Under the pieces are notes generated by a model. That model searched no databases. It was not told where the DNA came from and saw only the letters and a program-made list of their open reading frames with translations. A stretch of 39,891 nucleotides of DNA. Source: Escherichia phage HEMP4. The stretch is taken from sequence record OR424387.1; one strand, written 5' to 3'. Made by a program: the position numbers and the translations under genes. This document shows positions 1 through 39,891 of this stretch, piece by piece; positions within the stretch are counted from its first letter, which is position 1; every line of letters begins with the position of its first letter.

Positions 1-127
1 CATGGCATTTTTCATGGTACTGATTTCCGGTGACGGTATATAAAACGGTACGATAAAAATTGAGATTTGGAAAAATGTTATCACTCAATTGGTTATGGTT
101 ATCGTAAATAATTGAGTGGGAATGATT
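1..127. repeat. Terminal direct repeat, copy 1 (identical to 39765..39891)
   Basis: First 127 nt of window match last 127 nt exactly by direct comparison; truncated by window edge so true length may be longer. Confidence 0.9.
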
Positions 128-173
128 AACAGCTAACTCATAGCAAGTCATTCCTATTCAGATGCTAATTCAA

Positions 174-204
174 CCCTCTGTTTTTACAGAGGGTTTTTGT
201 TTTT
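174..204 (+). terminator. Rho-independent terminator (CCCTCTGT-tttt-ACAGAGGG followed by T-runs)
   Basis: Perfect 8-bp stem, 4-nt loop, TTTTTgTTTTT tail; lies downstream of lysis operon in a circular map and upstream of int. Confidence 0.7.
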
Positions 205-317
205 ATGTATTCATTTCTATTCACTCTACACCATATTTTTCGGCGGTACAGGTGACGGTATTACCTTAAAGGTATACTCTCATACCGTCATGAAAATGGT
301 TTCTATACGGGTGAATT

Positions 318-1568
318 GTGCTTACCGATACAAAATTAAAAAACCTCAAGCCGCAGGACAAACTGTACAAGGTCTCCGATCGTGACGGGCTGTATGTAGC
401 TGTGCTTACGTCAGGCACGGTCTCGTTTCGCTATGACTACCGTATCAACGGTCGCCGCGAAACACTGGTAATCGGGCAGTATGGGCGTGACGGTATCAGC
501 CTGGCAGAAGCGCGAGAAGAACTGATTGCTGCAAAGAAGCTGCTTAAAGCAGGCCAGTCACCGGCTGCGGCTAAACGTGACGGTATCAAAAAGATTCGTG
601 GTGCCGAGACGTTTGCGGTACATACCGACAGTTATATGAAACACGTCATCCTGGCTGACAGTACCCGCGCAATGAAACAGGCGGTGATCGACCGTGACAT
701 ACTTCCGGTTCTTGGCAATAAAATGATGGCTGAAATTACCACATCGATGGTTCGTGATTTGTGTGACCGGATTGTCGAACGCGGTGGCCGGGCAACAGCA
801 GTGCAGGCCAGGGAGATCATCAGTAGCGTATACCGTCACGCCAATGACCGTGGTCATGGTTTGTTTAATCCTGCGGCTGACATTAAACCTTCGTCTATCG
901 CCATATTTAAACCACGAGAGCGAACACTGACACCAGAAGAAATTGGCCTGTTCTTCCGCACGCTGGATGCCATTGGTGCTATGGGCACTATGAAAATGGC
1001 TTTAAAGCTGGTGCTTATCACTATGGTTCGTAAAGGCGAATTCACTAATGCAACGTGGGACGAAATAGATTTTAAAAAATGGACATGGACAATTCCTTCA
1101 GACCGCATGAAGGGAAGCCGGGCGCACGTTATTTACCTGCCTAAACAGGCTCAGGATATATTGGTTGGGTTGCAGATGTGCGCTGGTGGAAGTGAATATC
1201 TGGTTCCTGGTCGTTACAACTTCCGGAAGCCATTATCTAATGCCGCGCTGAACTCTCTGATCGACAGAACGGTGAAAATAATAAATGAAGATGGTGAGCA
1301 TATTCAGGACTTCACCGTACACGATATGCGCCGTACAGCCAGTACGTTGTTGCATGAGGCTGGTTATCCTTCAGACTGGATTGAAAAGGCTCTGGCACAT
1401 GAGCAGAAAGGTGTGCGCGCCGTATATAACAAAGCGGAATACGCCAGACAGCGCGCCTACATGTTGCAGCAGTGGTCCGATATGATTGATTCCTGGATTA
1501 ACGGGGAGCATACGGATCTGATTCCGTTCTCCCCGTCGAAGTTTGAGAAGTGGATGGCGGGGGAATAA
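318..1568 (+). CDS. int: Tyrosine-type site-specific integrase (P4-like, N-terminal arm-binding domain)
   Basis: 416-aa ORF, GTG start; N-terminus MLTDTKLKNLKPQDKLYKVSDRDGLYV typical of P4-family integrases; C-terminal catalytic region with HDMRRTASTLLHEAGY...VRAVY consistent with R..H..R..Y tyrosine recombinase motifs. Confidence 0.9.
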   Translation: MLTDTKLKNLKPQDKLYKVSDRDGLYVAVLTSGTVSFRYDYRINGRRETLVIGQYGRDGISLAEAREELIAAKKLLKAGQSPAAAKRDGIKKIRGAETFAVHTDSYMKHVILADSTRAMKQAVIDRDILPVLGNKMMAEITTSMVRDLCDRIVERGGRATAVQAREIISSVYRHANDRGHGLFNPAADIKPSSIAIFKPRERTLTPEEIGLFFRTLDAIGAMGTMKMALKLVLITMVRKGEFTNATWDEIDFKKWTWTIPSDRMKGSRAHVIYLPKQAQDILVGLQMCAGGSEYLVPGRYNFRKPLSNAALNSLIDRTVKIINEDGEHIQDFTVHDMRRTASTLLHEAGYPSDWIEKALAHEQKGVRAVYNKAEYARQRAYMLQQWSDMIDSWINGEHTDLIPFSPSKFEKWMAGE

Positions 1569-1577
1569 TTTTGCCCG

Positions 1578-1842
1578 GCACATCCCTGTGCCGCCGCCGT
1601 CAGAAGAATCCTGCCTTGTCGTTGATGTACTCCGCGTGGGTCTGGATATCACGCAGGCATTTGCTCACACCGACGATGTAGCAGAACATGGTGGTCAGCT
1701 CCGCCGCCGCGCCCGATACGTCGTGCCCGTCTTCCTGTAACTGGTTCAGCAGATTCATCAGCAGTGAGTTCTCCGTCAGGCCGAGAACACCAGACGGAGA
1801 ATGAATCAGACTGCGGTAGCCGGGCTTCAGTGGGGCGCTGTA
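1578..1842. repeat. Internal direct repeat copy A (about 265 bp, about 96 percent identical to 33780..34045)
   Basis: Direct alignment by eye; covers 3-prime coding end and 3-prime UTR hairpin (GGCACA-nnnn-TGTGCC) of antirepressor-like gene. Confidence 0.85.
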
Positions 1843-2256
1843 TTCTTTTTTGTCTTCCAGCTTGATCGCCTCCATAATGGCGGGCATGAAGCCTGACAAG
1901 ACCTTCTCCACTTTTGTTTCTTGTTGTCTTAAACGTTTCTCGCATTCAATGAAGTAGCGTCGTACCTGACGACCTTTTTCGTTACGCTCGACCATTGCTA
2001 GTTCTTTGGCTGTATCGAGGGTGAGGTGGTACTCTTTGCGGTTGTGGCCGCCTCTACCAGATGTTTGCTTTCCCAAATTGGAAAGCAAAATATAGTCTTG
2101 ATTTTCAATGAATTCGTATTCTGAAATGCGATTTGTAATCCATGCTGCAAACACCTTTTTAACACCTAAAAAAGCGTGCAGATCGCGGGCATTGCAAAGT
2201 AGGGCTGTTTCGTTAGATATAGTGCCGTTGAATACGGGGATGAGTTGACTGGTCAT
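1600..2256 (-). CDS. Antirepressor-like protein, AntA-type N-terminal domain plus shared C-terminal domain
   Basis: ORF track 1600..2286; ATG at 2256 preceded by AGGAGG SD; N-terminal [12 protein letters not shown]...[14 protein letters not shown] resembles AntA/AntB antirepressor domain; C-terminal 80 aa identical to C-terminus of 33803..34513 and homologous to 34829..35086. Confidence 0.6.
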
Positions 2257-2580
2257 GATGACCTCCTTTGAAGTTTTAGTTAGCAATCACCAGTTAGTAG
2301 CTGGTGATCGGGTGTCAACTAGAGCCTTCAAAGACGCTCCGGGCATATTCCCCTTTTGGGTATTGTATTACGCCTCTCCACCCGACCTTTGTACGGATGT
2401 GACTATGCCAAATTGCAGGCATAAAAAAGCCGCAAAGCTATCGGGTGCGGGTGACCGCTTTGAAGTTCTAGTGCGGTCAGTATGCGATAGCTCTGGCGGC
2501 ATTGTCAAATCATGCGCCACTGAGTCCAGCAATCTCTGCAATACCAATAGCGAGATAATCGCGATTCGTCAGGCGTGATT

Positions 2581-2829
2581 TTATTGCATATGTCTTAGCT
2601 CCACTGAAGTTGTGATTTTATATGGGTTGCCTTTTACCTCAATAACACGATGAGGATCATTTTTTAGCTCTTCCGTAATCTTCCGTAATCTTCTAACAGC
2701 TGAACTTCGGTGTTTATAACGGTAAGTTACAGTTTCTTTTCTCTGCAATACCTCATCATTGCGGTACTTAGTCAAAACCATGACGACTTCAAACCTGACG
2801 CCGTTGTGTGCAACCATAATCTGCTTCAT
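2581..2829 (-). CDS. Hypothetical protein (82 aa)
   Basis: ORF in operon context; internal ATG start overlaps stop of upstream methylase gene (translational coupling); contains 10-bp tandem repeat 2671..2690. Confidence 0.4.
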   Translation of the reverse strand: MKQIMVAHNGVRFEVVMVLTKYRNDEVLQRKETVTYRYKHRSSAVRRLRKITEELKNDPHRVIEVKGNPYKITTSVELRHMQ

Positions 2830-3476
2830 GCTGCACGCTCCCGCCCCTGGTTGTCTGTTGGTGACACCGGAGCATTGCTGAATGCATTTGTTAATCCGCC
2901 AATATCCAACGCGTATCCAGGGTGTAGTTGCACTGCCGGGTCTTCGCACTGATTACCCCAAACATCGAAGCCATGAGACGTCTGGCGGGCGAACAGTTCA
3001 ATGCGAGAAACATCGCCTAACAATTGCACAAGTTTTTCACGAACGACATCTGGTTTTCTTGAATGCTCAAGCCGCGGTGCGGTAAATGACTGAACGATCC
3101 CTGCATTAATGCGTGGAGGTAGTTTTCCCTTTACTGCAAACAGGCAATCTTCACTATTGGCGCGAGTCATGTGTCCCATACCCATAACCAGTTTATCTGG
3201 TTGTCGACTACCACATTTTATCCACGTGAAGCCCTTCATGGTCATCAGACGGAATCCCCAGGCTTCAACAACTTTTAGCGCTTCGAGTGGTTGTGTTGGC
3301 ACCCACCACATGGCCAACAGACAGTTTTCATCGGCCAAATCCCACACAGGAAGGCGGCAGATATCCATCACACTCATAACCGGATATTTAAAACTGGCAC
3401 CGCGATTACCATCTGCGGCTTTGTCCCGGTATACCCAGGGTGGATCTGCATAGATTAGTGTGTATTTCTTAGTCAT
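2826..3476 (-). CDS. DNA N6-adenine methyltransferase, MT-A70-like
   Basis: Protein begins MTKKYTLIYADPPW with DPPW catalytic motif typical of MT-A70/N6-adenine MTases; no adjacent restriction endonuclease gene recognised. Confidence 0.8.
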   Translation of the reverse strand: MTKKYTLIYADPPWVYRDKAADGNRGASFKYPVMSVMDICRLPVWDLADENCLLAMWWVPTQPLEALKVVEAWGFRLMTMKGFTWIKCGSRQPDKLVMGMGHMTRANSEDCLFAVKGKLPPRINAGIVQSFTAPRLEHSRKPDVVREKLVQLLGDVSRIELFARQTSHGFDVWGNQCEDPAVQLHPGYALDIGGLTNAFSNAPVSPTDNQGRERAA

Positions 3477-3768
3477 AAACCACCCCACAACATCCTATGC
3501 CGCTATAGTCGCCACGGCGAAGGCCGTTACCTTTTGTGATACATTGGTCCCTGCGAACCGCGATCCTTGCACGCTCAACATCACCAGAAGCAACATCCAT
3601 ACACTGAAGCCAAAGGTGGGCGGCAATGCGGAACTGCCCTTTTTTCTCTCTTTCAATCGCGCGTTTTTCGATCTCTATTGCCGCAGGAGTAACGGCAACA
3701 ACCTTTGAAGGGCTGCGCATTGAAACCTTGTTCATGTGATATTTTTCAAGTCGGCTTAACTTTCTCAC
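3469..3768 (-). CDS. Hypothetical protein (99 aa)
   Basis: ORF in leftward operon, overlaps methylase start by 8 nt; GTG start with GAGGG upstream. Confidence 0.4.
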   Translation of the reverse strand: MRKLSRLEKYHMNKVSMRSPSKVVAVTPAAIEIEKRAIEREKKGQFRIAAHLWLQCMDVASGDVERARIAVRRDQCITKGNGLRRGDYSGIGCCGVVYD

Positions 3769-3877
3769 TTAATCCAACCCTCTCTGAAAATTAATGCCAG
3801 CAGATAAAGCCATGCTGAAACAGAGGCCAGGAATAAGTACCATCCTGACCATTTGCTCCAGTGCCTTAGCAGCACAC

Positions 3878-4126
3878 TCATGCAGCGTTGCTCACAGGAC
3901 GATATACACGTTGCTGAACAGGAGGCTTTTTACCCTGGAACTCTGCCGGGCTTGCTGCCTGACGTTCATCAAGCCAACGCTCAACTTCATCACGGTTCCA
4001 TGCGCAGCGTTTATCGGTGATATACCAGCGTTTAGGAAATTCCCCTGCGCGCTCCATACGGTCGATAGTGCTCCATGACAGTGGCACCACCGCCAGGAGT
4101 TCCTTCTTACCTAATGCACCTTTCAT
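3878..4126 (-). CDS. AlpA-family DNA-binding protein / putative excisionase
   Basis: 82 aa; KKELLAVVPLSWSTIDRMERAGEFPKRWYIT...WNRDEVERWL matches AlpA/Xis-like HTH pattern; GAGG SD 6 nt upstream of ATG. Confidence 0.7.
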   Translation of the reverse strand: MKGALGKKELLAVVPLSWSTIDRMERAGEFPKRWYITDKRCAWNRDEVERWLDERQAASPAEFQGKKPPVQQRVYRPVSNAA

Positions 4127-4175
4127 AAATACCTCTCTTGGTTGCAGTGCGGCGCGCGTGGCGCCGCGGTGGTGG

Positions 4176-5057
4176 TTACATAGATGTTTCGTTTAATTCT
4201 TCCCGACGAACGCTGTAAACGTCGGTGGCTTTTGCCAGCAGTTCGTCATCATCTGAAAGTTTTTGTGCAATGTATTTGTAAGCCTTATCCAGTTCGGAGA
4301 CAGTGCTGTAATTCATCGCTGCGCTGGTAAAGGCCATCAGCATTTCTTCTGGCTCACGGCTATCCGCTTTACGCGTTTGCTCATCAGGCTTTTTCACTGA
4401 TTTAGCGTTGATCAGACTGTTCATTCCCGCAGCCGTAGTCATTTGCGGAGTAATGTCTCGCTCAACGCGCGGTGCCGTTTCCTGTAATTCGTCAGGGGTG
4501 TAAACACCGAGAAGTACATCAGGAGCGTGCAGGCGAGCCCATCGTTTCGTGCAAAGATAGGCAAGTTGCTGGCGCGGATCCTGTTCCCACAATGGAGAGT
4601 TACGCACTCCTGCTTGCGCCATACTGATGGTAAGCTCACGTGGTTCTGCTTCTCCTTTAAGAACTGCTGACACAGTTACCGTCAGATTCGGTGATTTATC
4701 TGTTTTGCCGTTAACATTCGACCAGTCACCGCTCCAGCGATAATTCAGGCGTGTCGCCAGCAGGCTGGAAGAGGATACGACCGCGTTTACCAACTGTGCT
4801 TCGTAGCCTAACGTTCCGTTTACCACATGCGTTTTCTGCGCCACGGCGAAAGGGTTCATTCCCCACTGTGCCGCCTGCATGGTCACCGCCAGGCAATCGG
4901 CAGGTTTGCCTTCAAGATGTTTCGGTACAGTCGCTTTGCTTTGTGACATCAACTCCGCGAAACGCACCAGTTGATTCATGCCCTCGGGGCTGAAGATTGC
5001 CGCAGCAGTGCCTACAGTTGCGCCTGGTTGTGATGTGATTGCGATATCATTGCTCAT
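4176..5057 (-). CDS. RecT/Red-beta family single-strand annealing protein
   Basis: 293 aa; segment PLWEQDPRQQLAYLCTKRWARLHAPDVLLGVYTPDE resembles conserved region of lambda Bet; directly downstream of and overlapping exonuclease gene. Confidence 0.6.
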   Translation of the reverse strand: MSNDIAITSQPGATVGTAAAIFSPEGMNQLVRFAELMSQSKATVPKHLEGKPADCLAVTMQAAQWGMNPFAVAQKTHVVNGTLGYEAQLVNAVVSSSSLLATRLNYRWSGDWSNVNGKTDKSPNLTVTVSAVLKGEAEPRELTISMAQAGVRNSPLWEQDPRQQLAYLCTKRWARLHAPDVLLGVYTPDELQETAPRVERDITPQMTTAAGMNSLINAKSVKKPDEQTRKADSREPEEMLMAFTSAAMNYSTVSELDKAYKYIAQKLSDDDELLAKATDVYSVRREELNETSM

Positions 5058-5875
5058 ACGTACATATCCTGTTTACGTGCCCAGTCAGGGCGTTTAATAA
5101 TTTCCACTCCGCCCCATTCATCGTTGATGCGGCATTCGTGATAGGTATTCAGATCCCGGCGGAACAGAGCGTGCCCGGCATCGACATCCGGCGCATCCAG
5201 CTCGAACACGCGTACCGGATACCGACCACAATCAATGCTTTCGCTCACGGCAAGAAAGAAAAAACCATGTGGCTGACCAGTAACCCTCATTGCGCCTTCG
5301 CGGTACATTGCGTCCTGCACGTGGTAGCGGAACTCCTCGATGTGGCGTGCAAAACGGTCCATATCTGTAACCTTTTTCACGTCGACGATCACGTTGTGCT
5401 CTTTCAGCCATTTGTCTGGACGAATGCGGCACAACTCACCAGTCTCTTCATCGTTCCAGTACATTGATGCTTCGCAGTAACCAGGTGCTTCCAGCATCCA
5501 GCGTGCCGCCGGGTGAGCCATTGCGCTATCACGCATCAGCTCCAGTTTCCGCCACTGCTCGGCATCAAGTACCGTAATCCCCATATCCGCCACATCACGA
5601 AGAAATGCCTCTTCGTCAGCTTTACCTTGTTTCGTCCGACGATCGAATTTCGGCGAAACAATGAAGCGTTTGTCGAACTCTCCAGGCTCCAGAAGCAGAT
5701 AGTGCAATGCGGTTCCCATATCCAGTGCAGACTTTTTCTCTTCGTCTTCTGGTGCTGCCTGAACCCATTTAAGAAGCGCCGGATTCTTGGCAACCATGTC
5801 CAGTTGCGACTTACTCACGCCGTCCCCGGCGTGGTAGTCTTCGTTGCTGATGTCGAAATAAATTCCCGGCTTCAT
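5054..5875 (-). CDS. RecE-like exonuclease (PD-(D/E)XK, exodeoxyribonuclease VIII type)
   Basis: 273 aa starting MKPGIYFDISNEDYHAGDGVSKSQLD, characteristic of phage exonuclease VIII-like proteins; paired with annealing protein. Confidence 0.75.
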   Translation of the reverse strand: MKPGIYFDISNEDYHAGDGVSKSQLDMVAKNPALLKWVQAAPEDEEKKSALDMGTALHYLLLEPGEFDKRFIVSPKFDRRTKQGKADEEAFLRDVADMGITVLDAEQWRKLELMRDSAMAHPAARWMLEAPGYCEASMYWNDEETGELCRIRPDKWLKEHNVIVDVKKVTDMDRFARHIEEFRYHVQDAMYREGAMRVTGQPHGFFFLAVSESIDCGRYPVRVFELDAPDVDAGHALFRRDLNTYHECRINDEWGGVEIIKRPDWARKQDMYV

Positions 5876-6171
5876 GCCGCGTCCCTCTGCCCATCAAGCT
5901 GATCAGCCAGATCCCAGCGGGCGATAATTGCCATTGCCTCGCGCCGGTAGGAATCCATCAGTTCTTCGAACTCAGGGCTGTCTTTAGCTGCTTCCAGCAC
6001 TTCCTGGCGAACTCCTTTGCCTGTTACAACGTCGAAAGTTGAGGCCAGTTGATGAAGCCGGATGCTCTCAATCAGTTCAACTTGTCGGTCATATAGCTGT
6101 TCTGACAGGCGGTAGTCCTTGTCGAATGCCAGCATGATTTTTTGAAGATTTTTCTGCTGATTAACGTTCAT
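5872..6171 (-). CDS. Hypothetical early protein (99 aa)
   Basis: ORF 5872..6186 with internal ATG at 6171 (MNVNQQ...); overlaps exonuclease start. Confidence 0.5.
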   Translation of the reverse strand: MNVNQQKNLQKIMLAFDKDYRLSEQLYDRQVELIESIRLHQLASTFDVVTGKGVRQEVLEAAKDSPEFEELMDSYRREAMAIIARWDLADQLDGQRDAA

Positions 6172-6173
6172 TA

Positions 6174-6326
6174 TCAGCCCTCCCATATCTCGTTATCGTT
6201 GGCCACATCGCGAGCTTCTTTGCTGACGAAAGCCCACTTAATACCTTCCTGTAAGGTGCGGAACTTCCAGCTCATGAATCCGCATGCAGTAACGCAGTAC
6301 CAACCGTTGATGATTTTCCACTGCAT
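6174..6326 (-). CDS. Small hypothetical protein (50 aa), first gene of leftward operon
   Basis: Hand-translated MQWKIINGWYCVTACGFMSWKFRTLQEGIKWAFVSKEARDVANDNEIWEG; GAGG SD upstream; below ORF-track length cutoff. Confidence 0.3.
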   Translation of the reverse strand: MQWKIINGWYCVTACGFMSWKFRTLQEGIKWAFVSKEARDVANDNEIWEG

Positions 6327-6345
6327 AACTTGTTACCTCGGTTTG

Positions 6346-6360
6346 TTACCGTTGAGGTAA
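6346..6360. promoter_or_regulatory. Operator-like palindrome TTACC-N5-GGTAA (left operator region, site 1)
   Basis: ttaccgttgaggtaa, perfect inverted repeat, intergenic upstream of leftward operon. Confidence 0.55.
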
Positions 6361-6407
6361 TGATTATGCGTATTTGGTTTGGTGTCAATAGATATGAGTT
6401 AAAAAAA

Positions 6408-6422
6408 TTACCCACAAGGTAA
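6408..6422. promoter_or_regulatory. Operator-like palindrome TTACC-N5-GGTAA (left operator region, site 2)
   Basis: ttacccacaaggtaa, perfect; 62 bp from site 1. Confidence 0.55.
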
Positions 6423-6479
6423 TCTTGCTGGCAATAAAAAAGCCGCCATGAGGCGGCTTACTTGCTGAAAACTATAGTT

Positions 6480-7064
6480 TTATTGTTTGCTTTTTTCGTT
6501 CTGGTTGATGACAAATTCAATGTAACTTTCGATCTTTGCTTTCTCGGTTTCGGGTAACAATGCGTAGCGCGAGCGGTCATAGTTGATAGTCGCAGGGTCG
6601 TGCGGGTGAATCAGTAATTCATAGCCGTGACGCCCGAATGCGGATGCAACATTCTCCAGGGTGGAAATGGAAACGCTGACCTCATTGTTTAACAGGCGGC
6701 TGATTGTCACCTGGGCGACGCCGGATGCGCGGTGAAGTTTTCCCTGTGTTGAAAGGTCGCGGCTTTCGCTCATCCAGCGTTCCAGGTTGTGAGCCGCCAG
6801 CTGACCAATGTCGCTTGGGCCGACAGGCTGAAAACCTTCCTGAGAAAGCGAGCGATCGATATCAAGCCAGTTACGGGGTTTATTGGCGGCAGCTTCAATT
6901 TTTCGCGCAACCTGGTCGCCGATAACCTTCTTACCAAGAGCCCAGCGGTTTACCAGATTTGCCTGAGTTCCAAGTTTTTCTGCCATCCGCGTCTGAACAC
7001 CATTGAATTCACGGTCGATCAAGTCGTTGAGATTTTGCCTGCGGACGTCCTGGATACTTTTCAT
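6480..7064 (-). CDS. Putative prophage repressor (HTH, no recognisable S24 peptidase domain)
   Basis: 194 aa, divergent from Cro-like gene with operator cluster between; N-terminal HTH-like segment TRMAEKLGTQANLVNRWALGKK; no Ala-Gly/Ser-Lys autocleavage module seen; no SD upstream of ATG. Confidence 0.55.
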   Translation of the reverse strand: MKSIQDVRRQNLNDLIDREFNGVQTRMAEKLGTQANLVNRWALGKKVIGDQVARKIEAAANKPRNWLDIDRSLSQEGFQPVGPSDIGQLAAHNLERWMSESRDLSTQGKLHRASGVAQVTISRLLNNEVSVSISTLENVASAFGRHGYELLIHPHDPATINYDRSRYALLPETEKAKIESYIEFVINQNEKSKQ

Positions 7065-7119
7065 TTTCTGGAAAATCGCCTCATATATGAATCAGTAGAT
7101 GATTCAATTTAAAGCAATA

Positions 7120-7182
7120 TTACCCAACAGGTAAATGCACCCCATAGGTAACTATCCTTGATTTTTGTTACCTTATGGGTGA
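7120..7182. promoter_or_regulatory. Right operator cluster: three TTACC-N5-GGTAA-type sites (7120..7134 perfect, 7137..7151 8/10, 7168..7182 9/10)
   Basis: ttacccaacaggtaa, gcaccccataggtaa, ttaccttatgggtga within the 154-bp divergent intergenic region. Confidence 0.6.
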
Positions 7183-7218
7183 ATATTTATTATCTGAAAT
7201 AAATATCAGGCAATAGCT

Positions 7219-7449
7219 ATGAGCGATAACGGACATTTCGATTTCAAAAAGCACTGGCTTGCACTTACTCCGGATGAGCGTGAAGCCTTCGCACAGGAAG
7301 CCGGAACGACGAGTCACTATATACAGACTCACTTAACAGGTAAGCGCAAAATGCCAGGTAAGGTATTGATGAATGGGCTTTTTAAAGCCTGTAAAACAAG
7401 ACAATGGCTGCGCTCAAAAGCAGAACTGGCATACTTCTTCTACTCATGA
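7219..7449 (+). CDS. Cro-like / YdaS-type HTH regulator
   Basis: 76 aa, divergent from repressor; LTPDEREAFAQEAGTTSHYIQTHL HTH-like segment. Confidence 0.6.
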   Translation: MSDNGHFDFKKHWLALTPDEREAFAQEAGTTSHYIQTHLTGKRKMPGKVLMNGLFKACKTRQWLRSKAELAYFFYS

Positions 7450-7472
7450 TATCCAGCCACAACCCTCTGTAG

Positions 7473-7494
7473 ACCGCCACCCGGCGGTCTTTTC
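7473..7494 (+). terminator. Rho-independent terminator after cro-like gene
   Basis: GACCGCC-accc-GGCGGTC followed by TTTT. Confidence 0.65.
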
Positions 7495-7597
7495 ATATCT
7501 ATTCGTACCTCAAAGGTAATAAAAAACCAAATCTGGTTGATCAAATTTTCCAATTGTGCAAAATAGCCAATATCAATAACAAAAAGGGGCGGAAAAA

Positions 7598-7810
7598 TTG
7601 AAGATAGTAACCAGAATGGAGGCCGCAAAAGCCGGGTTAAATCGCTATTTCACAGGAAAGCGGTGCCGTCACGGCCATCTCTCTGAAAGGTATGTTCTGA
7701 ACGGAACATGTGTTGAATGTGCAATGAATAGCGCCAACCGCTATCGTAATGAATTTGCTTGTGCACTAAAGAGTGCAAGAGGGGAAACCTATGGCAAGCA
7801 GCTGGATTAA
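7598..7810 (+). CDS. Small Cys/His-rich protein, possible zinc-binding regulator
   Basis: 70 aa, TTG start with AGGGGCGG upstream; CRHGH...CVEC motif; function not recognised. Confidence 0.4.
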   Translation: MKIVTRMEAAKAGLNRYFTGKRCRHGHLSERYVLNGTCVECAMNSANRYRNEFACALKSARGETYGKQLD

Positions 7811-8621
7811 GGTTGAAGTTATCACTCCTGATAAACCTGAAATTTTTCAGATAGCAGAAATTCTGGGTATTGATCCAGATGCTGTTCTTGGAAAGCTGGT
7901 TCGTATATGGGCATGGGCTGACCAGCAAACAATAGACGGTAACGCTGGCAGCGTTACAAAAGGAGTACTTGATAGACTCGCTTTTATTACAGGATTTGCT
8001 GACGCCCTCATTAGCGTCGGATGGCTTGCTTATCATGACGGCAAACTAATTCTTCCAAACTTTGAGCGACACAATGGAGAATCATCGAAAAAACGTGCAC
8101 TTACGAATAGAAGAGTGGCAGAGCATCGAAAACGAGTAACGCAAAAAGTAACGCCAACAGCGTTACAAAAGGAGTTACCAGAGGAAGAGGAAGAGGAAGA
8201 TATATATAAAACCCCACACATAGCGCACGTGCGCGAGGGTGCTCCGACCAGTGAAGCGAACAGTACGCCGTTGCAGGTGGCAGAACCTGAATTTCTGGAT
8301 GGCCTGAGTGAACCCATCGGGAAATTTCCGATGACAGATGGCTGGCTACCGTCGCCAGATTTTCGGCGGCGTGCTGCGCTGTGGGGAACGGCCCTGCCGG
8401 AACCGGAATTTACACCTGCTGAACTTGCTGCATTCCGGGATTACTGGATGGCTGAGGGCAAAGTGTTCACGCAGGTTCAGTGGGAACAAAAATTCGCCAG
8501 GCACGTAAATCATATCAGGGGAAAATCAAAAAATGCCGGGAAAAGCGATGAGCTTGACTGGAATAACACTGACTGGATAGAAGGGGTGTGGGATGAAATC
8601 AACTCCAGAACTTCTCAATGA
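7791..8621 (+). CDS. Replication initiation protein (O-like position, DnaT-like C-terminal region)
   Basis: ATG at 7791 with AAGAGGGG SD; occupies O position upstream of P-like gene; contains iteron-like DNA repeats; C-terminal AELAAFRDYWMAEGKVFTQVQWEQKFARHV resembles DnaT-like domain. Confidence 0.55.
   Translation: MASSWIKVEVITPDKPEIFQIAEILGIDPDAVLGKLVRIWAWADQQTIDGNAGSVTKGVLDRLAFITGFADALISVGWLAYHDGKLILPNFERHNGESSKKRALTNRRVAEHRKRVTQKVTPTALQKELPEEEEEEDIYKTPHIAHVREGAPTSEANSTPLQVAEPEFLDGLSEPIGKFPMTDGWLPSPDFRRRAALWGTALPEPEFTPAELAAFRDYWMAEGKVFTQVQWEQKFARHVNHIRGKSKNAGKSDELDWNNTDWIEGVWDEINSRTSQ
7939..7966. repeat. Iteron-like element 1 (GTAACGCTGGCAGCGTTACAAAAGGAGT)
   Basis: 28-bp sequence with internal inverted repeat AACGCTG/CAGCGTT; repeated at 8148..8175 in a different reading frame. 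Confidence 0.5.
8148..8175. repeat. Iteron-like element 2 (GTAACGCCAACAGCGTTACAAAAGGAGT), followed by (GAGGAA)x3 and AT-rich tract
   Basis: Near-identical to 7939..7966; extra AGTAACGC half-site at 8135..8142; (gaggaa)3 at 8181..8198 then tatatataaaa. Confidence 0.5.
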
Positions 8622-9369
8622 GTACGATCGCTTACGTGAGCATGGTGTTGCTGTGCATGAAGAGCGGCGTGACAGCAATGGCAAAAAGGAGCAGGTTGCT
8701 AGAATTTTCAATGAACTATTTGTCCAGTTACAGGCTGCATTTCCTGCAAGCGTTTCGACCATAAGGGAGCAGAACAAACTTAATGAATTCCGTAAGCAAT
8801 GGATGCTTGCGTTTCTGGAGAATGGGATCACTACAATGGAACAGGTTAACGCTGGTATGCGCCACGCCCGCGCCAGTGAATCTCCGTTCTGGCCGTCGCC
8901 AGGGCAATTCATCAAGTGGTGCAAAGACAGCAAGATGGTTCTTGGCGTCACCATTGACGATGTGATGGCGGAGTTTCACCGGTACAGCAAGGAAAAAAGT
9001 TTATATCCTGGTGGTCCCGAAAGATTCCCGTGGCGACATCCGGTTATGTACTGGGTCGTATGTGATACCCGCCGTGCAATGTATCAGCGCCAGCTTAGCG
9101 AGATTGAGGTTGAGAAACACGCGCGCAGGCTGCTCGATGATTGGGCGAAAAAGGTGGCTTCCGGACAGCAGATACCCGATCCGGTGATCAGCATACAGGC
9201 AAAGCCAGAACCCATGAGTACGCCTCCTGACACTGGGAGAGACGTTTACCATCCACCAGGGCGAAGTTTCGGGTGCATGCCTAACGCCGCCACCCTGGGG
9301 GGAATAACACCGGCGCAGTGGCTGATAGAGGAATACAGGCGGGGAAAGGCGGCAGGATTTATCAAGTAA
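8593..9369 (+). CDS. Replication protein P-like helicase loader
   Basis: 258 aa; NGITTMEQVNAGMR...PSPGQFIKWC closely resembles conserved core of lambda P. Confidence 0.8.
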   Translation: MKSTPELLNEYDRLREHGVAVHEERRDSNGKKEQVARIFNELFVQLQAAFPASVSTIREQNKLNEFRKQWMLAFLENGITTMEQVNAGMRHARASESPFWPSPGQFIKWCKDSKMVLGVTIDDVMAEFHRYSKEKSLYPGGPERFPWRHPVMYWVVCDTRRAMYQRQLSEIEVEKHARRLLDDWAKKVASGQQIPDPVISIQAKPEPMSTPPDTGRDVYHPPGRSFGCMPNAATLGGITPAQWLIEEYRRGKAAGFIK

Positions 9370-9406
9370 TACCAGCGCGATAGCGCATTTTTTTACGCCT
9401 ACATGA

Positions 9407-9421
9407 TTACCTGTTGGGTAA
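9407..9421. promoter_or_regulatory. Operator-like palindrome TTACC-N5-GGTAA
   Basis: ttacctgttgggtaa, perfect, intergenic. Confidence 0.5.
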
Positions 9422-9468
9422 CAAAATGTTCTAATCTCTATTGATTTCATGTCTTATGTGGTTTTTAA

Positions 9469-9483
9469 TTACCTAAGGGGTAA
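9469..9483. promoter_or_regulatory. Operator-like palindrome TTACC-N5-GGTAA overlapping RBS region of 9487 gene
   Basis: ttacctaaggggtaa, perfect, ends 4 nt before ATG. Confidence 0.5.
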
Positions 9484-9486
9484 ATC

Positions 9487-9831
9487 ATGAGAAAACAGAT
9501 ACAGGCTCTTGGTCGACTCAAAACAGGCCAAATGAACAAAACAGAATCTGCGTATTGCCAGCACCTTGAGCTGCGTAAACGTGCAGGAGAAATCGTCTGG
9601 TATCGATTTGAGGGTATCAAGCTGCGGTTAGCTGACAACACGTTCTATACGCCCGATTTTGCTGTGATGCTCGCCACCGGCGAGATGGAACTGCACGAAG
9701 TGAAAGGTTTCTGGACCGACGACGCCAGGGTGAAAACCAAAGTCGCCGCAGATCAGTATCCGTTCCGAATCATCGGGGTAACGGTTAAACCAAAGAAAGC
9801 AGGTGGTGGCTGGAACATCGAAGAGTTCTGA
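9487..9831 (+). CDS. DUF1064-like phage protein (PD-(D/E)XK-like fold)
   Basis: 114 aa; YTPDFAV...ELHEVKG pattern typical of DUF1064 proteins found beside replication genes. Confidence 0.6.
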   Translation: MRKQIQALGRLKTGQMNKTESAYCQHLELRKRAGEIVWYRFEGIKLRLADNTFYTPDFAVMLATGEMELHEVKGFWTDDARVKTKVAADQYPFRIIGVTVKPKKAGGGWNIEEF

Positions 9832-9892
9832 AGCGACGATCTTTTTAGTTATCAATGTAATCAATAAGTTATGTGGATAAGCGAGGGTAAAG

Positions 9893-10324
9893 ATGGAAAG
9901 TAATATCAAAGGGTTAGTTGCCGCCGGGCATGAGATGGCTTCGGAACTGAAAGCAGAATGTGGTGCCGTTGATATGCGCAGTGTGGCAAAGCTGATCAGC
10001 GATTTGGCAACGCAACTGGAAGTGCAACTGGTGCGTGCTAATGCGCTGGCGGCGGAGAATGAGCTGGCTCGTAAGGCAGTTCAGGCATTCTGCGATGTTG
10101 TTGGCGACAACACCGAGGTTATCGCTGAGGTGGTTGGGCGAGATGGCGTTCTGGTTATTTTGGAGGCCATGAAGGCAACAGGAAATATGCCAGCCACCGA
10201 TGCTTTTCTGGCTGAAGTACGGGCGCAGGGGGTGGAGATGTTTGCGGAGTGTGCATACACACTTGAACATCATGATCACGCAGTAGCCTTCGCCGCTGAG
10301 CTTCGCAAAGGAGGCAACCAGTGA
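9893..10324 (+). CDS. Hypothetical protein (143 aa), Ea22-region-like
   Basis: ORF with GAGGG SD; alanine-rich helical protein. Confidence 0.45.
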   Translation: MESNIKGLVAAGHEMASELKAECGAVDMRSVAKLISDLATQLEVQLVRANALAAENELARKAVQAFCDVVGDNTEVIAEVVGRDGVLVILEAMKATGNMPATDAFLAEVRAQGVEMFAECAYTLEHHDHAVAFAAELRKGGNQ

Positions 10325-11055
10325 GCAAGATTGATTATCAAAAGCTTCGTGAAATCGCTGAAAAAACAAAAATTGCTGGTGAAGCACCTGTAATGCCTTT
10401 CGATCAGCGAATTAATGCGCTTAACGATTTTATGAAGCACTTTTCGCCAGATATCGCGCGGGCATTGCTGGATGAACGGGAAAGGAACCAGCAATACATC
10501 AAACGCCGCGACCAGGAGAACGAGGATATTGCGCTAACGGTAGGGAAGCTGAGAGTTGAGCTTGAGGAAGTAAAACAACACGCTGAAGAATTATCCGAAA
10601 CCAAGGCTGTTCGTAACCAATGGCGGCCAGATATTTGCCCAATAACCGGACGTGCATTTTTCATGTGGATTGAGCATCCAACATTGGGGAATGTGCCGAC
10701 ATATGGTGGCCCATTAGATAGTTACACAATTCCAACAAAGGACGGTGACGGTGAGTTTTCATGTGAGCGTTACGATCATGATTTTGGCGGTTGGGTAGAA
10801 AGCGAATGTCTTGGGTTATATCTGATTGATGATAGAGAACAATGCAGGGTCTACGAACTGGAGGAACGCGTTAAGGAACTGGATGCTCGGGAAATATCGC
10901 TCCCGGAACGTAGCAGCATGCTTCATCGAACAGATTTTCACGATGATTACCAAACGGTAATGGCATACAAAGTTTCTGAAGTCATCGATGCAATCCGCGC
11001 TACTGGCATTTGCATCAAAGGAGACGCAGGAGAGCAAAACGATGAAAAACCGTAA
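10321..11055 (+). CDS. Ead/Ea22-like protein
   Basis: 244 aa; GTG start 6 nt after AAGGAGG; N-terminal MSKIDYQKLREIAEK and coiled-coil region resemble Ea22-family proteins. Confidence 0.55.
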   Translation: MSKIDYQKLREIAEKTKIAGEAPVMPFDQRINALNDFMKHFSPDIARALLDERERNQQYIKRRDQENEDIALTVGKLRVELEEVKQHAEELSETKAVRNQWRPDICPITGRAFFMWIEHPTLGNVPTYGGPLDSYTIPTKDGDGEFSCERYDHDFGGWVESECLGLYLIDDREQCRVYELEERVKELDAREISLPERSSMLHRTDFHDDYQTVMAYKVSEVIDAIRATGICIKGDAGEQNDEKP

Positions 11056-11407
11056 AGCAAAATTACTTCTTTTATCGCGTTCGACGGGGTACGAGAAGCT
11101 ACCAATCAGCAATCACAAACGGGCGGTGATCGGCATGTTTGGTAGGGTGGTATTCGCATTTAACTATAAACCCACCGCGTCGCGGAACAGACGAGAGAAG
11201 GGGTACGCAGTGCGATGAAAAACCGTAAGGCAAAGATGCTGATAGCAAAGCCCGGGCAGCGTATCCGTATCTCAAATCGGCTTGTTATTTACTATAGATA
11301 TCTGGGTTTTAGGGGGTGTTCCTCTATTCGTTTTTACGGTGTCTGGCGAAACAGAAGCGCAGCACAAAACCGCTGGAAAAACCACTTTCGCACTAAAGGA
11401 GAGTGAT

Positions 11408-12241
11408 ATGACCACTTTCACCGACAAAGAACTGATTAAAGAAATCAAAGAGCGTATCAGCAGCCTGGACGTTCGAGACAATATTGAACGCCGGGCTTAT
11501 GAAATCGCCCTGGCATCGCTGGAAGCAGAACCGGTGGCGTGGATGCGTGATGACGCAGATGGTCGTGAGTATAACGCTCGCAATGAATTTTCTGGTGGAG
11601 GGGGAGGAATTCCACTCTACGCCACCCCTCAGGTGCAGGTAGTGCCGGAAGAAATGTATTGGCAGGATGCGCCAGTTGAAGGCAGCAGCAAAGCGGCTGC
11701 ATACGCTACAGGCTGGAACGATTGCCGCGAAGCCATGCTTCAGTCCGGAAACTTTCGGGAAAATAAAGATTCGTCAACCAATAATTTTCGGAAAATCCCG
11801 GAAGCGTCAACCAGCTCTCCGGTAACTCCGGCTCTTCTGCCTGGTGGTTTCACCATTGAGGAGGCGAAGGAATTACATGAAGACCTGGTATGCAGCCACA
11901 TAAGCAAGGCCTTAAGTGGCGAAAAGATGAAAAAGAAAGATCGCGATGCTGATTTGCGCTGGATTCATGGCGTTATAGTTCAGGCAGCGTGGTTTGTAAA
12001 AGCATCACTGGAGCAGAATGCACTATCGGGCAACTATCCGGTAACTCCGGATGGTTGGATAAGCTGTAGTGAGCGAATGCCCCCTCAAGATGATTGGATT
12101 TTAATTTATTCAAAGCACGGCGAGTATATGGCAGGACAGGTACAAGGGGAATACGTGGAGTTGAGCGACGGCACTTTATCGTGGTTAGGGAACGCCTTGT
12201 TCTGGATGCCGCTACCAGAACCGCCGCAGGAGGTGAAGTGA
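11408..12241 (+). CDS. DUF551-domain protein
   Basis: ATG at 11408 after AAGGAGAG; C-terminal ...GTLSWLGNALFWMPLPEPPQE typical of DUF551. Confidence 0.55.
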   Translation: MTTFTDKELIKEIKERISSLDVRDNIERRAYEIALASLEAEPVAWMRDDADGREYNARNEFSGGGGGIPLYATPQVQVVPEEMYWQDAPVEGSSKAAAYATGWNDCREAMLQSGNFRENKDSSTNNFRKIPEASTSSPVTPALLPGGFTIEEAKELHEDLVCSHISKALSGEKMKKKDRDADLRWIHGVIVQAAWFVKASLEQNALSGNYPVTPDGWISCSERMPPQDDWILIYSKHGEYMAGQVQGEYVELSDGTLSWLGNALFWMPLPEPPQEVK

Positions 12242-12591
12242 TGGACTATTCACAGTTAAGTGATTTTGAAATTAACAGAATGGTAGGAGACATAATTTTT
12301 AAAGGCCTTTGGGCGTGTAAACCGGAAACATCAGGGAATAACACCAACAAATGGTATTACGGAAATACTGATACAACTTTTGAGCCATTAAACCCTTTAC
12401 CTGACTACTGCAATAATCCATCGGATGCATGGCCTATTATTGTTGATAATAAAATCAGTCTAACCTGCCACCAATCTCGCGGTGAGTGGTCAGCTGTTTT
12501 TAATGTCGAGAACATTTGCTTTCATGCGAATAATCCACTCCGAGCCGCCATGATTGTATTTCTCATGATGCAGGAAAATCAGAATGGCTAA
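12241..12591 (+). CDS. Hypothetical nin-region-like protein (116 aa)
   Basis: Start overlaps stop of upstream gene (TGATG); ORF track 12094..12591 trimmed to coupled ATG. Confidence 0.5.
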   Translation: MDYSQLSDFEINRMVGDIIFKGLWACKPETSGNNTNKWYYGNTDTTFEPLNPLPDYCNNPSDAWPIIVDNKISLTCHQSRGEWSAVFNVENICFHANNPLRAAMIVFLMMQENQNG

Positions 12592-12922
12592 ATCAGCAGC
12601 AGAGCGCAAAGCCGCTCAGAGAGCCAGACAAGCTGCATCTGGTGTGCGTAAGCTGGAGATTGTGCTTGATGCTCAGGAAATTGAAATGCTTGAGCGTAAC
12701 TGTGCCGCACGTCGCCCCGGGCGTGCGCCTTACGAATTTGGTGAGTATATAGCGTTACTGATCCGCCAGGATGATGCACGCGTGCGCGGGCGTATAAAAT
12801 CGATCAGTAGAAAACGTTGCGGTAAGTGCGGCGAGAGAGTTCCCGTTAATTCATGCCCGTGTAATGGTGACTCGCAATGCTGGGTGACTAAAGGCTGGTA
12901 TGAAACGAAATTAATAGTGTGA
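12584..12922 (+). CDS. Putative DNA-binding regulator with C-terminal Cys-rich zinc-ribbon-like tail
   Basis: 112 aa; basic N-terminus ERKAAQRARQAASGVRKLEIVLD (ribbon-helix-helix-like) and CGKCGERVPVNSCPCNGDSQC; last gene before packaging operon; stop codon lies inside GTGACATGTCAC palindrome. Confidence 0.5.
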   Translation: MAKSAAERKAAQRARQAASGVRKLEIVLDAQEIEMLERNCAARRPGRAPYEFGEYIALLIRQDDARVRGRIKSISRKRCGKCGERVPVNSCPCNGDSQCWVTKGWYETKLIV

Positions 12923-12930
12923 CATGTCAC
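12919..12930. promoter_or_regulatory. Palindrome GTGACATGTCAC, copy 1
   Basis: Perfect 12-bp palindrome overlapping TGA stop of 12584..12922; also at 15184 and 32792. Confidence 0.5.
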
Positions 12931-12971
12931 GAGTAGATTATGCATGATGAATTTGACGGGTTTTGAATACT

Positions 12972-12997
12972 GCCGCCAACTATGGCGGCTTTATTTT
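12972..12997 (+). terminator. Rho-independent terminator
   Basis: GCCGCC-aactat-GGCGGC followed by TTTATTTT. Confidence 0.65.
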
Positions 12998-13008
12998 GCA
13001 TGGTACTA

Positions 13009-13041
13009 TTACCACAACGGTAACTATTACCACGGTGGTTA
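13009..13041. promoter_or_regulatory. Two operator-like sites upstream of terS (13009..13023 perfect; 13027..13041 9/10)
   Basis: ttaccacaacggtaa and ttaccacggtggtta. Confidence 0.5.
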
Positions 13042-13637
13042 TGATGCCTGCTGAACCTAAAACCTATAAACGCAAATCAACGCAATTTAAGCCACTAACA
13101 GCAATGCAGGAGGCTTATTGCCAGTCATACATCAAAACGCCTGAAAACCAGACTCAGGCAGCGATTAACGCAGGATTCTCCCCAAATACAGCGGCAGTTA
13201 AAGCCAGTGTCATGATGCGCGATGAACGCATTCAGAAACGGATTGCCGAGTTGATGGAGGAGCGCAACAAACGAATGCGCGTCAGTGCTGATTACGTTCT
13301 CATGCGCCTGGTGGAGATCGACCAGATGGACGTTATCGACATCCTCAACGACGATGGGAGCCTTAAACCAATCCGTGAGTGGCCGAAAATCTGGCGCACT
13401 ACGCTTAGTGGCTTTGATCTGTCATCGACCATCATGAACATGAACGAGGATTCGATAGAGACAATCCTCAAAAAAATTAAATGGCCTGACAAGGTGAAGA
13501 ACCTTGAGCTGATTGGTAAGCATGTTGATGTCAATGCGTTCAAAGAACGTCTGGATGTTAATGTGAATGTGACAATTGCTGATCGCATAGCGGCAGCCAG
13601 GAAGAGACTGAAAGAACGTCAGGATGGCAATCAGTGA
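13041..13637 (+). CDS. terS: Terminase small subunit
   Basis: ORF 12963..13637 trimmed to ATG 13041; TPENQTQAAINAGFSPNTAAVKASVMM matches Terminase_2-type small subunit signature; directly upstream of terL. Confidence 0.8.
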   Translation: MMPAEPKTYKRKSTQFKPLTAMQEAYCQSYIKTPENQTQAAINAGFSPNTAAVKASVMMRDERIQKRIAELMEERNKRMRVSADYVLMRLVEIDQMDVIDILNDDGSLKPIREWPKIWRTTLSGFDLSSTIMNMNEDSIETILKKIKWPDKVKNLELIGKHVDVNAFKERLDVNVNVTIADRIAAARKRLKERQDGNQ

Positions 13638-15109
13638 CAGATACAGCGTTATCTCCTGAAGAGCAGTTAATTGAGGATATTGCAGGGTTCACTCACGATC
13701 CGCTTGGCTATGCCCTCTATGCGTTCCCGTGGGGGGAAGAGGGGACTGAACTGGCACATGCTACCGGCCCACGTCAGTGGCAGGCCGATGCGTTCCGAGA
13801 GATACGTGATCACCTGCAGAATCCAGAGACGCGTTATCAGCCGCTTATGCTGGCACGTGCTTCTGGTCACGGTATTGGTAAATCCGCATTCATCTCAATG
13901 CTCATCAACTGGGGCATGTCCACTTGCGAGGATTGTAAGGTCGTGGTGACCGCCAACACCGACAACCAGCTACGAACGAAGACCTGGCCGGAAATTATCA
14001 AGTGGTCGAACCTTGCTATCACGAAAGACTGGTTTACCTGTACCGCTACCGCGATGTACAGCAATGACCCTGGGCACGACAAGCGGTGGCGGGCTGACGC
14101 AATACCCTGGTCTGAGCACAACACTGAGGCATTCGCCGGACTACACAACGAGCGCAAACGCATCATCGTGGTGTTTGATGAAGCGTCGAACATTGCGGAT
14201 CTGGTGTGGGAAGTTGCCGAGGGTGCGCTTACGGACGAAGACACTGAGATTATTTGGGTGGCGTTCGGAAACCCTACACGTAACACCGGGCGTTTTCGCG
14301 AATGTTTCCGCAAATATAAACACCGCTGGAAAACTGCGCAGATTGACAGCCGGACGGTGGAAGGCACTAACAAACAGCAGTTGCAGAAATGGGTTGATGA
14401 CTACGGGGAAGACAGCGACTTCGTTAAAATCCGTGTGCGTGGCATATTCCCTGATGCATCTGAATTGCAGTTTATCCCTACCGGTCTTACTGACGAGGCA
14501 ATGAAACGGGTGGTAACCGCTGCGCAGGTTGCACATGCTCCGGTGATAATCGGCGTTGACCCGGCATACTCCGGCGTTGATGACGCTGTGATATACCTGC
14601 GGCAGGGGCTACACAGTAAGGTGCTGTGGACTGGCAACAAGACTACCGACGATCTGATTATGGCGAAGCGTATCGCTGACTTTGAAGACCAGTATCAGGC
14701 TGACGCGGTGTTCATCGACTTCGGTTACGGAACCGGTTTGAAGTCAATCGGTGACGGCTGGGGTCGTACATGGCAACTTGTTCCGTTCGGTGGCGCGTCT
14801 ACTGACCCGCAGATGCTCAACAAGCGTGGGGAGATGTTCAACTCATGCAAGACATGGCTGAGGCTCGGTGGCATGCTGGATGACCAGGAAACAGCGGACG
14901 ACCTGTCGGCAGCAGAGTACAAAGTTCGAGTGGACGGTAAAATCGTTATCGAACCGAAGGAAGATATCAAAGAGCGACTTGGGCGTTCTCCTGGTAAAGG
15001 CGATGCGCTACTGCTGACGTTTGCGTTCCCTGTGTCGAAGCGTCTGCGAATTCCCGGTCAGCAGAACCAGCAAGGCAAGGCCATCACAGATTACGATCCC
15101 TATGCTTAA
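13634..15109 (+). CDS. terL: Terminase large subunit
   Basis: 491 aa; Walker A-like ASGHGIGKS, Walker B-like IIVVFDEAS, C-terminal nuclease-like region; overlaps terS stop. Confidence 0.85.
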   Translation: MTDTALSPEEQLIEDIAGFTHDPLGYALYAFPWGEEGTELAHATGPRQWQADAFREIRDHLQNPETRYQPLMLARASGHGIGKSAFISMLINWGMSTCEDCKVVVTANTDNQLRTKTWPEIIKWSNLAITKDWFTCTATAMYSNDPGHDKRWRADAIPWSEHNTEAFAGLHNERKRIIVVFDEASNIADLVWEVAEGALTDEDTEIIWVAFGNPTRNTGRFRECFRKYKHRWKTAQIDSRTVEGTNKQQLQKWVDDYGEDSDFVKIRVRGIFPDASELQFIPTGLTDEAMKRVVTAAQVAHAPVIIGVDPAYSGVDDAVIYLRQGLHSKVLWTGNKTTDDLIMAKRIADFEDQYQADAVFIDFGYGTGLKSIGDGWGRTWQLVPFGGASTDPQMLNKRGEMFNSCKTWLRLGGMLDDQETADDLSAAEYKVRVDGKIVIEPKEDIKERLGRSPGKGDALLLTFAFPVSKRLRIPGQQNQQGKAITDYDPYA

Positions 15110-15159
15110 TCCGCTGGTGGGGATAATGTCGTTGATATCCTCTGGTGAGGATAAAACAA

Positions 15160-15184
15160 AGCCAGCTCATAGGCTGGCTGTTTG
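15160..15184. terminator. Bidirectional hairpin terminator between convergent terL and moron gene
   Basis: AGCCAGC-tcatag-GCTGGCT; T-rich tail on minus-strand side (TTGTTTTAT), weaker on plus. Confidence 0.55.
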
Positions 15185-15195
15185 TGACATGTCAC
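15184..15195. promoter_or_regulatory. Palindrome GTGACATGTCAC, copy 2 (within 14-bp palindrome TGTGACATGTCACA)
   Basis: Perfect palindrome adjacent to terminator. Confidence 0.5.
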
Positions 15196-15199
15196 AGAG

Positions 15200-15622
15200 C
15201 TAGAAAATAATTTCATCAAATGCAGCATTTATTGCCTTTGCTTCGCTAATGGCGCCTTGTTTATCGACAATAGCTTTTTTACCAAGCACCTCGGCAAGGC
15301 ACTGTAGCTTCATGTTGTATAAGTGTTCGCTCATGTAATCATTATCACTTTTTGCTTTAGCGCAAACAGAGCGAGAAATATCAAACACATCGCCTTTTTC
15401 CATTTCAGAACGTTGTGCTGTTATCCAGTCATGGAACGTAACGCTAGTACCATGGTCTTCGCTAAGAGTTAACCCGGTCAGTCCCTCACTCTGAATTACT
15501 TCGTAATGCATTTCATTACCAGCAAAAACGCCATAAAAAACGCAGTCTTCAGCCTGAACGATACGAGAATATTTTAATGGCCATTCATTTAGATACTTAG
15601 CCAACATATCAATTGTTTTCAT
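15200..15622 (-). CDS. Hypothetical moron protein (140 aa), AT-rich
   Basis: Opposite strand to flanking structural operon; visibly AT-rich; AAGGTGAG SD; no recognisable motifs. Confidence 0.6.
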   Translation of the reverse strand: MKTIDMLAKYLNEWPLKYSRIVQAEDCVFYGVFAGNEMHYEVIQSEGLTGLTLSEDHGTSVTFHDWITAQRSEMEKGDVFDISRSVCAKAKSDNDYMSEHLYNMKLQCLAEVLGKKAIVDKQGAISEAKAINAAFDEIIF

Positions 15623-15820
15623 GATCTCACCTTAAAAAAATGCCCAGCGAACCGGGCGAACTGGAAGCAATGAGTTATGCCTTCCGTGGCTGTACGGGTT
15701 TACAGCATGAAGTCATCGCAATGGCGTCCTGCTGTAAAAAGGGCGGTGATAGTCCTTCAAGGGAAACCATCACCGCCAAGCACCTGGAACTTCTGGCATC
15801 ACGGTCCTTAGGCGTGATTC

Positions 15821-15897
15821 TGGCGCGGCATGCAGGATTCGAACCTGCGACCAACCGCTTAGAAGGCGGTTGCTCTGTCCAACTGAGCTAATGCCAC
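15821..15897 (-). tRNA. tRNA-Arg (anticodon UCU)
   Basis: Reverse complement folds as cloverleaf: acceptor GTGGCAT/ATGCCGC (one G-U), D-arm GCTC-AGTTGGACA-GAGC, anticodon stem ACCGC/GCGGT with loop CTTCTAA (anticodon TCT), T-arm GCAGG-TTCGAAT-CCTGC, discriminator G, CCA end; 77 nt. Confidence 0.85.
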
Positions 15898-16219
15898 AAC
15901 GCTGAGAGCACTTAGCCTGTTAAGGCGCCACACTTTGTCGCGGCTCCATAAATGCTCTCATCGTTGTACCCTCGTCTCTTCCGAGGTGTCACACCGAATC
16001 GCCGGGATGGTGAATCCCCGTGCGCGGAATAAAACCGCTCGACTTGCACATTCCGGCTACCTGGTTCGTTTGCCCGAGCAAGGGAGGGTGCCCCTTAAAC
16101 GTATCCAGACCGCTATCGGCGCATGTGCCATACGCCGTACTGCTCAAAATAAAAGCTCACCCCACCTGTTCAATTTAACGACAAGCCAGTCAGATTAGTA
16201 ACTGGAGTGAATTCTTTGG

Positions 16220-16234
16220 TTACCTGAAAGGTAA
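16220..16234. promoter_or_regulatory. Operator-like palindrome TTACC-N5-GGTAA upstream of portal operon
   Basis: ttacctgaaaggtaa, perfect, followed by TAATAAT. Confidence 0.5.
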
Positions 16235-16324
16235 TAATTCGTGCGTTAAATGTCAACTGTCTACGATAAATAAATCATATGTGGTTAAATTGGTAATAAT
16301 TTAATTGCGTACGGAGTCATTGAT

Positions 16325-16531
16325 ATGTGCATGGGTAGCTCACCATCAGTGCCTGCAACACCAGAAGTTCAGGCAGCACCACAGGAGCAGGATGCCGCCG
16401 TTGTTGATGCCCGCGACGAAGAAACTCGTCGCCGTCGCGCTGCTGCTGGTCGTAGTTCTACGCTGCTTACCGGTTCTCAGGGCGACACATCAACCGCTAA
16501 TACCAGCGGTAAAACGCTGCTTGGTCAGTAA
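16325..16531 (+). CDS. Hypothetical small protein (68 aa) upstream of portal
   Basis: GGAG SD 10 nt upstream; codon usage consistent with neighbours; alternative overlapping frame 16305..16544 judged less likely. Confidence 0.45.
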   Translation: MCMGSSPSVPATPEVQAAPQEQDAAVVDARDEETRRRRAAAGRSSTLLTGSQGDTSTANTSGKTLLGQ

Positions 16532-16545
16532 CCGGAGTCATTGAA

Positions 16546-18225
16546 ATGGCGGAAACAACTAAAGAGCGATTGAACAAACAGTTCGCACAACTTGAAAGCG
16601 AGCGTCAGTCGTTCGAGCCGCACTGGCGCGAGTTGAGTGATTACATCAACCCGCGTGGTTCCCGCTTTCTGACTTCTGAGGTCAACCGTAACGATCGGCG
16701 CAATACACGCATTATTGATTCGACCGGGACTATGGCGGCGCGCACTCTCGCCAGCGGCATGATGTCAGGCATCACAAGCCCCGCGCGTCCGTGGTTTCGC
16801 CTGGCTACGCCAGATCCTGAAATGATGGATTATGGCCCTGTTAAGTTGTGGCTTGAGGCAGTTCAGAACCGCATGAACGATATGTTCAATAAGTCGAATC
16901 TCTACCAGTCTCTTCCGCAGTTATACGGAAGCCTCGGCACATACAGCACTGGTGCAATGGCAGTGCTGGAGGATGACGAGGACATCATTCGCACAATGCC
17001 ATTCCCGATAGGCAGTTACTACCTGGCTAACTCACCTCGTGGCAGTGTTGACACCTGTTTTCGCAAGTTCTCTATGACTGTTCGTCAGCTTGTTCAGGAG
17101 TTCGGGCTAAATAACGTCAGCGAATCCGTAAAAAGCATGTGGGAAAGCGGCACCTACGAGAAGTGGATCGAAGTGATGCATTCGGTTTACCCGAACATTG
17201 ACCGCGATACATCGAAGCTGGATAGCAAGAACAAGCCATTCAAATCGGTTTATTACGAGGTTGGTGGAGATAACGACAAGTTGTTGCGTGAGTCCGGATT
17301 CGATGAGTTTCCAATTATGGCTCCGCGCTGGGAAGTTAACGGCGAAGATGTTTATGGATCATCATGCCCGGGTATGCTGGCGCTTGGACCTGTTAAGGCA
17401 TTGCAGCTTCTCCAGAAGCGCAAGTCGCAGTTGATTGATAAAGCCACCAATCCGCCGATGGTTGCTCCGACTTCCCTCAAGAATCAGCGCGCCTCCCTTC
17501 TTCCTGGCGACATCACGTATATCGATCAGATTACTGGTCAGGATGGCTTCAGGCCTGCTTATCTGGTTAACCCCAGTACAGCAGATTTGGTGGCAGACAT
17601 TCAGGACACTCGTCAAATCATTAACAGCGCCTACTTTGTCGATCTGTTCATGATGTTGCAGAACATCAATACCCGCTCGATGCCTGTTGAAGCGGTGATC
17701 GAAATGAAAGAAGAAAAACTTCTGATGTTGGGGCCGGTTCTGGAGCGTCTGAACGACGAATGTCTTAATCCTCTCATTGACCGCGCTTTCTCGATGATGG
17801 TGCGCAAAAACATGCTGCCGCCACCGCCTGACGCGATGGAAGGCATGCCCCTGAAGGTCGAATACATTTCCGTCATGGCTCAGGCGCAGAAGTCTATCGG
17901 CCTGTCCAGTCTGGCGTCCACGGTTAACTTCATTGGTCAACTTGCGCAAGCGAAACCAGAAGCTCTCGACAAACTCAACGTTGATCAGGCGATCGATGCA
18001 TTCGCTGATATGTCCGGAGTGTCTCCAACCGTCATTGTTCCGCAGGAACAGGTTGAGCAGGCTCGCCAGCAACGGGCACAGCAACAACAGCAGCAACAAA
18101 TGATGGCGATGGGGATGGCGGCGGCACAGGGGGCCAAGACGCTAAGCGAAGCTAAAACTTCGGATCCGAGTGTGTTGTCAGCTATGGCGAATGCAGTTAG
18201 TGGTCAGGGTGGGCAATCACAATGA
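16546..18225 (+). CDS. Portal (head-to-tail connector) protein, podovirus type
   Basis: 559 aa; position after terminase; Gln-rich C-terminus; resembles T7 gp8-class connector proteins. Confidence 0.75.
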   Translation: MAETTKERLNKQFAQLESERQSFEPHWRELSDYINPRGSRFLTSEVNRNDRRNTRIIDSTGTMAARTLASGMMSGITSPARPWFRLATPDPEMMDYGPVKLWLEAVQNRMNDMFNKSNLYQSLPQLYGSLGTYSTGAMAVLEDDEDIIRTMPFPIGSYYLANSPRGSVDTCFRKFSMTVRQLVQEFGLNNVSESVKSMWESGTYEKWIEVMHSVYPNIDRDTSKLDSKNKPFKSVYYEVGGDNDKLLRESGFDEFPIMAPRWEVNGEDVYGSSCPGMLALGPVKALQLLQKRKSQLIDKATNPPMVAPTSLKNQRASLLPGDITYIDQITGQDGFRPAYLVNPSTADLVADIQDTRQIINSAYFVDLFMMLQNINTRSMPVEAVIEMKEEKLLMLGPVLERLNDECLNPLIDRAFSMMVRKNMLPPPPDAMEGMPLKVEYISVMAQAQKSIGLSSLASTVNFIGQLAQAKPEALDKLNVDQAIDAFADMSGVSPTVIVPQEQVEQARQQRAQQQQQQQMMAMGMAAAQGAKTLSEAKTSDPSVLSAMANAVSGQGGQSQ

Positions 18226-18518
18226 CAGATTACGAAGACGATCAACTGAAAGAAGAAAACGCCCGTAAGCAACGTGACATGGCGCAGCGTGAAATTGATG
18301 ACATTCGCTTTGTCATGAGCAGTGAACAGGGGCGTCGCGTTGTCTGGTCGGTGCTGGAGAAAGGCCGTGTGTTTTCCGCTATCTCACCGATGGACGCTAT
18401 GGCAATGGCATTTAATGAGGGGCAACGCAATCTGGCGCTGGAACTGTTTCAGCGCGTTATGGCGCATTGCCCTGAACAGTATTTGAAGATGGCCAAAGAG
18501 GCCAGTGAACAGGAGTGA
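18222..18518 (+). CDS. Hypothetical protein (98 aa)
   Basis: ORF overlapping portal stop, between portal and scaffold. Confidence 0.5.
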   Translation: MTDYEDDQLKEENARKQRDMAQREIDDIRFVMSSEQGRRVVWSVLEKGRVFSAISPMDAMAMAFNEGQRNLALELFQRVMAHCPEQYLKMAKEASEQE

Positions 18519-18520
18519 TC

Positions 18521-19216
18521 ATGAATTTATTTGAGCGTTTGCTGTATCGCCGTCTTTGCAATGAGCAACCAGTCGATGGTGGAGCAGCTCCGGCTGCGTC
18601 AGAACCGTCAGCGCCTGCAGGTGATAACCATGCTCCAGTTGGTGATCCATCACAACCGGAAGGTGATAAGTCACAACCTGTTGCTGATGGCGATAAACCT
18701 GCTGATGACAAAAATCCTGAAAACGATAAGCAGGATGAAAAAAAGGACGGCGATAAACCAGAGGGTGCGCCTGAGAAGTACGAGTTTCAGGCTGCCGAAG
18801 GCGTAGAGCTGGATACAGAAGCGTTGAAGGAATTCGAGCCGGTGGCGCGAGAACTAAACCTGACCAACGAGCAAGCGCAAAAGCTGGTTGATGCTTATCC
18901 GAAGATTCTGGCAGGTGTTCAGCAGCGCCAGGTAGAAGCCTGGCAGAAAACAACCGAGCAGTGGGCTGCGGATGTAAAAGCTGACAAAGAAATCGGTGGC
19001 GACAAGTTGATTTCTAACCTTAGCGCCGCACAGCGTGCGCTTGACCAGTTCGGGACACCTGAACTCAAAGAATATCTGAACACCACCGGGCTGGGTAATC
19101 ACCCTGATCTGGTCAAAACGTTCGTGAAAATCGGAAAGGCGATGTCTGAAGATGGCATGGTCACCGGTGGTAATGAAGGCCAGCGTAGTGCGGCCGAAGT
19201 GCTCTATGGCAAATAA
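18521..19216 (+). CDS. Capsid scaffolding protein
   Basis: Acidic Pro/Asp/Lys-rich low-complexity N-terminal half, helical C-terminal half; immediately upstream of major capsid gene; AGGAG SD. Confidence 0.65.
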   Translation: MNLFERLLYRRLCNEQPVDGGAAPAASEPSAPAGDNHAPVGDPSQPEGDKSQPVADGDKPADDKNPENDKQDEKKDGDKPEGAPEKYEFQAAEGVELDTEALKEFEPVARELNLTNEQAQKLVDAYPKILAGVQQRQVEAWQKTTEQWAADVKADKEIGGDKLISNLSAAQRALDQFGTPELKEYLNTTGLGNHPDLVKTFVKIGKAMSEDGMVTGGNEGQRSAAEVLYGK

Positions 19217-19230
19217 GAGAGGAAATGACA

Positions 19231-20217
19231 ATGGCTGTTAAAGGCTTAACTGCGCTAACGCTGGCTGACTGGGGTAAGCGCGTCGATCCAAACGGGAAAG
19301 TCGATAAGATTATCGAGCTTCTCGGTCAAACTAACCCGATCCTTCAGGATATGCCTTTTGTCGAAGGGAACCTTCCTACCGGACACCGAACCACCATTCG
19401 TTCTGGTTTACCTTCAGCTACCTGGCGTTTGCTGAACTATGGCGTACAGCCAAGCAAATCAACCACAGTGCAGGTAACCGATTCCGTTGGCATGCTGGAA
19501 ACCTATGCGGAAGTCGATAAGTCACTGGCTGATCTGAACGGCAATACCGCCGAATTCCGCCTGTCTGAAGACCGCGCATTTATTGAAGCGATGAATCAGC
19601 AGATGGCGCAGACGCTGTTTTATGGTGATTCCAGCGTTAACCCTCAGCAGTTTATGGGACTGTCCTCCCGCTATTCCAGCCTGTCTGCGGGTAATGCTCA
19701 GAATATCATTGATGCTGGTGGCACGGGTACAGATAACACCTCAATCTGGTTAGTGGTGTGGGGCGAAAACACCGTGCATGGCATCTTCCCGAAAGGGCAG
19801 AAGGCTGGCATCCAGATGGAAGATAAAGGCCAGGTGACACTGGAAGATGCTAATGGCGGCAAGTACGAAGGCTATCGCACCCATTACAAATGGGATAACG
19901 GACTTGCTCTGCGTGACTGGCGTTATGTTGTTCGCATTGCAAACATCGATGTCAGCAATCTTTCAGAACCATCCTCTGCCGCAAATATTGCGAAGTTGAT
20001 GGTTAAAGCACTACATCGCATTCCAAACCGTGGCATGGGCCGCCCGGTGTTCTACATGAACCGCACTGTAGGCCAGGCTCTTGATCTGCAGTCTCTGGAG
20101 AAAACATCTCTGGCTATCAGCGTAAAAGAGACAGAAGGCGAGTGGTGGACTTCATTCCGTGGTGTACCAATCCGTGAAACTGATGCGCTTCTGGAAACAG
20201 AAGCCCGCGTGGTGTAA
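19231..20217 (+). CDS. Major capsid protein
   Basis: About 330 aa, strong SD, position after scaffold, followed by stem-loop; ORF track start 19225. Confidence 0.75.
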   Translation: MAVKGLTALTLADWGKRVDPNGKVDKIIELLGQTNPILQDMPFVEGNLPTGHRTTIRSGLPSATWRLLNYGVQPSKSTTVQVTDSVGMLETYAEVDKSLADLNGNTAEFRLSEDRAFIEAMNQQMAQTLFYGDSSVNPQQFMGLSSRYSSLSAGNAQNIIDAGGTGTDNTSIWLVVWGENTVHGIFPKGQKAGIQMEDKGQVTLEDANGGKYEGYRTHYKWDNGLALRDWRYVVRIANIDVSNLSEPSSAANIAKLMVKALHRIPNRGMGRPVFYMNRTVGQALDLQSLEKTSLAISVKETEGEWWTSFRGVPIRETDALLETEARVV

Positions 20218-20268
20218 CGCCTGTTATTAACCTGTGGGTCGTAACAGACCCACTAATGGAGAAAGAAG

Positions 20269-20706
20269 ATGATCACCGACAAACTGTTGATGTTCTCCGA
20301 AGCTCAGGCGGTTACGAATACCGCGGCTTCTACTGACGTAATCGATCTCGGTCCAATTGACGGAAAACGTCGTGATATCGGCGTGGGTTACCCGCTTGAG
20401 TTTTGGGTGCTGGTTAACGCAGCCGCCGCAGCAAGCGGTGATGCAACTGTAAACATCCAGTTGCAGACGAGTGAGAATAACACCTCATGGACCACTATTT
20501 ATGATAGTGGCGCACTGGTAAAGACCGCCCTGACAGCAGGTAAACGAGTTGTTTCTGCAAAGGTGCCTGCCGGTGTTCAGCGATATCTGCGTGTTAACTA
20601 CTCCGTCGCAACTGGCCCACTAACGGCTGGCGAATTCACTGCTGGTATCAGTCTTGATGTTGATGCCAATACGCCGTATCCGATCCGCTCAAAAGTAACT
20701 GGTTAA
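20269..20706 (+). CDS. Hypothetical virion protein (145 aa)
   Basis: ORF in structural operon with GGAGAAAG SD. Confidence 0.5.
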   Translation: MITDKLLMFSEAQAVTNTAASTDVIDLGPIDGKRRDIGVGYPLEFWVLVNAAAAASGDATVNIQLQTSENNTSWTTIYDSGALVKTALTAGKRVVSAKVPAGVQRYLRVNYSVATGPLTAGEFTAGISLDVDANTPYPIRSKVTG

Positions 20707-20716
20707 GGTGATATCG

Positions 20717-21052
20717 ATGTCAGGTGAGAAACCAAGATACCGCGTTCTGCGCCTCTCTCATATCCATAACACTCTGTGGCCGGAGGGGGCAGAAATCGAA
20801 TACGAAGGTGAGCCTGGTAGCGCACTGGAACCTGTTAACGATGCAGCCAGACAGGCAAAAGCAAAAGTTGCAGGAAAGGTGTCAATGGCAGCAACCAGCA
20901 CCAAAATCATCAACGATGTGTCAGATGATGGTGAACTGGATAAGCTCCGTGAAGAGTACGAATTGCTCTTTAACGAGAAGCCACACCATAACGCCAAAGC
21001 TGAAACGCTCCGCGAGAAGATCGCAGATAAGCGTAAAGAACTGGGCGTGTAA
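20717..21052 (+). CDS. Hypothetical virion protein (111 aa)
   Basis: ATG 6 nt after AAGGTG; followed by terminator. Confidence 0.5.
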   Translation: MSGEKPRYRVLRLSHIHNTLWPEGAEIEYEGEPGSALEPVNDAARQAKAKVAGKVSMAATSTKIINDVSDDGELDKLREEYELLFNEKPHHNAKAETLREKIADKRKELGV

Positions 21053-21068
21053 GCCTCGCGAATCAGAC

Positions 21069-21090
21069 AAGGGGCTTCGGCCCCTTTATT
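21069..21090 (+). terminator. Rho-independent terminator
   Basis: GGGGC-ttcg-GCCCC followed by TTTATT. Confidence 0.65.
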
Positions 21091-21102
21091 GCAGGAGTGT
21101 AT

Positions 21103-21426
21103 ATGGAACTCGTAAACCTCAAAACCGGCACTGACAGCTACCAGGATGAGAGCGGAGAAACCAGAACTCGTGATGAATACCCGTGGGGGCTGTGCATCAC
21201 TCTTAATAACGACACATTGAATAAGCTGAAGGCGCAACCTAAGGGCGTCGGAACGGAAGTGATGATAACTGCAAAGGCTGTTATTCGAGGCCTGTCTGCC
21301 AGAGAAACTGACGATGGCGTTAATCGCAGCGCCGATCTGCAGATCACTGATATGGCGATCGCTCCTGTTTCCGGGGATGTAGAAAAATCAGCGGCTGAAA
21401 CTCTGTACGGTAACGGAGGTGAGTGA
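21103..21426 (+). CDS. Hypothetical virion protein (107 aa)
   Basis: ATG 5 nt after AGGAG. Confidence 0.5.
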   Translation: MELVNLKTGTDSYQDESGETRTRDEYPWGLCITLNNDTLNKLKAQPKGVGTEVMITAKAVIRGLSARETDDGVNRSADLQITDMAIAPVSGDVEKSAAETLYGNGGE

Positions 21427-22031
21427 TGGCCTCTGTAGTAGAGATCTGTAATCGTGCGCTGTCCAATATTGGCAACAGCCGCAGCATTAACAGCCTGACG
21501 GAAGCCAGCAAGGAAGCGGGGGAATGTTCGCTGCACTTTGAGGCCTGCCGTGATGCTGTGCTTTCTGATTTTGACTGGAACTTTGCTACCAAACGCGTGG
21601 CGCTTGCAGATACGAGCAATCCACCGCCTGACTGGGAATATGCGTACCAGTACCCGTCAGATTGTCTGCGCATTACTGAAATTATGCTTCCTGGTGTACG
21701 CAATCCAACAGCAGCAATGCGCGTTCAGTACGAAGTTGGTGCAGACACCAACGGAACAGGAAAGTTGATCTACACAGACCAGCCTCAGGCATGGCTCAAG
21801 TATGTCTCTCGCGTTACAGATGTGAACATGTTTGATGCCATTTTTATGGAGGCGTTGGCCTGGCGTCTTGCGGCAGCTATTAACATGGCGCTGACTGGGA
21901 ATGCAGACCTCGGTACGTTTGCCCTCAATATGTACAATCGCGTGATTCTTAGTGCTGGCTCGCATAGCCAGAATGAATCACAGGAACCACAGCCACCGGT
22001 TGACGAGTTTACCATTGCGAGGTTGTCCTGA
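21426..22031 (+). CDS. Putative tail adaptor (T7 gp11-like tail tubular protein A)
   Basis: 201 aa; N-terminal ICNRALSNIGNSRSINSLTE pattern resembles gp11-type adaptors; precedes nozzle-like protein. Confidence 0.45.
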   Translation: MASVVEICNRALSNIGNSRSINSLTEASKEAGECSLHFEACRDAVLSDFDWNFATKRVALADTSNPPPDWEYAYQYPSDCLRITEIMLPGVRNPTAAMRVQYEVGADTNGTGKLIYTDQPQAWLKYVSRVTDVNMFDAIFMEALAWRLAAAINMALTGNADLGTFALNMYNRVILSAGSHSQNESQEPQPPVDEFTIARLS

Positions 22032-24502
22032 TGGCTATCAGTTGGATCCAGCCCAGCTTTGCCGGTGGTGAGATTGGACCGTCGTTGTACGGACGTATCG
22101 ACATGGCGAAGTACCAGGTGGCATTGCGCAAGTGCGATAACTTTATCGTGCGGCAGTATGGCGGCGTTGAGAATCGACCTGGTACGCGTTTTGTCGGTGC
22201 CGCCAAATACCCAAATCGGAAATGCCGCCTGATCCCGTTCCAGTTCTCGACGGTTCAGACCTATGCTCTGGAGTTCGGACACCAGTACATGCGCGTTATC
22301 AAAGATGGTGCGTTGGTGCTGAACAGCAGCAATGTTATTTATGAAATTGCCACGCCATATACTGAAGCCGATCTGTTCCGAATTAAATTTACGCAAAGCG
22401 CCGACGTGCTTACGCTGGTTCACCCGGCATACCCGCCGAAAGAGTTGCGCCGCTATGCGCATGACAACTGGCAACTGGTTGATGTGGTAACGAAGAACGG
22501 GCCATTTGAAGATATCAATATTGACGAGTCAGTGACGGTTTATGCCAGCGCCAGCACTGGGACAATTACGTTAACGGCAAGCGCCTCTATTTTTGGCGCG
22601 GAGCAGGTAGGCAAATTGTTCTATCTGGAACAGCCTGCAGTGGATTCTGTGCCGGTATGGGAAACCAGTAAGAGTACGTCGATTGGCGATATTCGCCGTG
22701 CAGACAGTAACTACTATCGCGCCGTTACAGCAGGAAAAACAGGCACTTTGCGCCCTTCGCATACAGAAGGCACATCATGGGATGGCTGGGGCGGATCCGG
22801 TGATGATGATACTGGCATTGAGTGGGAGTATCTGCACAGTGGTTTTGGCATTGCCCGTATAACTGCTGTAAATGGCACTACTGCAACTGCTGAGGTGATT
22901 TCCTATATCCCTTCGCAGGTCGTTGGCGAGGATAATGCCAGCTATAAATGGGCTAAATATGCCTGGAACAGTGTTAATGGTTATCCTGGCACTGTTGTTT
23001 ATTATCAACAACGTCTTTACTTCGCCGCATCGACTGCGTTCCCTCAGACTATCTGGGCCAGCCGTACTGGGGATTATAAGGATTTTGGCAAAAGCAATCC
23101 TACGCAGGATGACGACAGAATTATCTACACCTATGCCGGGCGTCAGGTTAATGAGATCCGCCACCTGATTGATGTTGGTTCGCTGGTGGCGCTGACTTCC
23201 GGAGGTGAGTATGTCATCACCGGCGACCAGAACAAAGTGTTAACCCCATCATCATTTGCATTCAGCTCTCAGGGATCAAATGGCTCAAGCAACGTCCCGC
23301 CAATTGCCGTGGCGAATATTGCTTTGTTCGTCCAGGAGAAAGGCAGTGTTGTACGTGATCTGGCCTACTCATTCGATGTTGACGGCTATCAGGGGAACGA
23401 CCTGACCATCCTTGCCAATCATCTTTTTCAGAAGCACAGCATTGTTGACTGGTGCTTCTCGATTGTCCCTTACTCCAGCGCCTTCTGCATTCGTGATGAC
23501 GGTAAATTGCTGGTGATGACCTATTTGCGTGATCAGCAGGTTTTTGCATGGGCACCACAATCCAGTACCGGGAAATATGAAAGCACATGCAGTATCAGCG
23601 AAGGCAATGAAGATGCGGTGTATTTCGTCGTTAACCGAACCGTTAACGGGCAAACAGTGAGATACATAGAGCGACTGTCCAGCCGTTTATTTACCAGCGA
23701 TGAAGATGCTTTCTTTGTTGATTCTGGCCTTAGCTATGATGGAAGAAATACGTCTGACAGAACGATGACCATCACTGGTGGTTCTGGTGAATGGGATTAC
23801 CGCGCGGAATATACAATCAGTATTTCTGGTGGTGCGTACTTCACCAGTAGTGATGTCGGTGCGCAACTACAATTCCCTTATACCGGAACTGATCCTGATA
23901 CTGGCGATGAAGTGTCAAAAGAATTACGTTGCGACATTATTTCTGTAACCAGCAATACCGCTGTAGTGGTTCGTCCTAACAGGAACGTCCCATCATCCCT
24001 CAGGAATGTGGCCACCACGAACTGGCAGATGGCGCGCCGGACATTTGGAGGCCTGTCTCATCTTGAAGGCCAGATCGTAAACATTCTCTCTGATGCGAAC
24101 GTGGAACCACAGAAAGTTGTTTCCGGAGGTGCCGTCACGCTGGAATCTCCGGGGGCTGTAGTGCACATCGGCCTGCCAATAACTGCTGAATTCGAAACAC
24201 TGGATATCAACATTAGCGGACAGGAAACGCTGCTGGACAAAAAACAGGTGATCCCGTCCGTTACTCTGGTTGTGAATGCCAGTCGCGGCATCTGGGCGAC
24301 TACGCCCGGCGGTAAATGGTACGAATATCCACAGCGTGAATTCGAGTTCTACGATGATCCTGTTGATGATGCTACCGGAAAAGTAGAAGTGAAACTGGAC
24401 AGTAACTGGGGCAAAAACGGGCGTGTAAAAATCCGTCAGCTTGACCCGTTGCCGCTGTCTGTTCTTGCCGTTATTCCTCGCCTTACTGTTGGGGGATTCT
24501 GA
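22031..24502 (+). CDS. Putative tail nozzle (T7 gp12-like tail tubular protein B)
   Basis: 823 aa; N-terminal QPSFAGGEIGPSLYGRID...GGVENRPGTRF pattern similar to gp12-class proteins. Confidence 0.5.
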   Translation: MAISWIQPSFAGGEIGPSLYGRIDMAKYQVALRKCDNFIVRQYGGVENRPGTRFVGAAKYPNRKCRLIPFQFSTVQTYALEFGHQYMRVIKDGALVLNSSNVIYEIATPYTEADLFRIKFTQSADVLTLVHPAYPPKELRRYAHDNWQLVDVVTKNGPFEDINIDESVTVYASASTGTITLTASASIFGAEQVGKLFYLEQPAVDSVPVWETSKSTSIGDIRRADSNYYRAVTAGKTGTLRPSHTEGTSWDGWGGSGDDDTGIEWEYLHSGFGIARITAVNGTTATAEVISYIPSQVVGEDNASYKWAKYAWNSVNGYPGTVVYYQQRLYFAASTAFPQTIWASRTGDYKDFGKSNPTQDDDRIIYTYAGRQVNEIRHLIDVGSLVALTSGGEYVITGDQNKVLTPSSFAFSSQGSNGSSNVPPIAVANIALFVQEKGSVVRDLAYSFDVDGYQGNDLTILANHLFQKHSIVDWCFSIVPYSSAFCIRDDGKLLVMTYLRDQQVFAWAPQSSTGKYESTCSISEGNEDAVYFVVNRTVNGQTVRYIERLSSRLFTSDEDAFFVDSGLSYDGRNTSDRTMTITGGSGEWDYRAEYTISISGGAYFTSSDVGAQLQFPYTGTDPDTGDEVSKELRCDIISVTSNTAVVVRPNRNVPSSLRNVATTNWQMARRTFGGLSHLEGQIVNILSDANVEPQKVVSGGAVTLESPGAVVHIGLPITAEFETLDINISGQETLLDKKQVIPSVTLVVNASRGIWATTPGGKWYEYPQREFEFYDDPVDDATGKVEVKLDSNWGKNGRVKIRQLDPLPLSVLAVIPRLTVGGF

Positions 24503-24966
24503 TGATCGATGTTCAAATTATTCCCGCTACCGAAGAGCATCTTCAGATGATTTTGCCGGATGTTCGTCAGGCTGATATTGACGAACTGTATGCGGTATCG
24601 CTGATGACTACCGAAGATGCGCTGCGCGTTGGTCTTCGCACTGCGACTATGGCCTGGTCAGGGTTCGCGAACGGAGAACTGGTAACCATGTTTGGTGTAT
24701 CTCCGGCGTCAATGATCGGTGGCAATGGTACGCCCTGGCTGGTAGGAACCAGCCGTATTGAAAAATATCAGAAGACATTTCTGCGCCACTGCCGCCCTGT
24801 ATTGCAGCAGATGCTGGCAGTTTATCCGCGCCTGGAAAACTACGTCGACGAGCGAAACCATGTTGCCAAAGCATGGCTGCACTGGCTTGGATTCAGGCTT
24901 GAAGAAGCCGCGCCTTATGGTGCTCTTGGTCTTAATTTCCACAGATTTCACATGGAGAGAAAATAA
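24502..24966 (+). CDS. Hypothetical virion protein (154 aa)
   Basis: ORF coupled to upstream stop. Confidence 0.5.
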   Translation: MIDVQIIPATEEHLQMILPDVRQADIDELYAVSLMTTEDALRVGLRTATMAWSGFANGELVTMFGVSPASMIGGNGTPWLVGTSRIEKYQKTFLRHCRPVLQQMLAVYPRLENYVDERNHVAKAWLHWLGFRLEEAAPYGALGLNFHRFHMERK

Positions 24967-25511
24967 TGTGCGATCCGGTTATTGCTGGTGGCGCAATGCT
25001 CGCCATGAGTGGCATTCAGGCATACACCCAGTACCAACAGGGAAAGTATGCCTCGAAGGTTGCAGAAGCGAACGCAGATATAGCCACAGCTCAGGCAAAT
25101 GATGCAATAAACAGAGGTAACGCTGAAGCTGAGCAACGACGCAGAGAGACCCGACAGCGGCTTGGTACACAGGCGGCGACAATGGGGGCTACCGGCGCTG
25201 ATTTATCTACAGGTAACGCGCTGGATATATTTGGCGACACTGCCCAGTTTGGCGCTCTTGATTCGCTGACGACGGTGAATAACGCGCAACGCGAGGCTTA
25301 CGGTTATCAGGTTCAGGCTGCCAACTATAAAGCAGAAGCCAGTTCAGCCCGTAAACAGGGGAATGTGGGAGCAGCAACAACATTGCTCACTGCGCCTCTG
25401 AAGGCATACGGTGCCTACCAGATGTTTGGTGGGACGTGGAGTCCGTTTACTCAAAGTACTCCTGCACCAATCGGGGCAGCAGCAGGAACCAGATTACCCG
25501 GAGGATTATAA
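24966..25511 (+). CDS. Putative internal virion protein (181 aa)
   Basis: Ala/Gln-rich, N-terminal hydrophobic segment; position upstream of large internal proteins. Confidence 0.45.
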   Translation: MCDPVIAGGAMLAMSGIQAYTQYQQGKYASKVAEANADIATAQANDAINRGNAEAEQRRRETRQRLGTQAATMGATGADLSTGNALDIFGDTAQFGALDSLTTVNNAQREAYGYQVQAANYKAEASSARKQGNVGAATTLLTAPLKAYGAYQMFGGTWSPFTQSTPAPIGAAAGTRLPGGL

Positions 25512-28024
25512 TGCCAGTCGTACCAACAGTATCCGGACGTCAGGTTGAGAGCCGTGGAGTTCAGTCAGCAGGCTTGCAGACGTTTTCTCAGCCAGGTATT
25601 GGTGATGCTTTTGTTCGGGCAGGGGCAGAGGCTATTGATGTTTTTGGTCAGGCAAAACAGCGTGCCAATATCGCTCTGGCTCAGGAGGCATCTCTTAACC
25701 TCAGTCAGATAAGCAGTGATCTGCTGAATAATCCTGAAACAGGATTGCTTAACCTGAAAGGGAAAAATGCTATTGGAAAAGGCCATGAGTATACGCAGCA
25801 GTTTGATGCTCAGGTCGAACAACTGGCTATGTCGCTGCCGGATGAACAGGCTCGTAATGCTTTCATGCAGCAGGCGCAGCAGCAGCGCATTCAGTTCACT
25901 ACGCAGGCAGGGCGGCACGAGATAGGGCAAATAAATGCCTACGAAGAAGGCCAGTTTCAGGCTACGCTGCTGAACAATGGTAAAAATGCCGCAGCATTGT
26001 ATGGCGACAACGCCGCATACGTATTGGCTAATAAGCAAACTTTCCAGCAAATTGAGGATTACGGCATTGCACATGGCTGGAGTGACGAGCAAATCCAGGC
26101 CAAGAAAATCGAGTTTAAAGAAGCAACAGCAAAAGCAACTGCTCAAAATGCTATTGGAGCAAACTATCTTCAGGTAAGACAGCAAAACGGCGAGTTAAGC
26201 GATACTGCTGCTGGATCTCGCCGTGCTGTAGCAGATAGTGGCTCTTTCGATCGTACCCGCGGTATACGCAACAATAACCCCGGCAATCTTGAATACAGCA
26301 AAACTAATCCGTGGGTTGGGCAGACAGGTGATGATGGTCGCTTTGCTAAATTCGAAACACCTGAACACGGTATTCGTGCATTAGGGCGGAACCTGATGTC
26401 GTATCAGCGGCAGGGTATTGATACCGTCAGCGAGATAATTAATCGCTGGGCACCGCCCACTGATAAAAATGACACAATGTCGTATATCAAAGCAGTGTGC
26501 GAACAACTTGGCGTTTCTGCTGATGAGTCTCTCGATGCATCTAATCCGGATACCCTGAAGGCGCTTTGTGCAGCCATTATCCATCATGAAAACGGTAGCC
26601 AGCCATACAGTGATCAGCAGTTAACTGATGGTGTTAGTGCTGCGCTGGGGCTTTCTCAGCTACCGACAAAAAATAAACGTTATACCGGTGTAGCTTGGTT
26701 CGATGCTTTAAGTGAATCAGATCAGGCCAGCGTGTTGCGACAGACTGATGCACTAGCCAGACAACAGCAGGCTGAATATAAAACGATGCTCGACAGCCGG
26801 GTTCGCGATGCGACGGCTGCGTATATGCGTGGCGTTGAATTTCCTAACCCACCTGGTGAGGATGATTTTATTGCAGCTTATGGAGTCAGAGAAGGAAACC
26901 TGCGATATACCGAGTTTAAGAATACGCAGATCGCCGGACAGTATATAGGCTCTTTCCGCAACATGCCGACAAGCAGCATTACAGCATATGTTGAGCAATT
27001 ACGCCCGGATACTGGTGATACAGGGGAGGGGTATGCGGCACGCGCAGCTCTTTATGACAACGTTGTTTCGGCTGCAAATCAGGTGATAAAGCAGCGGCAG
27101 TCGGATCCTGTGCAGTTCTCTCTTGCCTCCGGACAGGCAAAGCCTATCGACATGAGCAATAAGGATAACTTTGGACAGAGCGTTGCCTTGCGTGCCGCTC
27201 AGGTCAGTGACCTTGCTAAGTCATATGGCACTCCACTGACGTTCTTTTCCAAAGACGAGGCCAATCAGATCGGTGTTTTCTTTCGTGATGCTCCAGTTTC
27301 CCAACAGGCAGCATATCTCGATACCATCAGGCAGAGCACTGGTGGTGGGCAGGTGTATATGTCAGCACTACAGCAGATCAGTGCCAACGCTCCATCTGCT
27401 GCCGTTGCCGGGATACTGATGGATAAGCCTGGTGGTATTTTGGCAGAAAAAAACTGGTTTAATCCGGATGTTTCCGTGTCTCCTGAAACCGCTGCGCAGA
27501 CAATTCTTGCTGGCGCGGCGGCTCGTAAAGGTACTGATGATGCGAAAGGTATTCCGATGCCTAAAGATGCTGATCTTCGCCTTGAGTTTTCTGACATGGT
27601 GAAGGATGCATTTGCTGGTGACGCTCAGGGGGCATCAATGGCATACGAGATCGCAAAGGATTATTACGCTGGTGTGATGGCGAAAAAAGGCGTGGTATCA
27701 GGCGAAATTGACAATGATGTCTGGAAACAGGCTGTTAACGTAGCTACAGGTGGCGTGCATGACTATAACGGAATGGGGAATGTCCTTTTGCCGTGGGGAA
27801 TGTCTGCAGAGCAATTCGATAAGCAGGTTAATCAGGCTTGGAATGAACAAGTTGTCGGCTCTGGGATAAAAACACCGCCTGGTCAGTATGGTTTGCAAAG
27901 TTACGGCGATAGTCAGTACCTGGTGAAACTTGGTACTGGTTATCTGCTGAAAGATGATGGTTCTCCCGTTGTTCTTAATCTGACACAGAAGCGTCAGAGA
28001 TTCTCCGGAGATATTCCGCAATGA
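25511..28024 (+). CDS. Large internal virion / ejection protein (837 aa)
   Basis: ATG after GGAGGA SD (ORF track 25436..28024 trimmed); position and size analogous to podovirus core proteins. Confidence 0.5.
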   Translation: MPVVPTVSGRQVESRGVQSAGLQTFSQPGIGDAFVRAGAEAIDVFGQAKQRANIALAQEASLNLSQISSDLLNNPETGLLNLKGKNAIGKGHEYTQQFDAQVEQLAMSLPDEQARNAFMQQAQQQRIQFTTQAGRHEIGQINAYEEGQFQATLLNNGKNAAALYGDNAAYVLANKQTFQQIEDYGIAHGWSDEQIQAKKIEFKEATAKATAQNAIGANYLQVRQQNGELSDTAAGSRRAVADSGSFDRTRGIRNNNPGNLEYSKTNPWVGQTGDDGRFAKFETPEHGIRALGRNLMSYQRQGIDTVSEIINRWAPPTDKNDTMSYIKAVCEQLGVSADESLDASNPDTLKALCAAIIHHENGSQPYSDQQLTDGVSAALGLSQLPTKNKRYTGVAWFDALSESDQASVLRQTDALARQQQAEYKTMLDSRVRDATAAYMRGVEFPNPPGEDDFIAAYGVREGNLRYTEFKNTQIAGQYIGSFRNMPTSSITAYVEQLRPDTGDTGEGYAARAALYDNVVSAANQVIKQRQSDPVQFSLASGQAKPIDMSNKDNFGQSVALRAAQVSDLAKSYGTPLTFFSKDEANQIGVFFRDAPVSQQAAYLDTIRQSTGGGQVYMSALQQISANAPSAAVAGILMDKPGGILAEKNWFNPDVSVSPETAAQTILAGAAARKGTDDAKGIPMPKDADLRLEFSDMVKDAFAGDAQGASMAYEIAKDYYAGVMAKKGVVSGEIDNDVWKQAVNVATGGVHDYNGMGNVLLPWGMSAEQFDKQVNQAWNEQVVGSGIKTPPGQYGLQSYGDSQYLVKLGTGYLLKDDGSPVVLNLTQKRQRFSGDIPQ

Positions 28025-29823
28025 GTTACTTTGGCCTTAATCCAGTAAACCAGAATCAGCAGCTTGACGAAGCAGCATCAAATCCAGCTGGCTTTAACAG
28101 CGATGTTGGTTTTTTCGACAATGCTGTAGGAGCGGCATTGTCTGGTTTGTACTCCGGGCTGGTGGCAAAGCCAGATCAGTTGCTATGGGCAGGGATGGAT
28201 AAAATCGTATCCCCGATTGCTCAGTTTGTTAACGAAAACACCTCGCTCAATGATACTTCAGTTTCATACATTGCCGAGCAGAGAAAACTAGCAGAGCAGC
28301 AGGTTAAGCGGCTGACGCCTGATGCCGCGACAACCGGAACCGCTGGGCAGGTTCTTTATGGGTTGTTCGATATGGGCGGGCAGGCTGTTGTCGGTACAAC
28401 GCTCGGTGGTCCTGTCGGAGGTGCAGCGGCGGTAACTTCGCTACAGGGTTTTTCTGAGTTTGAACGGCTGACAGCACAGGGTGTTGATTTCAGGACGGCG
28501 CAGGAAGCGGGATTAGTGCAGGGCATTACTGCTGGTGCCGGAACGCTGATCCCTATGAGCCTCGGGTTACGTGCTGGTGGTGCGCTGGCGGAAGGTGTGG
28601 CGGCTCAGCTTGCGCGGACGGGTGAGAGTTCAGTGCGACGCGCCGCAGCAACAGCAGTACGTGCAACGCCAGATATTGCCTATGCCGCAGGTACAAATAT
28701 TGCGTTCGGTATGGCACAGCGTGGGCTTACTGCAAAAACACTTCGTGATGGTGGCTATAGCGAAATGGCTAACCAGTATGATGTGTTGGATCGACAGGCA
28801 ATTGCTATTGATGCTGTTCTTGGGGTGGCGTTTGGTGGTGTCGGCAGATTTATTAACTCTCGCGGCGAGTCTACAAACGCACCAAATTTTTCACCAGTTG
28901 ATATCGATGCTGCACTGGCGGCGAATGCCGCTCATCATGCTGAAATTGATATTGCGCCCGGCGTGCCGATCAACGTGCTTTCGCGCAATTCTCACATTCA
29001 GGCTCTGCGAAAAGCTATGTCTGATGTTAGCCAGGGGAGACCTGTAGACGTTGCCAGCATTGTTGAGTCTGCATCTTTCAGTGAAATTCCTGGGCGCAAG
29101 AGTCTGCTGTCTCAGGCAGTTAATGAGGCTCTGTCATCTGTAGATGATGGAGTAACGGCGCGCGCTATAGAAAATCGGTTGCTTGAAGAACAGGCCGCGC
29201 AGCTTTTGCCGCGTGGAGATAGACAGGTTTACCAGTCTGAAATCGCTAATAGCCAACGAATTATTGAAAATCTCACTGAACAGCGTGCACAAATTCTTGC
29301 AGAAGAGCCAACCGGTAGCGGTAAAGCTTTGTCTCGTGCTCGATCAGATAAACAGGCCAGACTTCGCGATATTGATCAACGAATCCGGCAGGCACAAGAA
29401 CGCCTGGAATTTTCCCGTAACGCGTTGGCACCGCACGAGCCTGGCGGTCAGTTTTTTGAAGCTCGAGCAGAACTGGCTCGGAGACAGCAGGCAGAAAGTG
29501 AACTTAATGCTCAGGCTGTTTCATTCTATAAAACAGCAGAGGTCAGGACGCCAGACGAAGTAGCTCCTTTTGAGCCTGATAAAATATTGCAACAGGCAGA
29601 ACAAAAAATGATGTCAGATCAGGCAGGAGATATTGATCTGCGCATAGCTGAAGACTCGCTGCTTGAATCACCTGACATGATAATCACCGTGCTGGATGAT
29701 GATGGTAATCCACAATCGCGCAGTGCGCGTGAAGTACTGGATGAAGCGAACAGGGAAAGTGAGCAGGCAATACAGGATTCCAGCCTGTTTGATGTTGCTG
29801 TGGCGTGTTTCTTGAGAGGTTAA
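28021..29823 (+). CDS. Large internal virion / ejection protein (600 aa)
   Basis: Overlapping start/stop with neighbours; Ala/Gly-rich. Confidence 0.5.
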   Translation: MSYFGLNPVNQNQQLDEAASNPAGFNSDVGFFDNAVGAALSGLYSGLVAKPDQLLWAGMDKIVSPIAQFVNENTSLNDTSVSYIAEQRKLAEQQVKRLTPDAATTGTAGQVLYGLFDMGGQAVVGTTLGGPVGGAAAVTSLQGFSEFERLTAQGVDFRTAQEAGLVQGITAGAGTLIPMSLGLRAGGALAEGVAAQLARTGESSVRRAAATAVRATPDIAYAAGTNIAFGMAQRGLTAKTLRDGGYSEMANQYDVLDRQAIAIDAVLGVAFGGVGRFINSRGESTNAPNFSPVDIDAALAANAAHHAEIDIAPGVPINVLSRNSHIQALRKAMSDVSQGRPVDVASIVESASFSEIPGRKSLLSQAVNEALSSVDDGVTARAIENRLLEEQAAQLLPRGDRQVYQSEIANSQRIIENLTEQRAQILAEEPTGSGKALSRARSDKQARLRDIDQRIRQAQERLEFSRNALAPHEPGGQFFEARAELARRQQAESELNAQAVSFYKTAEVRTPDEVAPFEPDKILQQAEQKMMSDQAGDIDLRIAEDSLLESPDMIITVLDDDGNPQSRSAREVLDEANRESEQAIQDSSLFDVAVACFLRG

Positions 29824-29828
29824 ATTAA

Positions 29829-32303
29829 ATGAGACAGGAATGTATACAAGCGGTCCAGCAGGCGGCGCAGCGCACGTTAACGGCGCGAGAAATACAGAAC
29901 ATTGAAGACCGCATTTATCGAAATATGCGCTCCATTGCTCGTGATGACCCGATGTCGTGGCGACAACTTTCCGAATCAGAACGGTTGTATCGTGCAGCAC
30001 AATTGGCATCTGAAGAATTACAGCGAGAAGCGGCATTAAAGAAACGTCGTGTGGCCCTCACTATAGCCGCACGTCAGAGATTGGATAAATTTATCAATAG
30101 CTATCAAGGGGCTGATGGGAAACTTGGCGCTCTTAACCGTACTATTGCTTTTAATGCAGACGGTAAATCGAATTTCCTCTCTGTTGAATCCAGAACAAAA
30201 GCCACCCGTGATTATGCATTGAGTCAATTGCAGGAGGCATTCGAAGCAGTTGATCCTCGCTTTTTTGGTCTGTTTGAAGATGAAGCGGGCGTACGTGACC
30301 TGATATATGAAATGCGGGGGCAAAATACTGGCAATGCTAAAGCAAGAAAAGGTGCTAAGGCGTGGAGAGAAGTTACAGAGCTGCTGCGCCGCCGGTTTAA
30401 TGATGCTGGTGGGGACATTGGCTATCTCGAAAACTGGGGGATCCCTCAACATCATTCTATGGAAAAGGTTGGGGCGGTATCAAAAGATAAATGGGTTAGC
30501 GATGTTATAGGTAAGCTGGATCGCAAATATTATACCCGAGCCGATGGACAACTGATGAACGATGCCGAGTTGTCTGCATTTCTTGGAGAGGCTTATAACA
30601 CGATCGCTACTGGTGGGCTGAATAAGCTTACTGATACCGGAATGCGAATTTCCGGCGCACGTGCTAACCGTGGTAATGCATCACGACAGATACATTTCAA
30701 AGATGCAGATTCCTATCTGCAATATCAGCAACTTTATGGCGATCGCTCTCTATGGGAAATCATGGTCGGTCACCTGGAAGGTATCAGTAAAGATATTGCA
30801 CTGGTGGAAACATATGGTCCAAACCCCGATCATGTTTTCCGCTCTCTTCTTGATCAGGTGAAGGCAGAAACGGCAACAGCTAACCCGAGTAAAACCGGTA
30901 AAGTCGAGCGGCTGGCGAACAACACAGAGAATCTGTACAACTTTATTTCCGGAAAGACACAGCCTGTAGCGAATCCGCACATCGCGCGATGGTCTGACAA
31001 TATCCGCAACTGGCTGGTTGCCAGCAGACTCGGATCCGCGTTGCTGTCATCGTTCTCTGATCTTGGAACCATGTATCTGTCTGCGAAGGTTACCAACCTT
31101 CCAATGAACCAGTTATTCCGCAACCAGCTTGAAGCTATGGACCCAACGAACCGTACAGAACTTGCGCGGGCGCGCCGCGCTGGTCTGGCGATGGAATCTC
31201 TACTTGGCAGCGTTAACCGCTGGGCGATGGATAATATGGGGCCGTCTGTGTCTCGTTGGGCTGCAACGGCGGTAATGCGTGCCAGTGGGCTTACAGCATG
31301 GTCAGATGCGCACAAGCGCGCCTATGGCGTAACCATGATGGGAAGCCTGGGAGAAGTAGTGTCACGGACACCAGACCTTCGTCGCCTCGATGACTCTGAT
31401 TTTCGTATCCTGAAAAGCAAAGGGATTACTGACACAGACTGGAGCGTATGGAAGTTGGCGCAACAGGAGGACTGGGGGAACGGTAATAATACGATGCTGA
31501 CACCGGAAAGCATTATGCGTATCCCTGATTCAGCAGTTAAACATCTTGGTGAGCCTGAACGCGTGAAATTTGAGGCAATGCGTAAACTGCTCGGTGCCGT
31601 AACTGAAGAAGTTGATATGGCTGTTATTACACCGGGAGCACGTGAGCAACTGATAACCGGTTCTGGTATTCAGCGTGGAACATGGAAAGGTGAATTAACG
31701 AGAAGTGTTTTCCTGTTTAAATCGTTCCCTATCTCGGTTGTTATGCGTCACTGGTCACGCGCTATGGGTATGCCGTCTGCTGGTGGGCGTGCGGCATATA
31801 TTGCGACGTTTATTGCCAGTACGACCATTCTTGGCGCTTTGTCGCAACAACTTAACGACCTTGCGTCTGGTCGTAATCCTCGAGAGATGACAGGAGAAGA
31901 TGCTGCTAAATTTTGGCTTGGTGCTCTACTGAAAGGTGGTGGTCTTGGCCTTTACGGTGACTTTTTATTGTCAGATCACACTAGGTACGGGAGCGGCGCG
32001 CTGGCGTCGATGCTTGGCCCGGTAGCTGGTCTGGTTGATGACGTAGTGAAGATAGCTCAGGGCATACCGCTAAATGCTGTGGAAGGGAAGAGTGAGCAGA
32101 CTGGTGGTGATCTGGTGAAGCTGGGGAAAGGTTTGATGCCAGGTGCGAATCTCTGGTACTTGAAGGCGGCTCTCGATCACATGATCTTTAATCAGATGCA
32201 GGAGTATTTTTCACCAGGCTATTTGCGTAAAATGGAGCAACGTTCGAAGAAAGAGTTTAACCAGACATACTGGTGGCGACCTCAGGATGTCACTCCGCAA
32301 TAA
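29829..32303 (+). CDS. Large internal virion / ejection protein (824 aa)
   Basis: Large ORF completing structural operon. Confidence 0.5.
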   Translation: MRQECIQAVQQAAQRTLTAREIQNIEDRIYRNMRSIARDDPMSWRQLSESERLYRAAQLASEELQREAALKKRRVALTIAARQRLDKFINSYQGADGKLGALNRTIAFNADGKSNFLSVESRTKATRDYALSQLQEAFEAVDPRFFGLFEDEAGVRDLIYEMRGQNTGNAKARKGAKAWREVTELLRRRFNDAGGDIGYLENWGIPQHHSMEKVGAVSKDKWVSDVIGKLDRKYYTRADGQLMNDAELSAFLGEAYNTIATGGLNKLTDTGMRISGARANRGNASRQIHFKDADSYLQYQQLYGDRSLWEIMVGHLEGISKDIALVETYGPNPDHVFRSLLDQVKAETATANPSKTGKVERLANNTENLYNFISGKTQPVANPHIARWSDNIRNWLVASRLGSALLSSFSDLGTMYLSAKVTNLPMNQLFRNQLEAMDPTNRTELARARRAGLAMESLLGSVNRWAMDNMGPSVSRWAATAVMRASGLTAWSDAHKRAYGVTMMGSLGEVVSRTPDLRRLDDSDFRILKSKGITDTDWSVWKLAQQEDWGNGNNTMLTPESIMRIPDSAVKHLGEPERVKFEAMRKLLGAVTEEVDMAVITPGAREQLITGSGIQRGTWKGELTRSVFLFKSFPISVVMRHWSRAMGMPSAGGRAAYIATFIASTTILGALSQQLNDLASGRNPREMTGEDAAKFWLGALLKGGGLGLYGDFLLSDHTRYGSGALASMLGPVAGLVDDVVKIAQGIPLNAVEGKSEQTGGDLVKLGKGLMPGANLWYLKAALDHMIFNQMQEYFSPGYLRKMEQRSKKEFNQTYWWRPQDVTPQ

Positions 32304-32312
32304 GGAAGTGTT

Positions 32313-32486
32313 GTGTTTTTAATTATTTTGAGTGTGATAATTTCTGGTGGATTGTTATTTATTGACCGCTACAAATATTTTCTTAACCCTCAGACTCAAG
32401 CTATTTGCTGGTTCATCTTTGTTGTGCAGGGAGTAGTTCTTGTTGCAAGCCTTATTGAGGGGAGGCCTCTTATTTTTACTGGGTAA
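32313..32486 (+). CDS. Small hydrophobic protein (57 aa), putative membrane protein
   Basis: Hand-translated from GTG 32313 (AAGGA SD 6 nt upstream): MFLIILSVIISGGLLFIDRYKYFLNPQTQAICWFIFVVQGVVLVASLIEGRPLIFTG; below ORF-track cutoff. Confidence 0.3.
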   Translation: MFLIILSVIISGGLLFIDRYKYFLNPQTQAICWFIFVVQGVVLVASLIEGRPLIFTG

Positions 32487-32498
32487 ATAGGTGACTAC

Positions 32499-32795
32499 AT
32501 GCAAGCTATAGGATTCATTGTTTATATCGTCGTTGGTCTTTTTCAGTTGGCAGCAATTATGGCTGGGCTTGAATCATGGTGGGGATTGCACTGGATAATT
32601 GCAGCCCCCATTGCTTTCATCGTGAGCTATATTCCATTTGTTGGAGCGATTGTTGGTATGGTTGGCGCTGTGGATGTATGGCGGTGGGAGTGGTGGCAGG
32701 CTGGCCTTCTCTTCTTTGGTGGGATCATCTTTGCTATTGTCTGCGGTGGAATGTCATCATTTTTCGAATGGCTATCATTCAGAAAAGGGACGTGA
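32499..32795 (+). CDS. Small integral membrane protein (98 aa, about 3 TM segments)
   Basis: Highly hydrophobic; AGGTGA SD; stop codon inside GTGACATGTCAC palindrome, then terminator. Confidence 0.5.
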   Translation: MQAIGFIVYIVVGLFQLAAIMAGLESWWGLHWIIAAPIAFIVSYIPFVGAIVGMVGAVDVWRWEWWQAGLLFFGGIIFAIVCGGMSSFFEWLSFRKGT

Positions 32796-32803
32796 CATGT
32801 CAC
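32792..32803. promoter_or_regulatory. Palindrome GTGACATGTCAC, copy 3
   Basis: Perfect 12-bp palindrome overlapping TGA stop, directly followed by terminator. Confidence 0.5.
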
Positions 32804-32804
32804 A

Positions 32805-32828
32805 GGCCGCTTTCGCGGCCTTGTTTTT
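32805..32828 (+). terminator. Rho-independent terminator
   Basis: GGCCGC-tttc-GCGGCC followed by TTGTTTTT. Confidence 0.7.
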
Positions 32829-33054
32829 AACGAATGCCACCGCCGCCCGGGCGGGAATCCGCAGAACGCCCACCGCAGCGGGAGCCGTCAGCGGCAGTGT
32901 CGCTGTCGTGCTGACAACGACCGGCAAAGGCCTGAGTTGAAGCTACCAGAGACAACAAAACGAACAGTGCAGCAAATGCTTTTTTCATTGTGAAATTTCC
33001 ATCTATAAGCCACCTCAATGTGGCGTCAATGAGTGTAGCACTGACTTTTGTTTC

Positions 33055-33083
33055 GTCCACAAAAAAGCCCGCAGCGCGGGCTA
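33055..33083 (-). terminator. Rho-independent terminator for moron cassette
   Basis: On minus strand TAG-CCCGC-gct-GCGGGC followed by TTTTTT; stop codon embedded in stem. Confidence 0.7.
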
Positions 33084-33521
33084 TTCTTCTTCATCATTAA
33101 AAAGCGGATTGTTGTTTCCATCTGATGAAAGGAAAGGTATGTGTTCTCTTGAAAATCCAACAATGACAATTTCATTATCATTTTTTGCATAATGAATGCA
33201 TTCATTAGAATGCCTTCCGCTAGGGTTGAAATTTAAGTTAATGGTATAATTCTTAAATGTGTTTGGATACCATGTTGGCCCACAATGATAATGCCAATAA
33301 TTCTCTTGCTCATAATTGTCTGAGCCGGGAATTTTATCATGGTTATCATCAACCCATGAGGGCTTGTTTTTTCCAACAAGCGCCCTTCCATTGGCAACAT
33401 CCTCTAAAAAACTTTGTATGATTTTTATTTCATCATCAGTAAGGAAAGGTCCGTCTACAGCGAAAGGGGTGTTGCTTTCCCCATGTAGAAAACTATTAGA
33501 TATTCTAATGTTAAACTTCAA
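33081..33521 (-). CDS. Hypothetical moron protein B (146 aa), AT-rich, acidic C-terminus, probable TTG start
   Basis: ORF track 33081..33662; no in-frame ATG after upstream gene stop; TTG at 33521 sits 7 nt after AGGAG; Asn/Asp/Glu-rich with HYHCGP and C-terminal NDEEE. Confidence 0.5.
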   Translation of the reverse strand: MKFNIRISNSFLHGESNTPFAVDGPFLTDDEIKIIQSFLEDVANGRALVGKNKPSWVDDNHDKIPGSDNYEQENYWHYHCGPTWYPNTFKNYTINLNFNPSGRHSNECIHYAKNDNEIVIVGFSREHIPFLSSDGNNNPLFNDEEE

Positions 33522-33541
33522 GGAAAACTCCTGATGTGCTT

Positions 33542-33709
33542 CTATTTGGAGCGAAATGCCGCCTTGAAGTCGCTGAAAGATGTTCCTGTCTGGTAAACCA
33601 TATCCTTGTCGCGCTCTTTGCTTGCGCGGCCAAGCATAACTTTTCCAATGACATCCCAGCATTGCTTGGCTTGTTCATTGTGCTGAGTACGATTTTTCAA
33701 CGCTGTCAT
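33542..33709 (-). CDS. Hypothetical small moron protein A (55 aa)
   Basis: Hand-translated MTALKNRTQHNEQAKQCWDVIGKVMLGRASKERDKDMVYQTGTSFSDFKAAFRSK; GGAGG SD 6 nt upstream; operator-like site just upstream. Confidence 0.4.
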   Translation of the reverse strand: MTALKNRTQHNEQAKQCWDVIGKVMLGRASKERDKDMVYQTGTSFSDFKAAFRSK

Positions 33710-33721
33710 ATCGCGCCTCCT

Positions 33722-33736
33722 TTACCTTTAAGGTAA
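33722..33736. promoter_or_regulatory. Operator-like palindrome TTACC-N5-GGTAA upstream of moron cassette
   Basis: ttacctttaaggtaa, perfect, followed by TATTAC. Confidence 0.5.
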
Positions 33737-33779
33737 TATTACGCGAATCTACATCACATCGCCAATGATTATTTTAAAG

Positions 33780-34045
33780 GCACATCCCTGTGCCGCCGCC
33801 CGTCAGAAGAACCCAGCCTTGTCGTTGATGTACTCCGCGTGGGTCTGGATATCACGCAGGCATTTGCTCACACCGACGATGTAGCAGAACATGGTGGTCA
33901 GCTCCGCCGCCGCGCCCGATACGTCGTGCCCGTCTTCCTGTAACTGGTTCAGCAGATTCATCAGCAGTGAGTTCTCCGTCAGGCCGAGAACACCAGACGG
34001 CGAATGAATCAGGCTACGGTAGCCGGGCTTCAGTGGGGCACTGTA
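33780..34045. repeat. Internal direct repeat copy B (matches 1578..1842)
   Basis: Same as copy A. Confidence 0.85.
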
Positions 34046-34513
34046 GGTTTTGTTCTCTATCTTCATCGCCTGCATTACTGCTGACGCCGTGGCGTTGGCT
34101 ACCTGGTCGGCAACCATCTTTATGCGTTCTTCCTGCGGGAGCGAGTTTTTAATGTAACTTCCGGTGCGGCGGATCTGAGGAAGAACCTCACCTGTAACCC
34201 ATTTACGAAAGCGGTAGGGGATAGTGCCTGGTGTCACTGCGTCGCGGCAGCGGAGGATCAGTGTGTAGAGGCCTGACTCGGAGATGATGTTGATCTCTTT
34301 TACTCGGCTGTCAAAAATTGCACGATGTTCATGCCCTATGTTGAACATAGACCTTTCATCATCATCCAGTTTTTCAAGTGCTTGGGTGACGTTTTGGATG
34401 CGCAGCGCACTACAAACGTCTTGGGCTACAAACCATGGTTGGCCATCGATAATGATGGAACGGATAGGGTTAACAGATTCAAATTTGAAGATGGCAGTTT
34501 GAGCATTAGCCAT
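33803..34513 (-). CDS. Bro-N domain antirepressor-like protein with shared C-terminal domain
   Basis: ATG at 34513 (ORF track GTG 34528); N-terminal AIFKFESVNPIRSIIIDGQPWFVAQDVCSAL is classic Bro-N; C-terminal 80 aa identical to C-terminus of 1600..2256 gene. Confidence 0.75.
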   Translation of the reverse strand: MANAQTAIFKFESVNPIRSIIIDGQPWFVAQDVCSALRIQNVTQALEKLDDDERSMFNIGHEHRAIFDSRVKEINIISESGLYTLILRCRDAVTPGTIPYRFRKWVTGEVLPQIRRTGSYIKNSLPQEERIKMVADQVANATASAVMQAMKIENKTYSAPLKPGYRSLIHSPSGVLGLTENSLLMNLLNQLQEDGHDVSGAAAELTTMFCYIVGVSKCLRDIQTHAEYINDKAGFF

Positions 34514-34667
34514 GGTGGTTATCTCCACTTAGTGATTTTAATCACCACCGCAACGCCAATTACTGGTGGTGAACTGGACAAGGTTGGCGTACCGGCCTAA
34601 GTGGTACCGGCGTCCTTTCGGACCCCTGCCCAGCCCACCATAATTCGGATATAGCTGTGCTTAACGC

Positions 34668-34780
34668 ATAAAAAAACCACGTCTGGCGTGGTATGCGCCA
34701 CTTAGTAACTCGGGACGCCAATCCCGGCACTGGATTTTGCCAGTGCCTGATTACTATGGCACAAGAGGAGTGCGATGTAA
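34668..34780 (-). ncRNA. Candidate structured small RNA or leader upstream of Bro-N gene
   Basis: Minus-strand noncoding segment with stem-loops GGCACTGG-caaaat-CCAGTGCC and CGGGA-ttggcg-TCCCG, ending in terminator ACCACG-ccaga-CGTGGT plus U7; begins just downstream of operator-like site. Confidence 0.3.
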
Positions 34781-34782
34781 AT

Positions 34783-34797
34783 TTACCGCAAAGGTAA
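34783..34797. promoter_or_regulatory. Operator-like palindrome TTACC-N5-GGTAA
   Basis: ttaccgcaaaggtaa, perfect. Confidence 0.5.
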
Positions 34798-34828
34798 ATA
34801 TAAGCACTCCACTTGGTAATTGCAAACC

Positions 34829-35086
34829 TTATCTGGTTTGCTTTCGTAATTGTTCGGCACAATAGTCGAGATGTGTTTGCAGATCCCGCATAGACATCTG
34901 TGAGCTGGTGACGTAGTTAATCAGTGCAGTCAGTTCGGCAAGTGGGCCATCGACATTAAATCCATCCTTATCGAGATCCCGGAGTAATTTCATCAAGTGC
35001 GATCCCTCCACCAGTGACCTGACGCCTCCCGGCGTGTGAATCCTTTCGGTAAATCCGTCTTCCAGTGGATAGTGATACTGCTGCAT
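34829..35086 (-). CDS. Small antirepressor-like protein (85 aa), free-standing homolog of the shared C-terminal domain; LexA box upstream
   Basis: ATG 35086 with GGAGAA SD (ORF track TTG 35104); IHTPGGVRSLVEGSHLMKLL...DGPLAELTALINYVTSSQMSMRDLQTHLDY aligns with [20 protein letters not shown]...[30 protein letters not shown] of the two larger proteins. Confidence 0.6.
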   Translation of the reverse strand: MQQYHYPLEDGFTERIHTPGGVRSLVEGSHLMKLLRDLDKDGFNVDGPLAELTALINYVTSSQMSMRDLQTHLDYCAEQLRKQTR

Positions 35087-35105
35087 CTTATCTTCTCCAT
35101 GCAAT

Positions 35106-35125
35106 AACTGTATAAATATACAGTA
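35106..35125. promoter_or_regulatory. LexA (SOS) box
   Basis: aaCTGTataaatatACAGta: CTGT-N8-ACAG with AT-rich spacer, matching consensus; 20 bp upstream of small Ant-like gene start. Confidence 0.7.
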
Positions 35126-35162
35126 TCAAATAATTTGTTTGCTATCCAGCACGTTTTGCAAA

Positions 35163-35177
35163 TCACCTGAAAGGTAA
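35163..35177. promoter_or_regulatory. Operator-like site (9/10 match, TCACC-N5-GGTAA)
   Basis: tcacctgaaaggtaa between LexA box and tailspike start. Confidence 0.4.
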
Positions 35178-35281
35178 TATCTTTTCGTATTTATGGGTTA
35201 TCTATCCATATGTGGTTTTTCAGGTAATAGAATAACCAGATATGCGGCGCAACGGGTGCTGCGACTATCTGGAGATTTAAC

Positions 35282-37471
35282 ATGACGGTCTCAACCGAAG
35301 TTGACCACAACGAATACACAGGTAACGGCGTTACGACATCATTTCCGTATACCTTCCGTATTTTCAAAAAATCCGACCTGGTTGTTCAGGTGTCTGACCT
35401 GAACGGGAACGTAACAGAATTGGTTCTGGATACCGGTTATACGGTAACTGGGGCGGGCACTTATAGTGGCGGTTCTGTGGTTCTTCCGTCTCCGCTTGCT
35501 GCTGGCTGGCGAATTACGATAGAGCGTGTGCTTGATGTGGTGCAGGAGACTGATCTTCGCAATCAGGGAAAATTTTTCCCCGAAGTTCATGAAGATGCAT
35601 TTGACTACCTGACGATGCTGATCCAGCGATGTTTTGGGTGGTTCAGACGTGCATTGATGAAACCATCTTTGCTTGCAAAATATTACGATGCAAAGCAAAA
35701 CAAAATTTCTAACCTTGCAGATCCATCATTTGAGCAGGACGCTGTAAATAATCGCTCAATGCGTAATTATGTCGATGCTGCAATCGCCGGGGTTGTTGGT
35801 GGTTTTGGTTGGTTTATACCGTCAGGAAGCGGGGCAAGACAACGAACATTTCAAAGCAAAATGAGGGATATAATTTCTCCTTGTGATTACGAAGATAATA
35901 TTTTTATGATTAAGGAGTTGATATCCAAAGGCAAAAATGCCGCTGTTTTTAACTCATATTATACTTTTGTTATTACTGTTGGCGAATGGGGTGATTACCC
36001 TACACTCAAAGATGCAATCATTGCAGCCCAGTCAATGAGACCTATGTGGGATGGTGGTAATGCTTTCTGCGAAATAAGAATTAAGACCGGGCATATTATC
36101 AACTATCAAATTGAATTCAGTTCAGGTGTTGATTTGTCTTGGATTAAAATAACATCAGAAGACTCAGTGGTTTTCTCTGACACTCGTTTGTTTACTAAAA
36201 TCGTTAGAACGTATTACGAATACAAGTATTTATTTTACATTTGCGATGCAGCAAAAAGTCCTGTATTTGCTATTCAGATCGAAGAAAATAGAGATGATAG
36301 CGATGTTTGTGCATTTATTGTAACTCAAAAAGCTGAACTTAATTTCTATCCGTATTCAGGTGCTCGAAAGTTCTACGTTGGAATTCATGGTAGTTTTGGT
36401 GCAAAAATTAGTGCATATCATACCGGATGTGCTCCTGATGAGGAAAGTGTTGCTGCATATATGCCAGAAGGGTATTACGTATGTGATTTTTCTTATAGCA
36501 GATACTCTTCCCTGCAACTGGTAAATAATGTCAAGGCATCAATGCCTGTAAGCAAGTTTGAACGGTGCACAGAGAGTACGGTTGCGTCAGTTAATTGTAT
36601 TTATAATGTTAAAGCAGATTTTCAGGGGTCAAGTGCAAGCTATTGTTATATAGGATGGAATGTAAGAGATGGTTCAAATGTTAATATACGCGACCATAAA
36701 ACTATACATTGCTCATATCGTGGATTAACCTGCATTCATACAGCATATGTTGATGCAAGACGACATGACGTTGAAGAAAGTGATGCAGAAACAAGTGGTA
36801 AAGTCCTTGAACCAAATATTGAAAAAGGTTTTTATGGATGTGCACTTGGTGTGCGTATTGATGGTGCGGGTTGCGTTGATGTTGCTGGTAATGATATGCG
36901 CAATTGTGGAACAGCCGTTAATGCAGACACTGGTGCTGTTATTTCAGGAAAGGCTGTAGATATCTCAGGGGCTGAGCTGGGATTTGATTGCCATGCAGGA
37001 GCATCTGTTAATTTTCCAAGGCTATGGGGTACAGATATAAAAAAATTAATGCACCTCCAAGATGGTGTAAGGTTTAACTCTAATATTTGTCATGTATTTG
37101 GTGCAAATCCCACAAAAGATATTAGATGGATTGATGTAGAGAGATCTGAAGCTTCTTTTATGAATGCAACGCTGGATGCAGATTCAGGATTTATTGCCGA
37201 CTGTGGTAGTAGGATAACCATTGAAGGAAGTAAAGTTAAAAACCAAACAATAAGAAGTTTTTTTGGATCATATGTGGCTATAAATAATACTGTTGCTGAC
37301 AGAACTTATTCAGATATAGCCGATGTTCCGCAGTTGACTATTAGTGGAGGATCTTTTATTTCTGCTACAGGATATTCTAATTCTGACTCCAGCCCTCTGA
37401 GGTTGAGCACAACACGAAATACACTTGGCGTTGGAGGAGCCATATTTTCAACCAATGGGGAAGTTTCATGA
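35282..37471 (+). CDS. Tail fiber/tailspike: T7 gp17-like N-terminal adaptor domain plus beta-helix-like receptor-binding region
   Basis: 729 aa; N-terminal YTGNGVTTSFPYTFRIFKKSDLVVQV resembles T7 tail fiber N-terminal domain; central/C-terminal Gly/Asn/Val-rich repeats typical of parallel beta-helix depolymerases; distal part AT-rich. Confidence 0.75.
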   Translation: MTVSTEVDHNEYTGNGVTTSFPYTFRIFKKSDLVVQVSDLNGNVTELVLDTGYTVTGAGTYSGGSVVLPSPLAAGWRITIERVLDVVQETDLRNQGKFFPEVHEDAFDYLTMLIQRCFGWFRRALMKPSLLAKYYDAKQNKISNLADPSFEQDAVNNRSMRNYVDAAIAGVVGGFGWFIPSGSGARQRTFQSKMRDIISPCDYEDNIFMIKELISKGKNAAVFNSYYTFVITVGEWGDYPTLKDAIIAAQSMRPMWDGGNAFCEIRIKTGHIINYQIEFSSGVDLSWIKITSEDSVVFSDTRLFTKIVRTYYEYKYLFYICDAAKSPVFAIQIEENRDDSDVCAFIVTQKAELNFYPYSGARKFYVGIHGSFGAKISAYHTGCAPDEESVAAYMPEGYYVCDFSYSRYSSLQLVNNVKASMPVSKFERCTESTVASVNCIYNVKADFQGSSASYCYIGWNVRDGSNVNIRDHKTIHCSYRGLTCIHTAYVDARRHDVEESDAETSGKVLEPNIEKGFYGCALGVRIDGAGCVDVAGNDMRNCGTAVNADTGAVISGKAVDISGAELGFDCHAGASVNFPRLWGTDIKKLMHLQDGVRFNSNICHVFGANPTKDIRWIDVERSEASFMNATLDADSGFIADCGSRITIEGSKVKNQTIRSFFGSYVAINNTVADRTYSDIADVPQLTISGGSFISATGYSNSDSSPLRLSTTRNTLGVGGAIFSTNGEVS

Positions 37472-37764
37472 TTAAGAGCATTGATGTCACTCCATTTCTT
37501 CACTCGCTTTGCGCTTTTGTGGCTCAGGTACTGGTTGGTATTTTTACCGGAAACTGGGCTTACGGTGCGATAGCCGGTTGTACGTTCTTCATTGCGCGTG
37601 AACACACCCAGGCAGAATATCGCTGGATAGAAAAGTTTGGGAAAGGGAAACGTATCAACATGCCGTGGTGGGGAGGTTTTGATCCACGCGTGTGGGATGT
37701 GGGAAGTCTGTTGGATTTTGCTGTTCCTGTTGTTTTTTGTTTTTGTGTTTATTTCTCTATTTGA
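37468..37764 (+). CDS. Small membrane protein (98 aa), translationally coupled to tailspike
   Basis: ATGA overlap with tailspike stop; two hydrophobic segments; function unknown. Confidence 0.5.
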   Translation: MIKSIDVTPFLHSLCAFVAQVLVGIFTGNWAYGAIAGCTFFIAREHTQAEYRWIEKFGKGKRINMPWWGGFDPRVWDVGSLLDFAVPVVFCFCVYFSI

Positions 37765-37966
37765 CTGCTACCGCGCCATTAAATGGTGCGGTATTCAACC
37801 TGCTCTTCACTGTTTGTTTCTTCAGAGTCATGTAAAAGGTGAGCTTTATTCTCGGCATGAAAAACAGGGAATTGACGATGTTAAAGTAACAAAAAACCAT
37901 AAATGGTTTATTATGCGTAATGCTTTACTGTTCAGGAGGTTGTTATGCATATAAACGGTGGAAAAC

Positions 37967-38371
37967 ATGTCAGCTCAACTAACCAGTGAAACTTTAAATC
38001 AGTGGCTTAGCATGAGTTCTCTGGCGGCGGTGATAGCAGGAGTTCCTCCTGAGGTTGCTTTGGGTGCTTTGGCTGGAGCGGTAATTTTTGTTACCTCTGC
38101 AGTAGAGTACCCCATCCGTCGCCGGGTGCTCCTGTCGATGCTCAGCTTTCTTTGCGGCCTTCTCTTTTACAAACCAGCAGCATCAATTCTTATCGGCATA
38201 GCCAGCCTGATCCCTACCATCACGCAGGACTCTTTTGAAAAAGGGATTGTTTTCTCTGCAGGCGCATTCGTGTCAGCAATTGTCGCTGTGCGTATTGGTA
38301 TATGGCTCTATCACCGTTCCGATAATCCACGCGAGTTAATTCCGGGGAGAAAAGACGATGGTAACGCATGA
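37967..38371 (+). CDS. Putative holin (membrane protein, about 3 TM)
   Basis: ORF track 37958..38371; ATG 37967 after GGTGGA; hydrophobic segments, charged C-terminus; located upstream of endolysin. Confidence 0.45.
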   Translation: MSAQLTSETLNQWLSMSSLAAVIAGVPPEVALGALAGAVIFVTSAVEYPIRRRVLLSMLSFLCGLLFYKPAASILIGIASLIPTITQDSFEKGIVFSAGAFVSAIVAVRIGIWLYHRSDNPRELIPGRKDDGNA

Positions 38372-38666
38372 GTTTTTTTTGCTTATCACCAATGCAGTTA
38401 TTTGCACTGGCATAGCAATTCGCGTTGTCACATTCCGGCGTAACGGCTCTCAACACCGAAGGTGGGGAGGATGGCTTGCTTATTTCCTGATTGTTGCTGC
38501 GGCCAGTATTCCTGTTCGTGTCGCCTATGCAATCTGGTTACGTACGCCAATGGCTGTGGATTTATCTGAGGTCATTATCAACGCTGTCATGCTAGCTGCG
38601 GTTATTAAAACGCGCGGTAACGTCGTTCAAATTTTCAAAGTATCGAGGTCTAAACATGGAGATTAA
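38358..38666 (+). CDS. Putative holin/antiholin (membrane protein)
   Basis: 102 aa hydrophobic protein overlapping both neighbours. Confidence 0.45.
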
Positions 38667-39285
38667 ACAATTCCAGCGAGCTGCTGGTATCAGCGAGGCA
38701 CTGGCCGCACGCTGGTTCTCGCATATAACTTCTGCGATGAAAGAGTTTGGTATCAGCAAACCAGAAGATCAGGCTATGTTTATTGCTCAGGTCGGGCATG
38801 AGTCTGGAGGCTTCACCCGGTTGCAGGAGAATTTCAACTACAGCGTCAGCGGACTGGCTAACTTTGTTCGGGCTGGGCGTCTCACTCAGGGACAGGCCAA
38901 CGCATTGGGGCGACGTGCAGGCGAACCACCATTGCCACTTGAGCGCCAGAGAGCGATTGCCAATCTGGTGTACAGCAAACGCATGGGGAACAATGCCCCT
39001 GGTGATGGCTGGAACTACCGTGGGCGCGGGCTTATCCAGGTTACCGGTTTGAATAACTATCGTGACTGTGGAAACGGTCTTAAGGTTGACCTGCTGGAGA
39101 GTCCTGAACTGCTGGCGCAGGACGAATACGCGGCTCGTAGCGCGGCGTGGTTCTTTGCCAGCAAAGGATGCATGAAGTATACCGGCGATATTGCACGTGT
39201 AACTCTGATTATCAATGGTGGCCGGAACGGCATCGACGACCGGCGCGCGCGATACATCAATGCCAGTAAGGTGCTGGCGGTATGA
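38656..39285 (+). CDS. Endolysin, glycoside hydrolase family 19-like
   Basis: 209 aa; [12 protein letters not shown]...[16 protein letters not shown] resembles GH19/chitinase-like phage endolysins; GAGGT SD. Confidence 0.8.
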
Positions 39286-39764
39286 TCTGGGCATTCGTAA
39301 AAGCATACCGGAAACAGTTGATTATCATGGCGGTGCTTGCTGTTCTGGTCATATCAGGAGTTGTTGCCTGGAGTGTACACGGCAGTCGTCAGTACGACGC
39401 CGGGTATGCGCAGGCGAAAGAAGACCGCAAAACCGAAGATGAGAGAATTCGTCAGCACTACGAACAGGAGAAAGCGATCAATGAACGTGAAGCGCAGCAG
39501 AGGATCGACCAGGCGCGCAATGATGCTCTTGATGCTGCCGCTCGCGCTGGCCGGTTGCAGCAACAGCTCGTTGCCATCCGTGAGCAGCTCAGGCAGTATA
39601 ACGCCATTGTCGGCGCTGGGACGTCAGCCGCAGACACCGGAGTTTTGCTTGCCGACGTGCTCAGTAAATCTCTCGAGAGAAACAGACAACTGGCAGAGTA
39701 TGCTGACCGGGCAGCCGAAGCCGGAAGAGTCTGTGAAAAACAGTACGACACCCTGACCAGATAG
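39282..39764 (+). CDS. Rz: Rz-like inner-membrane spanin
   Basis: 160 aa; N-terminal TM helix [17 protein letters not shown] then charged coiled-coil; overlaps endolysin stop. Confidence 0.7.
39481..39756 (+). CDS. Rz1: Rz1-like outer-membrane lipoprotein spanin, embedded in Rz in +1 frame
   Basis: Internal ORF with signal peptide and lipobox LALAGC; Pro/Ser-rich mature part; wholly inside Rz gene. Confidence 0.6.
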   Translation: MNVKRSRGSTRRAMMLLMLPLALAGCSNSSLPSVSSSGSITPLSALGRQPQTPEFCLPTCSVNLSRETDNWQSMLTGQPKPEESVKNSTTP

Positions 39765-39891
39765 CATGGCATTTTTCATGGTACTGATTTCCGGTGACGG
39801 TATATAAAACGGTACGATAAAAATTGAGATTTGGAAAAATGTTATCACTCAATTGGTTATGGTTATCGTAAATAATTGAGTGGGAATGATT
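39765..39891. repeat. Terminal direct repeat, copy 2 (identical to 1..127)
   Basis: Exact match to window start. Confidence 0.9.

Follow-up and report, generated by a model that had tools for sequence, protein, structure and literature searches.

Repeats conserved as DNA inside the initiator gene of Escherichia phage HEMP4 and predicted to form its replication origin

In this study, we asked whether the replication gene of Escherichia phage HEMP4 carries, within its own coding sequence, the origin at which copying of the phage DNA starts. The question is raised by a preliminary description of the 39,891-nucleotide stretch of DNA deposited as OR424387.1 (the whole of which is referred to here as the window), in which repeats and an AT-rich stretch were noticed inside an O-like gene and likened to the origin of phage lambda. 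Based on sequence comparison and computational analysis, we consider it likely that the region from 7939 to 8212 is a phage replication origin embedded in the gene of its own initiator. The repeats in this region very probably mark where the initiator would bind, within its own gene, and so start DNA copying.

The gene hosting all of the repeat sites is located at 7791-8621 on the plus strand and encodes a replication initiator of 276 aa, in which a disordered linker (aa ~119-140) joins a putative DNA-binding N-domain (aa 1 to approximately 118) to a DnaT-like C-terminal domain. The surrounding region 7500-8700 shows 99.8% identity to Escherichia phage vB_EcoP_ZX5 (Uetakevirus) and 97.8% to phage TL-2011b. 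The initiator matches PHROG 2509 (phrog_2509), annotated as 'replication initiation protein', over its full length (E 9e-130), and its sole Pfam match is DnaT (PF17948, E 1.6e-18) at aa 179-249, which are encoded by 8325-8537 on the plus strand. In phage ZX5 and several other phage records the gene has been named 'primosomal protein I', and across the databases the family carries only this label, 'DnaT-like' or 'hypothetical'. With the full-length DnaT equivalog model NCBIfam NF002770, the protein reaches 92.4 bits where 201 are required, and aligns at aa 171-252 only; the label 'primosomal protein I' therefore overstates the match. The likeness to Escherichia coli DnaT is indeed confined to the C-terminal domain, which matches the DNA-binding domain of that protein, whereas the N-terminal 140 residues are unrelated to it and the genetic context is that of an initiator-loader module and not of a restart primosome. 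The end of the initiator gene is overlapped by a gene for a lambda-P-like helicase loader (8593-9369, plus strand; PF06992, E 1.7e-55), whose product is 39% identical to lambda P over 201 aa (E 2e-49). On the 5' side, a divergent repressor gene and a small Cro/CII-like gene complete the usual lambdoid early-right layout.

As judged from its sequence, the likeness of the initiator to O is limited to its role and its extreme C-terminal tail, so that the designation of the gene as O-like holds for these two features but not for the DNA-binding domain, in which no homology to lambda O was detected. The tail, LDWNNTDWIEGV, is similar to that of lambda O, LDLTNTDWIYGV, and BLASTP aligns the two proteins at C-terminal aa 213-266 of the initiator only (E 0.003). 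For the N-domain, no match to PF04492 was found in Pfam and the hhalign comparison of the family profile with lambda O gave a probability of 0.2. Membership of the N-domain in the lambda O family was consequently rejected on the combined Pfam, BLASTP and hhalign results.

The preliminary description reported two near-identical 28-bp elements 209 bp apart, each with an internal inverted repeat, as well as an extra half-site, and all of these were recovered here. The copies of the 28-nt repeat are located at 7939-7966 and 8148-8175 and are 89% identical, and the three differences between them all fall inside a 5-nt spacer. Both copies begin with a 19-bp dyad, GTAACGC-N5-GCGTTAC, and a search of the 39.9-kb window with up to two mismatches allowed returned two matches only, at 7939-7957 and 8148-8166, where 0.12 were expected and one of 100 shuffled sequences reached two. 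Half-sites number 16 in the window, five of them inside 228 bp. Cluster 1 (7939-7957) is formed by the dyad GTAACGC-TGGCA-GCGTTAC, with its forward half-site at 7939-7945 and its reverse half-site at 7951-7957, and encodes the N-domain loop GNAGSVT. Cluster 2 (8136-8178) has four half-sites: two point forward (8136-8142 and 8148-8154) and two in reverse, at 8160-8166 and, in the degenerate form GAGTTAC, at 8172-8178. The first of these is the extra half-site mentioned above and is a perfect GTAACGC, the last agrees at six of seven positions, and the four are arranged convergently, two forward half-sites preceding two reverse ones, with an exact 12-bp phasing around the central dyad 8148-8166. 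In relatives, the 9-nt 3' extension of the repeat (AAAAGGAGT) is unconstrained at site 1, and therefore the real unit is the 7-bp half-site and not the 28-bp element. The description of the repeats as iteron-like is apt in so far as dyad sites are repeated, but they form two separated clusters of convergent half-sites and not a tandem iteron block. DnaA boxes were not found between 7400 and 8800.

An AlphaFold2 model of aa 1-140, calculated from a 27-sequence alignment (pLDDT 71), places the two clusters in different parts of the protein. The predicted helices span aa 16-25, 29-46, 57-64 and 69-76, followed by a long basic helix at aa 96-119; aa 47-56, encoded by site 1, form a loop, aa 80-87 a beta-hairpin, and aa 119-140, encoded by cluster 2 and the purine tract, are disordered. 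Cluster 2 together with the purine and AT tracts (8136-8212) encodes aa 116-141, which link the N-domain to the DnaT-like domain. A fold search yielded weak, generic winged-helix matches only, which do not decide the fold, and no sequence relatives were found among solved structures.

If the repeats act as DNA, their nucleotides should be held fixed beyond what the encoded protein would explain, and this is what the comparison across related phages indicates. When the gene is aligned with its counterparts in Enterobacter phage BUCT554 (85% identical) and Klebsiella phage ST11-OXA245phi3.2 (79%), ordinary third-position drift runs through the gene, with the exception of unbroken identity across GACGGTAACGCTGGCAGCGTTACAAA, the site-2 arms and GTTACCAGAGGAAGAGGAAGAGGAAGA; the site-2 spacer is different in each of the three phages. 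We extended this comparison to 45 distinct genes of the window clade, taken from IMG/VR and GenBank and sharing 71-100% pairwise identity. In these, the third codon positions of cluster 1 are invariant, the site-2 arms are likewise invariant around a spacer that is hypervariable including its amino acids, and the codons TTA CCA GAG GAA GAG GAA GAG GAA show essentially zero synonymous variation. Over the 18 codons of the half-sites and the purine tract, normalized synonymous codon entropy came to 0.016, whereas 87 other conserved codons gave 0.619 (Mann-Whitney p = 4e-10, to be taken as indicative only because the site codons were picked post hoc and the sequences are interrelated); even so, the contrast estimated from these sequences is very large. 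Among 64 distinct homologues, the cluster 1 dyad is found at the same gene position in nearly all, and 55 of the genes contain both dyads in perfect form, the rest having one-mismatch variants.

The DNA of more distant homologues (39-60% protein identity; contigs encoding homologues, and GenBank) has the same architecture but other half-sites, and a given gene uses one identical half-site in both of its clusters. GTTGCGC/GCGCAAC is found in Planctomycetales contig L089, with one forward and three reverse copies per cluster, GTAGACG/CGTCTAC in contig L093 and Ralstonia phage Raharianne, and GTTGCGG/CCGCAAC in L091. GTCACG(C)/CGTGAC occurs in L095, L103 and several IMG/VR loci, GTGACGC with GCGTAAC/CGTCAC in L090, and GTCCGC/GCGGAC in epsilon15, phiPSA1, Carin1, RPZH6 and L094. 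When the best 7-mer common to both cluster regions was determined for 179 distinct genes, its median copy number was 5, with 4-10 copies in 163 genes, whereas control region pairs from the same genes gave 0-3 copies and never more than 3. The half-sites of the two clusters thus co-evolve. In the epsilon15 subfamily, cluster 2 is evident without cluster 1; a two-cluster loop is therefore not essential in general, and cluster 2 with the tract following it looks like the core of the element and cluster 1 like an accessory.

A separate observation concerns the protein: residue 109, which follows the invariant R108, tracks the half-site class, being V with GTAACG, K with GTCACG and GTCCGC, Q with GTAGAC and M with GTTGCG, a pattern that is confounded by phylogeny and is noted as a lead only.

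The repeats had also been described as being followed by (GAGGAA)x3 and an AT-rich stretch. The first part is correct: a homopurine tract of 21 nt (8180-8200, plus strand) contains (GAGGAA)x3 at 8181-8198 and encodes the acidic linker EEEEEE. The second part needs to be qualified, as the AT tract is only ATATATATAAAA (8200-8211) and 40-bp windows at this place have 40-50% GC and are not AT-rich, but the gene's least stable 20-bp duplex does lie here. Of all 20-bp segments in the gene, and also in 7400-8800, the one beginning at 8190-8193 forms the weakest duplex (-19.4 kcal/mol; window mean -26.7, sd 2.6), and it ranks in the top ~1% of the whole window. At lengths of 20-30 bp, the weakest segment of the gene begins at 8182-8193. 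The low-stability tract adjoins cluster 2, and the AT tract together with the end of the purine tract (8190-8212) is a candidate DNA unwinding element. The arrangement recurs throughout the family. In 187 distinct genes, the median length of the longest purine run beyond cluster 2 is 22 nt, and this run usually reads CCAGAG(AAGAG)n, a sequence recognizable at the nucleotide level after cluster 2 even in homologues with less than 40% protein identity; family-wide, the 20 nt after the purine run are on average 63% AT, compared with 49% for the gene. Just beyond the AT tract, a perfect 12-bp palindrome, GCGCACGTGCGC, which may belong to the origin, is located at 8223-8234. Inverted repeats within 70 nt after the purine tract were counted in 52 of 133 family members and in 18 of 133 in a downstream control, an enrichment of about three-fold that is to be regarded as a lead, as the sequences are not independent and one control overlapped cluster 1.

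Initiator-binding sites inside the initiator gene could also serve regulation. The half-site arrays might be autoregulatory operators or roadblocks that control transcription of the replication operon or the supply of initiator, with the true origin located elsewhere. Dyad symmetry is typical of dimer-bound operators, and in iteron plasmids Rep dimers bind inverted repeats and repress their own gene. A dimer sitting on cluster 1, which is 150 nt from the start of the gene, could obstruct transcription, and the covariation of the half-sites would fit any initiator-binding role. However, cluster 2 is always fused to the nucleotide-conserved purine tract and the low-stability AT segment, which a simple operator would not need, the window contains no other dyad to serve as an origin, and the position of the sites at a domain junction, beside a module boundary, matches that of the lambda ori. 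We therefore regard an exclusively regulatory function as unlikely, bearing in mind that the operator and origin roles are not mutually exclusive.

The module boundary just referred to became apparent from comparisons among related phages, in which homology to BUCT554 ends at 8215 and homology to ST11-OXA245phi3.2 at 8200, and an Actinobacillus phage is homologous at 8202-8520 only, that is, in the C-terminal part. These breaks define a boundary at 8200-8215, just past the AT tract, and therefore the N-domain and the sites behave as one exchangeable module. Among homologues, the upstream genes vary (a Zn-ribbon ORF, YdaT, KilAC, Rha or a methylase), as do the C-terminal domains, and the downstream partner is always a helicase loader (P-like or DnaC/IstB-like) or a DnaB helicase, the type of which varies. 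The sole constant partner of the sites is the N-domain of the gene containing them, with which they travel. It could be argued that the purine tract and its surroundings serve chiefly as a recombination linker, providing microhomology for swapping the N-domain module with other C-domains and loaders and having no role in replication, since homology blocks between phages begin or end at 8200-8215 and CCAGAG(AAGAG)n is common at the nucleotide level to very divergent genes with different downstream partners. This would leave the half-site arrays, their phasing and their covariation unexplained, and a linker function is in any case compatible with an origin function, as at the domain junction of lambda O; as the whole explanation, it appears to us quite improbable.

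The arrangement of the half-sites as a predicted origin array follows a grammar, which we determined in the same 187 distinct genes with a 6-nt half-site core. Forward half-sites (F) always lie on the left and reverse half-sites (R) on the right, in the arrays FR (119), FRR (96), FFR (52), FRRR (18) and FFRR (14). The half-sites of a forward-reverse or forward-forward pair are 12 bp apart, those of a reverse-reverse pair 11, 12, 22 or 23 bp, and the distance from dyad to dyad is 181-245 bp, with modes at 207 and 209. Such asymmetric arrays, with identical half-sites in two separated clusters, lead one to expect a shared DNA-binding protein and not independent hairpins. Each dyad can nevertheless form a stem of 7-8 bp, lineage changes preserve the dyad symmetry, and a terminator scan calls both dyads terminator-like on the minus strand, where site 2 is then followed by TTTTTG; the palindromes could in principle be hairpins for mRNA stability or translation control, or terminators of antisense transcripts, rather than DNA bound by a protein. 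Independent hairpins would, however, not need one 7-mer to be kept in both clusters across at least six sequence classes. Moreover, the additional half-sites are direct repeats, the asymmetric arrays FRR, FFR and FRRR leave half-sites unpaired, and the arms are invariant over genes of 71-100% identity, without compensatory drift. Site 1 lacks the minus-strand T-run, that of site 2 is not conserved, and an Rfam search returned no family match. A hairpin function can accordingly be regarded as very improbable. The minus-strand terminator calls themselves were judged mechanical.

That the two copies lie in different reading frames, as had been proposed, follows from their translation, copy 1 being read G-N-A-G-S-V-T and copy 2 V-T-P-T-A-L-Q. 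The frame of site 2 also differs between clades: in the window clade it is in frame 0 at nt 358 of the gene and encodes VTxxALQ, and in the Rac-like clade it is in frame 1 at nt 368 or 380 and encodes GNAxSVT from the same DNA dyad. The idea that the protein requires a duplicated peptide motif, GNAxSVT, with the DNA identity as a by-product of protein conservation and codon bias, can draw on the Rac-like, ctnlZ23 and CBW lineages, which encode G/S-N-A-x-S-V-T in the same frame at both sites, but is hardly credible given that the frame change in the window clade leaves the DNA dyad intact, that third codon positions are fixed despite a four- to six-fold choice, that the peptide changes with the half-site class (for example CAPSAT twice in contig L089), and that in the AlphaFold2 model site 1 would correspond to a loop and site 2 to a disordered linker. 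With synonymous sites frozen, the frame varying by clade and the half-sites covarying, the proposed conservation at the DNA rather than the protein level is borne out, and sequence comparison indicates that the repeats are conserved and selected as DNA in hundreds of related phage genes.

How might such an element work as an origin? By analogy with lambda we infer protein binding, looping, melting and helicase recruitment in the following way. The N-domain would bind the 7-bp GTAACGC, as dimers on the two 19-bp dyads and with more subunits on the flanking half-sites 12 bp apart. The two clusters, 209 bp apart, would then probably be drawn into one nucleoprotein complex resembling the lambda O-some, and this complex might strain and open the adjacent least-stable segment, that is, the homopurine (GAGGAA)3 tract and ATATATATAAAA. 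The DnaT-like C-terminal domain and the lambda-O-like tail could subsequently recruit the lambda-P-like loader with host DnaB.

Among known systems, a close counterpart of this arrangement is the lambda origin, which is located in the middle of O and consists of iterons, with a 19-bp imperfect inverted repeat as the minimal unit, followed by an AT-rich tract; two iterons and the AT tract suffice for unwinding (PMC7466680). In the lambda record, four iterons precede ACAAAAGAAAAAAGAAAAGATTATT, which is purine-biased on the coding strand. The two systems have in common the location within the initiator gene, where its DNA-binding half meets the partner-binding one, 19-bp dyad-symmetric repeats followed by a purine-biased AT tract of low stability on the coding strand, a P homologue encoded downstream, and an O-like C-terminal tail of the initiator. 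Furthermore, the N-terminal half of O and ori likewise form an exchangeable module in lambdoid phages. They differ in that the four lambda iterons are contiguous, whereas here two clusters are separated by 209 bp, one of them within the region coding for the DNA-binding domain, and in that the unit here is a 7-bp half-site in convergent arrays with 12-bp phasing. In addition, the AT tract of lambda is ~40 bp long, whereas the one described here is ~12-20 bp and is preceded by a GA-rich homopurine repeat, and the N-domain is without detectable O homology. Taken together, the frozen sites, their covariation, the joint module of N-domain and sites and the lambda P homologue downstream argue for the lambda-like reading, an origin within a gene, that had first been suggested.

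Origins inside an initiator or organizer gene are also known from gene 18 of P22 and from oriL in gene 38 of the Bacillus phage SPP1. In these systems, the initiator binds repeated boxes in its own coding sequence beside an AT-rich segment, and the SPP1 boxes are in separated groups; the protein families and the repeat sequences differ from those described here. Iteron plasmids, with the winged-helix initiators RepA, RepE and pi, have a short repeated site, direct and inverted repeats coexist in them, and initiator and site specificity co-evolve. The phage element shares with them the short repeated site, the coexistence of direct and inverted repeats and the co-evolving specificity, and its initiator may likewise have a winged-helix fold. 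Iteron replicons are, however, recognized by tandem direct repeats of ~17-22 bp outside the rep gene and a Rep_3/RepA protein, and here convergent 7-bp half-sites lie inside the gene, and a Pfam search with the initiator found no Rep-family match. In the plasmid collection, the initiator gene was found in only two phage-like circular records, and therefore the collection provides no independent support for plasmid-type replication. A further similarity is that with the core origin of SV40, in which site II contains four GAGGC pentamers in two convergent pairs, with a flanking AT tract and palindrome. The likeness (two forward and two reverse half-sites, an AT-rich element to one side and an inverted repeat close by) is an architectural analogy only, as SV40 is a eukaryotic virus whose initiator is itself the helicase, and there is no relationship in sequence or protein.

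The initiator family is widespread. More than 580 IMG/VR stretches encode the initiator, most of the 425-bp module is present in 121 of 5,426 complete E. coli genomes, and members are found in phages of Xanthomonas, Ralstonia, Pseudomonas, Vibrio and Salmonella (epsilon15) as well as in Planctomycetes contigs. Among the GenBank records named 'Rac', only one (MN652886) has this N-domain. The match to Rac-SA53 covers the C-terminal part of ydaU only, and it can therefore not be assumed that oriJ of the K-12 Rac prophage is the same element. A literature search of incomplete coverage found no published description of the initiator family and its origin, the ZX5 genome paper does not discuss an origin, and in the curated epsilon15 record repressor and IHF sites, but no origin, are annotated near the homologue. 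The architecture would be a further form of the initiator-gene-embedded origin, in an uncharacterized but widespread initiator family. We are somewhat inclined to go further and to see in it an undescribed two-part origin carried by this family, in which convergent arrays of 7-bp half-sites in two clusters ~200 bp apart would be looped beside a conserved homopurine melting or loading tract, in which the half-site classes, at least six in number, would represent naturally orthogonal initiator-origin pairs, and in which the DNA element would dictate the peptide motif that appears twice in the protein.

These findings extend the lambda paradigm and overturn nothing in it. They illustrate clearly how a cis-element shapes the residues of a protein encoded across it, and the covarying half-site classes would supply specificity variants for investigations into how initiators read DNA and for the design of orthogonal replicons. 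They provide a probable origin and a binding-site grammar for an initiator family that includes the type phage epsilon15 and many phages of E. coli and of plant pathogens.

In GenBank records MW722083, MW205203 and others, the initiator gene has been labelled 'primosomal protein I' or 'DnaT-like ssDNA-binding domain-containing protein'. These labels are propagated solely from a match to the C-terminal domain of the protein; against the NCBIfam DnaT equivalog, the initiator of the window (7791-8621) scores 92 bits, well below the cut-off of 201. Two relatives encode the same initiator family with another C-terminal part, namely Klebsiella phage ST11-OXA245phi3.2 (2501-3271 of its locus) and the E. 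coli record pE16EC1016-8 (4001-4771). In both, the N-domain and the two clusters of initiator sites are retained and the C-terminal part is unlike that of the window, with no DnaT domain seen in the translations of the two genes. An annotated helicase-loader gene is likewise absent directly 3' of the initiator in these two loci, and in ST11-OXA245phi3.2 a DUF1064 gene follows instead.

pE16EC1016-8 (CP088505.1) is one of only two PLSDB records with the initiator, the other being the Pusillimonas sp. T7-7 'plasmid' NC_015459.1. Both records are circular, 41-52 kb in size, non-mobilizable and phage-like, and CII, NinB, Rha or Mu-transposase genes are found near the initiator. They may be episomal or excised prophages rather than true plasmids.

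Upstream of the initiator gene, a strong terminator-like hairpin (7471-7490, plus strand; AGACCGCC-ACCC-GGCGGTCT, then TTTCATATCT) lies between the gene for a 76-aa Cro/CII-like protein (7219-7449) and the replication genes, a location reminiscent of that of lambda tR1. Directly 3' of it, at 7500-7600, the GC content falls to 25-33%, which makes this the intergenic sequence richest in AT in the region. This is followed by a 70-aa ORF on the plus strand (7598-7810; phrog_1081, function unknown) with CxxH...CxxC motifs, the 3' end of which overlaps the initiator gene by 20 nt. BUCT554, ST11-OXA245phi3.2 and pE16EC1016-8 have the same small gene immediately 5' of their initiator gene; in Rac-like and more distant family members it is absent from this position.

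On the other side of the candidate origin, a perfect 12-bp palindrome, GCGCACGTGCGC (8223-8234), is located directly 3' of the AT tract. Using arms of at least 6 and a loop of at most 10 as criteria, an inverted repeat was found within 70 nt 3' of the purine tract in 52 of 133 genes of the family, while a control region further downstream gave 18 of 133; in several family members C-run/G-run palindromes occur 3' of the purine tract. Approximately 1.7 kb further downstream, the DUF1064 gene (9487-9831) and the ORF that follows it (9893-10324) are separated by a short gap, which holds the sole perfect DnaA box of the window, TTATCCACA (9872-9880, minus strand).

Over the whole window, 16 copies of the half-site 7-mer GTAACGC/GCGTTAC were counted where 3.6 are expected, a number reached in no shuffle. 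Of these, 11 fall outside the origin region (for example at 6289, 10767, 25117 and 25213, the last two spaced by 96 bp), an excess that could reflect either codon usage or secondary initiator sites.

Within the initiator, lambda O aligns only with aa 213-266 (window 8427-8588; E 0.003), where the tail ...ELDWNNTDWIEGV is similar to the very C-terminal end of that protein, ...KLDLTNTDWIYGV; the tail could be the contact for the P-like loader. When the window was compared with loci L089-L095, L103-L127 and L260-L265 of its relatives, the residue following the invariant R108 of the basic helix (V109 in the window, codon 8115-8117) was found to vary with the half-site class: genes of the GTAACG class have V at this position, those with GTCACG or GTCCGC have K, GTAGAC genes have Q and GTTGCG genes have M. 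Residue 109 is a possible specificity determinant in this initiator family, but its association with half-site class is confounded by phylogeny.

Follow-up and report, generated by a model that had tools for sequence, protein, structure and literature searches.

A perfect 12-bp palindrome, GTGACATGTCAC, occurs three times in the genome of Escherichia phage HEMP4 (OR424387.1), and we put at roughly one half the probability that it is a DNA operator of a phage-encoded ribbon-helix-helix (RHH) protein, placed at the boundaries of transcription units and acting on transcription there, in either polarity. The stretch analysed, 39,891 nucleotides and called the window below, is the complete, circularly assembled genome of an epsilon15/phiV10-like phage (Uetakevirus). 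A search of the window found exact copies at 12919-12930, 15184-15195 and 32792-32803 and no fourth, where base composition leads one to expect 0.0023 copies (P of three or more, about 2e-9). The positions, the expectation of about 0.002 and the non-randomness given in a preliminary description, made from the sequence alone, therefore hold.

Each copy, strandless as annotated, lies at the end of a gene. Copy 1 includes the TGA stop (12920-12922) of the plus-strand RHH/zinc-ribbon gene (12584..12922), and is followed by terminator t1 (12972..12997, plus strand; hairpin 12972-12989 and T tract), which stands between that gene and terS, is conserved throughout the genus and is duplicated in VB_ST_E15. 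Copy 2 has the terL terminator on one side and, on the other, the 3' end of a variable cargo gene on the minus strand (15200..15622; 140 aa, PHROG 4846), and read on the minus strand the layout is stop codon, 4 nt, dyad, 4 nt, hairpin. The terminator here, t2 (15152..15179; hairpin 15179-15160 and T tract), scores on the minus strand only, so it ends the minus-strand tRNA/cargo unit. Copy 3 includes the TGA stop (32793-32795) of the gene that closes the structural operon (32499..32795, plus strand; PHROG 3075), a variable gene whose small hydrophobic product of 98 aa is probably a membrane protein and which is swapped for a 46-aa gene in phiV10; it abuts the hairpin of t3 (32804..32829, plus strand; hairpin 32804-32821 and T tract) at the end of that operon. 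Along the terminated gene, then, the order at all three sites is stop codon, palindrome, terminator, and the overlap of two copies with upstream stop codons and the adjacency of all three to terminators, both pointed out in the preliminary description, are borne out by the ORF ends and by t1, t2 and t3.

The motif search in related genomes that had been proposed as a check found the same 12-mer at the same three syntenic places in six relatives, phages of E. coli, Salmonella and Enterobacter, despite diverged flanks. The copy 1 position is occupied in phiV10, TL-2011b, E15, SPN1S and Tyrion, and copy 3 is kept in relatives where the upstream gene differs. Judged from aligned sites, GTGACATGTCAC represents in this phage a dyad common to the whole family, (Y)GTGAC-NN-GTCAC(R), of 12 bp, or 14 bp with its flanks; its half-sites are invariant and only the central dinucleotide varies (AT, CT, GT, TT, GC, AC, TG or CG), the pattern expected of a symmetric dimer reading double-stranded DNA. 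The 4.73 Mb of loci that encode a homologue of the RHH protein contain 406 matches against 4.5 expected, which, with 3 against 0.0023 in the window, excludes a chance repeat. One further copy lies inside a 107-aa early gene, is read from the opposite strand and has no terminator; 23 of 24 homologues of that gene retain it, down to 50% identity, and a Cys-to-Gly change in the protein leaves the DNA motif intact. To go by these coding sequences, this intragenic copy is maintained against synonymous drift. Neither the 12-mer nor its six variants were found described in the searchable literature.

The preliminary description had also tied the palindrome to the zinc-ribbon protein gene, and this connection proved to be strong. 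The motif lies on, or no more than 12 nt after, the stop codon of the homologue in 254 of 283 loci, and somewhere in the locus in 273. The link persists to about 30% protein identity and is seen at 30-60% identity in Pantoea, Yersinia, Salinivibrio and Pseudomonas clades, the last including loci from phages of the Pseudomonas fluorescens group; phages of Klebsiella and Vibrio carry the pair as well. In two held-out annotated genomes, Klebsiella phage KpLi5 has the motif on the homologue's stop codon and Vibrio phage K303 has two copies near the homologue. P2-like phages have a single copy, and a motif search of one 48.5-kb lambda genome found none. The converse relation is looser. When 120 random IMG/VR stretches containing CGTGACATGTCACG were examined, 28 encoded a homologue, and many of the other matches were intragenic, in Q-like zinc-finger genes or NinG-like genes, or belonged to GTGAC-rich iteron arrays of unrelated phages. 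The bare 12-mer alone is therefore not diagnostic. From these co-occurrences in sequence we conclude that gene and motif are shown to be co-inherited across very different temperate phages.

The protein itself has 112 aa and belongs to the phiV10 gp55/epsilon15 gp49 family (PHROG 536), members of which turn up in 152 of 50,697 phage records and several hundred viral contigs of IMG/VR. It is predicted to consist of a basic N-terminal helix, an RHH core and a Cys-rich zinc ribbon, and is our candidate for the dyad binder. Pfam and NCBIfam have no family for it and no Q-family Pfam match was obtained; a PDB sequence profile search returned zinc-finger matches only, all weak, and a scan of genome contigs with P0186 gave no match. 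In the family alignment the RHH beta-strand residues vary and only R8 and R13 of the N-terminal helix are conserved; since the half-site is fixed while the beta strand is not, the reading head is uncertain. PHROG 536 has so far been annotated as 'transcriptional regulator' or 'hypothetical protein' only.

Placement at gene ends is not peculiar to the window. An ORF end abuts 88% of 278 unique sites (stop codon within 0-14 nt), compared with 14% of random positions. For 98 sites with a terminator close by, the motif stands 5' of it in 60 cases, between two terminators in 34 and only 3' of one in 4, and the intrinsic terminator downstream of sites is strong and 0-5 nt away. Motif and terminator together precede essential late genes, namely terS in the window and a candidate major-capsid ORF in loci L088 and L117.

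We suggest that these observations are best accommodated by an operator at transcription-unit ends. A dimer of the RHH protein would bind the dyads, and its binding would decide the behaviour of the elongating RNA polymerase at the unit boundary. In keeping with an RHH operator, the site is short and dyad-symmetric (12-bp palindrome, symmetric Y...R flanks, free centre) and a predicted cognate RHH protein is encoded nearby. Several points nevertheless weigh against this reading: the motif could go with some other conserved factor instead, the half-site is fixed though the RHH beta-strand residues vary, the Pantoea clade has no terminator after the motif, one copy in Vibrio-type phages stands between a T-run and the terS ribosome-binding site, and Aeromonas phage 14AhydR10PP and locus L290 have a homologue without a nearby motif. 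The preliminary description had offered a regulator binding site or a termination/antitermination element, and that is still the best class of explanation. Its 'late regulator', if an activator of late promoters is meant, is not supported: no promoter follows sites 2 and 3, genes in the Ogr position or Q-like genes coexist with the homologue, and a different dyad lies upstream of the late units. The portal/structural and tailspike units have no GTGAC dyad upstream and share instead a module with TTACC-N5-GGTAA, a dyad that is also carried by the immunity region and has 14 sites in the window.

As to polarity, we lean tentatively towards a switch of the antitermination type, one we would expect to be right about one time in three. 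Under it the RHH protein, made last from the early-right operon, would accumulate and sit some 30-40 bp behind a polymerase that has arrived at the adjacent terminator, and transcription would continue, past t1 into terS and terL and past t3 towards the genes for tailspike and lysis. Several points speak against read-through: late-gene units seem to carry promoter/operator modules of their own; copy 2 has a good terminator on the minus strand, passage of which would yield only terL RNA in antisense; a P2-like Yersinia phage has an Ogr-position regulator as well as the homologue, just as L126 (inferred from sequence) and KpLi5 (annotated) have Q-like genes; and we know of no RHH antiterminator.

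Of the opposite polarity, and a serious though unlikely contender, is a roadblock or insulator, in which the bound protein halts RNA polymerase that reaches a unit end from either side. Upstream mRNA would be truncated before its stop codon and the product tagged through tmRNA, giving negative autoregulation of the RHH protein and a late shut-off of cargo and distal early genes. The overlap of the site with the protein's own stop codon speaks for this, as operator O3 overlaps the end of lacI (PMC3711431), as do the stop codon at 0-14 nt from the site in 88% of contexts, the intragenic copy that lacks a terminator, and the fit of a palindrome to convergent boundaries such as copies 2 and 3. However, essential late genes in the same orientation lie directly downstream, terS in the window and in K303 and the candidate major-capsid ORF in L088/L117, and a roadblock would be redundant with a strong intrinsic terminator 0-5 nt away.

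The variable genes beside the dyads raise another alternative, which we consider improbable: that the dyad serves as a hot spot or target at which cargo genes and modules are swapped, with a terminase block between copies 1 and 2 and a structural block between copies 2 and 3, exchanged through protein-induced fork stalling or through a site-specific activity using the variable central dinucleotide. In relatives, the join to many different cargo genes falls precisely at copy 2, with at least 7 distinct cargo sequences abutting it in close relatives and about 30 cargo-end clusters over all loci. BLAST homology with relatives breaks at motif edges (12932 and 15195), and in L088 and L099 a cargo ORF lies between two copies of the motif where cargo-free relatives have one. 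Yet breakpoints would be expected anyway at a conserved island amid freely evolving intergenic DNA, no recombinase is linked to the motif, and three identical palindromes per genome would risk deletions and inversions. Ordinary homologous recombination, moreover, suffices, because cargo proteins often share a homologous C-terminus and a terminator: the C-terminus ...LYNMKLQCL...AINAAFDEIIF of the 140-aa cargo protein is common to other cargo proteins that end at the dyad. Its occurrence also in an L088-type cargo hints that the motif travels with cargo between phage types. The 140-aa protein as a whole was found in Uetakevirus relatives only and so cannot show such movement.

Somewhat less probable again is a role in DNA organisation or packaging, in which the protein would act on DNA and not on transcription, through MatP/matS-like bridging, condensation or packaging sites, and gene ends would merely reflect the room that a compact genome leaves for a 12-mer. 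matS, GTGACRNYGTCAC (PMC6907758), has the same half-sites. Copies flank terS-terL both in the window and in Pantoea-clade loci, and Vibrio-type phages have one just upstream of terS; tight linkage of gene and site is, in addition, typical of pairs of a cis site and its factor (parB-parS, terS-pac). Against this, an hhalign comparison of the family profile with E. coli MatP gave no significant similarity, P2-like phages make do with a single copy, a pac site would not be expected at cargo ends or within an early gene, and annotated relatives have no partition ATPase.

We give even less credence to an RNA element, whether the transcribed GUGACNNGUCAC is taken as a 3'-UTR hairpin for protein binding, processing or stability or as a nut/boxB-like antitermination signal read by an arginine-rich N-terminal helix. 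The order of stop codon, motif and terminator does follow transcription and parallels lambda nutR between cro and tR1, and the N-terminus, MAKSAAERKAAQRARQAA, is arginine-rich. But the hairpin is worth only -1.2 kcal/mol, no better than shuffled sequences; clades whose proteins are 30-60% identical have an invariant stem, without covariation; the flanks mirror each other (Y...R); a copy read from the opposite strand of a translated region is conserved; no Rfam or other family overlaps the dyads; and the predicted RHH fold points to duplex DNA. The RNA processing site suggested earlier is unlikely on the same grounds of stability, covariation, flanks and the translated copy.

A host-factor site, like a chance repeat, can be set aside as barely credible: the partial likeness to CRP half-sites, to matS half-sites and to the 12-bp SlmA site GTGAGTACTCAC (PMC3020112) is offset by the passage of the motif, with the phage gene, into Pseudomonas phages. 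The resemblance to CRP noted in the preliminary description does not survive inspection, since the spacing is N4 and not the N6 of TGTGA-N6-TCACA, the T...A flanks that complete TGTGA/TCACA are present at one site of three (15184), and the bases conserved in the family are GTGAC/GTCAC. matS is 13 bp long (PMC6907758), and the window has three matches to GTGAC-N2-GTCAC and none to GTGAC-N3-GTCAC. The SlmA site agrees in length and in its outer GTGA/TCAC and differs at positions 5-8, CATG against GTAC in the inner four, so that the family-invariant C5/G8 conflicts with G5/C8. Among other candidates, the dyad is not itself an intrinsic terminator, the 12-mer folding at -1.2 kcal/mol with no U tract and the terminators being separate, adjacent elements. 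A promoter was considered, as GTGACA resembles a -35 hexamer and copy 2 gives a promoter-like match of 10/12, and was rejected because the -10 part of copy 2 is not conserved in relatives. REP elements are imperfect palindromes of 35-40 nt that follow stop codons, with many host copies and RAYT transposases, whereas the dyad is 12 bp, phage-borne and RHH-linked.

Should the pairing be confirmed, PHROG 536 would gain a function and a DNA target, and epsilon15-like, P2-like and lambdoid phages would share a cis-acting marker for the ends of transcription units and for cargo-gene slots, an aid to genome annotation and to phage engineering, where payloads have to be placed and insulated. A protein that acts on polymerase from gene 3' ends directly upstream of intrinsic terminators would, if real, be an unusual regulatory geometry. 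The boldest form of the idea, which we hold to be doubtful, is a widespread, unrecognised system of temperate phages of Gammaproteobacteria, in which an RHH and zinc-ribbon protein acts on polymerase at the adjacent terminator from a promoter-independent 12-bp duplex dyad at gene 3' ends; it would add a mechanistically new class to factor-dependent read-through or termination.

Known systems resemble the operator reading in part. If the protein promotes read-through, lambda Q and its QBE offer a likeness, with a phage protein from the end of an early operon, a DNA site about 35 bp behind polymerase and terminators that are read through; Q proteins also bind zinc. Q, however, needs a promoter-proximal sigma-dependent pause to load and just one site for each late operon, whereas the dyads lie at gene 3' ends far from promoters, several per genome, beside a protein of predicted RHH fold. 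A Q/QBE assignment is rejected, as the protein has no Q Pfam match and copies 2 and 3 have no conserved promoter, and KpLi5 carries a Q-annotated gene, L126 a Q-like ORF (the latter inferred), in addition to the RHH homologue. Lambda N/nutR has in common a control element placed after a stop codon (that of cro) and before the following terminator (tR1), and a factor with an arginine-rich N-terminus; nut, in contrast, is an RNA hairpin with boxA, while the RNA hairpin of the dyad is marginal and the predicted fold implies binding to duplex DNA. RfaH-ops, too, would be comparable under read-through: through a 12-nt DNA element within operons, elongating polymerase acquires a read-through factor. 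There, however, a NusG paralogue reads ops as single-stranded non-template DNA at a pause, and the element lies in 5' leaders, not at 3' ends.

Mycobacteriophage L5 stoperators are short conserved sites scattered at gene boundaries of a temperate phage that act on elongating polymerase. The likeness is in short, conserved protein-binding sites at gene boundaries, for which the dyad is a candidate; stoperators differ in being asymmetric, 20-30 per genome and bound by the immunity repressor. The immunity region of the window has no GTGAC dyad, even at up to two mismatches, and has TTACC-N5-GGTAA there instead, so stoperator-like repressor sites are rejected for the dyad and the 14-site TTACC-N5-GGTAA set fits that role better. 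MatP is not known outside enterics and vibrios; the phage motif and its gene are found in Pseudomonas phages as well. LacI at O3 provides a precedent for an operator overlapping the 3' end of the regulator's own gene, with a roadblock that leads to truncated mRNA and an SsrA-tagged product (PMC3711431), though the main operators of LacI are at a promoter and the dyads stand at 3' ends beside intrinsic terminators. The matS consensus has a 3-bp centre, and MatP carries an extra four-helix bundle, lacks a zinc ribbon and has no detectable sequence homology to the phage protein. Even so, both pairs combine an RHH protein, predicted in the phage, with inverted GTGAC/GTCAC half-sites that occur in coding and non-coding DNA alike, and the promoter-independent system, if true, would possibly be an evolutionary cousin of MatP/matS recognition.

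The 12-bp dyad GTGACATGTCAC occurs exactly three times in the window, at 12919, 15184 and 32792, against about 0.0023 copies expected, in agreement with the preliminary description. Its observation that two copies overlap the upstream gene's TGA was true for copies 1 and 3, which contain the stop codons of ORFs 12584..12922 and 32499..32795, respectively. Terminator-like hairpins with T tracts were likewise found beside all three copies, on the plus strand near copy 1 (12972-12989) and copy 3 (32804-32821), and on the minus strand only near copy 2 (15179-15160). Followed along the gene that ends there, every site shows the order stop codon, dyad, terminator, with gaps between dyad and hairpin of 41, 4 and 0 nt for copies 1, 2 and 3, respectively. 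Within the 41-nt gap, 12946-12966 is the remnant 3' end (...DEFDGF, then stop) of a 66-codon ORF that lies intact between dyad and terminator in 25 close relatives (e.g., locus L007, 10358-10558). Two near-copies, each with two mismatches, lie within structural genes at 18274-18285 and 18663-18674; the former, whose counterpart in phiV10 and TL-2011b is GTGACATGGCAC, with one mismatch, may be what is left of a fourth site, or may match by chance.

The dyad is tied to the gene of the predicted ribbon-helix-helix (RHH) and zinc-ribbon protein encoded at 12584-12922, as the earlier placement of copy 1 had hinted. This product is a member of PHROG 536 and matches no Pfam family; its AlphaFold2 model (mean pLDDT 88) has a basic helix at the N-terminus, a core of strand-helix-helix topology, a long helix and a ribbon rich in Cys. 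Loci were fetched around homologues from clades at 30-60% protein identity, under the source names Pantoea, Citrobacter, Yersinia, Salinivibrio and Pseudomonas fluorescens group. GTGAC-NN-GTCAC lay on the homologue's stop codon, or no more than 12 nt after it, in 254 of 283 loci, and somewhere in the locus in 273; 406 matches were seen in 4.73 Mb of these loci, compared with 4.5 expected. The half-sites are invariant and the central dinucleotide varies (AT in enterics; CT, GT, TT or AC in the Pantoea clade; GC in Yersinia P2-like loci; TG or CG in Pseudomonas-type loci), while the flanks add a Y...R symmetry. Annotated phages served as a held-out test. Klebsiella KpLi5 (homologue 37% identical to the window protein) carries GTGACTGGTCAC on the stop codon, Vibrio K303 (31%) has two copies of GTGACACGTCAC near the gene, and Yersinia vB_YenM_56.17 (44%) has one motif copy, on the stop codon. 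The motif is absent within 7 kb of the homologue of Aeromonas 14AhydR10PP (31%) and absent from Lambda, which was scanned irrespective of homologue status. In the IMG/VR locus L155, both copies are point-changed (GTGACACTTCAC at the gene end, GTGATATGTCAC in a 107-aa gene) and the homologue match spans only residues 40-110; protein and sites may be decaying jointly here.

The HEMP4 assembly is circular, with a genome of 39,764 bp, since window bases 1-127 are identical to 39765-39891. Its terminase region is 95-98% identical to that of phiV10-like Escherichia phages (phiV10, PAS61, ZX5, TL-2011b), and relatives of the Salmonella epsilon15/SPN1S type and from Enterobacter and Klebsiella are about 80% identical to the window; all belong to the genus Uetakevirus. 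A search of related genomes found the 12-mer kept at syntenic sites despite diverged flanks: VB_ST_E15, SPN1S and Enterobacter phage Tyrion have the identical 12-mer at the same three places, amid different flanking sequence, terminators and gene neighbours. Two exact copies and one with a single mismatch are present in each of phiV10 and phiv142-3, two exact copies in TL-2011b, and prophage copies now and then show single-base variants. The Salmonella relative VB_ST_E15 carries a tandem duplication of the terminator that separates the RHH gene from terS (L004, 39870-39907 and wrap). GTGACGGTAT is found six times (30, 252, 487, 577, 830 and 39794) around the integrase gene start, at five distinct sites; these are likely to be arm-type integrase sites or attP sites.

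In 88% of 278 unique site contexts, versus 14% of random positions, the end of an ORF of 50 codons or more falls inside the motif or up to 14 nt upstream of it. Two geometries are common: the TGA inside the motif, or the motif 4 nt after the stop with the hairpin about 4 nt beyond. Where a terminator lay within 100 nt (98 sites), the motif was 5' of it in 60, terminators lay on both sides in 34, and the motif was only 3' in four. Positions 12932 and 15195 are points where homology to relatives is lost, and many unrelated minus-strand cargo genes join exactly at copy 2. In L088-type phages, two copies flank a cargo ORF between a candidate capsid ORF and a 282-aa late ORF that we infer to be scaffold-like. 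Dyad-ending cargo proteins have a common C-terminus, ...LYNMKLQCL...(A/E)xINA(A/G)F(D/E)xI.. before the stop (minus strand 15200-15330 in the window; L088, 15538-16110; L006, 2718-3089), and unrelated N-terminal parts, and so look like a polymorphic cargo family. The window's minus-strand island (15200-16263), between terL and the portal unit, holds the variable cargo gene, two hairpins and a tRNA-Arg(TCT) at 15821-15897, upstream of which some 350 nt (15900-16250) are non-coding and may be structured.

The window also contains 14 sites, with at most one mismatch, of a second dyad, TTACC-N5-GGTAA, against 0.63 expected (261, 6346, 6408, 7120, 7168, 7505, 9407, 9469, 13009, 13027, 16220, 33722, 34783 and 35163). 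It also precedes terS, the portal/structural unit, the tailspike and other units. Because it is also present in the immunity region, flanking the CI-like repressor gene on both sides, it is probably the immunity repressor's operator, with apparent use across the genome in the manner of stoperators or of P1 C1. Three rightward units are preceded by a common promoter-like module (9407-9483, 16220-16300, 35163-35228), consisting of the operator, about 40 nt, (C/T)ATATGTGGTT, and a second GGTAA half-site or full operator, which suggests that each has its own repressor-controlled promoter. A near-consensus LexA box, ACTGTATAAATATACAGT (35107-35124), lies just upstream of the minus-strand gene 34829..35104, and is followed by Rfam matches to isrK (34670-34746) and C4 antisense RNA (34562-34645) and by ORF 33803..34528, in the position of the phiV10 Bro-N antirepressor gene; this region is predicted to be an antirepressor operon under SOS control, like P1 immI. 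In Klebsiella-type relatives and in the Yersinia P2-like phage, LexA boxes are found after the GTGAC-NN-GTCAC dyad as well. The early-left region has an Rfam sRNA-Xcc1 match (2298-2387, minus strand; 62.9 bits, above the gathering score).

Of the roles first proposed for the 12-mer, that of a late-promoter activator site does not hold: no conserved promoter accompanies copies 2 and 3, and the sequences ahead of terS, the portal unit and the tailspike carry TTACC-N5-GGTAA instead. Other regulators occur alongside RHH homologues: one in the Ogr position in the Yersinia P2-like phage, an annotated Q-like gene in KpLi5 and, by our reading, a Q-like ORF in L126. The suggested resemblance to CRP fails on spacing. 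The matS site is a 13-mer, GTGACRNYGTCAC (PMC6907758), with no copies in the window, and the RHH family profile had no significant similarity to MatP; from the SlmA site, GTGAGTACTCAC (PMC3020112), the dyad differs at family-invariant positions. We did not find the 12-mer or its variants mentioned in this context in the literature that could be searched.

An RNA processing site had also been proposed. As RNA, the 12-mer folds with only -1.2 kcal/mol, and shuffled controls fold at least as well; stem covariation was absent over deep divergence, and no Rfam family overlaps the dyad sites. One copy falls within a 107-aa early gene and is read off the other strand; 23 of 24 homologues of that gene retain it, at identities as low as 50%, and one Cys-to-Gly change there leaves the DNA motif intact. 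Together with the RHH fold, these observations favour duplex DNA recognised by what would be a symmetric dimer.

We retain from the original proposals a regulator site or termination/antitermination element in one form: the dyad as the RHH protein's candidate operator at the 3' ends of transcription units, where binding could act with either polarity. RHH protein at the dyad might let polymerase pass the adjacent terminator. The motif precedes terminators on their 5' side, and a polymerase that has reached the termination point would have the motif centre some 30-40 bp behind it; several motif-plus-terminator pairs have essential late genes downstream, and the RHH gene is the last before terS. 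Alternatively, the bound protein could be a roadblock. RHH proteins are mostly repressors, the intragenic copy has no terminator nearby, and copy 1 overlaps the protein's own stop codon. Roles in recombination, in packaging or organisation, as an RNA element or as a host-factor site appear less likely than either.

Q at its binding element sits at a similar distance behind polymerase as the dyad centre would, and LacI at O3 occupies a site overlapping the end of the regulator's own gene (PMC3711431), as copy 1 does on the stop codon of the RHH protein.

Follow-up and report, generated by a model that had tools for sequence, protein, structure and literature searches.

We identified, between the terminase and portal genes of a phiV10/epsilon15-type (Uetakevirus) prophage, a minus-strand region that opens with a putative promoter and a structured leader RNA and closes with a sharply bounded single-gene exchange slot. 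The element in the window, the whole 39,891-nucleotide stretch of Escherichia phage HEMP4 that was analysed (OR424387.1), is 96–98% identical to phages PAS61, ZX5, phiv142-3 and phiV10. As the first-pass annotation had stated, a tRNA-Arg gene and a 140-aa ORF both lie on the minus strand here and split the plus-strand genes, with terL at 13634–15109 and the portal operon starting at 16325. Comparison among relatives established the parts of the region, their conservation and their order on the minus strand, namely putative promoter region with operator, leader RNA, tRNA, terminator, hairpin with ribosome-binding site, cargo gene and a hairpin shared with terL. With the functions proposed below, the whole may constitute an accessory antisense transcription unit of the Uetakevirus prophage, a reading that we hold with about even confidence. 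Phage tRNA-Arg genes and morons were already known, and the HEMP4-type tRNA is annotated in several relatives; the definition of the exchange slot and an unannotated leader RNA family are added here. The features are as follows.

15160–15179, shared by terL (plus) and the cargo gene (minus): 3'-end hairpin AGCCAGC-TCATAG-GCTGGCT, the left edge of the exchangeable cassette.
15200–15622, minus: cargo gene, encoding the 140-aa protein of phrog_4846, from the ORF call and a family match.
15626–15657, minus: landing pad, made of a hairpin, seven U and a Shine-Dalgarno sequence directly 5' of the ATG, from a terminator scan and conservation.
15742–15777, minus: intrinsic terminator 3' of the tRNA, a 14-bp stem followed by CUUUUU, from the terminator scan.
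15821–15897, minus: tRNA-Arg(UCU), 77 nt with encoded CCA, from ARAGORN and Rfam.
15947–16145, minus: structured non-coding leader RNA of about 199 nt with 7 helices, from covariation and cross-genus conservation.
16220–16256, minus: putative promoter/operator, from conservation of a palindrome and of TTGACA, the promoter role being presumed.

The slot was surveyed in 80 close relatives; two loci carry two genes, so that the categories total 82. The results revealed an Acb4-like gene (PF13876) in 39 relatives, the 140-aa family in 18, a transmembrane/coiled-coil protein in 12, p113 in 4, p115 in 2, the C-terminal module only in 2, and an empty slot in 5 (phiv142-3 and four other loci). The flanks common to the slot variants end at 15185–15194 and 15628–15655 in nearly all, and the alignments indicate that recombination at two conserved flanks swaps whole genes in the slot. 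Prophages of Salmonella, Klebsiella, Enterobacter and Citrobacter also carry the 140-aa family in this slot, and in those of Klebsiella and Enterobacter a PF13876 gene follows the 140-aa homolog in tandem. Acb4 anti-CBASS sponges make up PF13876 (bioRxiv 10.1101/2024.12.30.630793, 10.1101/2025.07.12.664507); phiV10p03 matches this family at 6e-35 and matches Acb4 in the PDB (9E4W) at E = 0.011. The transmembrane/coiled-coil occupants are 246–282 aa long, with N-terminal membrane helices plus a coiled coil, and a search of PADLOC and Pfam with a 272-aa occupant returned coiled-coil noise only; p113 and p115 fall in PHROGs of unknown function. Since the commonest occupant belongs to a validated anti-CBASS family, the alternative occupants become candidate new anti-defence or defence proteins, and this slot in a common E. 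coli/Salmonella prophage group offers four or five uncharacterised ones, the 140-aa family included, as concrete candidates.

The survey also revises how the cargo had been described. It had been called a moron, and it is indeed extra cargo that is absent or replaced in relatives; rather than a classic self-contained moron, however, it would be a cassette held at one fixed site of expression, inside a longer transcription unit that begins with the conserved leader RNA. The tRNA and the cargo gene had been taken for one insertion, but each occurs without the other.

The 140-aa ORF itself was borne out, with an ATG start at 15200–15622 on the minus strand and AAGGTGAG placed 3 nt 5' of the ATG, and so was its AT-richness (GC 0.39 for the ORF and 0.385–0.42 across it, versus 0.52–0.57 in terL and the portal gene). 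The protein matched the small family phrog_4846 at E = 1.8e-88, and its homologs (n = 80) are all from Enterobacteriaceae, in a prophage-confined family. An exhaustive profile search of 1.84 billion proteins yielded 32 representatives of the family, none informative, and two long matches, P0105 and P0108, look spurious. Full-length homologs at 40–100% identity were found in five genera with 16 invariant residues, and dN/dS was 0.19–0.29, which marks the cargo as a genuine gene that is under purifying selection. Mosaicism at the level of domains was seen in L059, where dS was 0.02 in the N-domain versus 1.35 in the C-domain. The predicted architecture comprises a small beta domain (residues 1–75), a disordered linker (81–90) and a helical hairpin (93–137), in an AF2 model with a mean pLDDT of 81.

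The earlier description of the protein's function as unrecognised holds, with no known domain or fold found. Pfam, NCBIfam and PADLOC gave zero matches; in PADLOC-DB 2.0, 0 defence-system families matched at E up to 1, and no anti-defence model matched either. Pfam at E up to 5 gave no match for the protein and 26 aligned relatives (27 sequences) and nothing useful for eight fused or variant members of the family. A PDB profile search returned only noise at E = 2, Foldseek with the model found none below E = 1 in the PDB, and its matches in BFVD were uncharacterised phage proteins only, aligned through the N-terminal domain. The missing domain, together with a slot that may be empty, could suggest a chance or decaying frame without function. 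The conservation and dN/dS refute that reading, and the homologs in five genera, the invariant residues and the confident predicted fold leave it extremely improbable.

Upstream of the leader RNA, we found a candidate promoter consisting of TTGACA (16256–16251), a 17-nt spacer and TACCTT, overlapped by the palindrome TTACC-N5-GGTAA (16220–16234). This palindrome occurs in 14 copies in the window versus 0.63 expected, two of them between an HTH repressor ORF (6480–7064) and its divergent neighbour. Its half-sites and the TTGACA are invariant in five genera, and the epsilon15 record annotates repressor and IHF sites at the corresponding place; as a −10 element, TACCTT makes a weak candidate that did not satisfy the promoter scan. 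From this arrangement, 16220–16256 would be the promoter of the minus-strand unit, with the operator acting in the same direction; alternatively, the operator at 16220–16234 could control the plus-strand portal operon instead, or also. Since a repressor-operator motif lies upstream of the leader RNA, we infer that the minus-strand unit as a whole is early and repressor-controlled. The prophage repressor would keep it silent, and transcription would come on early once the phage infects or is induced.

Between the tRNA and the ORF lie two terminator-like hairpins, 15777–15742 and 15657–15642, that the first-pass annotation had missed; both stand upstream of the cargo gene. The first keeps its position across genera, with differing stem sequences. 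The second forms part of the landing pad, in which the hairpin GCCCGGTTCGCTGGGC (15657–15642), terminator-like on the minus strand in the terminator scan, is followed by seven U (15640–15634) and the Shine-Dalgarno sequence (15633–15626). Conservation of the landing pad extends over E. coli, Enterobacter, Salmonella and phage Tyrion. Every cargo type has it on the 5' side, and where the slot is empty an 8-codon mini-ORF follows it. At the other end of the cargo gene, the hairpin at 15160–15179 had been described as a bidirectional terminator. The scan supported it on the minus strand and failed it on the plus strand, yet the phiV10 GenBank record annotates a plus-strand terminator. Scanning (for the sigma-70 consensus only) and manual inspection found no promoter for the cargo gene in 15623–15741 and no convincing one directly upstream of the tRNA.

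These elements bear on whether the cargo serves the lysogen. It could be a classic moron expressed in the lysogen from its own weak or unconventional promoter and active in superinfection exclusion, abortive infection or lysogenic conversion: the gene is antisense and low in GC, with a strong Shine-Dalgarno sequence and its own 3' terminator, its family comes almost entirely from prophages in bacterial genomes, and the 246–282-aa alternatives look typical of exclusion or Abi proteins in their membrane helices and coiled coil. Yet the interval between the tRNA terminator and the ORF lacks a sigma-70-like promoter, a terminator hairpin and U7 run abut the Shine-Dalgarno sequence, the upstream promoter region bears a repressor operator, PADLOC gave no match and the commonest gene in the slot is of an anti-defence family, so that we consider lysogen expression rather unlikely. 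Of the roles suggested at first, lysogenic conversion is disfavoured because the ORF has no adjacent promoter, two terminators lie upstream and the only upstream promoter region carries the operator motif. The defence or anti-defence role gains indirect support from the frequency of Acb4 in the slot and from the tandem arrangement with PF13876. The cargo is thus probably a counter-defence protein and not a lysogenic-conversion factor; this positional argument is weak, as the slot also holds membrane/coiled-coil proteins with a closer resemblance to exclusion or abortive-infection factors. Taking the place that an Acb4-family anti-CBASS sponge has in other relatives, the 140-aa product would be a small, acidic, probably oligomeric counter-defence or host-takeover protein.

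The leader RNA lies inside the 430-nt 'gap' adjoining the tRNA, where a conserved structured RNA had been overlooked. A protein-coding gap was ruled out because, in the cross-genus comparison, the indels in this conserved stretch are not multiples of three. The RNA contains an invariant GGUAGCCGGAAUGUGCAAG stretch and a 3' hairpin, CCUCG-GAAGAGA-CGAGG. Its structure was derived with RNAalifold, and the resulting covariance model R1 (187 positions, 7 helices) scored it at 179.6 bits. In an alignment fitted to the model, 95.9% of cells pair versus 31–41% with the partners slid, 16 pairs show compensatory changes and 0/500 shuffles reach the observed values; on the plus strand the paired fraction was 81.9%, versus the 95.9% on the minus strand. 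Single-sequence folding was no more stable than shuffled controls on either strand. The comparative results indicate a covariation-supported fold on the minus strand. Rfam 15 gave no match to it in the window at the gathering score; at E up to 5, 15100–16600 contained only the tRNA and weak chance matches, and four related loci gave no match to the leader RNA. Identity with svsR was ruled out (77 nt, inside cI), as was identity with AgvB, AsxR, Esr41 or STnc100, all of which are in Rfam; its invariant 15-mer occurs in none of the papers that were searched.

The leader RNA was present in 34% of complete E. coli genomes. This RNA family, unannotated until now and supported by covariation, is thus found in about one third of them; roughly 1,800 E. 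coli genomes, and other Enterobacterales, carry it. Only a single copy per genome was found. Its orientation was the same at all 10 Uetakevirus-like loci taken from other genera, antisense to the portal gene and directed towards the slot. In two lambdoid phages, a predicted PL-type promoter overlapping an OL-type operator lies 40–110 nt upstream of it (mEp390: promoter 1739→1710, leader RNA 1662→1482; BUCT708: promoter 1814→1786, leader RNA 1669→1494), and in mEp460 it lies just downstream (2705→2508) of an OL-type operator (2779–2797). It also occurs inside the C1-controlled ban operon of P1, and it neighbours tRNAs in P1, P1-like plasmids, HEMP4 and Phytobacter prophages.

By analogy with put and nut sites, and purely so, we propose that the leader RNA could act by processive antitermination, carrying RNA polymerase past both terminators and into the cargo gene that lacks a promoter. 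The boxB-like 3' hairpin shows covariation, and similar hairpins are repeated in BUCT708; a boxA-like GCUCU motif was seen solely on the opposite strand. Against antitermination count the lack of sequence similarity to the HK022 putL region, a length about three times that of put, the single copy found per genome and the finding of no terminator between the leader RNA and ban in P1. The RNA might instead act in trans, as an sRNA or decoy made early, or in processing, either by stabilising the transcript as its 5' leader or by offering RNase III or RNase E a platform from which tRNA and cargo mRNA are cut free. For this speak an RNase III processing site annotated in the leader RNA region of the epsilon15 record, the adjoining tRNAs in all four settings named above, which are themselves processing signals, and the lack of a terminator after the leader RNA in P1 or mEp460. 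It is countered by the position of the leader RNA after early repressor-controlled promoters or operators of three unrelated immunity types, which matches that of nutL/putL, by the conserved terminators between it and a promoterless gene in Uetakevirus-like loci, and by a near-identical hairpin and U7 run that follow it in BUCT708; on balance we regard the trans-acting or processing role as possible but somewhat unlikely. Extending the antitermination proposal, the leader RNA may define a new, widespread class of cis-acting early leader, possibly a processive antiterminator, common to Uetakeviruses, lambdoid phages and P1-like plasmid prophages, which would license read-through into an exchangeable counter-defence cassette, with the 140-aa protein as a new anti-defence family. 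We offer this combination tentatively, as fairly improbable in its entirety.

The tRNA-Arg was confirmed by ARAGORN (anticodon TCT, 15821–15897, minus strand) and by Rfam RF00005 (69.4 bits versus a gathering score of 29, over the full-length model). ArgRS identity elements are A20, C35 and U36/G36. By inspection the gene has a 7-bp acceptor stem, A20 in the D-loop AGUUGGACA, C35, U36, G73 and the encoded CCA, and so carries the ArgRS identity elements and an intact acceptor end. Its described closeness to host argU also stood: 65/77 positions match what we take to be the argU sequence, with identical D and T arms and 12 differences in the acceptor and anticodon stems. A chromosomal tRNA-Arg 87.3% identical over positions 7–77 is present in every complete E. 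coli genome, and copies of the phage tRNA at least 95% identical were counted in about 500 complete-genome records of E. coli. The records of phiv142-3, O157 typing phages 9 and 10, and SPN9TCW already list the gene as tRNA-Arg. An attachment-site remnant was ruled out because the gene is complete and far from the integrase.

E. coli uses AGA at about 2 per 1000 codons. In the phage ORFs we counted 6.5 per 1000, approximately a three-fold enrichment over that host figure, concentrated in late genes (13 AGA in the 729-aa ORF at 35282–37471, and 7 each in the ORFs at 28021–29823 and 29829–32303). The tRNA would thereby add AGA-decoding capacity for AGA-rich late genes such as those for the tailspike and tail/injection proteins; it does not serve the cargo gene, because that gene has 0 AGA/AGG codons. 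What stands at the tRNA position varies. E. coli phages and some of Salmonella have tRNA-Arg there, whereas Klebsiella has a tRNA-like piece of non-canonical form (its folding was uninformative); Phytobacter has tRNA-Ile(AAU) downstream of the leader RNA, and the Enterobacter and Salmonella loci L005 and L010 lack a tRNA. This variability, and the neighbouring slot with its anti-defence genes, would also suit a tRNA that is mainly a counter-defence spare, replacing or decoying host tRNA-Arg cut or depleted by anticodon nucleases; D and T arms equal to those of argU with 12 stem differences is a pattern to be expected if ArgRS recognition had been kept and a nuclease escaped. However, the AGA enrichment in late genes suffices to explain retention of the tRNA without such a role, no nuclease specific for tRNA-Arg(UCU) was identified in this analysis and relatives without any tRNA exist, which makes the counter-defence spare distinctly unlikely.

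Compared with known systems, the tRNA resembles the rare-codon tRNAs of Stx phages and P1, as well as argU, in its UCU anticodon reading the rare AGA and in the AGA-rich late genes. It has the D and T arms of argU on differing acceptor and anticodon stems, and unlike the other phage tRNAs it is embedded in a repressor-linked antisense unit beside a cargo slot. The 140-aa protein shares with Acb4 (PF13876; SPO1 Acb4, PDB 9E4W) a small size, restriction to phages and the same slot (39/80 for Acb4, phiV10 gp03 and the epsilon15 homolog included), but it has neither sequence nor fold similarity to Acb4 and falls outside that family. Like HK97/lambda morons and the defence hotspots of P2- and P4-like elements, the cargo gene is present or absent among relatives, has a deviating base composition, runs antisense to the conserved morphogenesis genes on either side and is swapped for unrelated genes at a fixed locus. 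In contrast to them, the cassette is essentially the ORF alone, held between a conserved hairpin-U7-Shine-Dalgarno pad and a conserved 3' hairpin with no promoter of its own found, and a leader RNA, a tRNA and two terminators all precede it. As for HK022 put and lambda nut, the leader RNA is likewise structured and, in lambdoid phages, closely follows PL-type promoters or operators; its 3' hairpin with a purine-rich loop resembles boxB, and in HEMP4 terminators separate it from the cargo gene. The HK022 nun-cI region (putL) showed no similarity to it beyond a 13-nt chance match inside nun. Unlike HK022 put, with two stems in about 70 nt, the leader RNA has seven helices in about 200 nt, approximately three times the length, is present in a single copy and also occurs in P1 and podoviruses; if it controls transcription elongation, RNA-based antitermination would extend well beyond HK022.

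The window is a complete phiV10/epsilon15-type prophage of the genus Uetakevirus, and positions 13600-18300 are 96-98% identical to Escherichia phages vB_EcoP_PAS61, ZX5, phiv142-3 and phiV10. The records of those phages carry terS-terL on one side of the locus and a 68-aa gene with the portal gene on the other. The first-pass annotation had placed a tRNA-Arg(UCU) and a 140-aa ORF between terminase and portal, and ARAGORN, Rfam and ORF calling located both exactly there.

Features of the locus
13634-15109, plus strand: terL (ORF call)
15200-15622, minus strand: cargo ORF, 140 aa (ORF call)
15657-15642, minus strand: terminator 2, GCCCGGTTCGCTGGGC plus seven U, abutting the Shine-Dalgarno sequence (SD) (scan)
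15777-15742, minus strand: terminator 1, 14-bp stem plus CUUUUU (scan)
15821-15897, minus strand: tRNA-Arg(TCT), the sole tRNA called in the window (ARAGORN)
16325-16531, plus strand: 68-aa gene (ORF call)
16546-18225, plus strand: portal gene (ORF call)

Along the minus strand, a leader RNA, the tRNA, two terminators and an exchangeable cargo gene follow one another. The best reading of this anatomy is an early, repressor-controlled accessory unit, which would be read in that order. As originally stated, the observation is an unexceptional example of familiar kinds of element; worth pursuing are the unannotated RNA family and the slot (the exchangeable site between terL and the tRNA), one occupant of which is of the Acb4 family.

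Alignment of 15623-16330 with Enterobacter, Klebsiella, Salmonella and phage Tyrion revealed blocks whose conservation exceeds that of the adjacent genes, with indels that were not multiples of three. A BLAST search with the core (15940-16138) returned matches of about 80% identity, almost always unannotated, in quite different phages: the lambdoids mEp460, mEp390, Stx2c phages, Ayreon and 2H10; P1, P7, D6, SJ46 and RCS47; and Klebsiella phage SopranoGao and Stenotrophomonas phage BUCT708. Of 5426 complete E. coli genomes, 1843 carried the element, with copies on chromosomes as well as P1-like plasmids; none annotated it. RNAalifold predicted seven helices from ten diverse copies, and a covariance model found 36 copies in the collected loci, including about 20 other Enterobacterales species. 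In the alignment fitted to the model, 95.9% of cells were paired, compared with 31-41% when partners were slid; compensatory changes occurred in 16 of 36 pairs, and none of 500 shuffles reached the observed values. In a strand test on 185 G·U cells, pairing fell from 95.9% to 81.9% on the opposite strand, which fixes the leader RNA on the minus strand (16145-15947), ending 50 nt upstream of the tRNA. Judged from these alignments, the apparent gap beside the tRNA is a structured RNA. Rfam 15 gave no match to it, and its invariant 15-mer was not found in the literature searched.

In mEp390 and BUCT708, a predicted PL-type promoter precedes the start of the leader RNA by 40-110 nt and overlaps operator repeats that also occur in the cI-cro region; in mEp460 the RNA starts just downstream of an operator repeat of the cI-cro-shared type, and P1 has it within the C1-controlled ban operon, flanked by trnI and ban. 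Ten Uetakevirus-like loci of other genera always carried it antisense to the portal gene and directed at the slot. The window itself holds 14 copies of the palindrome TTACC-N5-GGTAA, compared with 0.63 expected (261, 6346, 6408, 7120, 7168, 7505, 9407, 9469, 13009, 13027, 16220, 33722, 34783 and 35163), dispersed ahead of many operons, terS and the 729-aa gene among them. Two copies lie between the HTH (Cro/C1-type) ORF 6480-7064 (minus strand) and its divergent neighbour, as expected of immunity operators, and the palindrome is probably the operator of this repressor. The copy at 16220-16234 lies between TTGACA (16256-16251, minus strand) and the leader RNA start; both motifs were invariant in five genera, and the corresponding position of the epsilon15 record carries repressor and IHF site annotations. 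We infer a putative repressor-controlled minus-strand promoter, TTGACA-17-TACCTT, with a weak -10, and expression of the accessory unit would be early. The divergent portal operon may be under this operator as well.

A scan for sigma-70 consensus promoters found none between the tRNA and the cargo ORF; given the two terminators, a transcript reaching this ORF would therefore have to originate ahead of the tRNA and read through both. Both terminators were conserved in position across genera, the first with stem sequences differing by genus, and in BUCT708 a terminator nearly identical to the window's hairpin-U7 comes after the leader RNA. The leader RNA may be an element that promotes read-through. 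Directly upstream of the cargo ATG lies AAGGTGAG.

The cargo ORF had a GC content of 0.39 compared with 0.52-0.57 in its flanks, in line with its earlier description as AT-rich. Its protein matched PHROG 4846, of unknown function, end to end (1.8e-88), with no match in Pfam, NCBIfam or PADLOC. A word-indexed search returned 80 relatives, all unnamed, from E. coli, Citrobacter, Salmonella, Enterobacter and Klebsiella, and an exhaustive profile search found only 32 among 1.84 billion representatives, indicating a narrow family. The family alignment showed an N-terminal module of about 75 residues (MKTxxxLAKYLxxWP...FYG...LAG...DD.G..VT), a variable linker and a C-terminal module of about 45 residues (Y..KLQCL...AINAAFD.I). 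Between the window copy and locus L059, dS was 0.02 in the N-domain and 1.35 in the C-domain; the C-terminal module also occurred as standalone 64-aa ORFs (L022, L067) and fused to other N-termini. The two modules recombine independently. An AlphaFold2 model (mean pLDDT 81) joined a small alpha/beta domain to a helical hairpin through a disordered linker; searches of the PDB by sequence and fold found no similar solved structure, and the sole fold neighbours were uncharacterised phage proteins. The ORF proved conserved in related phages, and its overall dN/dS of 0.19-0.29 marks it as a functional gene.

We collected 80 IMG/VR loci with TerL at least 99% identical, added L001-L004 from phage and E. 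coli genome searches, and compared the DNA from the terL stop codon to the tRNA in the 80 relatives with both anchors. In nearly all, the shared flanks ended at about 15185-15194 and 15628-15655, so the exchanged unit is essentially the ORF alone.

Slot occupants in 80 relatives
PF13876-type gene: 38, plus 1 in tandem with the membrane protein
140-aa cargo family: 17, plus 1 in tandem with p113
246-282-aa protein with membrane helices and coiled coil: 11; 12 with the PF13876 tandem locus
110-aa protein (p113): 3; 4 with the cargo-family tandem locus
115-aa protein (p115): 2
C-terminal module alone: 2
Empty: 5

The empty slot retains the SD, the ATG and an 8-codon mini-ORF. Read-through translations such as ...GHFFKVKIM... 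precede three different cargo types, which thus all use one hairpin-U7-SD pad. The cargo family occupied the same site in Salmonella, Klebsiella, Enterobacter and Citrobacter prophages, and in those of Klebsiella and Enterobacter a PF13876 gene directly followed it. phiV10 gp03 matched PF13876 (6e-35) and PDB 9E4W (E=0.011). PF13876 is the Acb4 family, whose SPO1 member acts as a sponge that takes up cyclic-nucleotide CBASS signals and restores phage growth (bioRxiv 10.1101/2024.12.30.630793; 10.1101/2025.07.12.664507). The cargo had been proposed to serve lysogenic conversion or defense/anti-defense; the slot's PF13876/Acb4 occupants suggest a counter-defence role for the 140-aa protein, and lysogenic conversion is less likely. 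In the E. coli ECCNB12-2 prophage, the slot held a 272-aa protein (L004 3300-4118, phrog_4780) with N-terminal membrane helices and a long coiled coil; the 3' end of its gene overlaps terL, which is annotated there as frameshifted. In the equivalent slot of phage Tyrion, an Rfam int-alpA RNA motif (L093 3202-3266; 44 bits, gathering 35.8) lies between two slot genes.

The tRNA scored 69.4 bits with the Rfam model. It is 77 nt long, with encoded CCA and, by inspection, A20, C35, U36 and G73. The claimed likeness to host argU held: compared with the argU sequence, 65 of 77 positions were the same and the D and T arms identical. All complete E. coli genomes had a tRNA-Arg on the chromosome that was 87.3% identical over positions 7-77, and about 500 complete-genome records held a copy at least 95% identical, making the prophage tRNA common. 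Across a crude set of phage ORFs, some spurious, AGA and AGG occurred at 6.5 and 5.6 per 1000 codons; E. coli uses AGA at about 2 per 1000. AGA occurred 13 times in the 729-aa ORF 35282-37471, 7 times each in ORFs 28021-29823 and 29829-32303, and never in the cargo gene. From this usage, the simplest role of the tRNA would be codon supplementation for late genes. The 729-aa ORF (GC 0.40) is preceded by an operator copy and gave no Pfam match; by position, it is probably an exchangeable tailspike and the main consumer of the tRNA.

The tRNA occurs independently of the cargo gene: phiv142-3 carries it beside an empty slot, and in Enterobacter, Klebsiella and Salmonella loci with the cargo gene neither ARAGORN nor Rfam recognised a tRNA. 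At the tRNA position of one Klebsiella prophage (L007, about 5780-5890), a tRNA-like piece called by neither program has a perfect 7-bp acceptor stem, D arm, CCA and the T arm GCCGGTTCGAATCCGGC, with about 60 nt replacing the normal anticodon arm; its 3' trailer and terminator are those behind the E. coli tRNA-Arg. In Phytobacter ursingii (L105 2210-2288, L128 1186-1264), the leader RNA is followed, about 420 nt further down its own strand, by a tRNA-Ile whose anticodon, AAT, is unusual.

Close to the prophage's integrase end, 2298-2387 (minus strand) matched Rfam sRNA-Xcc1 (62.9 bits, gathering 53). On the minus strand at 34562-34746, Rfam matches to C4 antisense RNA (66 bits) and isrK (67 bits) adjoin each other, with a Bro-N antirepressor-like ORF (33803-34528) downstream; this region is a second immunity region of the P1/P7 immI type, here in a podovirus prophage. 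The PL transcript of BUCT708 (L098 1160-1739) carries at least 5 hairpins of the form UGACA-stem-GAAAGA-stem, which look like lambda boxB and like the hairpin at the leader RNA's 3' end. The dispersed palindromes of the window resemble the dispersed C1 operators of P1.

Follow-up and report, generated by a model that had tools for sequence, protein, structure and literature searches.

Three small predicted membrane proteins in two exchangeable cassettes of a Uetakevirus, one of them linked to receptor-binding-protein genes

The DNA analysed here, the whole 39,891-nucleotide stretch from Escherichia phage HEMP4 (OR424387.1; hereafter, the window), is to judge from its sequence matches a Uetakevirus genome, that is, the genome of an epsilon15/phiV10-like temperate podovirus. 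The closest match to the region is Escherichia phage phiv142-3, with 98.8% identity, and the flanks also match phiV10-type phages. Three small genes, hereafter orfA, orfB and orfC, lie at two places among the late genes (Table 1). The three large genes for internal (ejection) proteins are followed by orfA, orfB and a terminator; beyond it come a minus-strand block with a Bro-N antirepressor-like gene, itself preceded by matches to C4 antisense RNA and IsrK, then the tailspike gene and orfC, and directly 3' of orfC stand two holin-family genes followed by genes for a GH19 endolysin and spanins. The base composition of orfB (46.5% GC) and orfC (45.1%) is near the window average of 48.8%, that of orfA (36.8%) is foreign, and the receptor-binding domain (RBD) of the tailspike has a GC3 of 24%.

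Table 1. Position and character of the three small genes and of the features that border them.
Feature	Coordinates	Strand	Remarks
Internal virion (ejection) protein, 824 aa	29829..32303	+	Last of three; homologue of phiV10 gp20 / epsilon15 gp17
orfA	32313..32486	+	GTG start, 57 aa; two-TM hairpin mini-protein (predicted)
orfB	32499..32795	+	ATG start, 98 aa; three-TM inner-membrane protein (predicted); phrog_3075
Intrinsic terminator	32804..32830	+	Closes the structural operon; conserved in phiV10
Tailspike, 729 aa	35282..37471	+	epsilon15-type N-terminal anchor to ~35817, then exchangeable receptor-binding domain
orfC	37468..37764	+	98-aa membrane protein (predicted); phrog_1443; start overlaps tailspike stop

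The initial annotation had described two hydrophobic proteins encoded back to back before a terminator, and a third membrane protein coupled to the tailspike, and the gene structure bears out both descriptions. Nine nucleotides separate the stop codon of the 824-aa internal-protein gene from orfA, whose start is preceded at 4 nt by a Shine-Dalgarno-like AAGGAAG (32302–32308), and orfB begins 12 nt after the orfA stop, with a similar AGGTGA (32489–32494) again 4 nt 5' of the start codon. The stem-loop after orfB (32804–32821) has 7 bp, 6 of them G-C, and runs into TGTTTTT; the annotation of phiV10 calls the same element a terminator. The ATG of orfC overlaps the tailspike TGA (ATGA) and has a GGGGAAG 4 nt upstream, while PGAP places its start 12 nt later, at 37480. 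A check of membrane topology, which the same annotation had proposed, agrees with it: hydropathy gives two hydrophobic, presumably transmembrane (TM), segments in orfA, three in orfB, and an N-terminal hairpin plus a C-terminal TM segment in orfC. The AF2 model of orfB (mean pLDDT 90.9) has helices at residues 2–28, 32–42/46–59 and 65–97, and the protein combines a glycine-rich TM2 (GAIVGMVGA), a Trp-rich loop (DVWRWEWWQ) and a short basic C-terminus. That of orfC (mean pLDDT 91.8; helices 8–27, 30–57 and 78–97) predicts a three-helix integral membrane protein. Its family shares an invariant core, FIAREHTQAEYRWI..FG.GKR.NMPWWGGFD, and the alignment holds 21 invariant columns, which include D6, H12, R44, T47–I54, R62 and C91.

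Comparison with relatives indicates that all three are real genes under purifying selection, since dN/dS is low and length and reading frame are kept. In comparison with Klebsiella phage BUCT711, orfA has a dN/dS of 0.19 and orfB one of 0.02; the value for orfC against phage 21 is 0.19 at a dS of 0.73, a divergence which, together with the 21 invariant columns, argues that the core is conserved at the level of the protein. The three families differ in breadth. That of orfA is narrow, with 13 clusters in Enterobacteriaceae. That of orfB comprises 52 clusters and, by a profile search at E ≤ 0.001, 749 distant representatives, some of them fused to DUF805 or RDD membrane domains, which places orfB in what appears to be a broad bacterial family. 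In at least 60 of 80 IMG/VR loci, orfB is preceded by orfA, and the orfA–orfB stretch occurs in 216 of 5426 complete E. coli genomes (~4%), where the RefSeq annotation usually gives orfB alone. The orfC family counts 428 clusters at 90% identity and 434 IMG/VR loci, and it is found in 1828 of the 5426 complete E. coli genomes (median 2 copies, maximum 7); BL21 has a copy in its Qin-like prophage. One in three complete E. coli genomes carries genes of the orfC type behind receptor-binding genes, frequently with several copies, and relatives 40–60% identical are conserved in Aeromonas and Comamonas.

Database searches leave standing the earlier statement that there is no sequence-level assignment. 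Pfam, NCBIfam and PADLOC gave no above-threshold match for any of the three proteins, and a search of PDB sequences with the family profiles gave no match; no specific fold was matched either. Both of the PHROG families that were matched are of unknown function: phrog_3075 for orfB (E = 1.6e-54, full-length over 1–98 of 98) and phrog_1443 for orfC (E = 3.3e-55, 1–94 of 97). No similarity was detected by direct comparison to P22 SieA or GtrA, to epsilon15 gp18, gp21, gp28 or gp32, to phiV10 gp21, or to the holins of the window; BLASTP of orfB against P22 SieA returned E = 20, and the SieA motif FxRYPxEAxxFNK is absent from all three proteins. For O-antigen conversion, there was neither a Pfam or NCBIfam match nor BLASTP similarity to epsilon15 gp21 or P22 GtrA. 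A lipobox is absent from the first 35 residues of orfA, orfB and orfC, and our literature search found no paper describing these families.

The place occupied by orfA and orfB is polymorphic. Aligned by eye, the window, phiV10 and phiv142-3 have the same DNA as far as the stop of the last internal-protein gene; homology returns just before the terminator, with unrelated small genes in between. The slot is therefore bordered on the left by the last ejection-protein gene and on the right by the conserved terminator. We surveyed it in 80 IMG/VR loci, all with an ejection-protein C-terminus that shares 98% identity or more with that of the window. The pair orfA and orfB fills it in 37 loci; a 46-aa two-TM protein of the phiV10 gp21 type, unrelated to either, in 27; and an orfA-like mini-protein followed by a lipoprotein in 9, while the content could not be resolved in the other 7. 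orfA/orfB is thus one of three alternative alleles on near-identical (≥ 98%) backbones. In epsilon15, the slot is filled by a fourth two-TM protein, gp18. The slot always starts with a two-TM mini-protein of 46–57 aa, and the second envelope protein, orfB or the lipoprotein, is optional. Since identical ejection proteins pair with different cassettes, the slot cassette is dispensable for the neighbouring structural genes.

Outside this slot, orfB has a wider range of settings. In Uetakevirus-like prophages of Cronobacter and a T7-like prophage of Salmonella, homologues of 54–61% identity are found at the corresponding place, and a 56% relative also follows the last ejection-protein gene on a further Uetakevirus-like contig. 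A lambda-like prophage has an intact 70% relative in its accessory end, beside a remnant of the 3' end of an ejection-protein gene; a 52% relative adjoins an integrase in another prophage, and a 53% relative sits on a plasmid-like contig. We therefore rejected the rule that orfB always follows ejection-protein genes, given its occurrence at a prophage end and on the plasmid-like contig.

The most consistent property of orfC is its position. In 77 of 79 analysed IMG/VR loci, it comes immediately after, and in the same orientation as, a tail fibre or tailspike gene or a chain of such genes, at a gap of 76 nt or less. The N-terminal anchors encoded upstream are of the lambda Stf type (31 loci), a 346-aa fibre class (18), the epsilon15 type (16) and the P22 type (9), so that the upstream genes, all of which match PHROG tail families, comprise four anchor types and at least seven classes of C-terminal domain (RBD). 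The linkage extends over podo-, sipho- and myovirus backbones, and annotated cases of the same arrangement are found in phage 21, in lambda-like phages and in the P22-like JEP4, Gally and 611R6. Further afield, a lambda-like prophage of Comamonas has orfC behind its GpJ-type central fibre gene, a P2-like prophage of Aeromonas has it behind an H-type fibre gene, inside the late operon, and Aeromonas jumbo phages carry a diverged, intact 87-aa relative just upstream of a tailspike-like gene. What follows orfC is less constant: lysis genes in Uetakeviruses only, and an integrase or morons in P22-like and lambda-like phages.

The idea that orfC co-varies with a single RBD type was discarded, as it follows at least seven RBD classes. 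Behind unrelated RBDs, orfC is nearly identical (77–89%), which rules out a receptor-specific blocker. The tailspike also appears to be independent of orfC, because in a virulent Kuttervirus the copy behind the tailspike gene is cut to 41 codons; the phiV10 and epsilon15 tailspikes likewise function without orfC. The near-universal linkage of orfC to receptor-binding-protein (RBP) genes is, as far as the sequences tell, a useful new observation. A study of tailspike modularity (PMC10408124) finds little to no similarity downstream of the RBP gene in Lederberg- and Uetakeviruses, and the orfC gene is not mentioned in its accessible part. Neither the three-allele slot nor the tie of the orfC family to RBP genes across morphotypes had figured in the initial annotation.

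We compared the window with phages that share either its backbone or its RBD. Against phiv142-3, which has the same backbone and another RBD, homology ends at 35817, at the end of the tailspike anchor, and restarts at 37481, in codon 5 of orfC. With the P22-like JEP4, the homologous stretch extends from 36099 to 37727, over the RBD and orfC, and ends within the 3' end of orfC. The upstream regions of the RBD classes have no shared sequence 5' of the orfC start codon, and a conserved promoter upstream of orfC was accordingly rejected, as homology between classes starts at the start codon. A comparison of 15 orfC copies on epsilon15-like, P22-like and lambda-like backbones resolves the gene into three parts. 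Over residues 5–40, identity is 97% between phages with a common RBD but different backbones; from residue 81 to the end it is 94–100% within a backbone type, and over the core, residues 41–80, it is 85–100% in all 15 copies. From these mosaic identities it follows that the 5' part moves with the RBD and the 3' part stays with the backbone. We take the comparisons to show that orfC is physically part of the RBD cassette, with its 5' third co-transferring with the RBD, and that its invariant core serves as the right-hand crossover point for RBD swaps among epsilon15-like, P22-like and lambda-like phages. This role as a crossover site is the second useful new observation. Whatever its function, orfC gives a practical marker of the right-hand junction when tailspike and fibre modules are to be delimited or engineered.

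Small accessory membrane proteins at these two positions, both classic envelope-function positions of temperate podoviruses, are a kind of feature already known. Small phage membrane proteins are mostly unannotated, yet the few studied examples (SieA, Imm, Cor, Llp, Iap) decide who infects the cell. The initial annotation had suggested that such positions often hold exclusion or surface-modification genes, and precedent supports it at both places: sieA of P22 (PMC10883804) for the first, and for the second the slot behind the tailspike of Lederberg- and Uetakeviruses, a known place for O-antigen modification genes (PMC10408124). In P22-like phages, the gene for SieA, an exclusion protein of the inner membrane, lies between the ejection-protein gene 16 and the tailspike gene 9 (PMC10883804), in a variable region described as the 'ant moron', which holds the immI antirepressor system and sieA (PMC2629481). 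SieA is an inner-membrane blocker of the gp16/gp20 DNA conduit; phages escape it by mutations in the ejection proteins gp16 and gp20, and its locus is held by three SieA types that share less than 30% identity (PMC10883804).

The slot of orfA and orfB adjoins the antirepressor region with C4 and IsrK, and thus has the position of the P22-like 'ant moron' with sieA. As in P22, multi-TM proteins of the inner membrane would be encoded between ejection-protein genes and the antirepressor and tailspike genes of a temperate podovirus, and several unrelated sequence types share the locus, as at that of SieA (PMC10883804). The analogy of position is good, but it is a likeness of position with no apparent membership of the SieA-type exclusion proteins: orfA and orfB (57 and 98 aa) lie on the strand of the late operon with no predicted promoter, whereas SieA has 162–164 aa, is encoded on the opposite strand (convergent) and has its own promoter. 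Closer in place and build are phiV10 gp21 and epsilon15 gp18, which share exactly the slot and the two-TM hairpin of orfA but have no detectable similarity to it and no second gene like orfB. The three alleles of the slot make up a compact natural experiment in which SieA-like exclusion could be looked for in a second lineage of podoviruses.

For orfC, the comparison is with the membrane proteins encoded after the tailspike, namely the polymerase inhibitor gp21 and gp22 of epsilon15, Oac of phiV10 and gtrABC of P22. Those surface-conversion genes are encoded on the opposite strand, match O-antigen chemistry and, where the annotation shows one (P22 gtr), have a promoter of their own; unlike them, orfC is co-directional, overlaps the tailspike stop, is the same behind unrelated RBDs and can occur together with an O-acetylase. 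Cor (phi80, N15, T1) and Llp (T5) are, like orfC, small envelope proteins encoded beside a receptor-binding gene, but both are outer-membrane lipoproteins specific for FhuA, whereas orfC has no lipobox, is predicted to form three helices and accompanies many RBD classes. Cor is also present in the virulent phage T1.

Taken together, the gene, family and synteny comparisons show orfA, orfB and orfC to be genuine accessory inner-membrane proteins in two exchangeable cassettes of a Uetakevirus. The exclusion-type envelope function that we prefer for them is a best guess, tentatively held, and not a finding. The three products would act at the cell envelope against incoming phage, a reading suggested by their position, by polymorphism like that of conflict loci and by their survival in unrelated mobile settings. 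orfA and orfB would hinder the assembly of the trans-envelope DNA conduit, as does P22 SieA, which is encoded at the corresponding place in its genome. orfC would disturb a conserved step at the envelope on which adsorption or entry depends, by analogy with the genes that block or modify receptors (cor, llp, gtr, oac) and lie next to RBP genes. Against exclusion stand the lack of homology of all three proteins to characterised exclusion proteins, the sameness of orfC behind unrelated RBDs and the intact distant relatives of orfC in Aeromonas jumbo phages.

The same genes share some properties of morons. The orfA/orfB slot shows replacement polymorphism between otherwise near-identical phages, and orfC is polymorphic for presence and absence, being missing from phiV10 and epsilon15; a terminator follows orfB, but no promoter is predicted for any of the three. 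A consensus scan for sigma-70-like promoters upstream of each gene found none, and all three run in the direction of the late genes, to which they are tightly coupled. This arrangement makes them a poor fit to the classic prophage-expressed moron and, on account of the coupling, points to transcription by late read-through, possibly with some weak transcription from the prophage. Expression restricted to the late phase would be of little benefit to the lysogen, and so this arrangement also speaks against exclusion. Some copies of orfC have an AT-rich intergenic region upstream.

Such late expression would also suit a part in the timing of lysis, with orfA, orfB and perhaps orfC acting as late holin, antiholin or pinholin-like modulators. 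In size, number of TM segments, glycine-zipper-like TM2 and basic tail, orfB resembles class I/II holins, and its three segments, N-out and C-in, come with a weak match to Phage_holin_5_2; all three genes appear to be co-transcribed with the late genes, orfC of Uetakeviruses lies directly upstream of two holin-family genes, and 2 of 40 orfC relatives weakly match Phage_holin_8. We nevertheless consider this unlikely. The orfB match is sub-threshold (E = 0.027; 15.2 bits against a Pfam cut-off of 29.2) and recurs in only 2 of 29 relatives, holin-family profiles match neither orfA nor orfC, and hhalign gives a probability of 0.5% for the orfC family against the Phage_holin_8 protein of the window. 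The TM layout is compatible with holins, but the C-terminal tails are very short, and orfA and orfB lie ~5.9 kb from the endolysin gene. Moreover, the phage is already equipped for lysis, with an endolysin, spanins and two genes of the holin family, P22-like and lambda-like copies of orfC precede an integrase or morons, and orfB occurs in plasmid-like and prophage-end settings. The plasmid-like setting, with the 749 representatives of the broad orfB family and the DUF805 or RDD fusions of some of them, would suit host-fitness morons unrelated to exclusion, for example with an orphan immunity function against a pore-forming bacteriocin, or with a function in envelope stress or surface properties. 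Colicin and microcin immunity proteins resemble orfB in size and three-TM layout, and a lipoprotein is another occupant of the slot. Among the neighbouring genes examined, however, there is no cognate toxin or other partner, and with no predicted promoter and no similarity to any named family, such a role is unlikely.

The neighbourhoods themselves could be read as a sign of assistance, in that orfA and orfB might help or restrain the membrane-active ejection proteins and orfC might help in the maturation, assembly or deployment of fibres and tailspikes. The recurrence of orfB homologues after the last ejection-protein gene in Cronobacter, Salmonella T7-like and further Uetakevirus-like contexts would suit this, as would the almost universal place of orfC behind RBP genes, including that in the late operon of a P2-like prophage. 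Yet three unrelated cassettes pair with identical ejection-protein alleles, orfB survives in phages without these ejection proteins, the tailspikes of phiV10 and epsilon15 work without orfC, and the same orfC is found behind unrelated RBDs and, truncated, in a virulent Kuttervirus, all of which makes helper roles distinctly improbable. To our knowledge, the known fibre chaperones are soluble, which also counts against them. The constant linkage of orfC to RBP genes could alternatively reflect hitch-hiking with RBD cassettes, and not function. At the extreme, orfC would be kept mainly as a DNA arm for RBD exchange, its protein of little function; crossovers within the invariant core, and between-phage homology that starts exactly at the start codon, are what this would predict. 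The dN/dS of 0.19 at a dS of 0.73 against phage 21, the invariant columns with their polar residues, the confidently predicted fold and the conserved Aeromonas and Comamonas relatives all speak for a selected protein, and leave a mere homology arm very improbable.

If the exclusion reading is followed further for orfC, a bolder proposal can be framed, which we regard as a long shot. orfC would represent a new and very common class of RBP-linked inner-membrane factor, whose invariant and probably periplasm-facing core binds a conserved component of the host envelope; it would provide receptor-type-independent self-exclusion or protection of progeny virions and, in addition, a universal downstream recombination arm for the exchange of host-range cassettes among podo-, sipho- and myoviruses. 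Candidate targets of the core are a step common to the assembly of undecaprenyl-linked surface polysaccharides or a membrane factor for DNA entry. Should genes of this type act on the envelope, phage susceptibility, serotyping by prophage and the prediction of host range for phage therapy would all be affected.

On the basis of its orientation, the small gene that lies on the minus strand between the orfB terminator and the antirepressor-like gene resembles a prophage-expressed moron more closely than do orfA and orfB, the two membrane-protein genes that follow the ejection-protein genes. This small gene, with a GC content of 58.6%, converges on the orfB terminator. Its neighbor, the phrog_5954 gene, is located downstream of the antirepressor-like gene, in a block that in other Uetakeviruses holds other genes, encoding HicA/DUF1902, DUF2335 or a YafO toxin. 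The two RNA matches directly upstream of the Bro-N antirepressor-like gene identify this region as a P1/P7-style c4-ant immunity module, which occupies the position of the immI region of P22.

Features of the window considered in this part of the analysis
Feature	Position	Strand	Match or context
Weak terminator-like hairpin with T-run	32456-32472		Within the 3' end of orfA, just ahead of orfB
Small secreted/anchored protein, MKKAFAALFVLLSLVASTQAFA...	32827-32988, inside ORF 32827-33060	-	phrog_14503 'membrane associated protein', category moron
193-aa protein	33081-33662	-	phrog_5954, unknown function; GC 38%
Bro-N antirepressor-like gene	33803-34528	-	C4 antisense RNA and IsrK matches directly upstream
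C4 antisense RNA	34562-34645	-	Rfam, 66 bits, above gathering score
IsrK	34670-34746	-	Rfam, 67 bits, above gathering score

The hairpin at the orfA/orfB junction may be left over from a shorter allele of this slot, or may act as an attenuator between the two genes. A third slot allele, of 608 nt, was found in L193 and eight other IMG/VR loci; it encodes an orfA-like mini-protein with two transmembrane segments (divided by a frameshift in the example examined) and a lipoprotein of 126-138 aa that carries a lipobox (LVGC). At another outside locus, L188, a similar lipoprotein and a 55-aa protein with two transmembrane segments are encoded downstream of orfB.

Relatives of orfB extend beyond the Uetakeviruses. 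One that is 70% identical is present in a lambda-like prophage from a metagenome (L102, 4801-5297), where it adjoins a remnant of 47 codons corresponding to the C-terminal end of an ejection protein from a Uetakevirus. The arrangement shows illegitimate transfer of the orfB cassette into a siphovirus prophage, after which the cassette was kept intact. Moreover, the orfB-like domain is not phage-specific, because it is found within longer bacterial proteins of the representative library (P0179, P0190, P0193, P0195), in one of which it occurs as four tandem copies, with others fused to DUF805 or RDD membrane domains.

The receptor-binding part of the tailspike (35837-37471) has a GC content of 37.7%, far below that of the window (48.8%), and a GC3 of 24%, lower than the 41% of orfC, the membrane-protein gene that overlaps the tailspike stop. 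The receptor-binding domain is therefore a recent foreign acquisition, without a long common history with the adjoining orfC allele. A truncated, unannotated orfC-like ORF of 41 codons, which stops where C38 would be, is found immediately behind a probable third tailspike gene of the virulent Ackermannviridae phage vB_SalA_KFSST3, a Salmonella Kuttervirus (L189, 4980-5105), and looks like a decayed passenger of a receptor-binding domain transfer. An intact orfC homologue (WP_000355603.1) is encoded on the E. coli BL21 chromosome in a Qin-like prophage (L184), behind a side-tail-fibre gene that is disrupted, a gene of 93 aa and a fibre-tip gene of 234 aa, with pinQ adjacent.

What the first reader, a model, noticed from the sequence alone, without database searches (positions are those of the whole stretch)
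33055..33736. AT-rich two-gene moron cassette with its own operator-like site and terminator
A 55-aa protein followed by a 146-aa Asn/Asp/Glu-rich protein with an acidic tail, apparently initiating at TTG (no in-frame ATG), on the strand opposite the structural operon. It is markedly AT-rich compared with flanking DNA, is preceded by a perfect TTACC-N5-GGTAA site and ends in a strong terminator. I recognise neither protein. The organisation is that of an independently expressed accessory module, for example a toxin-antitoxin, superinfection-exclusion or anti-defense pair; an acidic tail is compatible with a DNA-mimic or protein-binding role.
Basis: partly seen in the sequence, partly recalled or inferred. 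Interest (0 to 1): 0.7.

Follow-up and report, generated by a model that had tools for sequence, protein, structure and literature searches.

The report
Repressor-gated toxin–antitoxin-like pair in prophage
The two small genes are real and look like a previously unnamed toxin–antitoxin-type pair, with a RelE/YoeB-fold putative RNase and a small helical partner, sitting in a swappable cargo slot of an epsilon15/phiV10-like E. coli prophage; the "operator" in front of it is one copy of the phage's genome-wide repressor site rather than a site of its own.

Summary

The 55-aa basic helical partner sits directly upstream in every context inspected:
- other prophages
- an Erwinia chromosome, between accA and an IF-2B-family gene
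- 2.7–3.3-kb cryptic plasmids, where the pair is essentially the only cargo

This fits an autonomous toxin–antitoxin-like module. Toxicity and neutralisation are untested.

The palindrome is not specific to the cassette. It occurs 14 times in the window (0.6 expected) and is annotated as the repressor-binding site in epsilon15. At least five other two-gene cargos occupy the same slot in related prophages, and the five inspected keep the operator. The cassette is therefore probably repressed in lysogens and switched on with the early genes.

A published "orf10" knockout in phage phiv142-3 actually deleted the core of this gene.

The DNA-mimic idea is not supported. Interest is moderate.

The parts
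33736..33765 (-). Sigma-70-like promoter candidate: -35 TTGGCG (33765-33760), 18-nt spacer, -10 TAATAT (33741-33736)
   Evidence: Read directly from the sequence. It matches 8 of 12 consensus positions, below the 9/12 threshold of the scan, so it is inferred rather than detected. A -10-like hexamer fused to TACC is also seen at other operator copies: 34783, 13009, 7120 and 35163.
33721..33737 (.). 17-bp operator ATTACCTTAAAGGTAAA (core TTACC-N5-GGTAA at 33722-33736). It is one copy of the genome-wide Uetakevirus repressor operator and overlaps the end of the -10 hexamer and the likely transcription start.
   Evidence: The window has 14 sites with at most one mismatch, against 0.63 expected. 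phiV10 also has 14. epsilon15 RefSeq annotates ATTACC-N5-GGTAAT as 'protein_bind: repressor, lysogeny'.
33542..33709 (-). Gene for the 55-aa basic (pI 9.8) helical protein, the presumed neutralising partner (antitoxin-like). Shine-Dalgarno AGGAGG at 33721-33716.
   Evidence: ORF and translation. phrog_8607, function unknown. No Pfam, NCBIfam or PADLOC hit. The AF2 model is a long helix (2-41) plus a short helix (45-53), pLDDT 71.5. A homologous partner lies directly upstream of every inspected homologue of the large gene.
33081..33521 (-). Gene for the 146-aa protein, TTG start, Shine-Dalgarno AGGAG at 33532-33528. Predicted RelE/YoeB-fold putative endoribonuclease (toxin-like), with invariant His77, His79 and His127 and a conserved GKNKPSW motif.
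33060..33082 (-). Intrinsic terminator: stem-loop AGCCCGCGCTGCGGGCT (33082-33066) followed by TTTTTT. The TAG stop codon of the 146-aa gene runs into the stem.
   Evidence: Terminator scan. The same hairpin closes the alternative cargos of the slot in three other phages.
6480..7064 (-). Gene for the 194-aa helix-turn-helix prophage repressor, the inferred trans-acting regulator of the cassette promoter.
   Evidence: Pfam HTH_3. Operator copies at 7120 and 7168 lie between it and the divergent cro-like gene. The homologous gene is annotated as the repressor in phiV10 and epsilon15. Over-expression of the repressor of the related phage ZX5 shuts off lytic genes (PMC9782041); that paper states the phiV10 and phiv142-3 repressors have the same sequence, but I did not compare the window's gene with them.

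Best explanation
The two genes form an autonomous, horizontally mobile toxin-antitoxin-like pair.

**The proteins**
- The 146-aa protein is a divergent, so far unnamed member of the RelE/ParE superfamily and is closest to YoeB. It is most likely an endoribonuclease.
- Its active site is probably built from His127 (aligned with the catalytic His83 of YoeB), His77 and His79 on the third strand, and the Lys51/Lys53 loop.
- The 55-aa basic helical protein encoded just upstream is its presumed neutralising partner. It has no recognisable DNA-binding domain.
- Translation of the toxin-like gene from TTG, against ATG for the partner, would keep the partner in excess.

**Control in this phage**
- The pair is cargo in a polymorphic slot of the immunity-I-like region of a Uetakevirus prophage, between the Bro-N antirepressor gene and a small membrane-protein gene.
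- It is transcribed leftward from a weak sigma-70-type promoter. The -10 hexamer and start site are covered by one copy of the phage's own repressor operator, and transcription ends at an intrinsic terminator.
- I therefore expect it to be held low by the prophage repressor and switched on together with the early genes when repression is lifted, on induction or fresh infection.

**Likely role**
- A conflict or addiction function seems most likely: killing or arresting cells, excluding competitors, or stabilising the element.

**Shown and inferred**
- Shown: the genes, their conservation as a pair, the predicted fold, the identity and distribution of the operator motif, and the polymorphism of the slot.
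- Inferred: RNase activity, toxicity, neutralisation by the partner, repression by the repressor and the biological role.
For: **Fold and conserved residues**
- The AF2 model has pLDDT 92.3 and pTM 0.87.
- Foldseek ranks the same families first.
- hhalign of the 94-sequence family against a four-sequence YoeB profile gives P = 9.4e-4. The alignment is collinear over YoeB residues 1-81 and pairs GKNKPSW with GKGKPEPL.
- His77, His79 and His127 are invariant in 94 sequences that share only 21-54% identity with the window protein. G50, N52, K53, S55, Y78, Y111 and F130 are at least 90% conserved.

**Behaviour as a pair**
- A homologous small gene lies 11-31 nt upstream in the Pectobacterium, Serratia, Proteus and Erwinia loci and on the small plasmids. 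Where the upstream gene is called longer (Klebsiella, where it overlaps the large gene; Pasteurellaceae), its C-terminal part carries the similarity, which is weakest in the Pasteurellaceae locus.
- In Erwinia persicina the pair stands alone between accA and an IF-2B-family gene.
- There are 37 plasmid hits, mostly 2.7-4.6 kb. In the four inspected, the pair is the only cargo besides a Rep-like HTH protein, with or without MobA.
- The large gene starts with TTG or GTG in several lineages.

**Slot and control**
- In phage TL-2011b the same slot holds a pair annotated as a YafO-family toxin.
- About 500 of 5426 complete E. coli genomes carry the slot flanks, and 76 carry this cassette.
- All five other filled versions inspected keep a TTACC-N5-GGTAA site, and the three whose right-hand junction could be located share the terminator.
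- The operator motif occurs 14 times against 0.6 expected, including in the repressor/cro intergenic region. It is annotated as the repressor site in epsilon15.
- In phiv142-3 lysogens, 'orf10' lies inside this gene. It rose 2^4.12-fold in serum, alongside the early genes orf41 (2^4.56) and orf40 (2^3.68).
- The mutant deleted for codons 44-96 grows normally in LB, as expected when a toxin gene is lost.
Against: - Nobody has tested toxicity, RNase activity or binding between the two proteins.
- Sequence-level support for the fold is weak:
  - no Pfam hit in 0 of 94 members;
  - no PDB sequence hit;
  - Foldseek E is about 0.3;
  - hhalign probability is only 22%.
- The YoeB catalytic residues Glu46 and Arg65 are not conserved; the aligned positions are Ser55 and Cys108.
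- Charge polarity is the reverse of classical type II systems. The large protein is acidic here (pI 4.9) and the partner is basic (pI 8.9-9.8 in all five examples).
- The partner shows no DNA-binding fold and its model is only moderately confident. No conserved autoregulatory operator travels with the pair.
- A module silenced by the prophage repressor fits poorly with addiction or abortive infection, both of which need expression in the lysogen.
- Li et al. report that a plasmid carrying the mis-annotated 'orf10' complemented their mutant, and that the gene raises capsule transcripts. A toxin model does not predict either result.
- ParE-type toxins share the fold but poison gyrase, so the fold alone does not prove RNase activity.
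Confidence: 0.55

Rival explanations
1. It is a lytic-cycle or host-takeover factor rather than a toxin-antitoxin system. On this reading the phage uses a RelE-fold RNase early after derepression or infection to remodel host or competitor RNA or to counter a defence system. The small basic protein acts as a cofactor, chaperone or timer.
For: - The promoter is overlapped by the repressor operator, as at the early promoters.
- The gene is co-induced with early replication genes in a lysogen.
- The other cargos of the slot are also held under the operator.
- The slot lies in the immunity-I-like region, next to an antirepressor controlled by C4/isrK-type RNAs.
Against: - The same pair stands alone in an Erwinia chromosome and is the main cargo of tiny plasmids that have no lytic cycle.
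- The sequenced-phage collection holds only two hits.
- The cassette is absent from phiV10 and epsilon15, so it is dispensable for growth.
Confidence: 0.2
2. It is a lysogenic-conversion or regulatory factor, as proposed for phiv142-3 'orf10'. On this reading a non-toxic protein, directly or indirectly, raises K1 capsule gene expression and serum resistance of the host. The RelE-like fold would then be a degenerate scaffold.
For: - Li et al. 2020 (PMC7724020) deleted the core of this gene and saw lower serum survival.
- They also saw capsule (kps) transcripts about two-fold lower and poorer colonisation of chickens.
Against: - The authors worked with an out-of-frame 52-aa annotation, so what was complemented is unclear.
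- The effects are modest and could be indirect consequences of an RNase or of altered prophage induction.
- Three invariant histidines and conserved lysines in a nuclease fold argue for catalysis.
- The occurrence on cryptic plasmids of Aeromonas, Vibrio and Edwardsiella does not fit a K1-capsule role.
Confidence: 0.12
3. It is a ParE-like, non-nucleolytic toxin. The fold is right, but the target would be DNA gyrase or another protein rather than RNA.
Against: - The profile alignment is to YoeB.
- Invariant His residues at positions corresponding to nuclease active sites are not a ParE feature (established knowledge of ParE, not tested here).
Confidence: 0.08
4. It is an anti-defence or DNA-mimic protein that works through its acidic tail.
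For: - The protein is acidic overall (pI 4.9) and ends in DEEE.
- Its position among phage accessory genes is compatible with an anti-defence role.
Against: - The tail has only four or five acidic residues and the lowest model confidence (block mean 54; residues 144-146 below 50).
- It varies in length and charge among homologues.
- Family pI ranges from 4.8 to 10.7.
- The conserved features are a nuclease-type fold and histidines, not a surface of regularly spaced carboxylates.
Confidence: 0.03

Closest known systems
YoeB-YefM (Txe/YoeB family, RelE/ParE superfamily) type II toxin-antitoxin systems
   Same: - Antitoxin-then-toxin gene order with a short gap.
- Collinear profile alignment that pairs GKNKPSW with GKGKPEPL and places a C-terminal His (His127) opposite the catalytic His83 of YoeB.
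   Different: - The protein is about 60 residues longer, with an insertion between strands 3 and 4 and a conserved C-terminal HxPF...NPLF tail.
- YoeB Glu46 and Arg65 are replaced, and a His-x-His pair on strand 3 is the family hallmark instead.
- It does not reach any Pfam threshold.
- The partner is a 55-aa basic helical protein with no Phd/YefM match.
YafO-YafN, and the YafO-family pair carried in the same slot by phage TL-2011b
   Same: - It occupies the identical slot, behind the same operator motif and in front of the same terminator.
- Architecture is similar: a 59-aa basic partner followed by a 181-aa protein with an H-x-H motif (RHTH against WHYH) and a TSDxxLVY-like strand.
   Different: - None of 94 family members hits Pfam YafO_toxin.
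- Profile-profile comparison is not significant, with E = 0.017 and probability 2.6%.
- The small partners are unrelated by eye.
PaaR2-PaaA2-ParE2 of E. coli O157 prophages (three-component systems)
   Same: - It is a prophage-borne RelE/ParE-fold toxin whose small helical antitoxin lacks a DNA-binding domain, with transcription controlled by a separate repressor. The description of PaaA2/PaaR2 comes from my own knowledge.
   Different: - Here the separate regulator would be the prophage's own main repressor acting at a genome-wide operator, not a dedicated third gene.
- The toxin looks nucleolytic rather than ParE-like.
Dispersed-operator immunity systems such as the P1 C1 repressor, and the P1 immI region (C4 RNA - icd - ant)
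   Same: - One repressor has many operators scattered over the genome, 14 here.
- The cassette lies just downstream of an antirepressor gene preceded by Rfam C4 antisense RNA and isrK matches.
   Different: - The operator is a symmetric 17-bp ATTACC-N5-GGTAAT site and the repressor has two HTH domains.
- The comparison with P1 rests on my own knowledge and was not tested.

Membership tests
Type II toxin-antitoxin system (generic) | Two small adjacent co-oriented genes forming one transcription unit | tested here: met
   The gap between the genes is 20 nt. There is one promoter-like region and one terminator. The same arrangement, with gaps of 11-31 nt, is seen in the Pectobacterium, Serratia, Proteus and Erwinia loci and on the plasmids; in Klebsiella the upstream gene call overlaps the large gene, and in the Pasteurellaceae locus the gap is 68 nt.
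Type II toxin-antitoxin system (generic) | The pair moves as an autonomous unit between unrelated replicons | tested here: met
   It is found in Uetakevirus and lambdoid prophages, in the Erwinia chromosome between accA and an IF-2B-family gene, and on 2.7-4.6-kb plasmids of about eight genera.
Type II toxin-antitoxin system (generic) | The toxin arrests growth when expressed alone | not testable with these tools
   This needs an expression experiment. The published deletion of codons 44-96 is viable, which is compatible but not informative.
Type II toxin-antitoxin system (generic) | The antitoxin binds and neutralises the toxin | not testable with these tools
   No complex prediction was available. 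Only the constant adjacency of the genes supports it.
Type II toxin-antitoxin system (generic) | The antitoxin carries a DNA-binding domain and autoregulates the operon | tested here: not met
   The partner has no Pfam or NCBIfam hit. Its model is two helices without an RHH, HTH or AbrB fold. No common palindrome travels with the pair, and the upstream sites differ with context.
RelE/ParE toxin superfamily | Compact alpha/beta fold with an antiparallel sheet packed against N-terminal helices | tested here: met
RelE/ParE toxin superfamily | Detectable sequence or profile relationship to a member family | tested here: inconclusive
   There is no Pfam hit and no PDB profile hit. hhalign against a YoeB mini-profile gives P = 9.4e-4 and probability 22%.
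YoeB/Txe family | Catalytic Glu46, Arg65, His83 and Tyr84 (E. coli numbering; own knowledge) | tested here: not met
   In the alignment, extended by eye, only His83 has a counterpart (His127). Glu46 aligns with Ser55 and Arg65 with Cys108.
YoeB/Txe family | Partner of the Phd/YefM antitoxin family | tested here: not met
   The 55-aa protein has no Pfam hit at E <= 1.
YafO family (Pfam PF13957) | Match to the YafO_toxin model | tested here: not met
   None of 94 members matches at E <= 0.1. The TL-2011b protein does match, at 26.3 bits.
YafO family (Pfam PF13957) | Profile-profile relationship to YafO-family proteins | tested here: inconclusive
   hhalign of A2 against A3 gives E = 0.017 and probability 2.6%. 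The aligned segment pairs WHYH with RHTH and TSxxVIHY with TSDSFLVY.
Uetakevirus repressor operator | 17-bp ATTACC-N5-GGTAAT site next to a promoter, repeated across the genome | tested here: met
   33721-33737 is ATTACCTTAAAGGTAAA: the core is perfect and 16 of 17 positions fit. The window has 14 copies against 0.63 expected. The same motif is annotated as the repressor site in epsilon15. Actual binding was not tested.
HicAB (considered because the sizes, 55 + 146 aa, match) | HicA dsRBD-like toxin upstream of an RNase-H-like HicB antitoxin | tested here: not met
Known anti-phage defence systems (PADLOC-DB v2) | Match to a model of a known or candidate defence protein | tested here: not met
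   Neither protein has a hit at E <= 1.

The most novel reading that the evidence does not exclude
The slot between the antirepressor gene and the small membrane-protein gene of Uetakevirus prophages may be a repressor-gated cargo bay. It holds interchangeable two-gene conflict modules: this RelE/YoeB-fold pair, a YafO-family pair, DUF2335 and DUF4760 pairs, and two unknown pairs. Each inspected version is wired to the phage's own repressor operator.

On this reading the modules stay silent in the stable lysogen and are released only when immunity collapses or on entry into a new cell. The RelE-fold nuclease would then act as an induction-coupled weapon or shut-off factor. That would be a use of toxin-antitoxin hardware distinct from addiction or abortive infection. 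Its basic partner, which lacks a DNA-binding domain, would act as a timer rather than an autoregulator.
Probability: 0.2. Interest if true: 0.65.

Novelty: new variant of a known kind. Interest (0 to 1): 0.45.

Why it matters
- **A missing family.** It points to a RelE/YoeB-fold toxin-like family of at least 118 clusters at 50% identity. The family is absent from Pfam, NCBIfam and PADLOC and is labelled "hypothetical" or "unknown function" everywhere. It occurs in about 1.5% of complete E. coli genomes and on many cryptic plasmids.
- **A natural experiment.** The phage's main repressor, rather than the antitoxin, appears to control a toxin-antitoxin-like module. Several unrelated cargos have converged on the same control, so the slot is a ready-made system for asking what temperate phages gain by gating conflict genes on immunity.
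- **A corrected record.** A published virulence phenotype (serum resistance and capsule expression of an avian pathogenic E. coli) was assigned to a mis-called out-of-frame ORF. The deletion actually removed the conserved core of this putative nuclease.

Tried and rejected
**Family and sequence searches**
- Pfam, NCBIfam and PADLOC scans of both proteins gave nothing. Pfam on 94 family members also gave nothing.
- A profile search of PDB sequences returned only chance-level hits.
- hhalign against a single YafO-family sequence found nothing. Against the YafO-family alignment it was suggestive in the motifs it aligned but not significant.
- Searches for the protein accessions and PHROG numbers in papers returned only the phiv142-3 paper.

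**Structure searches**
- Foldseek against PDB and BFVD gave no significant hit, although RelE, YafQ and YoeB came first in PDB.
- The AFDB50 library was unavailable.
The shallow alignment gave only a moderate model.
- No complex prediction was possible.

**Literature**
- The epsilon15 genome paper is not held, so the operator assignment rests on the RefSeq feature table.

**Ideas rejected**
- *HicAB.* The sizes match, but the folds and families do not.
- *DNA mimic.* See the last rival explanation.
- *An autoregulatory operator carried by the pair.* The upstream palindromes differ with context. On the small plasmids the 46-50-bp palindrome lies next to the Rep-like gene.
- *The 193-aa ORF starting at ATG 33662.* Its extension is not conserved and PGAP does not call it.
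Full report
**1. Observation**

The window is a near-complete genome of an epsilon15/phiV10-like podophage (genus Uetakevirus).
- Its best phage match is Escherichia phage phiv142-3, at 98% identity over the region.
- A 100%-identical prophage segment lies in E. coli EC332.

- The 55-aa ORF runs 33709..33542, starts at ATG and has AGGAGG six bases upstream.
- The 146-aa ORF runs 33521..33081, starts at TTG and has AGGAG six bases upstream.
- PGAP calls exactly these two genes, both as "hypothetical protein".
- The frame of the large gene is open back to an ATG at 33662. That extension overlaps the small gene and has no counterpart in homologues.
- Cassette GC is 0.386, and 0.351 for the large gene, against 0.488 for the window. 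Only 2% of equally long windows are as low.
- The palindrome TTACCTTAAAGGTAA (33722-33736) is perfect.
- The terminator is a 7-bp stem with 6 G-C pairs followed by T6.

**2. The large protein**

It matches nothing in Pfam, NCBIfam or PADLOC. In PHROGs it falls in phrog_5954, function unknown.

Its family is modest in size:
- A word-indexed search found 34 clusters in Enterobacterales and Pasteurellaceae, all unnamed.
- A full HMM search found 118 representatives at 50% identity.
- None of 94 full-length members hits any Pfam family.
- In these 94 sequences, which share 21-54% identity with the query, His77, His79 and His127 are invariant. G50, N52, K53, S55, Y78, Y111 and F130 are at least 90% conserved.

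The predicted structure points to one superfamily:
- The AlphaFold2 model is confident, with pLDDT 92.3 and pTM 0.87.
- Foldseek puts the same families first but without significance.

At sequence level the support is weaker:
- I read four YoeB sequences off PDB alignments and built a small profile from them. hhalign aligned the family to it collinearly over YoeB 1-81, with P = 9.4e-4 and probability 22%.
- The alignment pairs GKNKPSW with GKGKPEPL, YWHYH with FWSRR, IHY with LVY and IVIVGFS with LLIAACR.
- Extending it by eye puts the invariant His127 opposite the catalytic His83 of YoeB. YoeB Glu46 and Arg65 are not conserved.

I conclude that the protein is a divergent, unnamed member of the RelE/ParE superfamily. 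It is nearest to YoeB and has its own His-x-His...His signature. Nuclease activity is an inference.

**3. The small protein, and the two genes as a pair**

- The 55-aa protein (phrog_8607, pI 9.8) has 12 close clusters.
- It is predicted to form one long helix and one short helix at moderate confidence, with no DNA-binding fold.

A recognisable homologue sits immediately upstream of the large gene in nearly every context I inspected; in the Pasteurellaceae locus only the C-terminal end of a longer upstream gene aligns, and only weakly:
- Pectobacterium and Serratia prophages, again downstream of a Bro-N gene.
- The nin region of Klebsiella lambdoid prophages, as the C-terminal part of a longer gene call.
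- Proteus contigs.
- A Pasteurellaceae element.
- The Erwinia persicina chromosome, where the pair stands alone between accA and an IF-2B-family gene.

A translated search of plasmids added a further context:
- It found 37 records, mostly 2.7-4.6 kb, from Escherichia, Salmonella, Citrobacter, Klebsiella, Edwardsiella, Providencia, Aeromonas and Vibrio.
- In the four I opened, the pair (62 aa plus 152-155 aa, gap 11-14 nt) is the only cargo besides a Rep-like HTH protein, with or without MobA.
- The large gene starts with TTG or GTG in several lineages, which would keep its product below the level of the partner.

This distribution is what one expects of an autonomous addiction or toxin-antitoxin-type module.

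Two atypical points remain:
- The partner is always basic, and in this phage the large protein is acidic. Family-wide, however, the pI of the large protein ranges from 4.8 to 10.7.
- No common operator travels with the pair.

**4. The "operator"**

- TTACC-N5-GGTAA occurs 14 times in the window with at most one mismatch, nine of them perfect, against 0.63 expected.
- By comparison with the ORF list, the copies fall between or at the very edges of the ORFs I take to be genes.
- They include two between the HTH repressor gene (6480-7064) and the divergent cro-like gene, two downstream of the repressor gene, and copies ahead of the replication, terminase, portal and integrase genes.
- Further copies lie ahead of the Bro-N antirepressor gene (34783) and the 91-aa gene (35163).
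- phiV10 has 14 copies and epsilon15 has 15.
- The epsilon15 RefSeq record annotates ATTACC-N5-GGTAAT as "protein_bind: repressor, lysogeny".
- At several copies, including this one, a -10-like hexamer is fused to the site. Here the arrangement is TTGGCG, 18 nt, TAATAT, with the last T of the hexamer being the first T of TTACC.

The site is therefore real, but it is the phage's general repressor operator. The cassette is plugged into the phage's immunity circuit. Repressor binding was not tested here. Over-expression of the repressor of the related phage ZX5 shuts off lytic genes; that paper states the phiV10 and phiv142-3 repressors have the same sequence (PMC9782041), but I did not compare the window's repressor gene with them.

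**5. The slot**

The flanks are conserved in about 500 of 5426 complete E. coli genomes, and 76 of them carry this cassette. The left flank is the 3' end of the Bro-N gene. The right flank is the terminator and the small membrane-protein gene.

Other fillings of the slot are:
- a YafO-family toxin pair (TL-2011b and many genomes)
- a DUF2335 pair (EC.W1-9, ZX5)
- a DUF4760 pair
- a 72 + 125-aa pair
- a 124 + 63-aa pair
- nothing at all (phiV10)

All five filled versions I inspected in sequence keep a TTACC-N5-GGTAA site, with three different promoter sequences. The three whose right-hand junction could be located share the same terminator.

**6. Published data**

Li et al. 2020 (PMC7724020) studied "orf10" of phiv142-3.
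- That ORF (QGF19616.1, 52 aa) is out of frame and lies inside the 146-aa gene.
- Their recombineering arms map to 33392-33451 and 33173-33232, so the deletion removed 33233-33391. That is codons 44-96, including GKNKPSW and WHYHCG.
- They report a 2^4.12-fold rise of the transcript in chicken serum. Only orf41 (2^4.56) rose more, and orf40 (2^3.68) came next. Both are early genes, and the antirepressor rose 2^1.31-fold.
- This pattern fits shared derepression better than constitutive lysogenic expression.
- The mutant grew normally in LB, was less serum-resistant and had about two-fold lower capsule (kps) transcripts. These effects need re-examination with the correct reading frame.

**7. Mechanism and rivals**

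My best explanation (confidence 0.55) is a toxin-antitoxin-like pair in which a RelE/YoeB-fold putative endoribonuclease is neutralised by a small helical partner. It is carried as exchangeable cargo and transcribed from a repressor-gated promoter.

The rivals are:
- a lytic-cycle or host-takeover RNase with a cofactor (0.2)
- a non-toxic conversion or regulatory factor, as published (0.12)
- a ParE-like non-nucleolytic toxin (0.08)
- an acidic DNA mimic (0.03)

The stand-alone chromosomal and tiny-plasmid copies weigh against a purely lytic role. The operator and the co-induction weigh against a classical lysogen-expressed moron.

**8. Novelty and verdict**

RelE/ParE-fold toxin-antitoxin systems and prophage cargo hotspots are both well known. 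Three things are new here:
- an uncatalogued sequence family with its own catalytic signature and an unrelated partner that lacks a DNA-binding domain
- its apparent control in trans by the prophage repressor, shared by all the alternative cargos of the slot that I inspected
- the re-assignment of a published phenotype

I rate it a new variant of a known kind, with interest 0.45.

Noticed in passing
window 261, 6346, 6408, 7120, 7168, 7505, 9407, 9469, 13009, 13027, 16220, 33722, 34783, 35163 (each 15 bp): There are fourteen copies of TTACC-N5-GGTAA (nine perfect) against 0.63 expected. By comparison with the ORF list they fall between, or at the edges of, the ORFs taken to be genes, in front of most transcription units, including late ones (terminase, portal). 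This points to one repressor with dispersed operators, reminiscent of P1. phiV10 has 14 copies and epsilon15 has 15, and the epsilon15 RefSeq record annotates seven of its copies as repressor-binding sites.
   Followed up: yes
window 34562-34746 (-): Rfam matches above gathering score to C4 antisense RNA (34562-34645) and isrK Hfq-binding RNA (34670-34746). They lie between the operator and promoter at 34783-34826 and the start of the Bro-N antirepressor gene. The layout resembles the P1 immI region, where an RNA controls the antirepressor.
   Followed up: partly
window 34829-35104 (-) versus 33803-34528 (-): The 91-aa protein encoded upstream of the antirepressor gene is a stand-alone paralogue of the C-terminal domain of the Bro-N antirepressor (43% identity over 74 aa, E = 3e-16). 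It has its own operator copy at 35163.
   Followed up: partly
window 33233-33391 (-); L002 2934-3092 (phiv142-3 Orf10): The GenBank record of phiv142-3 annotates an out-of-frame 52-aa 'Orf10' inside the 146-aa gene. The published knockout of orf10 therefore removed codons 44-96 of the RelE-fold gene.
   Followed up: yes
slot between window 33060 and 33802; loci L001, L011-L014; E. coli hits H43-H88: This is a polymorphic cargo slot present in about 9% of complete E. coli genomes. Besides this cassette it holds at least five other two-gene cargos (YafO-family, DUF2335, DUF4760, 72+125 aa, 124+63 aa), or is empty in phiV10. Most of these cargos have no known function.
   Followed up: partly
window 33066-33082 versus L001 and L014: The terminator hairpin that closes the slot has the same stem in all the cargos compared. 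Its 3-nt loop is flipped (GCT in the window and EC.W1-9; AGC in TL-2011b and Phi05_2388B). In the window, TL-2011b and EC.W1-9 the cargo's stop codon abuts or runs into the stem, which suggests that cargo exchange joins within the hairpin.
   Followed up: no
L019-L021 (Erwinia persicina) 2793-3441: The pair (58 + 146 aa) is inserted alone between accA and an IF-2B-family gene in three assemblies, with no phage or plasmid genes nearby.
   Followed up: partly
L025 1899-1944; L026 1146-1195; L027 291-340 (small plasmids): A perfect 46-50-bp palindrome (AATCATAATAACAATACCTATAT / ATATAGGTATTGTTATTATGATT and variants) lies upstream of the pair on the 2.7-3-kb plasmids; in the two that carry an annotated Rep-like HTH gene (L025, L026) it lies between that gene and the pair. 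It could be a replication origin or a Rep operator.
   Followed up: no
window 15821-15897 (-) and 2298-2387 (-): A tRNA-Arg(tct) gene lies on the minus strand between the packaging and portal genes. There is also an Rfam sRNA-Xcc1 match in the early-left region.
   Followed up: no
L004-L006 (Klebsiella lambdoid prophages) 3446-4486: In the nin region the large-gene homologue (161 aa) is preceded by two overlapping genes of 95 and 102 aa. Only the C-terminal ~45 residues of the second resemble the 55-aa partner, so this may be a longer or fused partner, or a three-gene version.
   Followed up: partly

Follow-up and report, generated by a model that had tools for sequence, protein, structure and literature searches.

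How can a prophage of the phiV10/epsilon15-like group carry two extra antirepressor genes without inducing itself? The question arises for Escherichia phage HEMP4, an integrating podovirus of 39.8 kb, whose sequence (OR424387.1; 39,891 nt, referred to here as the window) has a leader of about 300 nt upstream of each of two antirepressor genes. A sequence-only reading of this DNA had described these leaders as long, structured and non-coding, and so they proved: 2257..2580 and 34514..34828 are both non-coding spacers between minus-strand genes. We conclude that both are very probably antisense-RNA immunity modules of the P1 immI type and that, by analogy, they most likely keep the antirepressor genes untranslated in the lysogen, which would account for the two extra genes being carried without self-induction. 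The two modules have two different specificities. In each, the order on the minus strand is promoter, short 5′ RNA, structured RNA of ~80 nt and antirepressor RBS.

The regulated genes and their context

The analysis establishes by computation to which families the RNAs belong, how they fold, where they are complementary and covary, which promoter and terminator motifs are present and what the genes are. The genes behind the leaders, ant1 and ant2, are both chimeric (Table 1), and their C-terminal domains are identical in protein sequence; a 259-nt direct repeat at 1597-1855 and 33800-34058 has 96% identity. ant1 matches phrog_130 and phrog_450, and its residues 155-231 match PDB 5D50_E (E = 1.2e-13); a search of NCBIfam with the antirepressors gave nothing useful. 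The stand-alone 85-aa antirepressor that adjoins module 1 also matches PDB 5D50_E, 'Anti-repressor protein' (E = 1.4e-46), and shares 40% identity with the C-terminal domains of both chimeras; no similarity was found between this ORF and a small ORF that lies close to the tail genes in Gifsy-1. The LexA box in its promoter is kept in phiV10 apart from a single spacer substitution. The Rep-type repressor of the phage, encoded at 6480..7064, matches PDB 5D50_A (3.5e-42) and consists of an HTH only, no S24 peptidase domain having been found in it. Both traits, a Rep that lacks a peptidase domain and a small Ant preceded by a LexA box, are hallmarks of the SPC32H Rep/Ant pair, in which ant is under dual control by Rep and LexA.

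Inverted repeats of the TTACC-N5-GGTAA family occur at 14 sites genome-wide with at most one mismatch, against 0.63 expected, and three of these sites lie in the rep-cro intergenic region. The member beside the module-1 promoter, centred near -44 and with arms that are kept in phiV10, is a presumed binding site of the SPC32H-type Rep repressor.

Structured RNAs in the two leaders

Rfam models identify three RNAs in the leaders, all above the curated gathering thresholds: isrK (34670-34746; 67.2 bits, threshold 50) and the C4 antisense RNA (66.0 bits, threshold 45) in module 1, and sRNA-Xcc1, family RF02221, in module 2. The c4-a1b1 model matches module 1 over its full length at 42.8 bits (E = 4.7e-9), against a gathering threshold of 46.7. 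The isrK match is the very element, two stem-loops and a terminator, that the sequence-only reading had singled out. That reading put this terminator-ended 5′ RNA forward as its candidate small RNA; the likely regulator is instead the ~75-nt C4 RNA downstream of it, and the 5′ RNA carries the putative decoy sites a1 and b1. Nor does the novelty that it implied hold; the families are already catalogued in Rfam.

The module-1 promoter is a modest match to the consensus (9 of 12 positions). Its predicted start falls on position 1 of the isrK model, and the geometry from promoter to isrK is that of Gifsy-1. The suggestion of a structured leader bears up well under folding, for the minimum-energy fold of the window's C4 is the family structure, in which 16 of 23 pairs carry compensatory changes among 46 homologues. 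The C4 RNA has sequence hallmarks of the RNase P type (5′ AUUAU^GGUGGG and a 3′ CACCACC tail), and alignment with the annotated P1 c4 places the predicted mature RNA at ~34639..34565. The ATG of ant1 is at 34513.

In module 2 the promoter match is again modest (10 of 12 positions). The terminator scan found no terminator in this leader, and the hairpin that occupies the corresponding place has an 11-nt loop and folds weakly, so that an internal terminator in leader 2 stays tentative. The mature sRNA-Xcc1-class RNA is predicted to span ~2387..2303, its loop and junction covary with flanking sites, and ant2 begins with an ATG at 2256. The partner of a′ is ambiguous in this module: it is either a 6-bp site, G-U included, upstream of b2 or a 7-bp site past the ATG (the candidate a2 of Table 1), for which covariation with a′ was not found in the three specificities compared. 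The integron-cassette context and the HrpG-HrpX control of the founding Xanthomonas sRNA-Xcc1 were not found at this locus, a phage antirepressor leader.

Table 1. Features of the two modules and of the adjoining genes in the window (promoters, RNA ends and pairing roles are predictions)
Feature	Position	Strand	Description
Operator-like inverted repeat ATTTACC-N5-GGTAAAT	34781..34799		Abuts -35 hexamer of module-1 promoter
Module-1 promoter-like site	34753..34781	-	TTTACA, 17 nt, CATAGT, upstream TG; predicted start ~34746
isrK-like RNA (likely equivalent of c4-a1b1 leader)	34669..34746	-	Two 5′ hairpins, then terminator
Site a1, UUGGCGU	34715..34721	-	Loop of hairpin 2 of isrK-like RNA
Site b1, CUAAGUGG	34698..34705	-	Single-stranded in isrK-like RNA
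Rho-independent terminator	34676..34692 + U7	-	From terminator scan
C4 antisense RNA	34562..34645	-	Rfam, full-length model match; long closing stem
C4 hairpin 1	within 34562..34645	-	GAAA loop
b′ loop of C4 hairpin 2, CCACUUAG	34597..34604	-	
a′ junction of C4, ACGCCAA	34584..34590	-	
ant1 mRNA target region	34523..34559	-	a2, b2, SD
Site a2, UUGGCGU	34553..34559	-	7 bp with a′
Site b2, CUAAGUGG	34525..34532	-	8 bp with b′; overlaps SD GGAG 34523..34526
Module-2 promoter-like site	2479..2508	-	TTGACA, 18 nt, CATACT; predicted start ~2472
Module-2 5′ RNA	2421..2472	-	ACUAGA 2467..2472
Module-2 b1, CUUCAAAG	2458..2465	-	Covaries
Module-2 terminator-like hairpin CCGCA...UGCGG	2430..2450	-	Then C + U6 (2423..2428)
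sRNA-Xcc1-family RNA, C4-like	2298..2387	-	62.9 bits, gathering threshold 53
Module-2 b′, CUUUGAAG	2326..2333	-	Hairpin-2 loop
Module-2 a′ junction, UAGUUGA	2315..2321	-	RNA has 3′ CACCA tail
ant2 mRNA target region	2243..2273	-	
Module-2 b2, CUUCAAAG	2266..2273	-	Overlaps SD AAGGAGG 2262..2268; covaries
Candidate a2, GUCAACU	2243..2249	-	Codons 3-5 of ant2; position kept in three specificities
ant1, chimeric antirepressor	33803..34513	-	N-terminal Bro-N (9.6e-20) + C-terminal SPC32H-Ant-like domain
ant2, chimeric antirepressor	1600..2256	-	N-terminal AntA (4.2e-26) + SPC32H-type C-terminal domain
Stand-alone 85-aa SPC32H-type Ant	34829..35086	-	Adjoins module 1 upstream; context, not leader
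LexA box TACTGTATATTTATACAGTT	35107..35126	-	In promoter of 85-aa ant

Pairing between the RNAs and their flanking sites

The b′ loop and the a′ junction of the C4 RNA are complementary to the upstream a1/b1 and the downstream a2/b2. Duplex energies were calculated from short segments, because RNAduplex on full-length RNAs is blind to intramolecular structure and gave meaningless long duplexes. For module 1 they are -12.6 (b′ with b2), -14.5 (b′ with b1), -11.6 (a′ with a2) and -17.9 kcal/mol (a′ with a1), and for module 2 -12.0 (b′ with b2) and -12.3 kcal/mol (b′ with b1); pairing across modules with the RBS targets reaches only -4 to -6 kcal/mol. The second pairing, of ACGCCAA with the two UUGGCGU sites, had been missed by the sequence-only reading, which saw the b sites alone.

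The three b sites change together. In module 1, b1/b′/b2 read CUAAGUGG/CCACUUAG/CUAAGUGG in the window and CUAAAAGG/CCUUUUAG/CUAAAAGG in phiV10; in module 2 the switch is from CUUCAAAG/CUUUGAAG/CUUCAAAG in the window to CAAAUAAG/CUUAUUUG/CAAAUAAG in an Stx1 phage. Loop and target also covary beyond these relatives, in ~100 unrelated contigs of viral origin for each class of RNA. The C4 set comprised 102 loci with 90 different loops, and loops mismatched with flanks served as controls. A perfect complement of the loop, at least 7 nt long, lies 47-57 nt downstream in 75% of these loci (4.4% in controls) and upstream in 61% (4.3% in controls), and the next start codon follows 60-73 nt past the core. 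On covariation of a′ the set is uninformative, since the pattern by which it was gathered fixes the hairpin-2 stem and GCCAA. Loci of the sRNA-Xcc1 type show two pairing peaks, at the loop and at the junction, in 25-46% against 1-3% in controls. The genes downstream of these RNAs are mostly of antirepressor type (Bro-N, Rha, KilA-N, P22_AR, AntA), as is mostly true of the next gene in the 92 viral loci with sRNA-Xcc1-type RNAs.

The repeated motif CCACTTAGT had been counted three times in sense orientation. It is exact at two sites only, 34525..34533 and 34698..34706; the third, CCACTTGGT at 34809..34817, has one mismatch. As a target this near-copy was rejected, because it is the same in phiV10 despite the different b′ there and offers 6 bp only; inexact and lacking covariation in phiV10, it probably lies outside the system. 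The complement, CCTAAGTGG, does occur once, at 34596..34604, and motif and complement pair over the ant1 RBS as had been supposed. The 8-mer CTAAGTGG/CCACTTAG is found three times in the 39.9-kb window, always inside the same 180 nt; ~0.68 occurrences would be expected in the window, and three were reached in 3 of 100 shuffles, and the probability that three random sites fall within 181 nt of one another is ~6e-5 by an arithmetic estimate. Being clustered, and having a fixed geometry, this arrangement is non-random.

Two strings had further been said to be common to both leaders, and both are indeed present in each: GCATAAAAAA at 2419..2428 and 34666..34675, and ATGCGCCACT at 2512..2521 and 34693..34702. 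The first is the opposite-strand reading of the U-tail of both 5′ RNAs. The second, extended to the 14-mer ATGCGCCACT[G/T]AGT, does not serve as a common functional motif, for it lies within the b1 site in leader 1 and upstream of the -35 hexamer in leader 2, where it is just outside the Stx-homologous block. The 14-mer region of leader 2 gives a weak local alignment with the isrK-like RNA, and the 14-mer may be a recombination relic.

A model for antirepressor silencing, and its rivals

Transcription of module 1 would begin at the promoter, at ~34746, and most transcripts would end at the terminator, yielding a short RNA of the isrK kind with a1 and b1; those that read through would comprise the C4 RNA and the antirepressor mRNA. 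If P1 is a guide, RNase P would cut at the 5′ GG of the long stem and a stable C4 RNA of ~75 nt would accumulate, whose b′ and a′ would pair with the ant mRNA at b2 and a2. Because b2 overlaps the Shine-Dalgarno sequence, we propose that ribosome loading is thereby blocked and the antirepressor is not made. The same repression should apply to a superinfecting phage of like specificity. The a1 and b1 sites of the short isrK-like RNA can pair with the same C4 surfaces, and this RNA is therefore most likely a competitor, a decoy that sets a threshold; such a role agrees with the finding in Gifsy-1 that anrP translation is activated when IsrK is provided in trans. Module 2 would follow the same scheme, with an RNA of the sRNA-Xcc1 class and an orthogonal recognition sequence. 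For processing, translational block, trans action and decoy role the model draws on experiments with P1 and Gifsy-1. The P1 c4 RNA is processed by RNase P from a longer transcript into a stable, trans-acting RNA of ~77 nt, and roles are assigned to its a′ and b′, in the summary given by PMC5320573; by analogy, the C4 RNA of HEMP4 would likewise be excised, be stable and act in trans.

Might the short RNA act positively instead? The locus is homologous to isrK-orf45-anrP of Gifsy-1, for which fusions, mutants and footprinting back positive control by IsrK (PMC4825925): the short isrK RNA frees the RBS of an upstream ORF ('orf45') in a long transcript otherwise locked in an inactive fold, this uORF is coupled to the antirepressor, and a separate C4 repressor is not essential. 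We consider such control unlikely in HEMP4. A coupled uORF of the isrK type was not found in module 1, where the ORF from the conserved C4 AUGG is 14 codons long, with its stop codon within the b′ loop and ~85 nt short of the beginning of ant1, making coupling to ant1 impossible. Its length is not conserved across loci, ranging from 4 to 343 codons over 67 of them, with 11 only that end near the downstream start, and the region is conserved as RNA structure. Moreover, b2 lies on the antirepressor's own SD in the window, phiV10, Gifsy-1 and P1.

A leader that acts purely in cis, through attenuation at the terminator and a local hairpin over the RBS with no diffusible RNA, is very unlikely. A terminator is present, and a hairpin, GGUGGU...ACCACC, does enclose the ant1 RBS; it extends as far as the AUG and reads AGUGGU...ACCACU in phiV10, one compensatory change. 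Neither the concerted change of three separate sites nor the loop-target rule in ~100 unrelated loci would be explained in this way, however, and both P1 c4 and the STnc1160 of Gifsy-1 have been documented as stable RNAs (PMC5320573, PMC4825925).

That the spacers encode small proteins is hardly credible. A 100-aa minus-strand ORF (34560..34862) and a 107-aa plus-strand ORF (2255..2578) exist mechanically, and the latter matches phrog_38841 (2.9e-56) and appears as a 'hypothetical protein' in Stx phages, ORF11 in phage P13374; but both show frame-breaking indels of 1, 2 and 3 nt against close relatives, substitutions in the spacers are compensatory and concentrated in paired RNA sites, and phrog_38841 is most simply seen as ORFs mis-called over conserved RNA. 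Control of the P22 sar type, by an opposite-strand small RNA across the ant RBS, can be dismissed almost outright: the general analogy alone, drawn also by the sequence-only reading, speaks for it, whereas all elements, the complementary one included, lie on the ant strand and upstream of ant, the search for sar gave no match even at E up to 1, and the promoter scan of the leader gave none on the plus strand.

Implications

The spacers should be annotated as isrK/c4-a1b1 plus C4 and as sRNA-Xcc1, and 'hypothetical protein' ORFs called over such spacers, such as phrog_38841 and P13374 ORF11, are probably spurious. We predict heteroimmunity between module 1 and phiV10, and homoimmunity between module 2 and those Stx2 phages in which the loop is the same.

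Judged by sequence comparison, IsrK is a homologue of the P1 a1b1 leader, 'orf45/STnc1160' is a C4 RNA, and phage RNAs of the sRNA-Xcc1 class, lying upstream of antirepressor genes, obey the loop-target rule too. The homology of IsrK with a1b1 and the rule for sRNA-Xcc1 stand apart in the literature searched and are joined here; both are visible in the Rfam matches.

A wider scheme may be sketched tentatively. Three copies of one Rep-binding antirepressor domain would be held on separate channels (LexA for Ant, C4 for Bro-N-Ant and an orthogonal sRNA-Xcc1-class RNA for AntA-Ant), and the short a1b1 RNAs would be dedicated C4 sponges. The Rep-operator-flanked promoter would fix how many transcripts terminate relative to those that read through, and this ratio would act as an SOS-independent switch for induction or anti-immunity. 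Module 2, which has the specificity of the antB leaders in Stx2 phages such as P13374, could also silence a co-resident Stx phage or be silenced by it. Taken as a whole this scheme is speculative and rather doubtful.

Comparison with known systems

In P22 sar/immI the antirepressor is also silenced at the RNA level, but by a true opposite-strand antisense transcript. The CI RNA of the phage-plasmid P4 (seqA, seqC) is a processed small RNA with one upstream and one downstream site on the same transcript, and the outcome, as outlined in PMC4825925, is premature termination of transcription of the replication genes rather than a block of antirepressor translation. IsrK was called a structural homologue of P4 seqA by the Gifsy-1 authors (PMC4825925).

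The antB/ant leaders of Stx phages (LC710660, P13374; annotated sRNA-Xcc1) are 97.5% identical to module 2 and have identical b1/b′/b2, differing upstream of the promoter (homology starts at ~2511) and in genome context. In the literature searched, sRNA-Xcc1 is a virulence-linked sRNA of Xanthomonas, and a link to the c4 mechanism was not found there. APSE phages of Hamiltonella, another phage group in another host, carry isrK and c4 upstream of a Bro-N gene (PMC7313666). This is the same Rfam pair, described by annotation only, and its a′/b′ have matches in the non-coding stretch that precedes the neighbouring Bro-N gene.

In Gifsy-1, IsrK supplied in trans raises the translation of anrP by a factor of 139, the isrK promoter is required for STnc1160, and Hfq binding and trans activation of antirepressor translation are experimental properties of IsrK (Hershko-Shalev et al. 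2016, PMC4825925). The authors' account is one of uORF coupling and alternative mRNA folds, not of C4 titration, and the compensatory pairs that they tested were G28-C162 and G31-C159 (PMC4825925); by position counting, both fall in a1/a′. Scored with the same models, isrK-'orf45'-anrP gives 79.3 (isrK), 48.1 (c4-a1b1) and 69 bits (C4). In Gifsy-1 too, an antirepressor is preceded by these three Rfam elements in matching order, with the same a1/a′/a2 (UUGGCGU/ACGCCAA) and the same promoter-to-isrK geometry as in module 1. The differences are in b′, CGGUGAU compared with CCACUUAG, and in the ORF, which in Gifsy-1 runs for 45 codons through C4 to the anrP start, compared with 14 codons in module 1.

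The immI region of P1 and P7, with a c4 antisense RNA, a1/b1 and a2/b2, and icd-ant, was reportedly described by Citron and Schuster in 1990. The P1 region scores 68.8 bits with C4 (RF01695), 51 with c4-a1b1 (RF03163) and 35.1 with isrK (RF01394), and its elements follow the same order: a repressor operator at the promoter, a1, b1, a terminator-like hairpin, c4, a2, b2 and the start codon. The spacings are close as well (a1-b1 7 nt in P1 and 9 in module 1, a2-b2 22 and 20, b2-ATG 10 and 11). The RNAs share the fold, with b′ in the hairpin-2 loop, a′ in the junction and b2 on the RBS, as well as the 5′ GG and the 3′ CACC tail, and a switch of specificity takes the form of sites changing in concert, as P1 and P7 illustrate. 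The recognition sequences themselves differ, a′ being CUGUCAA and a1/a2 UUGACAG in P1, compared with ACGCCAA and UUGGCGU in module 1. The icd ORF of P1 is absent from both modules of HEMP4, where the start codon of the antirepressor comes straight after b2; the antirepressor itself is therefore the direct target, and the P1 rule that ant transcription needs icd translation is inapplicable. The antirepressors, which join Bro-N or AntA to an SPC32H-Ant domain, also differ from that of P1, and P1 is a plasmid prophage whereas HEMP4 integrates. We conclude that HEMP4 carries the P1-type c4 device already known and no new kind of system. The sequence-only reading had called the leaders reminiscent of c4, and the likeness goes further than that, the proposed mechanism being of the c4 kind and the RNAs members of the curated C4, isrK and sRNA-Xcc1 families.

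Two leaders with RNAs of known families

Scanned against Rfam at curated thresholds, the window gave three matches in the two spacers: isrK and C4 antisense RNA in module 1, the leader of the Bro-N-type gene ant1, and sRNA-Xcc1 in module 2, the leader of the AntA-type gene ant2. Relaxed thresholds added c4-a1b1 ('a1, b1 targets of C4 antisense RNA'), which covers the 5' half of the isrK match and falls slightly under the cut-off (42.8 bits, E 4.7e-9), but gave no match to sar in the window. The sequence-only reading had likened the leaders to both P1 c4 and P22 sar; the C4 match upholds the first likeness and not the second. The two non-coding spacers of that reading (34514..34828 and 2257..2580), their two shared strings, the terminator and the complement of a recurring motif are all present where that reading placed them. 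The motif itself, CCACTTAGT, was said to occur three times, but is exact at only two places, the third copy (34809..34817) carrying one mismatch. Across the whole window there are three occurrences of the 8-mer CTAAGTGG/CCACTTAG, compared with 0.68 expected, and they fall within a span of 180 nt.

The two leaders are read on the minus strand, since this is the strand of both antirepressor-like genes. For module 1, transcription is predicted to start at ∼34746, which coincides with nucleotide 1 of the isrK model. The 5' RNA has two hairpins, with the upstream site a1 (UUGGCGU) in the loop of the second, followed by the single-stranded upstream site b1 (CUAAGUGG) and a terminator with U7. The C4 RNA begins 23 nt past this terminator and comprises a 17-bp closing stem, a GAAA-capped hairpin, a second hairpin with the pairing loop b' (CCACUUAG), the single-stranded junction a' (ACGCCAA) and a 3' tail, CACCACC. 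Downstream come a2 (UUGGCGU) and, 20 nt on, b2 (CUAAGUGG), whose final two bases also open the SD sequence GGAG, 9 nt ahead of the ant1 ATG. Module 2 has a short 5' RNA with b1 (CUUCAAAG), a terminator-like hairpin and U6, then the sRNA-Xcc1-class RNA, with CUUUGAAG as its hairpin-2 loop b', and finally b2 (CUUCAAAG), which overlaps AAGGAGG ahead of ant2. Cognate pairings are worth -12 to -18 kcal/mol, compared with -4 to -6 kcal/mol for cross-module pairings with the RBS sites.

Features of the two modules and of the Rep/Ant system
Feature	Position	Strand	Basis
isrK (module 1)	34670..34746	-	Rfam 67.2 bits
C4 antisense RNA (module 1)	34562..34645	-	Rfam 66 bits
sRNA-Xcc1 (module 2)	2298..2387	-	Rfam 62.9 bits
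Inverted repeat ATTTACC-N5-GGTAAAT, 5'-most part of module 1	34799..34781		
Promoter-like site TTTACA-17-CATAGT, TG upstream (module 1)	34781..34753	-	promoter scan
Promoter-like site TTGACA-18-CATACT (module 2)		-	promoter scan
85-aa ORF, SPC32H-type antirepressor Ant	34829..35086	-	PDB 5D50_E, E 1.4e-46
Near-consensus LexA box ahead of 85-aa ant	35107..35126		
194-aa HTH protein, SPC32H-type Rep	6480..7064	-	5D50_A, E 3.5e-42
TTACC-N5-GGTAA repeats (start positions)	261, 6346, 6408, 7120, 7137, 7168, 7505, 9407, 9469, 13009, 13027, 16220, 33722, 34783, 35163		

Several smaller features surround module 2. The sequence GUCAACU (2243..2249(-), ant2 codons 3-5) is perfectly complementary to AGUUGAC, the junction in the sRNA-Xcc1-class RNA, and is found at the same position, 7-8 nt past the ATG, in three relatives with differing b' loops, with no covariation by which to test its role. 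With this site, the RNA might thus clamp the ant2 start codon from both sides. Just 5' of the module-2 promoter, ACUCAGUGGCGCAU (2513..2526) is a one-mismatch copy of the module-1 b1 region. It stands exactly where homology to Stx-phage antB leaders ends, near 2511, and may be a relic of recombination between two leader types. A G+C-rich hairpin, CGGCACAGGGAUGUGCCG (1577..1593(-)), a few bases past the ant2 stop codon, probably terminates the ant2 transcript; Rfam gives a chance RsmV fragment there. Upstream of the module, an 83-aa ORF (phrog_9805) contains a tandem duplication of 10-nt period (AGATTACGGA twice, 2660..2690(-)).

Covariation of the pairing surfaces

Covariation, which the sequence-only reading had proposed as a check across related phages, is evident both in the concerted switching of b1, b' and b2 and in double changes within the C4 fold. 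Between the window and phiV10, CUAAGUGG/CCACUUAG/CUAAGUGG is replaced by CUAAAAGG/CCUUUUAG/CUAAAAGG, with a1, a' and a2 unchanged, and between module 2 and an Stx1 phage the switch is from CUUCAAAG/CUUUGAAG to CAAAUAAG/CUUAUUUG.

C4-type loci were gathered from viral contigs by a core pattern and sRNA-Xcc1-type loci by a second pattern. The C4 sample comprised 102 non-redundant loci out of a set in which 90 different loops occur. In 77 of the 102 the loop is perfectly complementary, over 7 nt or more, to a downstream site whose distance is fixed at 47-57 nt, compared with 4.4% when loops were matched to the flanks of other loci. These complements typically end in GGA or GGAG, and the next ORF starts 60-73 nt past the C4 core. 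An upstream complement is present in 61% of loci (4.3% in the control). For the sRNA-Xcc1 type, a positional scan picked out the hairpin-2 loop and the 3' junction as two surfaces for pairing, whose complements flank the RNA on both sides in 25-46% of the 110 loci, compared with 1-3% in controls. RNAalifold, applied to 46 diverse C4 sequences (P1, Gifsy-1 and the window among them), recovered the family fold, with 16 of 23 pairs kept through double changes; the hairpin-2 stem is invariant in this set only because the search pattern fixed it. The genes downstream of the collected loci are mostly of antirepressor types (Bro-N, Rha, KilA-N, P22_AR, AntA and ORF6N).

Coding potential of the spacers

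Might the spacers instead encode proteins? ORFs do run through both, and are broken by 1-3-nt indels in close relatives; on this comparison of sequences we regard the spacers as non-coding. Antisense to leader 2 runs an ORF (2255..2578(+); also L246 768..1160) that matches phrog_38841 and that Stx phage annotations list as a hypothetical protein. Its frame is broken by four 1-nt indels in a close relative, so that the match probably reflects a family of ORFs mis-called over conserved RNA. The coupling to an upstream ORF proposed for Gifsy-1 can be set aside for this phage. The ORF beginning at C4's conserved AUGG ('orf45' in Gifsy-1) is from 4 to 343 codons long across loci, and in the window it has 14 codons and stops in the b' loop, so such coupling cannot operate.

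Antirepressors, Rep and operators

The last 127 bases of the window (39765..39891) are identical to the first (1..127), so that the window represents one complete genome of 39,764 bp, which is circular or was assembled as a circle; it carries a tRNA-Arg gene (anticodon tct) at 15821..15897(-). Around the feature of the sequence-only reading, the window is 92-94% identical to Escherichia phages phiv142-3, ZX5 and phiV10, epsilon15-like podoviruses of the genus Uetakevirus.

The products of ant1 and ant2 share a C-terminal Ant-like domain, 40% identical to the stand-alone 85-aa Ant encoded immediately 5' of module 1. This domain, identical in Bro-N-Ant and AntA-Ant, is encoded by a 259-nt direct repeat (1597..1855 and 33800..34058, 96% identity), through which the two loci could potentially recombine. 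The Rep homologue has its HTH in the C-terminal half, and a domain search found no S24 peptidase domain in it; its inactivation, and hence induction, therefore needs antirepressors. In SPC32H no RNA module lies behind ant, which is followed directly by structural genes (L244 2195..2645). The isrK-C4-Bro-N block is thus a cassette added in the E. coli relatives, inserted after ant in both phiV10 and the window, where a 193-aa ORF (phrog_5954) is added.

The inverted repeat TTACC-N5-GGTAA occurs at 14 sites with at most one mismatch, compared with 0.63 expected; the copy at 7137 is more degenerate and lies outside the 14. Three copies, 7137 included, lie between rep and a cro-like gene and two downstream of rep, and from the ORF list nearly all are apparently intergenic. 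To judge by sequence, the repeats resemble operators for the SPC32H-type Rep and are spread over the genome much like the C1 operators in P1. The repeat at the module-1 promoter belongs to this family and is thus probably a Rep operator, the counterpart of the C1 operator Oc4 at the P1 c4 promoter. A further Rep-operator-like repeat (35163..35177) lies ∼40 bp upstream of the LexA box. At 34786..34794 the 5-bp spacer of the operator-like palindrome is inverted between the window (TTTGC) and phiV10 (GCAAA, same strand), with both arms conserved, and the phiV10 -35 region lacks 3 bp relative to the window.

Proposed mechanism

By analogy with P1, read-through transcripts from the module's own promoter would yield C4, which RNase P would cut at the 5' GG of its stem; such processing of P1 c4 is summarised in PMC5320573. 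C4 would then bind a2/b2 and keep ribosomes from loading on the mRNA of the antirepressor, both in cis and in trans. As the a1/b1 sites are also present on the short terminated RNA, it could bind the same C4 surfaces and is thus a plausible competitor, which agrees with the finding in Gifsy-1 that IsrK, acting in trans, activates anrP translation 139-fold (PMC4825925). These steps are inferred from P1 and Gifsy-1; structure, complementarity and covariation are what the sequences show directly.

The C4-class 3' tails can also pair with downstream complements, UCACCACC...GGUGGUGA in module 1 (34514..34549(-)) and CACCAG...CUGGUG in module 2 (2276..2306(-)), the latter with compensatory changes in the Stx1 relative (CGCCAG/CUGGCG). 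Together with the ant1 RBS hairpin, GGUGGU...ACCACC, these pairings may correspond to the alternative folds reported from Gifsy-1.

Comparison with known systems

The GenBank record of P1 gives the order C1 operator Oc4, two promoters, a1, b1, the 77-nt c4 RNA, a2, b2 and icd-ant, and in P1 immI the spacing of these parts is within 2 nt of that in module 1. P1 itself matches C4, c4-a1b1 and, under threshold, isrK in Rfam; the isrK RNA is therefore a homologue of the P1 a1b1 leader. Gifsy-1, in which IsrK was characterised (PMC4825925), has the same trio between antQ and anrP, with b2 (AUCACCG) adjoining the GGAGG of anrP, so that the 'orf45'/STnc1160 region of that study is a C4 RNA. Counting of positions places the compensatory pairs of that study, G28-C162 and G31-C159, in a1/a'. 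The same paper likens IsrK to P4 seqA and STnc1160 to P4 CI RNA. For APSE phages the arrangement of isrK, c4 and Bro-N has been noted previously (PMC7313666), and an sRNA-Xcc1 annotation already stands upstream of the antirepressor gene in at least two records of Stx2 phages (F039, F004).

We conclude that the regulatory device of the sequence-only reading is real and was correctly read, and that it is the P1 c4 system, which has been described before, has curated Rfam families and has been reported in the context of antirepressor genes. Finally, the antB1 leader of the O104:H4 Stx2 phage P13374 has b1, b' and b2 identical to those of module 2, and cross-immunity between the two is therefore predicted at the RNA level.
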